Assembly (NCBI GenBank): GCA_039933355.1
Contig: JBDTOH010000003.1
Coordinates: forward strand, 1-32,082
Source of the DNA: Gemmatimonadota bacterium
Lineage (GTDB): Bacteria > Gemmatimonadota > Gemmatimonadetes > Gemmatimonadales > GWC2-71-9
Direction: 5' to 3'
Length of the DNA: 32,082 nt
Shown piece by piece: positions 1-32,082 of the stretch; position 1 is the first letter of the stretch; each line of letters begins with the position of its first letter. A program made the translations under genes and the position numbers. The notes below the pieces were generated by a model. That model saw nothing but the letters and a program-made list of their open reading frames with translations, ran no database searches and was not told the DNA's origin.

Positions 1-201
1 ACCGCCGCTTTCCCACGTGTTGAGCCCGATGTGGTGGTGATAGCCCCCGGCACCGAGAAATGCGGCCCGGTCGCCGAATCGCTGCGTGAGATCGAAGCCG
101 AGGACGTCCCGATAGAACCGGATTGCGCGCTCGAGATCGGCCACCTTGAGGTGTACGTGGCCCATGTCGACGCGAGGGTCGATTGGATTTTCGGTTGCCA
201 T
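1..201 (-). CDS. VOC/glyoxalase family protein (catechol-2,3-dioxygenase CatE-like), runs off the window edge
   Basis: Not in the ORF track. Manual translation from ATG 201: MATENPIDPRVDMGHVHLKVADLERAIRFYRDVLGFDLTQRFGDRAAFLGAGGYHHHIGLNTWESGG. GHVHLKV and GGYHHHIGLNTW are typical motifs of this family. Confidence 0.88.
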   Translation of the reverse strand, partial: MATENPIDPRVDMGHVHLKVADLERAIRFYRDVLGFDLTQRFGDRAAFLGAGGYHHHIGLNTWESGG

Positions 202-342
202 GGCCGGCGCTCGCGGGGTGAGTTCTTTCGGTGCGGACGGACCCCATGCCCGCCCGCCCGATTCGGAAGCTACACCTTCGGGAGCGAGGCCGATATCCGG
301 GAACCGGCACGGCTACGCGCAGCCCCCCGGGCTCCGTCTTCG

Positions 343-1659
343 CTACCAAAGCGGCTTCGAGAGGCGAATGAACCAGACTTCACCGAAGTCCCGAAGGCCG
401 GTCGGTGGCAGGATCTTGACCGCGAGCCCGGTCGGCGAGTCCGTCACCCCGAAGTCGTCGTCGTTGGACACGGCGATCGACCACCGGTCCATGACGGTGA
501 CGCCCTCCATCTTGTCGTGAGGATAGCCTAACAGAAGGAGGTCGCTCACCAGCGCTTTCGACACCGGCTTGATGTTGGCGGCCGCCACCTCGGCCGAAGA
601 GAGGCTTTCCAGAGTCTTGCCGTTGACGAGAAGGCCGGTCGGTCCGTTTTGCGGGTCGCTGACATCGGTCGCTCCGCGGAGATCGATTTTGTAGACCTTT
701 TTCTGGATGGCGGCCGGGGACCCGAGCGCGAAGTCGCCGTCCCGCTCGATGACCAGGAACGTGTTCGCGCTGATAGCGGCGATCTCAGACACGGAGAAGT
801 TGCTGGCGTCGAGCGGATAGAGGAACTGTTTGGTCTTGCCGGTCGCCGTTTCGTACCAGACGATCCGCGTAAAGGTGGAGACCCGGCCGGCCGCCCGCGG
901 GTTGTCGAGCGGCGATTGCATGATCCCGATCAGGATCCCGCCGTCGTCCCGCCCCGCCGCGAGGCCTTCCATCCCACGGTTGACCCGCCGCTGCGCGAGG
1001 ACGAGCGGCAGCGGCTTCGCGCTGGAGAACGGATTGATTCGCTCGATCGTCCGGCCGTTGGCGTCGAAGTGGACCAGGTGCGGTCCGTATTCGTCGGACA
1101 CCCAGAAGGTGCCGTCGGGAAGGGCAACTAGTCCCTCGGAATCGAGCCCGTTCGGGTCGAGCGGAAGGGGCGAACCGTCCGGAGCGACCGGAACCTCGCC
1201 GGTGCCGCCCGCGCCGGGAGGGTTCGGGAGACCCGTGATGGCTGAGCCGTCCGCGTTCGTAAGATGAAGAATTCGCTGAATCTGGAGCTTCAGATTCCCC
1301 TCGTTGCTGACCCGGCGCGCCACCGCGATCTCCGGGGAGAACGACGGCACCGCGAAGGCGATCGCTCCGCCCGGAGCGGCATAGTTGGGTCCCCGGTCCG
1401 TGAGCAGGTAGAAGGTTTGCGGGTCGCCGGGCTTCCGCGCCATGGCCGACCCATAGCCGCTGTGCGAGACGTCGATGCCATTGACGGTAGCGAGGATCGA
1501 GCGCGGCTCGACCGGATAGATGGCCGCGACGCCGGCGGGCCCCGGCGAGAGCTCGAGGTTAGGCGCTCCGGCCCTGGGCGCGCTCATCGGCTCGTCCGCC
1601 TGGCACGCGCCTCCGAGGGCGGCTGCGGCGATGGCAAGGATCATCCTGCGACTAAGCAT
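343..1659 (-). CDS. Esterase-like activity of phytase family protein, predicted lipoprotein
   Basis: Motifs LTDRGPN, LDSEGL, WVSDEYGP, NRGMEGL, DKMEG and NDDDFG. Start moved to ATG 1659 (GGAG upstream). Signal peptide with lipobox-like LGGAC. Confidence 0.85.
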   Translation of the reverse strand: MLSRRMILAIAAAALGGACQADEPMSAPRAGAPNLELSPGPAGVAAIYPVEPRSILATVNGIDVSHSGYGSAMARKPGDPQTFYLLTDRGPNYAAPGGAIAFAVPSFSPEIAVARRVSNEGNLKLQIQRILHLTNADGSAITGLPNPPGAGGTGEVPVAPDGSPLPLDPNGLDSEGLVALPDGTFWVSDEYGPHLVHFDANGRTIERINPFSSAKPLPLVLAQRRVNRGMEGLAAGRDDGGILIGIMQSPLDNPRAAGRVSTFTRIVWYETATGKTKQFLYPLDASNFSVSEIAAISANTFLVIERDGDFALGSPAAIQKKVYKIDLRGATDVSDPQNGPTGLLVNGKTLESLSSAEVAAANIKPVSKALVSDLLLLGYPHDKMEGVTVMDRWSIAVSNDDDFGVTDSPTGLAVKILPPTGLRDFGEVWFIRLSKPLW

Positions 1660-1941
1660 CGAAGACTCCGGTGGTTGGGGGGTGACGCCAAACCGTAACC
1701 ACCGTTTGCCACGCTCTTGTCTCGGTCTCGCCACGAATGGACCACTTAGATTGGGGGTCCTTACCACACCGCCAAGGGGCGAGCCGCCTATGACCGACAT
1801 CCCCAAGCTGGCCCGGGTTGTCTGCTGGACGTACGCTACCGGAGGGCGGGCGGCGAACGCGGCTTCGCGGGCGCGGCCGCATGAGGGGTTAAATTGGGGC
1901 GACAGGCGGCGACGGCGGCCAAGCGGGCGAAAGGGACTCCA

Positions 1942-2370
1942 GTGACCGAAGCGACGACAGTGCCCGAAGCGGAGCGGGGCGCCGGAATTCATGTACTCCG
2001 GAGCAGCGCGCTGTGCCGGGCCTGGAACGGGATTCAATACAAGGCCGGGCTGTCAGGGAAGAATGTGGGGTCAAAGGAGCTGTCGATGAACGTCGCGACG
2101 GTTCCGCCCGGCGCCGTCGCGTATGCCCACATCCACGTCGACTTCGAGGTGATGTTGTATATCCTGCAGGGCAGAGTCCGTCACGCGTACGGAGAGAATC
2201 TGGCCGAGTCGGTCGATAACGGGCCGGGCGACTTCATCTATATCGAGCCGGGCGTGCCTCACGAGGTCTACAACCTGAGCGACACCGAGCCGGTGGTGGC
2301 GGTCGTCGCGCGGTCCGACGCGGGTGAGTGGGAGCACATCGTCGACTATCCGAGCAAGCGCCGGCCGTGA
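1942..2370 (+). CDS. Cupin domain protein
   Basis: AHIHxxFE...GDFIYIEPGVPH cupin motifs. GTG 1942 follows AAAGGGA. A TAAATT -10-like hexamer lies at 1890. Confidence 0.85.
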   Translation: MTEATTVPEAERGAGIHVLRSSALCRAWNGIQYKAGLSGKNVGSKELSMNVATVPPGAVAYAHIHVDFEVMLYILQGRVRHAYGENLAESVDNGPGDFIYIEPGVPHEVYNLSDTEPVVAVVARSDAGEWEHIVDYPSKRRP

Positions 2371-3146
2371 CACCCTGGGTTCTCCGCATCATCATCGCCA
2401 ACGCGGTGGTGTATCTGCTCCAGCAGAGCATGCCGGGGCTGGTCGCCTATCTCGCGCTCGTCCCGGCGCACTGGTATATCGCGCCGTGGACGCTGGTCAC
2501 GTACATGTTCCTGCACGGTGGCTTCGGGCACATCTTCTTCAACATGTTGGTGCTGTTCTTCTTCGGGTCGGCGGTCGAGACAAAGCTGGGCGGCCCGACC
2601 TTTCTCCGGTTGTTCTTGATCAGCGGGTTGGTCGGCGGGGCGCTTTCGATCGCGGTCACGCCGAACTCGCCCATCCCGATCATCGGCGCTTCGGGCGGCG
2701 TGTTTGGTGTGGAGCTGGCCTTCGCGTACTTCTGGCCCCGCCAGCAGATCTACATCTGGGGGATCTTGCCGATCGAAGCCCGTTGGCTCGTGCTGATCAT
2801 GACGGGAATGTCTCTCTGGCAAGGCATGGGGTACGGCGGTGGCGGCGGGATCGCCCACTTCGCTCACCTCGGCGGCTTTCTCGGCGCCTACGTCTATCTC
2901 AAGTGGATCGAGCGGCGCGCGTCCGCCGGCGCCCGGCGATTCAGGAACGACATGAAGCCGCCCGCGCCCAAGACCGAGACGGCAGGCCGGACGATGGAGC
3001 GATGGGGCAAGATCCAGCGCGACCAGCTCCACGAGGTCAACCGCGACGAGCTCGACCGGATTCTCGACAAGATCCGCGCGAGCGGCATCGGCAGCCTCAC
3101 CGCCTCGGAGCGAGAGTTTCTCGACCGCTTCAGCGCGCGTCTGTGA
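2367..3146 (+). CDS. Rhomboid intramembrane serine protease with small C-terminal soluble domain (DUF6576-like)
   Basis: HIFFNM, catalytic GASGG and AHLGG motifs; multiple TM segments; C-terminal ELDRILDKI..SGIGSLT. GTGA overlap with the cupin stop. Confidence 0.92.
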   Translation: MTPWVLRIIIANAVVYLLQQSMPGLVAYLALVPAHWYIAPWTLVTYMFLHGGFGHIFFNMLVLFFFGSAVETKLGGPTFLRLFLISGLVGGALSIAVTPNSPIPIIGASGGVFGVELAFAYFWPRQQIYIWGILPIEARWLVLIMTGMSLWQGMGYGGGGGIAHFAHLGGFLGAYVYLKWIERRASAGARRFRNDMKPPAPKTETAGRTMERWGKIQRDQLHEVNRDELDRILDKIRASGIGSLTASEREFLDRFSARL

Positions 3147-3868
3147 GCGATCGATTTCCCGAGACGCGCCATTCGATCGTCGCCAACCTGGGGAGTGACG
3201 ACCCCGCAGTCCGGTCTCCGGCATTCGAAGTCTTGGTTGCCTCGTATTGGAAGCCGATCTACAAATACCTTCGCCTCCGCTGGCAGCTCCCGCACGAGCA
3301 AGCCGAGGATCTAACCCAGGATTTTTTCGCGGATTCGCTCGAGCGCCAGCTGCTCGCCGCGTTCGATCCCGCCAAAGCCCGCTTTCGCACGTTTCTTCGC
3401 CTCTGTCTCGATCACCTGGTGACGGACGAGTTCCATGCGGCTCGCCGGCTCAAGCGAGGCGGAGGTGCGCCGGTGCTTTCGCTCGATTTCACCGGCGCTT
3501 GCGATGAGGTCACGGGGGTCGCGGCACCCGGGGACGATCCCGACGCGCTGTTCCATCGCGAATGGATTCGAGCGGTCTTCGAGGCGGCGGTGGGAGCTCT
3601 CGAGGCCGAATATGCCGCGATGGGGAAGTCGGCGGCTTGGCGGGTCTTCGCGGCGTACGACCTCGATCGGGTCCGGGACGTCGCGGAGCCCAGCTATGCC
3701 GACGTTGCCGCGCGGGTTGGCGTGCCGGTGACCCAGGTGACCAACCATCTCGCCGCCGCGCGCCGCCGTCTCCGCGTGCTCGTGCTCGAGCGGGTTCGGG
3801 CCGTCACCAGCGGCGAGGAGGAGTATCGGGAGGAACTTCGCGAGCTGTTCGGAGGCAAGCCGGCGTGA
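3143..3868 (+). CDS. ECF-type sigma-70 factor (kinase-associated type)
   Basis: FPETRHS N-terminus, YWKPIY, AEDLTQDFF, RFRTFL and region-4 HTH (SYADVAARVGVPVTQV). GTGA overlaps on both sides. Confidence 0.87.
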   Translation: MSDRFPETRHSIVANLGSDDPAVRSPAFEVLVASYWKPIYKYLRLRWQLPHEQAEDLTQDFFADSLERQLLAAFDPAKARFRTFLRLCLDHLVTDEFHAARRLKRGGGAPVLSLDFTGACDEVTGVAAPGDDPDALFHREWIRAVFEAAVGALEAEYAAMGKSAAWRVFAAYDLDRVRDVAEPSYADVAARVGVPVTQVTNHLAAARRRLRVLVLERVRAVTSGEEEYREELRELFGGKPA

Positions 3869-4815
3869 GCGGGTTAGGAAACGCCGCCCTCGACCACCTC
3901 CGGGACGTGCTCGAACGCCCCGACCTTTCGGGAACCCGCTACGATCTCGTCGAGCCGATCGCGCAGGGCGGAATGGGGACGGTGTATCGGGCCTGGGACC
4001 GGGAGCTCGCCCGCGACGTCGCGATCAAGGTGGTCCGGAGCGAGCTCGCCGATTCTGAAATCGCCGGCCGGCTCACCGGCGAGGCCAAGATTCTCGCCCA
4101 ACTGGAACACCCGGGCCTGGTGCCGGTCCACGAAGTCGGCCGGCTTGCGGACGGCCGGTCGTTCTACGTGATGCGCCTGGTTCGGGGCCAGGAGCTCGAC
4201 TTGGCGGCGCTGGAGGTGCGCACGTTGCCGGAGCGGCTTCGTCTCTATCTCAAGATCCTCGATCCGATCGCCTACGCACACTCGCGCGGCATCATCCACC
4301 GCGACCTCAAGCCCGGCAACATCATGGTCGGACCGTTCGGGGAGGTGCTCGTCCTGGATTGGGGCATCGCAAAGGCCGTGAGCACTCGGGAAGCCGCGGG
4401 GCCCGCCGAGCGCACTGCGGCGCTTCCCGGGGCCACGAATCCCGGAGCGGTGCTGGGCACGTACGGGTTCATGGCGCCCGAACAGGCGATCGGCGGATCG
4501 GTTGCAGTCGACCATCGCGCGGACGTCTATTCCTTAGGCGTAATCCTTCGGACATTGATCAACCCGGCCGGTTCCGGCGCGAAGCCGCTCGTCGCGATCA
4601 TCGCGCGGGCTACGGCGGCCGACCCCGCGGCTCGGTATGCCGGGGTCGGCGACCTCGCGGCCGATGTCTCGGCGTATCTCGACGGGCGGCCGGTCGCGGC
4701 GTATCACGAGAATCTGATCGAGCGGATCGGCAGATTCGTCTCGCGGCATCAGGTTGCGATCGGGCTCGTCGTGGCGTACTTGCTGATGCGGATCGTCCTG
4801 CTCGTCTTCCGCTAA
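3865..4815 (+). CDS. Hanks-type Ser/Thr protein kinase with a single C-terminal TM helix
   Basis: GGMGTVY, VAIK, HRDLKPGN, DWG (DFG variant), GTYGFMAPE and DVYSLG; hydrophobic C-terminus. Confidence 0.93.
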   Translation: MSGLGNAALDHLRDVLERPDLSGTRYDLVEPIAQGGMGTVYRAWDRELARDVAIKVVRSELADSEIAGRLTGEAKILAQLEHPGLVPVHEVGRLADGRSFYVMRLVRGQELDLAALEVRTLPERLRLYLKILDPIAYAHSRGIIHRDLKPGNIMVGPFGEVLVLDWGIAKAVSTREAAGPAERTAALPGATNPGAVLGTYGFMAPEQAIGGSVAVDHRADVYSLGVILRTLINPAGSGAKPLVAIIARATAADPAARYAGVGDLAADVSAYLDGRPVAAYHENLIERIGRFVSRHQVAIGLVVAYLLMRIVLLVFR

Positions 4816-4869
4816 AGGATTGCTCCGGCGTCTGGTACAGGACTCTGAACCCACCTCAAGGATCTCGGA

Positions 4870-5229
4870 ATGAAGAAGCCGGTCTTTGGTCTCATCCTCG
4901 GCGGTGTATTGGGAGTGTTCGACGGGTTGTCCGCGCTGATCTCGGCCCCGGAAACCGCGCCCGGCATTGCGGGAATCGTGGCCGGATCGACGGTGAAGGG
5001 AATCATCACGGGCGCGCTGATCGGCTGGATTGCGCGGCGCCTCGACTCGCTGCTGCTCGGAGTTGTCATCGGCGGAGCCATCGGCCTCGCGCTCGCAGGC
5101 GTGATCTCGGTGATGCAGAAGCTCTCGGGACAGCCGCCCTATTACTGGCAGATCATGCTGCCGGGCGCGATACTCGGCATGATCGTCGGGTACGCGACAT
5201 TCACCCATCGTGAGCGAAAGGTGGCTTGA
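4870..5229 (+). CDS. Small integral membrane protein (about 4 TM), function unknown
   Basis: 119 aa with Gly-rich hydrophobic segments; AAGGA RBS upstream. Confidence 0.8.
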   Translation: MKKPVFGLILGGVLGVFDGLSALISAPETAPGIAGIVAGSTVKGIITGALIGWIARRLDSLLLGVVIGGAIGLALAGVISVMQKLSGQPPYYWQIMLPGAILGMIVGYATFTHRERKVA

Positions 5230-5230
5230 G

Positions 5231-5617
5231 ATGCCCCGACCGATGCATTTCGAGATTCACGCCGAGGTTCCGCAGCGGGCCATCGCGTTTTATTCCGGGC
5301 TCTTCGGCTGGACGTTCAATCAGTGGGCCGGCCAGCCCTATTGGCTGATCAAGACCGGCGAAACCTCTGAGCCGGGAATCGACGGAGGCTTGGTTCCACG
5401 GCAGGGCGCCTCGCCCGCGGACGGTCAGGCAGTGAACGCGTTTGCGTGCACGATCGCCAGCGTCGTGGTCGACGAGATCTGGAGCAAGGCCATCGCGTTA
5501 GGCGGGAGTGCCGCGCTGCCGAAGATGGCGATCCCCGGGGTTGGATGGCTCGCCTATCTCAAGGACACCGAAGGGAACATATTCGGCATCATGCAGAACG
5601 ACCCGGCCGCGAAATAG
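5231..5617 (+). CDS. VOC family protein (glyoxalase/bleomycin-resistance-like)
   Basis: HFEI..., FYSGLFGW, GIDGG, IPGVGWLAYLKDTEGNIFGI. Confidence 0.9.
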   Translation: MPRPMHFEIHAEVPQRAIAFYSGLFGWTFNQWAGQPYWLIKTGETSEPGIDGGLVPRQGASPADGQAVNAFACTIASVVVDEIWSKAIALGGSAALPKMAIPGVGWLAYLKDTEGNIFGIMQNDPAAK

Positions 5618-5619
5618 GG

Positions 5620-5732
5620 CGGCACGGCGGCAGGGCGGCAGGTAGCTCCGCTCGTGGCAAGATCCTCGAGTCTCGGCTTGGGGCCCGATGGACCAGTTAA
5701 GCGGAGCGCCCTGCCGCCTTGCCACCCTGCCG
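5620..5732. repeat. 33-bp inverted repeat built from CGGCA(G/A)GG octamers (REP/REPIN-like)
   Basis: Arms at 5620-5652 and 5700-5732 match at 28/33 positions, with a 47-bp spacer. Confidence 0.75.
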
Positions 5733-5770
5733 TTACCTTGCGGCTCGTTTCGAACTCTCGGAGCTCCTGC

Positions 5771-6271
5771 ATGGGTCGTTTCTGGTCGGGTTTGGTCGGG
5801 GTCGCGGTCGTCGCGGCTGGCTTCGGCTCGCGGCCTCTGGCGGCTCAACAGCCCGGCGACGAGCTGCAATCCTTGTCTCGAGCTCGCGACGAGTATCTCC
5901 GGTCGACCTACGGGGAGCTCAAGATTGTGCTGGAGGAGTGGAAGGACCTTCACGCGCGCCGCGACGTCCCCAAGCTCACCAAGCTGTTCGACGAGGCGGG
6001 GCTCTATTCGCCGGTCGACGGATGGATCGCCCAAGGTCGGGCGGAGATCATGGACAGCTTGAAGGTGCGGCTGCCGCGGATGCAGAGCTACAGCACGACG
6101 CTCGTCGATTTTACCGCGGGTGGAAGTCTCGCGTACTACATGGGAAGAATGCAGTACCAGCTCGACTCCGGCGCGGCGGCCGGTACGACTGTCATCGGCA
6201 CGTTCGTGCTCGTCCTCCACCTCGACGGACATCACTGGAAGGTGCGGAGCTACGTCGAGCGCGGGACCTGA
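5771..6271 (+). CDS. Exported NTF2/SnoaL-like (DUF4440/YybH-like) protein
   Basis: Signal peptide ending LAAQ; GRAEI and GTFVLVL..DGHHWKV patterns of the NTF2-like fold; GGAG before ATG 5771. Confidence 0.72.
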   Translation: MGRFWSGLVGVAVVAAGFGSRPLAAQQPGDELQSLSRARDEYLRSTYGELKIVLEEWKDLHARRDVPKLTKLFDEAGLYSPVDGWIAQGRAEIMDSLKVRLPRMQSYSTTLVDFTAGGSLAYYMGRMQYQLDSGAAAGTTVIGTFVLVLHLDGHHWKVRSYVERGT

Positions 6272-6337
6272 ACGCCCACACTCCCACATCCCTTCAGTAG
6301 TCGATCTCCTGGTCCGGCGCTCTCGCACCCGGCGGTG

Positions 6338-6372
6338 TGCGAAGCTCGTCGGCGCGAACCGGCGAGCTCGCA
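6338..6372. terminator. Stem-loop between convergent genes
   Basis: TGCGAAGCTCGTCGG-cgcgaa-CCGGCGAGCTCGCA; no U-tract. Confidence 0.45.
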
Positions 6373-6382
6373 TCGCATAGCG

Positions 6383-7282
6383 TCACTTCTTGGCGGGTGG
6401 CGCCGGTGCGGTCACGAGCGGCAGCTCCGCGCGGGCGGCGTAGTCCGCCATCGAGCCGTCATAGATCTTCGGCGAGTAGCCCATCAACCGGGCGATGAAG
6501 TAGAGGTGGCTCGCTCGAAGCCCGACCGTGCAGTAGGTCACGATCTGTTTCCCCCCGCCCGCGCCGGCGGCCGCGAACAGGCCTTGGAGCTTCGCAGCGT
6601 CGATGAATGGCGAGCTGTTTCCCTTGAGCGCCGCCGCCGAATCGGTGTAGGTCGCGTTCCAGGGGAAGAACACCGCGCCGGGAATGTGTCCGTGGCGGGG
6701 GATCTGTTCGCGGCTGGCCGGACCGTCGTACTCGGGTCTCGAGCGGCCGTCGAGCAGGAGGATGTCCGGGTCGTTTGCGTGGCTCCGAATCCAGGCAGCG
6801 TCGACGACGAGGTCGGTCCGGATGTGTGGCGTGAACGATCCCCGCTTGACGGTTGGCGCCTCGGTGCTGAGCGGCTTGCCGCTCGCGGTCCAGGCGCGGA
6901 GCCCGCCGTCGAGCAGCGCGGTCCGGTCCCCGTGCCCCACGTAGTCGAGGTCGAGGAACGCCCGCGGCATCATCCAGGTGTCGCCGTAGAGAATGACCCG
7001 GGAGTCGTCGGAGATGCCTAACGACTCGAAGATGGAGTCGAGCCGCTCGGCGGTCGGGATCTCGACCCCGGGCTCGCGGTCGTCGAACAGAACCATCGCG
7101 GAGATGAAGCGGGCCCCCGGCACGTGGCCCTGGTCGTATTCCTTGCGCTCATGGGCTACGTGCAGAATCACGACCTTCGGGTCGTTCAGGTGCTCCGCGA
7201 GCCAGCGAGCAGTCACGAGCAGGTCGGGCCGGGGCGCCGGGGCGGCGAGGGCATAACCGAGCAGCAGCAACGAGTTGAGCAT
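6383..7282 (-). CDS. Exported two-domain rhodanese/sulfurtransferase (copy 1)
   Basis: GHVPGA, LLDGG, GHIPGA, active-site loop YCTVGLRA and YDGS; N-terminal signal-like MLNSLLLLGYALA. Confidence 0.9.
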   Translation of the reverse strand: MLNSLLLLGYALAAPAPRPDLLVTARWLAEHLNDPKVVILHVAHERKEYDQGHVPGARFISAMVLFDDREPGVEIPTAERLDSIFESLGISDDSRVILYGDTWMMPRAFLDLDYVGHGDRTALLDGGLRAWTASGKPLSTEAPTVKRGSFTPHIRTDLVVDAAWIRSHANDPDILLLDGRSRPEYDGPASREQIPRHGHIPGAVFFPWNATYTDSAAALKGNSSPFIDAAKLQGLFAAAGAGGGKQIVTYCTVGLRASHLYFIARLMGYSPKIYDGSMADYAARAELPLVTAPAPPAKK

Positions 7283-7326
7283 AGAGAGCCTGACGAAGAG
7301 GAGCCTAGGACACGAACGCCATTCGG

Positions 7327-7370
7327 GTCTCACCGATCCGACATCGCGCCGTCATCGATCTGTCATCACC
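7327..7370 (+). promoter_or_regulatory. Pho-box-like (OmpR/PhoB family) array of four 11-bp direct repeats upstream of tonB
   Basis: GTCTCACCGAT / CCGACATCGCG / CCGTCATCGAT / CTGTCATCACC, compared with the CTGTCAT-N4 PhoB consensus; CACACT -10-like at 7380. Confidence 0.6.
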
Positions 7371-7434
7371 ACGACGAGCCACACTCATCTCCCGGGGGAG
7401 TATTTGATGAACCATCCTCAACCGGGAGCGGACC

Positions 7435-8136
7435 ATGCTGTTGAACAACCTCATCGAGTCGCGCCGAGCCAGGCGGCCGTTAGGTCTCCAGGGCCTGGTG
7501 TCCTTCGGCCTCCACGTGGGTCTGGGCATCTTCGTGGTGACAGCGACCAGGTCGGCGCCGCCGAACGATCCGGAACGCATGGTCGCCACGCCCATCGCCC
7601 TGGCGCCGCCCGACCACCCCGACGTAAGACCCGCTCTGCCCCGCCCAGAGCCGAGCCAAGCCCCTCTTCCAACCGTCTCGGCGATCACCATCGCCCCTGT
7701 GACGGACGTTCCTGATTCGATCCCGCCGGTCGTGATCGGAGAGTCCTTCGACCCCAAGCTCTTCTCCGGCGGTATCGGCCCGACGGCCGCGTGTCCACCG
7801 ACCTGCGCGTCGAACAGCAATCCGATCGAAGCCGCGGTATTCCGCGAGGACGAGATCGATGAACCCGCGCGGGTTCTCAGCCAGCCTGCGCCGCGCTTTC
7901 CTCCAGTGCTCCGGGCAGCGGGTCGCGCGGGGCGAGTCACTCTCCAGTTCATTGTCGACACTGCCGGTCACGTCGAACCCGGTTCAGTCCGCGTCGTCGA
8001 AGCCTCCGACCCGGGCTTCGAGGCGAGCGCAACCGACGTCGTCCTGCACTCGAGATTCGTTGCCGGAAAGTCCAAGGGCCAAGCCGTCCGCCAGTTGATG
8101 AGTCAGACGTTCAGCTATCGCATCAATGCCCAGTGA
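7435..8136 (+). CDS. tonB: Energy transducer TonB family protein
   Basis: N-terminal TM containing SFGLH, Pro-rich linker and C-terminal domain (PRFPPVLR..GRVTLQFIVDTAG). 14-bp 3' overlap with the convergent gene. Confidence 0.85.
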   Translation: MLLNNLIESRRARRPLGLQGLVSFGLHVGLGIFVVTATRSAPPNDPERMVATPIALAPPDHPDVRPALPRPEPSQAPLPTVSAITIAPVTDVPDSIPPVVIGESFDPKLFSGGIGPTAACPPTCASNSNPIEAAVFREDEIDEPARVLSQPAPRFPPVLRAAGRAGRVTLQFIVDTAGHVEPGSVRVVEASDPGFEASATDVVLHSRFVAGKSKGQAVRQLMSQTFSYRINAQ

Positions 8137-8992
8137 CAACCGGCAGGTCGCTCCGAGCCGACCAGTCCTGGAACGAGCCGTCATAGAGCGCGGCTTTGTA
8201 ACCCAGCAGGCGGGCCGTGTACCAGATCAGGCTCGCCTGCTGACCGATGTGGCAGTAGGACACTACGGTGTCGCTGGGCTTGACGCCCGCGGCCTCGAAC
8301 TGACTTCGAAGGGTGCTGAGAGCCTTGAACTTGCCGCCCTCGGCGATCACGGATCCGAACGGCATGCTGGCCGCCCCCGGGATCCGGCCGCTCCGAGCCT
8401 GATGCGCATCGGCGCCGTAGTAGAAGGTGCTGTCGCGGGCGTCGAGGATTCGCACCTTCTGGTCGGTGAGATGATCGCGGACCCAGTTGGCGTCCACGAC
8501 GACGTTAGGGTGCAAGGCGAGCTTGAAGGAGCTGCGGGCCGGTGTGGGGACGTCGGTGGAGACCGGGCGACCCTCGGTCTTCCAGAGCTCGAGCCCGCCG
8601 TCGAGGATCGAGATCCGGCCGCCGAGGCCGGCATACTCGAGCGTCAGAAACGTCCGCGAAGTCGGACTGAAATACTCGCCGGCGTGGACCAGGACGACGT
8701 ACGAGTCGTTCGAGATGCCGTGCGCCTCGAGCACGGAGTCGAGCTGCGCCTCCGGCGGGAGCTCGAGCGCGAGCCCGCCCTCAACGTGAGGGGCCGCCAG
8801 CTCGCGGAATGGATTCATGAACTGAGCGCCCGGGATATGGCCCTGGTCGTATGCGGGCTTGCTCCGAGCATCCCCGATCTGCAGGATGACGAGCTTCGGA
8901 TCGTTGCGATGCTCAGCCAGCCAGGCGGTGGAAACCAGCATCGGGATATCGGGCGATGCCGCGGTGGCGGCGAGCAGCAAGGCGAGGATCAT
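8123..8992 (-). CDS. Exported two-domain rhodanese/sulfurtransferase (copy 2)
   Basis: GHIPGA, ILDGG, GRIPGA, YCHIGQQA and YDGSFQDW; signal peptide MILALLLAATAA; GGAG RBS. Confidence 0.9.
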   Translation of the reverse strand: MILALLLAATAASPDIPMLVSTAWLAEHRNDPKLVILQIGDARSKPAYDQGHIPGAQFMNPFRELAAPHVEGGLALELPPEAQLDSVLEAHGISNDSYVVLVHAGEYFSPTSRTFLTLEYAGLGGRISILDGGLELWKTEGRPVSTDVPTPARSSFKLALHPNVVVDANWVRDHLTDQKVRILDARDSTFYYGADAHQARSGRIPGAASMPFGSVIAEGGKFKALSTLRSQFEAAGVKPSDTVVSYCHIGQQASLIWYTARLLGYKAALYDGSFQDWSARSDLPVVTGH

Positions 8993-9056
8993 CGGCGTAG
9001 CTCCGGGATTGAGTCTGTCAGAGGATAGAGGCCGGGTCCTTCGGCGGCACCCAGCG

Positions 9057-9090
9057 TGCAGCGAACCGGTCGGCGGTTGCAGCCAACCGG
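9057..9090 (-). promoter_or_regulatory. LytTR-type operator (13-bp direct repeat, 21-bp period) upstream of sulfurtransferase 2
   Basis: Minus strand CCGGTTGGCTGCA-N8-CCGGTTCGCTGCA (12/13 identical); TATCCT -10-like hexamer 29 bp downstream (9022-9027). Confidence 0.7.
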
Positions 9091-9091
9091 G

Positions 9092-9874
9092 TTAGAGCGA
9101 TTGGCCGAGGATGGCTTCGAGGCGGCCGCGGCGGCTCTTGCTCAGCTGGAGCTTGGTCCCATCGGCCAGAACCAGCACGTGGTCGCCCTTGAAGTACGGC
9201 TGCAGCTCCTTGATTCGGTCGAGATTCACTATGGTCGAGCGGTGAGCTCGGAAGAACCGGGTCGGGTCGAGCCGCTCCTCGAAGTGACTCATGGATTCCC
9301 GGACGACATAGCTCCGTCCCGGCAGGTGGAGCTTGCTGCAGTAGTCGGCCGCCTCGATCCAATCGATGTCGTCGACTTTGACGAAGTGCGTGGCGGCGCC
9401 GGTCTTCACGACGATTCGGCTGAGATATTGGGCTTGCCGATCCGCGGGCTCAGCCGCCTGGAGCAGACGGAGCAGCTTGACTCCCATGGCGGTCGTGTCC
9501 TCGCGAGTGATCGCAGCCTTTGCCCGGGCGATCGCTGCGTGGAAGCGGGCGTCGTCGAACGGCTTGAGGAGATAGTCGACCGCGCTCACCTCGAACGCTT
9601 TGAGCGCGAATTGATCGTACGCGGTGACGAACACCACCGCCGGCATCTCGGCCGGGCCCACTTGGTCGATGACGCCGAACCCGTCGAGCTCGGGCATTTG
9701 CACGTCGAGCAGGACCAAGTCCGGCGAACGCTCCCGAATCGCCGTGACCGCCGACCGTCCGTCCCCGCATTCGGCGACAACCTCGATCTCCGGGTCGTCG
9801 CGGAGGAGCGACACGATTCCGCGCCGAGCCAGCGGCTCATCATCGACGACCACGACCCGGTGCGGCTTGGTCAT
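9092..9874 (-). CDS. LytTR-family DNA-binding response regulator
   Basis: REC domain (VVDDE, LLDVQMP, FVTAYD, YLLKP) plus LytTR domain (IDWIEAA, FFRAHRSTIVN). ATGA overlap with the kinase stop. Confidence 0.95.
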   Translation of the reverse strand: MTKPHRVVVVDDEPLARRGIVSLLRDDPEIEVVAECGDGRSAVTAIRERSPDLVLLDVQMPELDGFGVIDQVGPAEMPAVVFVTAYDQFALKAFEVSAVDYLLKPFDDARFHAAIARAKAAITREDTTAMGVKLLRLLQAAEPADRQAQYLSRIVVKTGAATHFVKVDDIDWIEAADYCSKLHLPGRSYVVRESMSHFEERLDPTRFFRAHRSTIVNLDRIKELQPYFKGDHVLVLADGTKLQLSKSRRGRLEAILGQSL

Positions 9875-11007
9875 GGCGAGGAGGCCGCTCGCTCCAGGGT
9901 CCACGGTAGCGTTAGGGTAACGATCGCGCCGCCCTCCGGACCCCCGATCAGGCTCAAGCGGGCCCGCGATCCGAACCGCTGGATCAGCCGGTTTCTCACG
10001 TTGGCGAGGCCAATGCCCACGCCCGACGAGGAGCCGCTCGGACCGGGACCGTCGTCCCGCACGCGGATAACCAGGTCGTCCCCGGTTCGATGCGCCTCGA
10101 TCTCGAGCCGGCCCGCGGCGGCGCGCTTGGCAATCCCGTGCCGGAGCGCGTTCTCGACCACGGGCTGAAGGATGAGATGCGGGACGATTGCGGCCCGAGT
10201 CGACTCATCCGCCTCGATCGATGACGTGAGCCGGTCATGAAAGCGGATCTGCTCGATCGCCAGATATCTGGCGACGAACTGGAGCTCCTCATCGAGCGTC
10301 ACGTCGGGGGTTCGCCCCTCGGCGAGCACTTGCCGGAGCAGATCGCTGAGGCCCGACAACATGGTGACGGCTTCGGAGCCGCGCCCCTCTCGGACCAGCA
10401 TCGCCACGCTGTTCAAGGCGTTGAACAGGAAATGCGGCTGGAGCTGGTTCTTGAGCGCGAGGAGCTTCGCCTCGGCAAGCTCCCGAGCGAGGAGCGACGC
10501 GGTGATGGTCTGCTCCCGGAACCGATTGTAATACTCCCAGGCGAGCACCGTGCTGAGGACGAGGATATACGTGAGGGAATTGGTCGCGATGGTCCACGCA
10601 ATGCCGACCCAGTTTGCCCGGTGCCCCACCACCTGGAACAGCATTGGGAAGCTGGCGGGATAGCCGAAGAAATGCTGGAGCAAACGGACGATATCGATAT
10701 GCAGAATGACGAGGATCAGCCCGACCGCCACATGCAGAGTGACCTGGCGCGTCATCGACCGTTCCGACCCGATCACATGGCGGCGGAGCCAGAGAGTCGC
10801 CGGCACCGCGAGCGCCCACATGAGCCAGTTCGGAAGCTCCCGCGCGAGCGAGTGGGAGATGGTCTGCCAATCTTTCGGCAGGCCGGGCTCGCCCATTTCG
10901 AAATAGTGCTGGCTGGCGGCGATCAACCCGAGGAGCAACGAGGTGGCGAAGAGCCACGTCGCGGAGACTCGCCTCGGGATCTGGGCTCGGGCAGAGGGTT
11001 CGGGCAT
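9871..11007 (-). CDS. LytS/YehU-like membrane sensor histidine kinase
   Basis: About 4 N-terminal TMs; LKNQLQPHFLFNALN H-box, LQPVVENALRHG, DDGPG and GIGLANV. Confidence 0.93.
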   Translation of the reverse strand: MPEPSARAQIPRRVSATWLFATSLLLGLIAASQHYFEMGEPGLPKDWQTISHSLARELPNWLMWALAVPATLWLRRHVIGSERSMTRQVTLHVAVGLILVILHIDIVRLLQHFFGYPASFPMLFQVVGHRANWVGIAWTIATNSLTYILVLSTVLAWEYYNRFREQTITASLLARELAEAKLLALKNQLQPHFLFNALNSVAMLVREGRGSEAVTMLSGLSDLLRQVLAEGRTPDVTLDEELQFVARYLAIEQIRFHDRLTSSIEADESTRAAIVPHLILQPVVENALRHGIAKRAAAGRLEIEAHRTGDDLVIRVRDDGPGPSGSSSGVGIGLANVRNRLIQRFGSRARLSLIGGPEGGAIVTLTLPWTLERAASSP

Positions 11008-11049
11008 GACGATGAAAGCTGAGCCGGTCTGGGCTGGAAGCGAAGCCCT

Positions 11050-11084
11050 GATGCCGGGAAGGCGGCTTCCGATGCCGCGAACGC
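11050..11084 (-). promoter_or_regulatory. Second LytTR-type operator (14-bp direct repeat, 21-bp period) upstream of the histidine kinase
   Basis: Minus strand GCGTTCGCGGCATC-N7-GCCTTCCCGGCATC (12/14 identical); shares the core GTTCGC(T/G)GCA with the 9057-9090 site. Confidence 0.65.
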
Positions 11085-11342
11085 CTGTCTAGCTGCAGGC
11101 GGCAAGGCGACCGGCGGCAGGTTAGCCTCTCCCCGCCGCCGGCGGCTCGAGCAGCGCGGCTTGTCGAGGCGGACATCGCGAAGATTCTCGGTGGGAATTT
11201 CCTCCGGTCTAGCGGGCGATTCTCGTCTGATCGGCGCCGCGCTAGATTCCCGAAATCGCCGAGGAGCCCCGGTAACCGATGCAGGGGACTTCTTCGCCGT
11301 TTCGCGAACGTGCTTGCTACCTCTTCGTAAGGCCGTGGCGTC

Positions 11343-11954
11343 ATGACCGACGAAGATCTCAAGGCGCTCTACAAGCACTACGAGTCGGTGCGCGACCCAC
11401 GGGCGCGGGCCGACTGCCCTTCCCCGGAAATGCTGGCCATCGTCGCCGAAGGCGGCGGTTCCGGCTCCGAGCGAGAGACGGTCCGCGGCCATGTCACCAA
11501 ATGCCCGCAGTGCCGGCGCGAGTTCGAACGGCTACGCAGCCTTCATCTGGCCCATGCCCCGGCCGGCGCGCTCCCCCGATGGGTTGTTCTGGCTACCTCC
11601 GCAATTCTGGTGTTCATCGGTGGGTTGTTAGTGGGTCGGCTCCTCTGGCCGCCAGGCTCCCTGGCTGCGACCCAGGAGAGCGCTTTCGCGCCGATCACGC
11701 CGAGCGGGGCGGTTGGACCGGCGGAGCGAGCATTCCTGTGGCGGGCCGACTCGGGGGCGCGGCTCTACCGCGTCACGGTGCTCGACTCTGCGGCGGCGGT
11801 GATCTGGGAAACCAGCGTCCCGGACACGACCGTCATGCTGCCGGACCCGATCCAACTGAGTCCGGGAGCCTCCTACGAATGGCGGGTTACGGCGCTCGGC
11901 CGAGACGGCACGGAGCATCGTTCGCCGGTGACCCGGTTCTCGATCAGTCGGTGA
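11343..11954 (+). CDS. zf-HC2 (HxxxCxxC) anti-sigma-like membrane protein
   Basis: DCPSPE..HVTKCPQC zinc motif, one TM and a beta-rich C-terminal domain (YRVTV, YEWRVTA). Confidence 0.75.
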   Translation: MTDEDLKALYKHYESVRDPRARADCPSPEMLAIVAEGGGSGSERETVRGHVTKCPQCRREFERLRSLHLAHAPAGALPRWVVLATSAILVFIGGLLVGRLLWPPGSLAATQESAFAPITPSGAVGPAERAFLWRADSGARLYRVTVLDSAAAVIWETSVPDTTVMLPDPIQLSPGASYEWRVTALGRDGTEHRSPVTRFSISR

Positions 11955-12000
11955 ATTGGAGCGGGTAGGCCGGGTACCTTCGTCGGGCGCCTGCGGAGCT

Positions 12001-12192
12001 CGGCAGCGGACCCGCGAGATCGGCCTTCGGATCGCGCCCGGCGCGACGTGATCGGGTTGGTGATGCGACAAAGCGGGCGAGCGGTCGGTGACGGCGCGGC
12101 GGTCGGCCTTCGTGGTCCCGGTCGCCGCGAGCTATGTACCGGCCCGTCGCGCGGCGGCGCTCGATCCGGTCCGGACGCTGCGCGAGGACTGA
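12001..12192 (+). pseudogene. Relic of the C-terminal FtsX domain of a MacB/ADOP-type ABC permease
   Basis: Frame-broken fragments RQRTREIGLRIA / RRDVIGLVMRQSG..GAAVGL / VAASYVPARRAAALDPVRTLRED*. There is no start, an in-frame stop, and internal deletions. Confidence 0.8.
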
Positions 12193-12195
12193 GAC

Positions 12196-13611
12196 CTAAC
12201 GCTGGTCGCGTCGAGGCGGCTCGTCGCAAACGGCCGGTAACCCTTCCAGCGTGCCCTTCACCAGCACATGCAGCGTGGCCGCCCGCGCGCATCCGAAGCC
12301 CGATCCGTGCGCGGTATTGGCGACCACGATGTGCCGGCTCACCGAAAGCGTCCGGGCGACTCGCGCACCCATCTCGGGCGGGGTCACCGGATCAAAGAAG
12401 CCGGAGAGCAGGAGCGTCGGAATATTCGAGCTGAGCGGGCGTCGCTCCGATTCGGCCACCGGCTTCGCTTCCCAGCCGGCGCAGGCGCCCCGGTACTCGT
12501 CCAGCAGATACGAACCGATGAAGCTCCCTTGATACTGCGCTTTCGCCGCATCGTCCCCGATGAATGGGATGTCCTCGGAGCAGAAGATGGAGAAGTGGAG
12601 TCCGTCGGAGAATTCCCCGGCGAAGCTCGCCACCCGCTCCCAATAGCGCTGGGCGAACTCGCTCAGGTCACTGCCGGCGGCGGCCCGGTGAATCATCCCG
12701 GGAAGGCCGCGCGAGGCTTCGGCGGAGTAGAGCACGCCCCGAACGGCATAGCCGAAGTCTCCCAGGCTCATCGTCACCGGGGCCGGTTCCGCACCGGCCT
12801 TGACGCGCACCGTGGCCTGGACCGGCCCTTTGCGGAACCGTTCGACGATCGTCGCGAAATCCTGGTCGAGGGTGGGGAAGGAGTCTCGGCAGGCGGCCCG
12901 CTCGCGGCAGCTCGCAAGCTGATGGTCGAGCGAGGCCTGAAGGGTCCGCGCGTAGGTGAGCGGGGCGGCGAAGTCGAAGGGCACGACGCCGTCGAGCACG
13001 GCCGCCGCCACCCGGTCGGGGAATCGCCGCATGTACGCCTGCGCGAGCCGGGTACCGTAGGACCCGCCCCACAGAATGACCCGGTCGTAGCCGAGCGCCT
13101 GGCGGATGTCGTCGATGTCGGCGACCGCGAGGTCGGTGCCGTAGAGCGTTAGGTTCGCCCGCGGGGACAGCGCTTCCCGGCAGCGCCGCACCATGTCGGG
13201 GTGGAAGACATGTCCAAAGGCGGCCGCCGGATTCTTGAGACCTTCGGTCTCGCAGTCGAGCGGGTTCGATCCACCGCTGCCTCGCTGGTCCACGAGCACG
13301 ATATCCCGGATCTCACGGACCGGTTTGAGCACGCCGCTGCCGAGCCCGGCGAGGGCGGTGCTGCCCTGACCGGGTCCCCCCGCAAACAGAAACACCGGCT
13401 CCTTGCCCGCCGGCAGCTGGGCTCGGAGCACCACAAAGTTGATATCGATCCGGCGGCCTGCCCGCGAGGCCCGGTCCTCGAAGACCGAATAGGTGCCGCA
13501 CTCGCTCTTGGGGCCGAGCTTGCTGGTCTCGCACGGATGGGTGACCTGGGCCGCACCGGCGCGGGCGACGCTCGCGATCAGGACTGTCGAGCGCAAGAAC
13601 CGGTTGAGCAT
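12196..13611 (-). CDS. Exported alpha/beta hydrolase, TAP-like peptidase (S33)
   Basis: AGGPG, VDQRGSG, nucleophile GGSYG, LDG, FDPVTP and AHG; signal peptide ending AGAAQ. Confidence 0.88.
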   Translation of the reverse strand: MLNRFLRSTVLIASVARAGAAQVTHPCETSKLGPKSECGTYSVFEDRASRAGRRIDINFVVLRAQLPAGKEPVFLFAGGPGQGSTALAGLGSGVLKPVREIRDIVLVDQRGSGGSNPLDCETEGLKNPAAAFGHVFHPDMVRRCREALSPRANLTLYGTDLAVADIDDIRQALGYDRVILWGGSYGTRLAQAYMRRFPDRVAAAVLDGVVPFDFAAPLTYARTLQASLDHQLASCRERAACRDSFPTLDQDFATIVERFRKGPVQATVRVKAGAEPAPVTMSLGDFGYAVRGVLYSAEASRGLPGMIHRAAAGSDLSEFAQRYWERVASFAGEFSDGLHFSIFCSEDIPFIGDDAAKAQYQGSFIGSYLLDEYRGACAGWEAKPVAESERRPLSSNIPTLLLSGFFDPVTPPEMGARVARTLSVSRHIVVANTAHGSGFGCARAATLHVLVKGTLEGLPAVCDEPPRRDQR

Positions 13612-13624
13612 TGCAGAGCCTGGG

Positions 13625-14617
13625 TTAGGCAAAGAGTCCCACTTGACCGCCCGTGTGCCAAAAAAGGACCGTTGCGTCGTGGGCGATTCGGCCGTCCTTG
13701 CAGTACTCGATCAGCGCCGCGAGGGCTTTGGCGGTGTACGTGTGGTCGACGAAGACCGCCTCGGTGGTGGCCGCCGCCTGCTGAGCGTCGATCGAAGCCT
13801 CGGTCGCAAGACCATACCCGGGACCGACGAACGAGTCATCGACCTCGAGGGCCGCATCGCGAGCGAGCTCGGCGCCATCGATGCCGAGCAGCTCGCCCAT
13901 CCCGGCCAGAATCCCGCGGACCGATGCTTCGACCGCGGCCGGTGGATCGTCCGCGCTGATACCGATGATGCGGGTGGAGAGCCCGTTGAGCGCGAGGCCG
14001 GCATGAAGACCGGCGAGCGTGCCACCGGAGGAGCTGGCAAGTACGATCACGTCCGGGGCCTCCTCCATCTGGTCGAGCATCTCTTCGACGGCGGCAGCAT
14101 AACCGAGCGCGCCGACCGGCGTGGACGCACCGAGCGGAACGATGTACGGTGTCCGTCCTTCGTGACGCAGCCGTTCGGCGGCGCGCTCCATGCCTGGAAT
14201 CCGATCCTCCCGGCCTTTCACGTATTCCACGGTCGCGCCGAGAAGGTGATTGAGCAAAGCGTTCGCGGTGTACCGCTCCGGCTTGGCGGCGTTGGTGACG
14301 ATGTGGCAGCGGAAGCCTAACGCGGCGGCCGCGGCTGCGGTGGCCCGGGCGTGATTGGACTGGAGGCCGCCGCAGGTGATCAGCGCGTCGGCTCCCGCGG
14401 CCCGAGCGGCCGCGAGGACGTAGCGGAGCTTTCGCACCTTGTTCCCGCCGAAGCCGAACGAGATCGCGTCATCCCGTTTGACCAGGATTCGCTGCGCTAG
14501 ACCAAGGATCGTCCGGAAGCGAGGCATCGCGTCGATCGGGGTTGGATAGGTCCCCAGTGACTCGGTCGGCTTGGCTCGAAGTGCGGTGCGGGCTGCTTCC
14601 GGTAAGATCGATGACAA
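13625..14617 (-). CDS. D-cysteine desulfhydrase family PLP enzyme
   Basis: KRDD..GGNKVRKL, QSNHAR and SSSGGT. DHTYTAK and HTGG have Thr at the positions where ACC deaminases have Glu and Leu. Start (TTG) uncertain. Confidence 0.85.
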   Translation of the reverse strand: MSSILPEAARTALRAKPTESLGTYPTPIDAMPRFRTILGLAQRILVKRDDAISFGFGGNKVRKLRYVLAAARAAGADALITCGGLQSNHARATAAAAAALGFRCHIVTNAAKPERYTANALLNHLLGATVEYVKGREDRIPGMERAAERLRHEGRTPYIVPLGASTPVGALGYAAAVEEMLDQMEEAPDVIVLASSSGGTLAGLHAGLALNGLSTRIIGISADDPPAAVEASVRGILAGMGELLGIDGAELARDAALEVDDSFVGPGYGLATEASIDAQQAAATTEAVFVDHTYTAKALAALIEYCKDGRIAHDATVLFWHTGGQVGLFA

Positions 14618-14667
14618 TGGCGTCTCAGCTGAAGAATTTGGAAATCGAAGAACAGTCGGTTAGGCGA

Positions 14668-15660
14668 TCAATGCCGTGCGAGGACAAATTTCTGAACGCG
14701 CTGGCCGAGCGCGTCTGCAACGTACACGGCCCCATCGGCTCCCACGGCGATGTCGTGCGCGACTCGGAACTGACCGTCGTAGTTCCCATACCGGCCGAAG
14801 GACGTGATCACCCTCCCGGTGCGATCGAGGACCGCAACGCCACCCCGATCCGGTGGAGCTTTGGGCTGATCTCCGCCGTCGGCGGCGAACACTCGGTCGC
14901 CGTGCACCGTGAGCGCGAACGGCCGTCCGATCCGGGCATCCTTCCACTCGGCCTGGAAGTGGCCGACGCTGTCGAAGACCTGAATCCGGCTGTTGCTGCG
15001 ATCCGCCACGTACACGCGCTGCTCCGCGTCGACCGCCAGGCTGTGCGGCAGGTCGAACTGGCCCGGGCCGGAGCCTTTGGTACCCCACTCGAACAGATAC
15101 GTACCGTCGGCCGCGAAGCGGACCACACGGGTGTTACGGTATCCGTCGCTGACGTAAAAGGAGCCGTCGGCAAGAACTGCGACATCCGTGGGCCGGTCGA
15201 AATGGGTCCGATCGTTTCCGGCCACGCCCTTCTCTCCGACGGTCAGGAGAAGCCGCCCGTCCGAGCTGAACTCGAGCACTTGCTGGCGAGCGACGTCCGT
15301 GAGCCACACATTGTCCTTGCGGTCGACCGTGATGCTGTGCGGCATGATGAAGGTCCCCGCTCCCCACGAGCGCAGGAAGCGACCCGACTTTCCGTCGAAC
15401 ACCGCGATGGTCGGGCGGTCGATGGGATCGGCGGGGAACGGCTCGACCCAGGTGCGGTTGGCGCGGTGGAAGACCAGCACCTCTCCCTTGGAGCTGACGG
15501 CGACTCCAGTGGCCTGTCCCAACACCTCACCCGCCGGAAGGTCGGGCCATCCATGAACCACCTCGTAGGCCGCCGCCGCCTTCTGGGCTTGCAGCGGGAG
15601 CGGCACCGCGAGAGCGACCAGCAGGAAGGGCACCGGCCATCGGGCGCTGGATTGTCGCAT
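14668..15660 (-). CDS. Exported NHL-repeat protein, peptidyl-alpha-hydroxyglycine alpha-amidating lyase (PAL) family
   Basis: NHL blades FIMPHSI, FDRPTDV, DGYRNTR, FDLPHSL, ADRSNSRIQ and FRVAHDI; signal peptide ending LQA. Confidence 0.85.
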   Translation of the reverse strand: MRQSSARWPVPFLLVALAVPLPLQAQKAAAAYEVVHGWPDLPAGEVLGQATGVAVSSKGEVLVFHRANRTWVEPFPADPIDRPTIAVFDGKSGRFLRSWGAGTFIMPHSITVDRKDNVWLTDVARQQVLEFSSDGRLLLTVGEKGVAGNDRTHFDRPTDVAVLADGSFYVSDGYRNTRVVRFAADGTYLFEWGTKGSGPGQFDLPHSLAVDAEQRVYVADRSNSRIQVFDSVGHFQAEWKDARIGRPFALTVHGDRVFAADGGDQPKAPPDRGGVAVLDRTGRVITSFGRYGNYDGQFRVAHDIAVGADGAVYVADALGQRVQKFVLARH

Positions 15661-15790
15661 CGAAATTGTCGCTCAGTGCGAGAGGTCGCTCGAATGTAGC
15701 GGCGGGCGCGCCTTGCCGCCCGCTTGCCGTCGGCTACGGTTCCCTTAGGTTCTTTCTGCCGGCCGTCTTCACATCTGACCCAGCTTGCCT

Positions 15791-18130
15791 ATGTCATCGC
15801 TGCCCGCTCGAAACCGGTTCAGTGCCGGTCTCATTCTGCTCGCTGTCCTGGCGAATCCGCTCTCTGCTCAGGGCCTCCTCGACTCGGCCAAGACGCGGCT
15901 CGCTGTTCTCGACGGCGAGGTCCAGGCCGCCGGGCTCGATAGCGCCGTCGAGGTCCGCCGCGATCGCTGGGGGGTTCCGCACATCTACGCCAAGACCCAG
16001 CGCGATCTCTTCTTCGCGCAGGGCTATGTCGCCGCCCAAGACCGGCTCTGGCAGATGGAGATGTGGCGGCGCCAGGGTGAAGGGCTGCTTTCCGAAGTGC
16101 TCGGCCCGCGTTACCTCGAGCGCGACCGGTTCGCTCGGCTGCTCAAGTTTCGGGGCGACATGCAGGCGGAGTGGACCAGCTACGCGTCCGACACGAAGGA
16201 GATCGTCCATGCGTTCGTGCGCGGTGTAAACGCGTACGTTCGTTCGATCGCCGATCGCCCGCCGATCGAGTTCAGCCTTTTGGGTTTCCGGCCGGCTCCG
16301 TGGAACGACGAGGTGCCGCTCCAGCGGATGGCGGCGCTCGCGATGACCGGCAACGCCCTCGGCGAGGTGGACCGGGCCCAGCTGGTGGCGGCGCTCGGCA
16401 AAGCCAAGGTCGAGGCGATGTTCCCGACGGACCCCAGGCGTCCGCTCGATCCGGTGCCGGGGCTCGACCTGGCAGGGATCTCGCCCGCTTCGTTAGGCGC
16501 GGCGGCCCAGGCCTACGGCTCGATCACCTATTCCCGGCTCGAAGGCTCCAACAACTGGGTGATCGACGGCAAGCATACCGCCACGGGCAAGCCGCTGCTC
16601 GCCAACGACCCGCACCGCTCGATTCAGCTCCCTTCACTCCGGTATCTCTCCCATCTGGTTGGCCCGGGCTGGAACGTGATCGGCGCCGGGGAGCCGGCCG
16701 TGCCGGGCGTCGCAGCCGGCCACAACGAGCGGATCGGCTTCGGATTCACGATCGTCGGGATGGATCAGCAGGACGTGTACGTCGAGAAGATCGGACCGTG
16801 TCCGGCGGGAGTGGGGCGGACCGGCGGCGGCTGCTACTGGTACAAGAATCGATGGACTCCGCTGATCGTCCTCGCCGACACGATCCCAGTCAAGGGCGAG
16901 GCGGCGCGGGCGGTGAGCCTCGAGTTCACCGTTCACGGGCCGATCGTCGCATACGACTCGGCGAAGGGGCGCGCGTTCGCGCTCAAGTTCGTCGGGGCGG
17001 AGCCGGGCACCGCGGGTTATCTGGCGCAGGTTTCGGTGAATCGAGCCACGGATTGGGGCAGCTTTCTCAAGGCCGCGTACCGGTGGCGGCTGCCCACGGA
17101 GAACCTGATCTACGCGGACGTGGACGGGAACATCGGCTGGATCGCGGCGGGATTGATGCCGATCCGGCGGTGGAGCGGTCTCTTGCCGGTCCCGGGCGAC
17201 GGACAGTGGGAATGGAACGGGTTCCTCCCGTTCTCCGCGCTCCCGCAAACCAAGAATCCCGTGTCGGGAATCATCGTCACGGCGAACAACAACATTCTGC
17301 CCAAGGGCTATACCAAGCCGCTCAACTACGAGTGGGCGACCCCGTTTCGGGCCAACCGCGTTCGGCAGGTGCTCATGAGCAAGAAGGGCTGGACCCGGGA
17401 AGGATTTCAGGCGCTTCAGCACGATGAGTTTTCGATTCCGGCTTCGGAGCTGGTGCCGGTATTGCTGGCGGCGGCCAAGCGGGCCGGCCGGTCGTCGGAT
17501 CTGTTAGGCGTGCTCGGCGATTGGGACTTCGTCATGCGGAAGGACGCGCCGCAGCCGCTTTTCTACGTGAGCTGGGTCGAGATCCTCGGCCGCAAAGTCT
17601 TTGAACCACGACTGGGCGGATCGATGCGGCTTCGAGGACGGTTCGACCTTCCCCTGCTGATCCGGCTCGTCCGCACTCCGGACGCGGTCTTCGGTCCGAA
17701 TCCGGCGGCGGCCCGTGATTCGGTCGTGCTCGCCGCGTATGACGAAGCCGAACGAGAGGCAAAGACGGCCGGTGGCCCGAACGTGCTGAGCTGGAACTGG
17801 GGCGACATTCACCTCGCGCCGTTCCGTCATCCGGTCGCGAAGGCATTCGATCTCCCGTCGGCTCGGCGGGGTGGCGAGGGAAATACCGTGAACAGCACCG
17901 CTGGAGCGGGCTATCTCCAAACGCACGGAGCGTCCTTCCGCGAAATTCTCGACCTCGCCGACTGGGACAACAGCGTGGCGACGAGCGTGCCGGGCCAGTC
18001 CGGTCAGCCGGGGAGTGAGTTCTACGGCAATCTGCTCCCGCTCTGGGAAGGCGGCGAGTATTTCCCGCTGGTGTACTCCCGAGGGGCGGTGGAGCGGGAG
18101 ACGAAGCATGTGTTGTGGCTGAAGCCCTAA
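15791..18130 (+). CDS. Penicillin acylase family Ntn-hydrolase (S45), exported
   Basis: RDRWGVPHIYA, AQDRLWQM, nucleophile GSNNW, LANDPH, TANN and GQSG; signal peptide. Confidence 0.93.
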   Translation: MSSLPARNRFSAGLILLAVLANPLSAQGLLDSAKTRLAVLDGEVQAAGLDSAVEVRRDRWGVPHIYAKTQRDLFFAQGYVAAQDRLWQMEMWRRQGEGLLSEVLGPRYLERDRFARLLKFRGDMQAEWTSYASDTKEIVHAFVRGVNAYVRSIADRPPIEFSLLGFRPAPWNDEVPLQRMAALAMTGNALGEVDRAQLVAALGKAKVEAMFPTDPRRPLDPVPGLDLAGISPASLGAAAQAYGSITYSRLEGSNNWVIDGKHTATGKPLLANDPHRSIQLPSLRYLSHLVGPGWNVIGAGEPAVPGVAAGHNERIGFGFTIVGMDQQDVYVEKIGPCPAGVGRTGGGCYWYKNRWTPLIVLADTIPVKGEAARAVSLEFTVHGPIVAYDSAKGRAFALKFVGAEPGTAGYLAQVSVNRATDWGSFLKAAYRWRLPTENLIYADVDGNIGWIAAGLMPIRRWSGLLPVPGDGQWEWNGFLPFSALPQTKNPVSGIIVTANNNILPKGYTKPLNYEWATPFRANRVRQVLMSKKGWTREGFQALQHDEFSIPASELVPVLLAAAKRAGRSSDLLGVLGDWDFVMRKDAPQPLFYVSWVEILGRKVFEPRLGGSMRLRGRFDLPLLIRLVRTPDAVFGPNPAAARDSVVLAAYDEAEREAKTAGGPNVLSWNWGDIHLAPFRHPVAKAFDLPSARRGGEGNTVNSTAGAGYLQTHGASFREILDLADWDNSVATSVPGQSGQPGSEFYGNLLPLWEGGEYFPLVYSRGAVERETKHVLWLKP

Positions 18131-18163
18131 CAGGTCGGCAAGGCCGCCTTGCCGTCCTGTTAG
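18127..18163. terminator. 37-bp near-perfect palindrome joining two convergent stop codons (probable bidirectional terminator)
   Basis: CTAACAGGTCGGCAAGGC-C-GCCTTGCCGTCCTGTTAG; one mismatch in 18 pairs. Confidence 0.65.
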
Positions 18164-19164
18164 ATCTTCACCACCATCTTCCCCAAATTCCTTCCCTCGA
18201 ACAATCCAGCGAATGCCTCCGGCGTCCGCTCGAGGCCTTCGACGATCGTCTCGGTCCACTTCATTTTTCCCGTCTTGATCCAATCGCTCATGTCGCGGAG
18301 GAAGTCGGGCCGGCGCTTGGCGTGGTCGGTGACGATCATCCCTTGAATGCGGAGGCGTTTGGTCAGGACATCGCGGAAGTTGCTCGGTCCCGGCGCGGGT
18401 GATGTCGCGTTGTAGTTCGCGATCAAGCCGCAGAGCACGATGCGCGCGAAGGTCTTTGAGCAGGCGAGCGCGGCCTCCAACTGGTCACCACCGACGTTCT
18501 CGAATGTGAGGTCGACACCTTCCGGGCCGGCGGTTTGGATCGCGGCTTTGAGCTTCGGTGCGGTTCGATAGTTGATGGCGTGGTCGACGCAGCCGTTATC
18601 GAGCAGCCATCGGGCCTTCTCGTCGGAGCCGGTCACGCCGATCACCGTGCATCCCTTCGCCTTGGCAATCTGACAGGCCACGCTCCCGACGGCGCCGGCT
18701 GCCCCGGATACGAGCACGGTCTCCCCTTCCTTCAGCTCGCCGACGTCGAGCAGGCCGACATACGCGGTGAAGCCCGGCATGCCTAACGTACCGAGAAAGG
18801 CAGATAGCGGCGCGAGGGCGGGGTCGATCTTCGAGAGGCCCTTGCCGTCCGTGACGAAGCGGTCGCGCCATCCCATCATGCTCAGCACGACGTCGCCCAC
18901 GGCAAAGGCCGGCAGGGTCGACTCTTCGACCCGCCCGACGGCTCCTCCTTCGAGCGCCGCGCCGAGCTCGAACGGGGGAACGTAGCTCTTCGCCTCCGTC
19001 ATCCTTCCCCGCATGTAGGGATCGACGGAGAGGTAGAGATTGGTGACCCGGACCTGGCCTGGACCAAGCGCGGGAAGGTCTAAGGTTTGGAGCTCAAAAT
19101 CGTCATTGGTTGGCATGCCGACAGGACGACGGCGGAGATGGAACTCGCGGGCGGTGAGGGCCAT
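18160..19164 (-). CDS. NADP-dependent oxidoreductase (MDR; prostaglandin reductase/CurA-like)
   Basis: YLSVDPYMRGRM, LGMPGFTAY, VSGAAGAVG, ENVGG and NLGKMVV; GGAG RBS before ATG 19164. Confidence 0.93.
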   Translation of the reverse strand: MALTAREFHLRRRPVGMPTNDDFELQTLDLPALGPGQVRVTNLYLSVDPYMRGRMTEAKSYVPPFELGAALEGGAVGRVEESTLPAFAVGDVVLSMMGWRDRFVTDGKGLSKIDPALAPLSAFLGTLGMPGFTAYVGLLDVGELKEGETVLVSGAAGAVGSVACQIAKAKGCTVIGVTGSDEKARWLLDNGCVDHAINYRTAPKLKAAIQTAGPEGVDLTFENVGGDQLEAALACSKTFARIVLCGLIANYNATSPAPGPSNFRDVLTKRLRIQGMIVTDHAKRRPDFLRDMSDWIKTGKMKWTETIVEGLERTPEAFAGLFEGRNLGKMVVKI

Positions 19165-19268
19165 GGATGTCTCCAGGGGGCGGCCAGGGTTCCTGCCAGG
19201 CTGATTTGAAGTCCAACTTACCGCGCTGGCTTCGGAATTGCGCGTGGTAGGCCACAGTTCTATAGTCA

Positions 19269-20753
19269 GTGGTGGATGGATTGAGGGGACCGGAATTGCG
19301 GCTGTCGAAGAGACTTCGGGCACTTGGATGGGTTGGGCTCGGCCTGATTGTCGGCGGCGTTGCCGGCGTCACGCTCGAGCGCTGGCATCATGCTGTCGCG
19401 AATGAGCCCGTGGCGACCGCGGGCCTCTTTGAAGGTGTGATGAATGCCATTCGCGGGAGCTACGTCGACTCGCTGTCCGATTCGGAGCTGTACTCTCGCG
19501 CGGCCAGGGGCGTAATCGGTACCCTTGGCGACCCCTATTCCAGCTTCCTTGCTCCCGAGGTGTATCGCCGATATCGCGAGTCCCTCAACGGTCGGAGCAT
19601 CACGCTCGGCTTTACGCTCGCAGAAGGCTTAACGGGTGTTCGCGTAGGCGTCGTGTACCGCGGGTCGGCCGCGGATCGGTCGGGCGTCCGCCCTGGCGAC
19701 TACCTCGTGGACGTGAACGGCACCTCCCTGCGCGGTTCGACGATGTCGGAAAGCTGGGCGGCGTTGCGAAAGGCCTCGGGCGATACGCTCGTGGTCCGAT
19801 TTCGGACGCCCGGGGACTCCCTCTCCATCGACCGCCATCTGATTCCCGAGCCGACTGGATTGGCCGCGGTTCCCGTCCACATCGCATTGGGAGACGGGGT
19901 CGGGTATGTCGCGCTTCGCGCGATGTCGCAACATGCGGCCCGAGAGCTCAAGCACGCCATCGCCGACCTCCGGGACGAGGGTGTCAACCGGGTGATCGTC
20001 GATCTCCGAGACAACCCCGGCGGTAGGTTCGAAGAAGGGCTCGCAGTCGCCGAGCTGTTCCTGCCCAGGGGGACGCCGGTCGGGTCGGTGGCCAAGCGGA
20101 GCTCCCCGATCGTGCCGTATCGAACCCTCAATGCTCCCGAATTTCCCGATCTCGGTCTCGTCTTGCTGGTCAACCAAGGAACTGCGAGCGCCGCGGAGAT
20201 CGCCGCCGCGGCGCTTCGCGACAATGGCCGGACTTGGCTGGTCGGAGAGCGCACCTACGGCAAGGGTTTGATCCAGACCACGATTTCGCTGGGCGACAGC
20301 ATGGGCGTGCGCCTCACGACGGGACGGTGGCAACGGTTGTCAGGAGCGACGCTGGTCGGCGGCATCCTGCCGGACAGCCTCGCGTCGGGGAAGGTCGTCA
20401 CCCTCGCGGCGCACGCTCTCAGCCCGATCCGAGAGCAGTTGATGTACGCCCTCGAGGCGCTCGCGTCGGAGCTGACGGCGCACGGTGTGAACGCACCCGA
20501 ATCGGTCTGGGTTGCCGATCGAGAGCTCAAACGGCTCATCGCGCTCATGCACTCCACCAAGGGTCCGTCCGATCTCGAGCTGCTTCGCCGTCACCAGGGC
20601 GCGATCGAGCAAGAGCTGCAGCGGCAGGTTGGCCTTCGCTCCAAGATCTCCGAGGTTCGGCTTCGCTGGTCGCTCCGGACCGACCCCGTCATCGTCGTCG
20701 GTCTCGAAACGCTCGGCGGACAGTTCGTCTCGCCGCTGCCGACCCGCCAGTAG
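19269..20753 (+). CDS. S41 family C-terminal processing peptidase (PDZ)
   Basis: LGDPYS, PDZ, DLRDNPGG, TASAAE (Ser) and TYGKG (Lys); N-terminal TM. Start is GTG 19269 or 19272. Confidence 0.88.
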   Translation: MVDGLRGPELRLSKRLRALGWVGLGLIVGGVAGVTLERWHHAVANEPVATAGLFEGVMNAIRGSYVDSLSDSELYSRAARGVIGTLGDPYSSFLAPEVYRRYRESLNGRSITLGFTLAEGLTGVRVGVVYRGSAADRSGVRPGDYLVDVNGTSLRGSTMSESWAALRKASGDTLVVRFRTPGDSLSIDRHLIPEPTGLAAVPVHIALGDGVGYVALRAMSQHAARELKHAIADLRDEGVNRVIVDLRDNPGGRFEEGLAVAELFLPRGTPVGSVAKRSSPIVPYRTLNAPEFPDLGLVLLVNQGTASAAEIAAAALRDNGRTWLVGERTYGKGLIQTTISLGDSMGVRLTTGRWQRLSGATLVGGILPDSLASGKVVTLAAHALSPIREQLMYALEALASELTAHGVNAPESVWVADRELKRLIALMHSTKGPSDLELLRRHQGAIEQELQRQVGLRSKISEVRLRWSLRTDPVIVVGLETLGGQFVSPLPTRQ

Positions 20754-20859
20754 GAACGCTCGCGGGACCGGTCCACGGGGCCGGCTGTCCTATCGACCCT
20801 CCCCGGGGCGCAACCAACCAGCGTTCACGATCGATCCCGTCCGGGAGCCCCCTACGCTG

Positions 20860-21381
20860 ATGCAGCCGCACCAGTTCGAGGCAGAGCTGTCCCGGATTCA
20901 TGCCCAGAGCTTCGCATGGGCGGTCCGGTGTTGTCGCGGCGATCGAACCGAGGCTGAAGACGTGCTCCATCTCACCTACGCCAAAGTGCTGGACGGCAGG
21001 GCCCGCTTCGAAGAGCGGTCCAGCTTCAAAACCTGGTTGTTCGGGGTGATCCGGCGGACGGCGTTCGAGGAGATTCGGCGCGGGATGATGCACCGGCTGT
21101 GGATGGGAAAGTGGTGGCAGGAGCGGGAGGATGTCCATCAGGGAACGGCGGACCAGGCAACTCTAGTGGTGGAAGGCGAGCGCCGGGACCAGCTCCGGCA
21201 AGCCCTGGGTCAGCTGTCCCCGCGGCAGCAACAGGTCCTCCACTTGGTCTTTTACCAGGACATGACAATCCAGGAAGCCGCGACCGTGCTCAAGATGCAG
21301 ATCGGTACGGCGCGCACCCACTACGAACGGGGCAAGGCGCGGCTGCGCCAACTGCTCGACCGAGAAGGAGACCAGGCGTGA
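20860..21381 (+). CDS. ECF RNA polymerase sigma factor
   Basis: EAEDVL, SSFKTWLF and LSPRQQQVL..TIQEAA region 4; GGGAG upstream of ATG 20860. Confidence 0.9.
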   Translation: MQPHQFEAELSRIHAQSFAWAVRCCRGDRTEAEDVLHLTYAKVLDGRARFEERSSFKTWLFGVIRRTAFEEIRRGMMHRLWMGKWWQEREDVHQGTADQATLVVEGERRDQLRQALGQLSPRQQQVLHLVFYQDMTIQEAATVLKMQIGTARTHYERGKARLRQLLDREGDQA

Positions 21382-21764
21382 CCGACCAGATCGATCACGA
21401 GGGCGAGCTCCGGAGCGAGTTCGCCGCGCTGCGATCCCAGGAAGAAGCCTTCGCGCCCGGCTTTGAGCGAGTCCGCAGCGGAGCGCCGCGCCGCCGGCCG
21501 GCGCCGAGGAGCTGGCTCGTGCCCAGCGTAGCGCTCGCAAGCGCCGCGGTCGTGGCAGCGGTTTGGCTCGCCGTCCGCAAGCCGGCAGTGACTCCCTGGG
21601 GCGAGGGCAGTGCGGTCGATGTCGCCGCCTGGCGATCCCCGACCGACGCGTTGATCAGGGGCACCGATGTCGGATGGCTCGACACCGTGCCGAGTCTCAG
21701 GTCGGGGCCGGCCTGGACCACGGCTCCCAGCCCCGCCGATTCCGTGAACCGAGGCACCAACTAG
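21378..21764 (+). CDS. Putative single-pass anti-sigma factor
   Basis: GTGA overlap with the sigma stop and GGAG RBS; short cytoplasmic N-terminus, TM (WLVPSVALASAAVVAAVWL) and WRSPTD motif. Confidence 0.7.
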   Translation: MTDQIDHEGELRSEFAALRSQEEAFAPGFERVRSGAPRRRPAPRSWLVPSVALASAAVVAAVWLAVRKPAVTPWGEGSAVDVAAWRSPTDALIRGTDVGWLDTVPSLRSGPAWTTAPSPADSVNRGTN

Positions 21765-21774
21765 GACTGATCCG

Positions 21775-22266
21775 ATGACACTGCGCCAAATTTCCCCGAT
21801 CGCCGTCATCCTCCTCCTGTTAGGCGGCCGCGCCGCGCTCGCGCAAGAGAAGAAGGAGGGCCAGGACGATGTCGCCAAGAACCTCTTTGCGCCGGAGTTG
21901 GTGCTCAAACACCAGCAGGAGATCGAGCTCAAGCCGGCCCAACGCGCGGCCGTGCTCGCGGCAATCAAGCAAGTCCAGACCGACCTCATCGATCTCCAGC
22001 TCAACATGGCCGAGCAGTGGCAGGGTCTGGTCAAGTTGCTGGAGGGGACGGAGATTGATGAGAAGAAGGCGCTCGAGCAGGTCGACAAAGTGCTGACCAC
22101 TGAGCGCGACATCAAGCGGATGCAGCTGAGCCTTCTGCTCAAAATCAAGAACACGCTGACCCGGGATCAACAGGCCAGGCTCCGAAGTCTTCGGGATCGG
22201 CCCGGAGGGGATGGTGGCGGTTCAGCCGAGCGGATGGACGAGGCACTTTCACGCCAACAACAGTAG
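21775..22266 (+). CDS. Periplasmic Spy/CpxP/ZraP-like protein
   Basis: Signal peptide ending ALAQ; helical; LKPAQ and LTRDQ (LTxxQ) motifs. Confidence 0.78.
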   Translation: MTLRQISPIAVILLLLGGRAALAQEKKEGQDDVAKNLFAPELVLKHQQEIELKPAQRAAVLAAIKQVQTDLIDLQLNMAEQWQGLVKLLEGTEIDEKKALEQVDKVLTTERDIKRMQLSLLLKIKNTLTRDQQARLRSLRDRPGGDGGGSAERMDEALSRQQQ

Positions 22267-22275
22267 GAGGAAGCC

Positions 22276-23370
22276 ATGCGGCGACGAATCAGCTCCTTCC
22301 TGGCGACCGGCCTGATCGGACTCGCGGCCTGTCAGGACAGCGGACCCACGAATCCGGCTCAGGCGAAGTTCGATCCCGCCGCCGTGAGCGCCAACCTCGC
22401 GATCATCGATCGGGTCAACTCGGCGCCCGTGCTCAAGAGTTTCCGAGCGCTGGGTGATCAAGCCATCGCGGGTGGGGTGACTGCGGTGAGCGTTCGGGAT
22501 ATTCAGGCGAAGATCGCATCGGGGCATGGAATCGGCGTAATGCGCGACGTGGCCGCGCGGCTCGCCGGGCTGGTCGCCTCTACAACTGCGGGGCCGGCTC
22601 TGGTCCCGATCATTCGAACCGACGTGCTCGGGAAAACGTTCGTCTATGATGCCGCCGCCAAGAAGTATGTCATCGACCCGGCCCGCACCGGCGCCCCACC
22701 CAATGGCGTGCGGTTCATTCTCTACGAAATCGACGACGCGACCCAGCAACCGAACGTCGGCAAGGAGATCGGCTATTCCGACCTGATCGACCAGAAGGTC
22801 TCATCGCCCTCATCCCTCGGGCTTCGCCTCGTGGTCATCTCCCACGGCGAGACGTATCTCGATTACAGATTCGGCATCAGCGGCGGGATCGAACGGGCCG
22901 CGATCACGGTCGCGGGCTTCATGGGCGACGGGACCGATCGGGTCAACTTCAATCTCACGCTCAGCGGTCAGCTCGTTGGACGAAACGGTGCGGTGACTCT
23001 GGAAGCCAGTCTCGAGATTCCAGCGCACAACTTCACGGCCACCGCCAAGGTCCAGGGCGTCGCGGGCGTGGAGAACGGCGACGGCCAGATCGACCTTGCG
23101 CTGCACCTCGGCGCCGACCTGGTCACGCTCACCTCCAGGGTCAACGGCAACCGCCTCGACGCGACGGTCAAGATGAACGGCAAGACCTTCGCGACCGCAA
23201 CCGGCGACCCGAAGAGTCCTGTCATCAAGGGCGACGGCGGCCGTGATCTCACAGCCGAGGAACTCGGCGCGCTCGGCCAGATCGTGGGGTTTGCGGGTCA
23301 GCTGTTCGGGATCTTCGGTGGGCTGCTTGCGCCGGTGGGCGGGTTGATACTGGTGGGGTTTGGGCTGTAG
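22276..23370 (+). CDS. Lipoprotein of unknown function
   Basis: AGGAGG RBS, lipobox LAAC, beta-strand-rich centre and hydrophobic C-terminal tail. Confidence 0.8.
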   Translation: MRRRISSFLATGLIGLAACQDSGPTNPAQAKFDPAAVSANLAIIDRVNSAPVLKSFRALGDQAIAGGVTAVSVRDIQAKIASGHGIGVMRDVAARLAGLVASTTAGPALVPIIRTDVLGKTFVYDAAAKKYVIDPARTGAPPNGVRFILYEIDDATQQPNVGKEIGYSDLIDQKVSSPSSLGLRLVVISHGETYLDYRFGISGGIERAAITVAGFMGDGTDRVNFNLTLSGQLVGRNGAVTLEASLEIPAHNFTATAKVQGVAGVENGDGQIDLALHLGADLVTLTSRVNGNRLDATVKMNGKTFATATGDPKSPVIKGDGGRDLTAEELGALGQIVGFAGQLFGIFGGLLAPVGGLILVGFGL

Positions 23371-23382
23371 AGAAGGAGGCCT

Positions 23383-23417
23383 GGGGACTGGGGACCGCAC
23401 CCGGGTCCCCGGTCCTC
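23383..23417 (+). terminator. 14-bp stem-loop after the ECF operon
   Basis: GGGGACTGGGGACC-gcacccg-GGTCCCCGGTCCTC (two G-U pairs), followed by an AT-rich tract. Confidence 0.55.
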
Positions 23418-23524
23418 ATCCATTACGAATTCATAACAAAGAGATTAGGACTCTCCAGTTCCTCTTGCCGGATTAGGGACTTCTCCGCACTCTCGCTGGA
23501 GACTTTCCCCGGAGGCCCGCGGTC

Positions 23525-24547
23525 GTGCTCTCCCAGTGTTTCTTCTGTGACGCTTCCTTAGGCCGGAACGACGAGATCGAATCGATGCCGATCGGTCGCC
23601 GCTTGGCGTTCGATTCGGCGAAGGGCCGGTTCTGGGTCGTCTGCAAGTTTTGCGGCCGCTGGAACCTCGTCCCGATGGAGGAGCGGTGGGAGGCGATCGA
23701 GACGTGCGAGCGAAAGTTCCGCGGCACCAAAGTCCGTCTTTCCACTGATCAGATCGGGCTCGCTCGGCTGGCGAGCGAAGTCGATCTGGTCCGGGTTGGG
23801 AAGCCGGTCCTTCCCGAGTTCGCCGCCTGGCGATACGGGACGGAGCTGTGGCGGCGCCACCGGTTGAGTCTCCCCCGCAAGGCCGCGCGACTCTTCGGCG
23901 TTCCCGCCCTCGTTCTCGGAGCTCCCGTGATCGGGGCGGTCCTCGGTCCCGTGGGCGGTATGGCGTACGTGGGGGCGTTGGCGCTCGCGGCCTATCAGCG
24001 CCGGAAACGGCCGGCCCTGAGCATCGTCCTTTCCCGGGGCGACCGGCTCGATCTCTCCCGGGAGCAGGTCCAGGCTGCCGAGCTGATCCGGGCCGAAGAC
24101 GAAGCGGACCAGTGGGCGATGTGGATCCAGTGCGATTCGGGACATCTGGTCCCGCGCGGCTGGAAGCTCGAGGAGACGGCCACGGGCGAGAAGCGGGCGC
24201 TGCTCACGGGAACCGACGGAAGGATCGCCGCGGCGCGGGTGCTCCCCCAGCTCAATCCGTTAGGCGGGAACCACGAAGCGGTCCAGAACGCGGTCCGCTG
24301 GCTCGAAGCGGCCGGCGGCCCGGGCCGCGCTCTTCACACCTTCGCCCGATCCAAGTGGGTCCGGCCGGCGTTCGAGACGATCGAGCGCACCCTCGTCACA
24401 CTCCATCCCGATGCCCGGCTCGGTCTCGAGATGGCCCTGCACGAGGATGAGGAGCGCCGCGCGCTCTACGGCGAGCTCACCATTCTCAAGTGGGCGTGGG
24501 AACGCGAGGAGTCGGTCGCCGCGATCGTGGACGGCATCGACGGTTAG
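23525..24547 (+). CDS. Hypothetical membrane protein with N-terminal CxxC...CxxC zinc-ribbon-like motif
   Basis: GGAGG RBS before GTG; CFFC and CKFC pairs; central hydrophobic hairpin; coding-like codon usage. Confidence 0.75.
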   Translation: MLSQCFFCDASLGRNDEIESMPIGRRLAFDSAKGRFWVVCKFCGRWNLVPMEERWEAIETCERKFRGTKVRLSTDQIGLARLASEVDLVRVGKPVLPEFAAWRYGTELWRRHRLSLPRKAARLFGVPALVLGAPVIGAVLGPVGGMAYVGALALAAYQRRKRPALSIVLSRGDRLDLSREQVQAAELIRAEDEADQWAMWIQCDSGHLVPRGWKLEETATGEKRALLTGTDGRIAAARVLPQLNPLGGNHEAVQNAVRWLEAAGGPGRALHTFARSKWVRPAFETIERTLVTLHPDARLGLEMALHEDEERRALYGELTILKWAWEREESVAAIVDGIDG

Positions 24548-24566
24548 GCAGACCGCCGGCCCGCGT

Positions 24567-27026
24567 CTAGGCCACCACCAGACTCAGCAGCCGTCCCGGC
24601 ACGTAGACCCGTTTGACGATTGTCTTTCCCGAGACGAACTTCACCACGATCGGGTCTCTCAGAGCTCGCGCCACGACCAGCTCTTCGGTCGCGGACCGGG
24701 GCACCCGGACTTTCGAGCGCGTTTTCCCGTTGATCTGAATCGGTATCTCCACGTCCGCCGTGACCGTCAGCGCCTCGTCCCACGTCGGCCACGACGCGTC
24801 GAACACCGAGGTCTTCCGGCCCAGCTGCTCCCAGCATTCCTCCGCGAAGTGAGGCGCGAACGGCGCCAGCATCACGACCAGATCCTTCACGATGCTTCGC
24901 TCCGAGCAGTTGGACTCGCGGATCGCGTTGAGCAGCTCCATCAGCGCGGCGATGGCGGTGTTGTAGCTCAGGACCTCGAGGTCGTGGGTCACCTTCTTCT
25001 TCGTCTGCTGCCACTTGACCACGACGTCGTGGTGAACCTCGTCACCGATCAGGGTCTTCCGCGAGCATTGGCTCACCAGGTCCCAGACCTTGTCGAGGAA
25101 GCGGCGAGGCCCGTTGATACCGGCATCGCGGAAGTCTCCTCCCTCCTCGAACGGGCCCAGAAACATCAGATACATCCGAAGGGTATCGGCGCCCCATTTC
25201 CCGATGTACTCATCGGGCGTGACGACGTTGCCCTTTGTCTTCGACATCTTCGCGCCGTCTTTGATGATCAGCCCGTGGGCGCGGAACTTTCGGAACGGCT
25301 CGTCGAAACCAACAAGGCCGAGGTCGTTCAGCACCATCGTGATGAAGCGGGAATAGAGCAAGTGGAGCACTGCATGCTCATTCCCGCCGATGTACGACGT
25401 GACCGGCAGCCACTTCTCGATCCTCGAACGGTCGAACGCGCGGTCCGCAAAGTCGGTGTTCGGGTACCGCAGGAAGTACCACGCCGAGTCGAGAAAGTTG
25501 TCGGAGACATCGGTCTCGCGCCGTCCCTGCTTCCCGCACTGCGGGCAAGGCGCATAGTACCACTCCTTGTGCCGCGCCAGCGGCGAGACGCCCGAATCGT
25601 CGGGGTGGAAATCCGGGATATACGGCAGCAGGACCGGCAGGTCCTTTTCAGGGACAGGGACCGGCCCGCACCCGTCGCAGTAGATGATCGGAATCGGCGG
25701 CCCCCAGTAGCGCTGGCGCGAAATACACCAGTCATGGAGCCGATAGTTGACCACACCCTTACCGGCGCCCTTCTCCTCCAGCCAGGCCACGATCCCTTTG
25801 AACGCTTCGCCCGTTGGTAGCTCGGTGAAGTGCCCCGAGTTGACCAGCCTGCAATCGCCGTCCTCGATCATCGGCTCGCTCAGCGGCGAATCCGACCCCT
25901 CGTCCGCCTGAGCGACTACCCGGCGGATCTCGAGGCCGTACTTCGTCGCGAACGCAAAGTCCCGCTCGTCGTGTCCGGGAACGGCCATGATCGCACCGGT
26001 CCCATAATCCATCAGCACGTAGTCGGCGACCCAGACGGGGATCTTCTCGCCGGTCGCAGGGTTGGTCGCGAAGCCCCCGGTGAAGACGCCGGTCTTGTCC
26101 TTCTCCCCCACCTTCCGGGTGATGACGTCCTTTGCCTGGGTGGCCTGCCGGTAGGCTTCGACTGCCGGCCGCTCCGCCTTGGTGGTTAGGCGGTCGACCA
26201 GTGGATGCTCGGGAGCCAGAACCATGAACGTCGCGCCGAAAATCGTATCGGGGCGCGTGGTGAACACTCTGATCACCTCGCCGCCGTCGATTGGAAAATC
26301 GATCTGGGCCCCCTCGGACCGCCCGATCCAGTTCCGCTGGGCCGTAATCGTCCGGTCCGACCAATCCATCTTCGACTTGTCGTCGAGGTTGGTGAGCAGG
26401 CGCTCCGCATAGTCGGTGATCCGAAAGAACCACTGCTCCAGCAATCGCTGTTCGACCGAAGTCCCGCAGCGCTCGCAGATGCCGCCTTCGGCCTGCTCGT
26501 TGGCGAGGACGGTCTTGCAGCTGGGGCACCAGTTGACCGCGGCCTTCTTCCGATAGGCCTTTCCGGCCTTGAGGAGCTGAAGAAACAACCACTGAGTCCA
26601 CTTGTAGTACTCGGGATCGGTCGTCGAGAACGAACGGCTCCAGTCGAACATCCCGCCCAGCGCGCTCAGCTGGCGCCGGAAGTTCGCGATGCTCTTGGGG
26701 ATCAGCTGCCCGGGGTGGATGCCGATCTTGAGCGCGTAGTTCTCGCTCTGAATTCCGAACGCATCGAAGCCAATCGGCTCGAAGACCTGGTAGCCCTGAA
26801 GCCGCTTGAACCGCCCGTAGACGTCCGCGCCGGTGAACGCGAAGACATTGCCGACGTGGAGACCCTCGGCCGACGGATAGGGGAACATCATCAGGTTGTA
26901 GAACGGCCTGGCTGCGAGGTCGAGATCAGGCTCGTTGGTGCGCCGATCGCTCCAGCGGGCCTGCCATTTCGCCTCGACCCGATCGGGATGGTAGGCGCCG
27001 TCGTCCGGAATGTGGGGTTCGGTCAT
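24567..27026 (-). CDS. leuS: Leucine--tRNA ligase
   Basis: MFPYPS..LHVGN (HIGH), CP1 editing domain (FTTRPDT, GTGAIMAVPGHDERD), DWCISRQRYWG, KMSKTKGN and QINGK. Confidence 0.98.
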   Translation of the reverse strand: MTEPHIPDDGAYHPDRVEAKWQARWSDRRTNEPDLDLAARPFYNLMMFPYPSAEGLHVGNVFAFTGADVYGRFKRLQGYQVFEPIGFDAFGIQSENYALKIGIHPGQLIPKSIANFRRQLSALGGMFDWSRSFSTTDPEYYKWTQWLFLQLLKAGKAYRKKAAVNWCPSCKTVLANEQAEGGICERCGTSVEQRLLEQWFFRITDYAERLLTNLDDKSKMDWSDRTITAQRNWIGRSEGAQIDFPIDGGEVIRVFTTRPDTIFGATFMVLAPEHPLVDRLTTKAERPAVEAYRQATQAKDVITRKVGEKDKTGVFTGGFATNPATGEKIPVWVADYVLMDYGTGAIMAVPGHDERDFAFATKYGLEIRRVVAQADEGSDSPLSEPMIEDGDCRLVNSGHFTELPTGEAFKGIVAWLEEKGAGKGVVNYRLHDWCISRQRYWGPPIPIIYCDGCGPVPVPEKDLPVLLPYIPDFHPDDSGVSPLARHKEWYYAPCPQCGKQGRRETDVSDNFLDSAWYFLRYPNTDFADRAFDRSRIEKWLPVTSYIGGNEHAVLHLLYSRFITMVLNDLGLVGFDEPFRKFRAHGLIIKDGAKMSKTKGNVVTPDEYIGKWGADTLRMYLMFLGPFEEGGDFRDAGINGPRRFLDKVWDLVSQCSRKTLIGDEVHHDVVVKWQQTKKKVTHDLEVLSYNTAIAALMELLNAIRESNCSERSIVKDLVVMLAPFAPHFAEECWEQLGRKTSVFDASWPTWDEALTVTADVEIPIQINGKTRSKVRVPRSATEELVVARALRDPIVVKFVSGKTIVKRVYVPGRLLSLVVA

Positions 27027-27502
27027 GACTCCAATTTAGCCGACTCGGCCGATTGGCCGAAGCGGGGCGACTGCGTCAACGTTGGCAGGGACATACGCAT
27101 ACAGTGTTCAGGGGATCGGACCCGAGTCGTGTCACGGACGGTCAACACCGCGGCAGGCTGCGGCTTCCTGGAAGTCGATTCACTGGAGATAGAAGAGAAT
27201 GGAGCGTCGACGGACACCATGCGGCTGGTATTGGGCCGGCTGGACGGATGCGCAGGCGACCTCATTGTCCGAGACGGCGCCGCTTCGGACTAGGGCGGGT
27301 TCGAAGACAGTCCCAACCGGGACAGAGGCCGGCCGACCGTTGGGCGAGGGGCGGACCCGATCGGGGCCGACGCCTACATCCAGGACTCACAAGTCGGCCC
27401 GGGCCGGACGACAGTAGCAGGACCACCTTCCCAGTAGCCGAACCATTCCGGGCGGCACTAGTATTCTCCCGTCCTTGGGGAATCCTCAGCGTCGCGGCCG
27501 GA

Positions 27503-28765
27503 ATGGTCACAAAACGGCACCCTTTTAGACGGCTTCTTCAGATCGCGAGCGTCGTGGTGGTGCTGCTGCTCACGGCATCGCTCGCCGCCATCGAAGTTGT
27601 CGGCCCCCATTGGCCCCTCTTGCTCAAGCTGTCGATCTTCGCGCTCGCCGCGCTGCTCGTGACCTTTTTGATCGACCTGTGGGTCGACCGTCGGATCGTC
27701 AGGCCGCTCGAAGCCACCCAGGCAGTTGCGAGCCGGCTTGCTCGAGGAGATCTCCGCGTCTCGGAGGAGGAGATCGTGGCCATCGGCGGCGGACCGGTGA
27801 CCGATGCCATTCGCACCATGATCCAGGAGCTCCGTCGCCTCGTCGTCGCAATTCGAGGAGCATCGAGCGACTCGGCGGGCCTCGCGGCGGAGATCTCGAA
27901 CGCCACCCAGCAGATGATGTCCTCGACCGAAGAGGTGGCGAGCACCACGTCCGATCTCACCGAGCGGGCCATCGCGCAGGCGTCGTTGGTCCGCAACATG
28001 GCCGACGACTCGAGCCGGATCCTGTCTCTCGCGCAGGATGTCGCCGAGGGGTCGGTCCGGGCCGCCGAGCGCAACACCGAGCTCGCGAAGCTGGCCCGCA
28101 ACCATCGCGACCGGCTCGGCCGGAGCGCCGCCGCCCTCGAGGGTTTCGCGGACGAGGTTGACCTCGGCGCGGCCGAGGCCGAGGCTCTCGCGAAGGCATC
28201 GGAGGAGATCGAGCGGTTTCTCGACCAAGCTCGAGCGATCGCAAAACAGACCAGGGTTCTTGCGCTCAACGCGGCGATCGAAGCTGCCCGCGCAGGGCAA
28301 GAGGGACAGGGATTCTCTGTTGTGGCCGAAGAAGTCAAGAAGCTCTCGGCGCAGGCGGCCTTGGCCGTCAACGCGACGAGCGAAACGGTCCGGATCGTGG
28401 TGGCACGGGTCCAGAGCGCGCGGGAGCGGATGCTCCGCTTGGGCCGGGGCGGGCTTCAAGCTCGAGAGGCCGCCGTCGCCGCGGTGGACGGCCTCCGAAG
28501 CGTCGCGGACGAGGCGGACGCGGTGGACACCTGGACCCGCCGGATGTCGAAGGCCGCGCTCGAGGTGAAGACACTGATCGAGAGCATCGCGGGCCGCACT
28601 CAGGAGCTCGCCGACGGAACGGAGAGCTACGCTGCATCGGCCGAAGAGATCGCAGCGGCGGCCGAGGAGCTCAACGCGTCGACCGAGGAGATCACCGCCT
28701 CGACCAGCCAGCTGGCGCAGGCCGGCGCCACGCTCACGGAAGCCGTCGGGCACCTGCGTGCGTGA
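27503..28765 (+). CDS. Methyl-accepting chemotaxis protein (2 TM, HAMP, signalling domain)
   Basis: [29 protein letters not shown] hairpin tip; HAMP (IVRPL..LARGDL). Start ATG 27503 inferred. Confidence 0.9.
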
Positions 28766-28769
28766 GCGG

Positions 28770-30479
28770 CTACAGCCGCCTCGCCACCGCCCGCACTACC
28801 ATCCGAATCCGGTCCCGCCACGGGAGCCGCGCCAGATTCGTCTTCACGACACCTCGCGTGAAGAAAGTCTTCTCCGAGTAGTCGATCGCGGTGTCGATCA
28901 CGACCGGGCGGCCCGCCTTCAGGATCTCCACCACCCCGCCTAACACCGAATCCAGGTCGCGATCGCGATCGAGCCGGAGCCACTCAATGCCGACCGCTTC
29001 GGCGAGGCTGCCCACATCGTAGTCCGGGAGGATGCTGGCCGCTTTCTGGTTGAACGCGGTGTCCTGGAACTGCGCGATCTGGGCGAGCTCGCCGTCCCTC
29101 AGGATGAAGAACGCGATCGGGAGCCGCTGGCTGGCGGCGGTGAGGAGCTCGAGCCCGGTCATGAGCAGCGCGCCGTCGCCCGCGAGCGCCACGACCGGCG
29201 CGGCCGGCCTGGCGAGCTTGGCCCCGATAGCCGCAGGGACCGAGTACCCCATGCACGAGTAGTCCACCGGGGCGAGGAACCGGCCCGGCGCCTCGAGGAC
29301 GAGCAGCTCCATCGCGAGAAAGGTTCCGTTGCCGCTGTCGGTCGTGTAGATCGTCTCCGGACCGAGCCGGCTCTGGATTCCGTCGATCAGCGCGGCCGGC
29401 GATACCCGGCCGGCGGACGGATGGGCTCTCTGCGTTAGGCGGACGGCGGCCCGTCCGGCGGTGATCTCGGGGTCGACCGGTCCCGACCCCGGTCCGAGCT
29501 CGGCGAGCAGAGAGCGGACGAATTCGCAGGTGTCCGCCGTGATCGGGATCGCCGCGGGATAGTTCCGGTTGAACACGGCCGGGTTGATGTCGACGTGGAT
29601 CAGGTCACCGCGGGGAACGCACGAATAGCTGCCGGTCCCGACCTCGCTGAAGCGGAGCCCGATCGCGAGGGTGACATTGCAGCGGTCGGCGGCCGCGCGC
29701 GCGAAGGGGGGCGCCGCATCGCCGAAGCCGTTCCAGACAAACAGCGGGTGCGATTCCGGAAAGACCCCCTTGCCCTGAATGGTCGTCGCGACCGGCGCGC
29801 CCAACCGTTCCGCGAGCCGCACCAGCTCGGATCCTTGAGCGCCGAGACCGACATAGAGGAGCGGGCGCGCGCCGGGTGCAGTGAGCACCGCAGCGGCCCG
29901 GCGGACGAGCGCCGGGTCGCCCCGGGGTGGAACGAGCGCCGTCGGCAGGCCCCATTCGCTGGTATTGACGTCGTGCCGGGAGAGATAGAGGTCGACCGGG
30001 ACCTCGACCATCACCGGTCCCGGTGTCCCGCTCCGGGCGACCCGGGCTGCCTCGCGGATCGTCCGGTACAACTCGGCGCCGGCGGTGACGGAGTAGGTCC
30101 CCTTCGTGATCGGAGCCGCGATCGCCAGCTGATCGATGTCGTGCAGCTGATAGGCCTGGGCGCTGTCCCGCCGGATCCCGCAGCCTAACACGAGCAGCGG
30201 AATCCCGTCCATATACGCTTCCGCGATTCCCGAGAGGGCGTGCGTGAGCCCCGCGCCGGGGACGATGTTGACGCACGCGAGCTCGCCGGAAGACCGCCAC
30301 ACCGCGTCGGCCATGAACCCGCCGCTCTGCTCGTCGGTGATGAGGACGGTCCGGACCTTCGTGGACTTCGCGAGCGCGTCGTAGAGCTCGATGTTGTGGG
30401 TCCCCGGGATTCCGAAGGCGAACCGGACGCCCTCGTCTTCGAGCGCTCTCGTGACGATCTCGCCGCCGGTGAGCTTCAC
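28770..30479 (-). CDS. Thiamine-diphosphate-dependent enzyme (acetolactate synthase-like)
   Basis: FGIPGTHN, DEQSGGFMAD, PGPVMVEVPVD, MGYSVPAAIGA and GDG; GTGA overlap with the GMC stop. Confidence 0.9.
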   Translation of the reverse strand: MKLTGGEIVTRALEDEGVRFAFGIPGTHNIELYDALAKSTKVRTVLITDEQSGGFMADAVWRSSGELACVNIVPGAGLTHALSGIAEAYMDGIPLLVLGCGIRRDSAQAYQLHDIDQLAIAAPITKGTYSVTAGAELYRTIREAARVARSGTPGPVMVEVPVDLYLSRHDVNTSEWGLPTALVPPRGDPALVRRAAAVLTAPGARPLLYVGLGAQGSELVRLAERLGAPVATTIQGKGVFPESHPLFVWNGFGDAAPPFARAAADRCNVTLAIGLRFSEVGTGSYSCVPRGDLIHVDINPAVFNRNYPAAIPITADTCEFVRSLLAELGPGSGPVDPEITAGRAAVRLTQRAHPSAGRVSPAALIDGIQSRLGPETIYTTDSGNGTFLAMELLVLEAPGRFLAPVDYSCMGYSVPAAIGAKLARPAAPVVALAGDGALLMTGLELLTAASQRLPIAFFILRDGELAQIAQFQDTAFNQKAASILPDYDVGSLAEAVGIEWLRLDRDRDLDSVLGGVVEILKAGRPVVIDTAIDYSEKTFFTRGVVKTNLARLPWRDRIRMVVRAVARRL

Positions 30480-31999
30480 CACACGCTCCGGCCCGGCGCC
30501 AACCCCTGTCCCCATTCCCTCATGACGCCCTCGGCGACGCGGTCCGCGAGCCCCATGATCGTCAGATATGGATTGATCTCGACCGCATTGGGGAACAGGC
30601 TCGCGTCGGCAATCCGGAGCCACGGCCGCCCGTGGACCCGCCCCCATCCGTCGGTGACCGAGTCGGACGCCGAGGCGCCCATCGCGGACCCACCCATCAG
30701 ATGGGCCGCCGAGATCGAGATCGTGCCGGGAAGAAAGTGCCGTTCGCTGATCAGCTCGTCGATCCGGTCTGCATCGGACCTCTCCACGACCGGCGGGTTC
30801 GCCGACGGGGCGTGGACCCTAACGGCGCCCGCGGCGAAGAAAATCCTCGCGGCGGTTCGAGTCGCCCGTACCGTTGCGGCGATCACCTCCGGCGTGAACG
30901 TGTAGTGGACCATCGGCTCGCCGGTTTGGCTCACTGAAACGCGATTGCCCGGCGTCGCCTTGTCGCAGGCGAGGACCAGAATCATCTGAAGCCGGTCGAA
31001 CGCGCGCATGAACCCGCTATGCTCGGGGCCGAAGCCGGTCAGGTTCTTCGCAGTGGTGAACGGGAAGTACATGCAGGTCTCGAGGACGAACCCCTCGTCG
31101 GCTCCGCGGTCGAGATAGAAGCTCTTCGGATGTCCGACGTCGTTGGTGATCGGGCCCGGGTGCTGGCCCACGAGGATGTGGGCGGGATGACAGGTGAACC
31201 CTTCGCCTACCCGCGAAGGGAGGTTGGGAAGCTCTGAGCGGAGCAGCAACGGAGGCGTCCCCATGGTCCCGCCCGAGAGGACGACGATCTCCGCCGTGAC
31301 CTCGTAGCCGCCCGGCGCCCACTCGGATGTGGCCCCCTTCTCGCCGGGCATGGCCGCGCCGACCCTAACCCAGAGCCGCTGCTCGCCGAGCCGCCGCACC
31401 TCCGCCCGGGTGACCACCTCGACTCCCTGCCGCTCCGCGTTAGGCAGCTGGACCCGGTTGGTGCCCTGCTTGGCCGCGTTGGGGCAGCCCATGTTGCAGA
31501 GGCTCGAGCCCCGGCATCCCTTGAGGTTGAGCGGAAACTGCTCGGCATGGTAGCCGGCGTTGGCACACCCCAGAACGAAGAGCCGGTTGTTGTCGTTGAT
31601 GAGGTCGGGAGGCAGCAAGTGGACGTTGTTCTCCGCCATGTACCGCCGGCTTCGCGTCTCGAGATCGGAGTAGATCAGGCCGGGCACTCTCCACTGCTCG
31701 ATCACCCGCTTGGGTGCGATGAGCGAAGTCCCCGTGTAGACGATGGTCGACCCGCCGTAGCCCCGGGCAAAGGCGAGCGTCATGGTCCCGTCTTCGGTGA
31801 GGAACGCACCGCCCTCGGCGTAGAGCGCGCGCGCCATCTCGACTTCATGGCCGGTGAACTCGTCGTCCCGAAACCGAGGCCCTTGCTCGAACACGACGAT
31901 TCGCTTGCCGGTGGCGATCATCGGCGCGAGAGCTTGGGCCACCGTGCCGCCGCCTGCGCCCGCCCCGACGATGGCGACGTCGTAGTGCCGGACGGTCAC
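30476..31999 (-). CDS. GMC family FAD oxidoreductase
   Basis: VGAGAGG, GGSTIVY, CRGSSLCNMGC, AHLMGG, DASLFP and INP. GTG 31999 overlaps the upstream stop (alternative ATG 32014). Confidence 0.9.
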   Translation of the reverse strand: MTVRHYDVAIVGAGAGGGTVAQALAPMIATGKRIVVFEQGPRFRDDEFTGHEVEMARALYAEGGAFLTEDGTMTLAFARGYGGSTIVYTGTSLIAPKRVIEQWRVPGLIYSDLETRSRRYMAENNVHLLPPDLINDNNRLFVLGCANAGYHAEQFPLNLKGCRGSSLCNMGCPNAAKQGTNRVQLPNAERQGVEVVTRAEVRRLGEQRLWVRVGAAMPGEKGATSEWAPGGYEVTAEIVVLSGGTMGTPPLLLRSELPNLPSRVGEGFTCHPAHILVGQHPGPITNDVGHPKSFYLDRGADEGFVLETCMYFPFTTAKNLTGFGPEHSGFMRAFDRLQMILVLACDKATPGNRVSVSQTGEPMVHYTFTPEVIAATVRATRTAARIFFAAGAVRVHAPSANPPVVERSDADRIDELISERHFLPGTISISAAHLMGGSAMGASASDSVTDGWGRVHGRPWLRIADASLFPNAVEINPYLTIMGLADRVAEGVMREWGQGLAPGRSVW

Positions 32000-32082
32000 C
32001 GGCGCGCGCCCCATCCCGCCGCTGACGCGTGGTATCCGACGGCCGCCATGATTTCGGGCTGCGTGTAGAAACCCATCATCAC
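31996..32082 (-). CDS. C-terminal end of a gluconate-2-dehydrogenase subunit-3-like small partner protein (partial)
   Basis: Not in the ORF track. Manual translation VMMGFYTQPEIMAAVGYHASAAGWGARR*; GFY..P....VGY is typical of GMC small subunits; GTGA coupling to the GMC gene. Confidence 0.6.
   Translation of the reverse strand: MMMGFYTQPEIMAAVGYHASAAGWGARR

Follow-up and report, generated by a model that had tools for sequence, protein, structure and literature searches.

To our knowledge, two proteobacterial families are so far the only groups with well-established sequence-specific self words, the DUS of Neisseriaceae and the USS of Pasteurellaceae. DUS dialects differ between related genera, and close inverted pairs are common for Neisseria DUS. 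The function of HIP1 in cyanobacteria, for which a periodicity of 10-90 kb has been reported, was a matter of debate for thirty years. In the available sections of two papers (PMC1939737; PMC2817400), USS and DUS are described as evenly spaced words without orientation bias, more frequent in non-coding DNA, with few singly mismatched copies and growing in number by point mutation. HIP1 sites are conserved, and in the accessible part of their 2018 paper Xu et al. inferred a chromosome-organising role from conservation and periodicity (PMC5861425); an excerpt of a further paper argues that HIP1 is an uptake sequence (PMC13756078). The word compared here with these systems is the octamer C-GTTAGG-C (CGTTAGGC), carried by a genome of the Gemmatimonadales. 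No published assignment of it was found in the literature, as the initial annotation of this DNA had supposed, and it appears to be undescribed.

The window is the whole stretch of DNA that was analysed (32,082 nucleotides). GTTAGG was counted in it 27 times (17 on the + strand, 10 on the - strand) against 3.99 expected from dinucleotide shuffles (maximum 9), and GTTAGGC 18 times (12 on +, 6 on -) against 1.31 (maximum 5 in 100 shuffles). The coordinates and counts of both forms given in the initial annotation all match this recount, as does its estimate that about 27 of about 43 TTAG/CTAA tetramers lie inside GTTAGG (27/43; 29 TTAG and 14 CTAA). Its four reading frames were also recovered, namely xxG-TTA-GGx (Leu-Gly), CCT-AAC (Pro-Asn), GTT-AGG (Val-Arg) and xxC-CTA-ACx (Leu-Thr, including a site at 26185 in leuS). 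Gene positions in the window are crude gene calls made in the same analysis.

The full octamer CGTTAGGC is read in sense at 5497..5502 (+, GCG-TTA-GGC), 7017..7022 (-, TCG-TTA-GGC, in a rhodanese gene at 6383-7282(-)), 14316..14321 (-, GCG-TTA-GGC), 16492..16497 (+, TCG-TTA-GGC, in a penicillin-amidase gene at 15791-18130(+)), 18782..18787 (-, ACG-TTA-GGC) and 24259..24264 (+, CCG-TTA-GGC), and in antisense at 29434..29439 (+, CGC-CTA-ACG) and 31439..31444 (+, CCT-AAC, Pro-Asn). Copies with the octamer TGTTAGGC are all in sense: 527..532 (-, CTG-TTA-GGC, Leu-Leu-Gly, in the gene 343-1644(-)), 17503..17508 and 21819..21824 (both +, CTG-TTA-GGC), and 28939..28944 and 30184..30189 (both -, GTG-TTA-GGC), the former of this last pair in a TPP-enzyme gene at 28770-30482(-). 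Sense copies of other forms are GGTTAGGA at 3873..3878 (+, GGG-TTA-GGA, in a kinase-like gene at 3865-4815(+)), CGTTAGGT at 7479..7484 (+, CCG-TTA-GGT) and, both read GTT-AGG (Val-Arg), CGTTAGGG at 30818..30823 (-) and GGTTAGGG at 31364..31369 (-). Antisense copies are GGTTAGGC at 1558..1563 (+, CCT-AAC, Pro-Asn, again in the gene 343-1644(-)) and at 26185..26190 (+, CGC-CTA-ACC, Arg-Leu-Thr, in leuS at 24567-27026(-)), CGTTAGGG at 8504..8509 (+, CCT-AAC, Pro-Asn) and at 9911..9916 (+, ACC-CTA-ACG, Thr-Leu-Thr, in a histidine-kinase gene), and CGTTAGGT at 13148..13153 (+, AAC-CTA-ACG). Four copies overlap gene ends, that is CGTTAGGT at 12195..12200 (-; stop end of the gene 12196-13611(-)), GGTTAGGC at 13624..13629 (+; stop end of 13625-14527(-)), TGTTAGGG at 18126..18131 (-; stop end of the penicillin-amidase gene) and GGTTAGGC at 24543..24548 (+; the TAG stop of 23525-24547(+)); one copy, GGTTAGGC at 14659..14664 (+), is intergenic.

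The genome of the window (G000) is a Gemmatimonadales MAG of 5,907,225 bases, 88% complete, with a median contig of 5.8 kb. The excess holds throughout it and is therefore not limited to the window: 4433 GTTAGG, 3053 GTTAGGC and 1971 CGTTAGGC were counted, the last against 71-142 expected under Markov orders 1-3 (14-28x), and forms of the word are the top 6-, 7- and 8-mer when words are ranked under these orders. Coding sequences hold 1657 octamers against 68 after a shuffle preserving proteins and codon usage, the hexamer being 8-fold and the octamer 24-fold above the synonymous-codon shuffle. Markov orders 4-6 absorb the excess (902, 1761 and 2062 octamers expected against 1971 seen), because the 5- to 7-mers on which they are trained are mostly pieces of the word. 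The initial annotation had proposed GTTAGG(C) as the unit; the word is real, and its unit was refined to CGTTAGGC, with C on 68% and 69% of the two GTTAGG flanks. The core GTTAGG is strict and the flanks prefer a pyrimidine. The 18 single-mismatch internal variants total 2935 against 3672 expected, and CATTAGGC, CTTTAGGC, CGTTAAGC, CGTTAGAC and CGCTAGGC are scarce, at 0.10-0.29 of the order-1 expectation, in a genome where such low ratios are normal for TA-containing words (1st to 5th percentile of reference words, 0.19-0.31). Around the sites of G000 no information was detected outside the 8 bp, and the flanks are not conserved.

Sites lying entirely within genes number 3507, distributed as xxG-TTA-GGx (1862) and GTT-AGG (266) in sense and as CCT-AAC (876) and xxC-CTA-ACx (503) in antisense, a 61:39 split. 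Intergenic sites number 685 and are flanked by C in 57% and 56% of cases against a background of 32%; their density is 0.95 per kb compared with 0.68 per kb in coding DNA, or 1.4x. In G000 the word spells 30% of Pro-Asn dipeptides and 11% of Leu-Gly dipeptides; Pro-Asn is only 1.26-fold over-represented while the reversed Asn-Pro stands at 1.39, so that the proteome bears no clear imprint. At orthologous positions, relatives mostly carry GCTGGG/GCTCGG or CCGAAC/CCCAAC, which differ from the sites of G000 by in-frame substitutions without insertions, most changes toward the word being GC to AT. The word is written by point substitutions, mostly synonymous, into every tolerant frame and into spacers. 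The view of the initial annotation that the constraint acts on DNA and not on protein is borne out, because spacers carry the word with the same C flanks, every stop-free frame contains it, and it arises by synonymous recoding.

Polarity was measured on draft contigs. CGTTAGGC occurs 1029 times forward and 942 times reverse in G000, and its share on the G-rich strand is 57% raw, 54-57% once the gene-strand effect is removed and 50-51% in intergenic DNA, which agrees with the earlier remark that a KOPS-like polarity is lacking. Over 400 kb of G007 the word is 56% on the G-rich strand, and a hand count of the C1 rows of G014 gave about 46:49. Spacing, the regularity of which had been raised as a point to verify, is over-even: gaps shorter than 200 bp number 248 against 603-609 ± 20 expected, and the dispersion index is 0.76, where the null models give 0.98-1.0 and five control words 1.0-1.19. 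For both relative orientations, pair correlation is lowered to a ratio of 0.35-0.47 at distances under 200 bp, recovering to 1 at about 500 bp; sites avoid one another within about 400 bp. Density is near-uniform across contigs (dispersion chi2 223 for 257 df), only 7/771 of which are word-poor at p<0.02. Pairs within 60 bp are in opposite orientation in 17 and 12 cases and in the same orientation in 39, so that, unlike Neisseria DUS, close inverted pairs are not enriched in G000.

Among the genomes counted, the word is enriched in 18/18 others of the window's genus and, outside it, in ten genomes of the order that represent eight or nine further genera; enrichment was found in 0/108 further genomes from the same family and in 0/81 genomes outside the order. 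The distribution of the word within the order is patchy and takes in at least three families. It had been presented as the target of a lineage-specific system; it is not confined to a single lineage, and no system reading it was found. The identical word recurs in scattered genera with non-enriched genera between them, a pattern that calls for numerous losses or for a reader that can be transferred. Of 449 hits with more than 70% coverage in a 277-kb sample of G236, 0 were above 77% identity, and there is therefore no sign of recent transfer in this sample. The comparison of orthologues suggested in the initial annotation showed sites shared beyond chance at conserved x-Leu-Gly positions, with 13 shared between G000 and G007 (4.1 expected, p=1.7e-5) and 11 between G000 and G236, which belongs to another family (6.0 expected, p=0.01); sharing was not significant for G000/G006, nor at Pro-Asn sites.

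The word is like DUS and USS in being short and non-palindromic, with about one copy per kb and thousands of copies in G000, in both orientations without replication polarity, and in both genes (several frames) and spacers with some spacer excess. Point-substitution origin, scarcity of singly mismatched copies, over-even spacing and a word common to related species are further likenesses. It differs in its letters and its phylum, in being only 8 bp long without an extended flanking consensus and, compared with the graded dialects of DUS, in being identical yet patchy among genera. Competent cells of DUS and USS organisms prefer word-bearing DNA; G000 is the genome of an uncultured organism. 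As far as the sources available in part describe HIP1 (GCGATCGC), the two words are alike as octamers tens-fold over-represented in all frames and in spacers, conserved at orthologous sites and variable or absent in some lineages of their group. GCGATCGC is however palindromic, contains the GATC and CGATCG sites of two known methylases, whereas the asymmetric CGTTAGGC could not be linked to any methylase; HIP1 is nearly phylum-wide, and CGTTAGGC is patchy inside one order.

It is very probable that CGTTAGGC is a real DNA-level signal maintained by selection or drive. The best reading, which we put forward tentatively, is an uptake or transformation mechanism in which it acts as a self word in the manner of DUS, USS or HIP1. 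CGTTAGGC would then be a DNA-level self word for a putative sequence-specific DNA-binding protein, and a force favouring about one copy per kilobase would keep it in the chromosome. This force would most likely be that proposed for DUS/USS and lately for cyanobacterial HIP1, by which competent cells prefer to bind, take up or recombine word-bearing fragments and alleles with the word spread, a molecular drive possibly accompanied by selection for safe exchange among kin. Even spacing would be expected, since one copy per fragment suffices. Orientation does not matter for replication, and a copy lying within about 400 bp of another is redundant. Some sites hold the same codon over deep divergence (about 31% in DNA between relatives), and hyper-abundance of the word extends to several genera of one order. 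With rather more reserve, it may be an ancient Gemmatimonadales recognition word for a putative DNA receptor governing uptake or recombination, kept for so long that single sites persist between families, and lost repeatedly together with its reader.

As in organisms with DUS or USS, transformation machinery is encoded in G000: ComEC, ComEA-like HHH_3 proteins and DprA were found, as well as PilM plus a secretin on one contig. PilM_2 is present in 56/58 genomes, enriched or not, and HHH_3 in 58/58, its extra copies being restricted to the window's genus and absent from the enriched genomes of other families. Transformation genes occur in non-enriched relatives too and are thus necessary but not discriminating. 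The ComP_DUS receptor (PF16732) was above the cut-off in 0/58 genomes, unlike in DUS systems; uptake receptors in other lineages need not belong to the ComP_DUS family. The initial annotation had pointed to gene families as possible correlates (AddAB/RecBCD, ComEA, orphan methylases). AddAB/RecBCD, Vsr, a ComP-type receptor and a conserved Type IIG-like methylase do not follow the word, and correlation of orphan methylases or ComEA with word enrichment was looked for and not found.

If the uptake reading is correct, this would be the first DUS-like system outside Proteobacteria, asymmetric unlike HIP1, and the exclusion zone of about 400 bp would represent the minimal useful spacing of tags. 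A third, independent, asymmetric octamer, with about one copy in every kb and in a phylum that has hardly been studied, constitutes a natural experiment: sister genera of one order are with or without the word, a comparison of their gene content could name the reader protein, and its name would bear on whether words of this kind originate in uptake drive, in modification or in selection for chromosome structure. The word is also of practical use, as a strong lineage marker for binning, for detecting foreign DNA and for designing DNA that these bacteria might accept.

A different, rather unlikely explanation is that the word is bound inside the cell by a nucleoid or chromosome-organising protein, with selection for sites that cover the chromosome at roughly regular intervals. 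The over-even spacing with its exclusion zone, the near-uniform density of contigs, the neutral orientation and the conservation of orthologous sites are all consistent with it, and Xu et al. reached the same conclusion for HIP1 in the part of their paper available (PMC5861425). No candidate protein was found, and a housekeeping site would not be expected to be missing from 108/108 other genomes of the family. Even spacing and conserved sites suit a nucleoid-protein site as well as they suit an uptake word.

The word could also be a modification or defence target, a methylated self mark enriched because the mark is useful, like the methylation-dependent effect of HIP1; we consider this improbable. 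Its complement CCTAAC is short and asymmetric with A next-to-last, a form which we take to be typical of MmeI-family and BREX sites, and modification systems typically show such a patchy distribution of a single, identical specificity. One candidate is a conserved Type IIG/MmeI-like N6-adenine methylase with an adjoining SNF2 helicase, encoded in G000 at C110:3354-8454 (an Eco57I/MmeI_Mtase protein of 988 aa, then a helicase of 721 aa) on a contig of native composition, and single-copy in 20/21 other genomes of the genus. The same methylase is however found at 38-43% identity in 10/10 searched genomes of other families, 8 of which are not enriched, and all its regions follow the species tree and not the word. 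Two enriched genomes, G014 and G017, gave no copy and a truncated copy, respectively. No N6_N4 methylase and no C5 methylase (PF00145) was found in G000 (88% complete), and restriction targets are usually avoided, not enriched.

The two following options are weakened by gene content, by the lack of polarity and by spacing. Biased mismatch repair or gene conversion of near-cognates, with the word as an unselected by-product, resembles VSP repair (Dcm/Vsr, CCWGG) in distorting word frequency on DNA in all frames, and would agree with single-mismatch neighbours that are not enriched and in several cases scarce, and with changes mostly from GC to AT. We hold it to be quite improbable: a site-by-site process predicts Poisson spacing, but the sites are not independently spaced, spacers free of coding constraint hold only 1.4x the coding density, orthologous codons share sites beyond chance, and low ratios are usual for TA-containing words in G000. 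Vsr (PF03852) was, like the C5 methylase, not found in G000 (88% complete). Known VSP effects are far below the 8- to 24-fold excess seen here.

A Chi-like site, at which AddAB/RecBCD would switch, on DNA of the cell itself, from degradation to recombination, is very improbable. Like Chi (RecBCD/AddAB) and KOPS/AIMS (FtsK), which are over-represented asymmetric 5- to 8-mers marking their own chromosome, the word is the most over-represented octamer of G000, with a slight excess on the G-rich and sense strands, and one AddAB-like open frame (C11, 1245 aa) carries a PDDEXK_1 domain. Co-orientation with replication, as for Chi and KOPS, is however not seen for CGTTAGGC: polarity nearly vanishes once gene strand is removed, and the strong strand skew of KOPS/AIMS, with its switch at ori and ter, is lacking on these draft contigs. 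RecC (PF04257) was not found in G000, PDDEXK_1 is present in 9/22 enriched and 15/36 non-enriched genomes, and G236 (the densest genome), G190, G118, G128, G007, G014 and G017 gave no hit; Chi-reading enzymes were thus not found in most enriched genomes.

A REP/MITE-type repeat was rejected, nothing being conserved past 8 bp, with sites largely inside genes and differing by substitution. A protein- or codon-level effect, dispersed repeat or assembly artefact, compatible with the absorption of the excess by Markov orders 4-6 and with the commonness of Leu-Gly, was likewise rejected and has a negligible probability, given the excess left by shuffles preserving codons and proteins, the occurrence of the word with unchanged flanks in spacers and, on both strands, in four frames, the in-frame substitutions between orthologues, and its enrichment in many separately listed genomes, the densest of which is G236.

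The counts reported in the initial annotation for the window proved exact. GTTAGGC occurs 18 times (1.31 expected; maximum of 5 in 100 dinucleotide-preserving shuffles) and GTTAGG 27 times, 17 on the + strand and 10 on the - strand (3.99 expected; shuffle maximum 9), and 27 of the 43 tetramers (29 TTAG and 14 CTAA) lie inside GTTAGG. The reading frames it had listed (xxG-TTA-GGx, CCT-AAC, GTT-AGG and xxC-CTA-ACx) were recovered with simple gene calls, 4 copies being located at gene ends and 1 between genes. The enrichment is not limited to the window: GTTAGG is found 4433 times, GTTAGGC 3053 times and the octamer CGTTAGGC 1971 times across the whole genome, G000 (5,907,225 bases, 771 contigs, 66% G+C, 88% complete), where 64% of the 6914 TTAG tetramers are inside GTTAGG. 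A sequence logo of the genomic GTTAGG copies displays C in 68% of cases before the hexamer and in 69% after it, with no signal further out, and the unit was therefore considered to be the octamer CGTTAGGC; at its two flanks, T (532 and 545 copies) is better tolerated than G or A. Genes were predicted with a simple codon-usage gene caller (5034 genes, 88% coding), and the large open frames it called correspond to known Pfam families, among them leuS, penicillin amidase and S41 peptidase. The nearest named relatives of the G000 LeuS are, over its full length, MAGs labelled Gemmatimonadales or Gemmatimonadota, with at most 73% identity.

Among all 6-, 7- and 8-mers of G000, the word ranks first under Markov models of orders 1, 2 and 3, with 105, 71 and 142 copies of CGTTAGGC expected versus 1971 observed. 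Expectations rise to 902, 1761 and 2062 under orders 4, 5 and 6; these were not accepted as a refutation of the excess, because the 5- to 7-mers on which such models are trained are mostly fragments of the word itself, and codon-preserving shuffles were relied on instead. Synonymous codons were shuffled within each gene, a procedure that preserves every protein and the codon usage of each gene. GTTAGG was observed 3513 times in coding sequences versus 425 after shuffling, and CGTTAGGC 1657 times versus 68; shuffling of codon order left 332 and 49 copies, respectively. The synonymous null is conservative, since TTA and CTA codons created by the word are retained in it: 1943 of the 2742 TTA codons of G000 come before a Gly codon, 1862 of them in the full G-TTA-GG context.

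CGTTAGGC is a strictly defined word acting at the DNA level and written by substitutions. Within G000 genes, GTTAGG occupies all four stop-free frames (xxG-TTA-GGx, 1862 copies; CCT-AAC, 876; xxC-CTA-ACx, 503; GTT-AGG, 266), with zero copies in the two stop-creating frames, and copies are roughly uniformly distributed along gene length. Fully intergenic copies (n = 685) are denser than coding ones (0.95 versus 0.68 per kb) and retain C at 57% and 56% of their two flanks, versus 32% C in spacers, so the flanking preference is a property of the DNA word itself and does not arise from codon context. The word spells 30% of Pro-Asn and 11% of Leu-Gly dipeptides in G000, although these dipeptides are hardly over-represented (1.26 and 1.05). 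Codon-by-codon alignment of 383 orthologue-like pairs between G000 and two congeners, each sampled over 400 kb (69% DNA identity), showed that at G000 word sites the relatives mainly have GCTGGG or GCTCGG, or else CCGAAC or CCCAAC; the word was thus written by synonymous point changes and not by insertion of a unit. The 18 single-mismatch variants at the six core positions sum to 2935 copies, versus 3672 expected under order 1, so near-copies do not form a halo around the word. The sole enriched internal variant, CGTTATGC, differs from the word at one position; it has 251 copies in G000 (3.3-5.9 times expectation), 221 of them in genes, and lacks a flanking consensus. A telomere-like reading (GTTAGG being a rotation of TTAGGG) was rejected, as copies are isolated rather than tandem.

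The main new result of the analysis is that distances between copies are more regular than random placement would give. In G000, 248 gaps were below 200 bp, versus 603-609 ± 20 under two random-placement nulls; gaps had a coefficient of variation of 0.82 versus 0.97-0.99, and for 2-kb windows the index of dispersion was 0.76 versus 0.98-1.00 in the nulls and 1.01-1.19 for five control hexamers. The pair-correlation ratio was 0.35-0.47 below 200 bp, 0.65-0.90 at 200-500 bp and about 1 beyond, and was alike for copies of same and opposite orientation. Such close-range avoidance cannot be produced by a process acting independently on each site, and suggests that returns diminish, a single copy every few hundred bases being sufficient. 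On a larger scale, counts per contig were not over-dispersed (chi2 223, 257 df), and word-poor contigs at p<0.02 were 7 of 771, versus about 15 by chance. Of the larger contigs, the two poorest in the word, C77 and C71, could be mis-binned; they carry ordinary cellular genes, e.g. for trehalose synthesis, Suf and MnmG. Word density increases with contig GC (rho 0.55).

The strand split had led the initial annotation to argue against a polar, KOPS-like role, and on the draft contigs of G000 polarity is indeed near-neutral once gene strand is corrected for. The G-rich strand of contigs carries 57% of copies, and within genes sense and antisense copies stand at 61:39. After third-position GC skew was split into its replication and transcription components, 54-57% of copies, and 50-51% of intergenic copies, were assigned to the putative leading strand, and the rest of the strand bias tracks gene strand. 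The polarity figure was 56% over 400 kb of the congener G007 spanning a skew minimum, and copies listed for a 513-kb contig of another congener, G014, were split about 46:49 by strand (hand count). The word is orientation-neutral, and is not KOPS-like in polarity. A primase/Okazaki-priming site and a MutH-like strand-discrimination site, each of which predicts polarity or a palindrome, were dropped.

The identical octamer is found, patchily, across the order. Counts for 18 of the genus's 21 other genomes (all but G031-G033) ranged over 145-1061 copies, or 32-210 per Mb, for an order-2 expectation of about 9-12 per Mb and 334 per Mb in G000. Even in a weak member of the genus, G006, 400 kb held 32 octamers (3.7 expected), and full octamers with unrelated flanks made up 32 of the 41 GTTAGG there. 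A survey of 250 further genomes of the phylum used 30 copies per Mb as the enrichment line, with rounded genome sizes and relatives that are not independent. This line was exceeded by all 5 surveyed congeners and by 9 of 53 genomes of a second family, but by none of 108 genomes from 37 further genera within the window's own family (maximum about 26 per Mb), none of 3 surveyed genomes of a third family and none of 81 surveyed genomes outside the order. Four unpublished genomes (G082, G201, G176 and G121), all non-enriched, are included in these tallies and bear only on the counts 0/108, 9/53 and 0/81. The enriched genomes of the second family are G236 (3896 copies in 4.0 Mb), G162 (1100 copies), G190 (815), G118 (709), G128 (452), G075 (191), G023 (173), G254 (110) and G213 (92); a genome of the third family counted outside the survey, G030, has 345 copies. 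In a 277-kb sample of G236, the densest enriched genome, the hexamer reaches 1.55 per kb with C after 91% of copies, and gaps shorter than 100 bp are scarce too (28 versus 61). In four non-enriched genomes, the octamer is repeated on one strand of a single contig every ~500-1000 bp (G037:C43, G093:C12, G097:C55 and G087:C20), probably within repeated domains of large genes; such series explain the lopsided forward and reverse counts of a few genomes, e.g. G072 and G149.

Positions of the word are partly conserved. Shared sites were sought at conserved x-Leu-Gly positions whose preceding residue permits a G-ending codon: G000 and G007 share 13 word sites versus 4.1 expected (one-sided Fisher p=1.7e-5), and G000 and G236, from different families, share 11 versus 6.0 expected (p=0.01). 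Sharing was non-significant with G006, and at Pro-Asn positions. In an alignment of 30 leuS loci, the word is present in 2 columns only, too few to inform on conservation. Within the genus, leuS DNA is about 75% identical. Sites shared beyond chance imply that some copies are old and retained. This favours site-level selection or drive, and an origin of the word that predates the split of the families, with many losses since.

A sequence-specific protein is inferred to read the word, with a benefit or drive that would saturate at about 1 copy per 0.5-1 kb. An uptake or transformation 'self' tag is ranked first, as a tentative reading to which we give somewhat less than an even chance, on account of its match to published properties of uptake sequences and of the uptake argument made for HIP1. 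As described in PMC1939737 and PMC2817400, DNA uptake sequences (DUS/USS) are evenly spaced, unbiased in orientation, in excess in non-coding DNA, poor in singly mismatched copies and grown via point mutation, and only the strongest single site of a fragment matters; the G000 word agrees with these properties point by point. HIP1, the other known hyper-abundant octamer, has conserved sites, as the word does (PMC5861425 for HIP1), and has been argued to be an uptake sequence from its correlation with pilus and competence genes and from methylation-dependent transformation (PMC13756078). Transformation machinery exists in G000, which encodes ComEC, DprA, ComEA-like HHH_3 proteins (four loci, on contigs C58, C114, C338 and C74), and PilM and a secretin sharing one contig.

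Gene association was examined in 58 chosen genomes (22 enriched, 36 not), the groups being defined by the word itself and relatives not being independent, and in 22 + 10 chosen genomes for the Type IIG-like methylase. The initial annotation had suggested testing motif abundance for correlation with gene families; in these genomes PilM_2, PDDEXK_1, HHH_3, ComP_DUS and the Type IIG-like methylase fail to track enrichment. PilM_2 (56/58) and HHH_3 (58/58) occur in enriched and non-enriched genomes alike, and no match to ComP_DUS exceeded the cut-off in any of the 58. Extra HHH_3 copies are confined to the window's genus, with 2-7 matches per genome versus 1-3 in other genera of its family and 1-2 in enriched genomes of other families, which suggests, from domain matches, an expansion of small tandem-HHH_3 proteins in that genus. 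When G000 proteins were compared with 277 kb of G236 (~7% of that genome), no identity outlier pointing to a transferred determinant was found (maximum 77% identity among 449 matches with >70% coverage).

If the reader were instead a nucleoid protein, the word would be its binding site; this reading is ranked second and considered unlikely. A modification or defence mark, ranked third, is improbable. Its candidate would be a Type IIG Eco57I/MmeI-like N6-adenine methylase (988 aa), single in G000 and followed by a DrmD-like SNF2 helicase (721 aa) at G000:C110:3354-8454 (locus L135), with housekeeping genes on both sides, on a word-rich contig of native composition. Among the genus's 21 other genomes, 20 have a single copy of the methylase, and it is equally present in 10 of 10 searched genomes of other families (38-43% identity), 8 of which are non-enriched; of two enriched congeners, G014 yielded no match and G017 has a truncated copy. 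Each methylase region follows the species tree, and the gene is single-copy and vertically inherited throughout the order (38-54% identity), an unusual pattern for a restriction-modification or DISARM-like module. Biased repair is ranked fourth and is quite improbable. RecC, Vsr, C5 methylase and N6_N4 methylase were not found in G000 (88% complete). A Chi site is ranked fifth and very unlikely: the word is hardly Chi-like in polarity, and PDDEXK_1, the AddAB/RecB nuclease domain, is present in 9 of the 22 enriched genomes and in 15 of the 36 non-enriched ones, and was not found in G236, G190, G118, G128, G007, G014 or G017. Pairs of AddAB-like open frames (1000-1250 aa) with PDDEXK_1 domains have a patchy distribution in the order (24/58 genomes; G000:C11:10593-11186). 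An artefact or a protein-level effect is ranked last and scarcely credible. The leftover probability falls to some explanation we have not thought of.

Hyper-iterated genomic signal words are an already known kind of feature. The initial annotation had considered this one unmatched, and a non-exhaustive literature search found nothing linking it, or any over-represented word, to Gemmatimonadota; what is new is this word, its asymmetry together with HIP1-like behaviour, the phylum and the patchy distribution. Sister genera that carry the word and others that lack it have already been sequenced, so comparative genomics should reveal the reader protein.

A second group of over-represented 8- and 9-mers in G000 is accounted for by short, mostly intergenic tandem arrays of 7- and 8-bp units (window example at 5616-5642), of which TRF detected 241 of period 8 and 147 of period 7. 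Common units are AAGGCGGC, AAGACGGT, AGGGCGGC, AAGTCGG and AATAGGG, and one heptamer family is TTAGGGC; TAAGACGGT, one of the over-represented words of this group, has 246 copies, 232 of them intergenic. The window also contains a 21-bp in-frame tandem repeat of 3.3 copies (28637-28705), inside the gene at 27554-28765.
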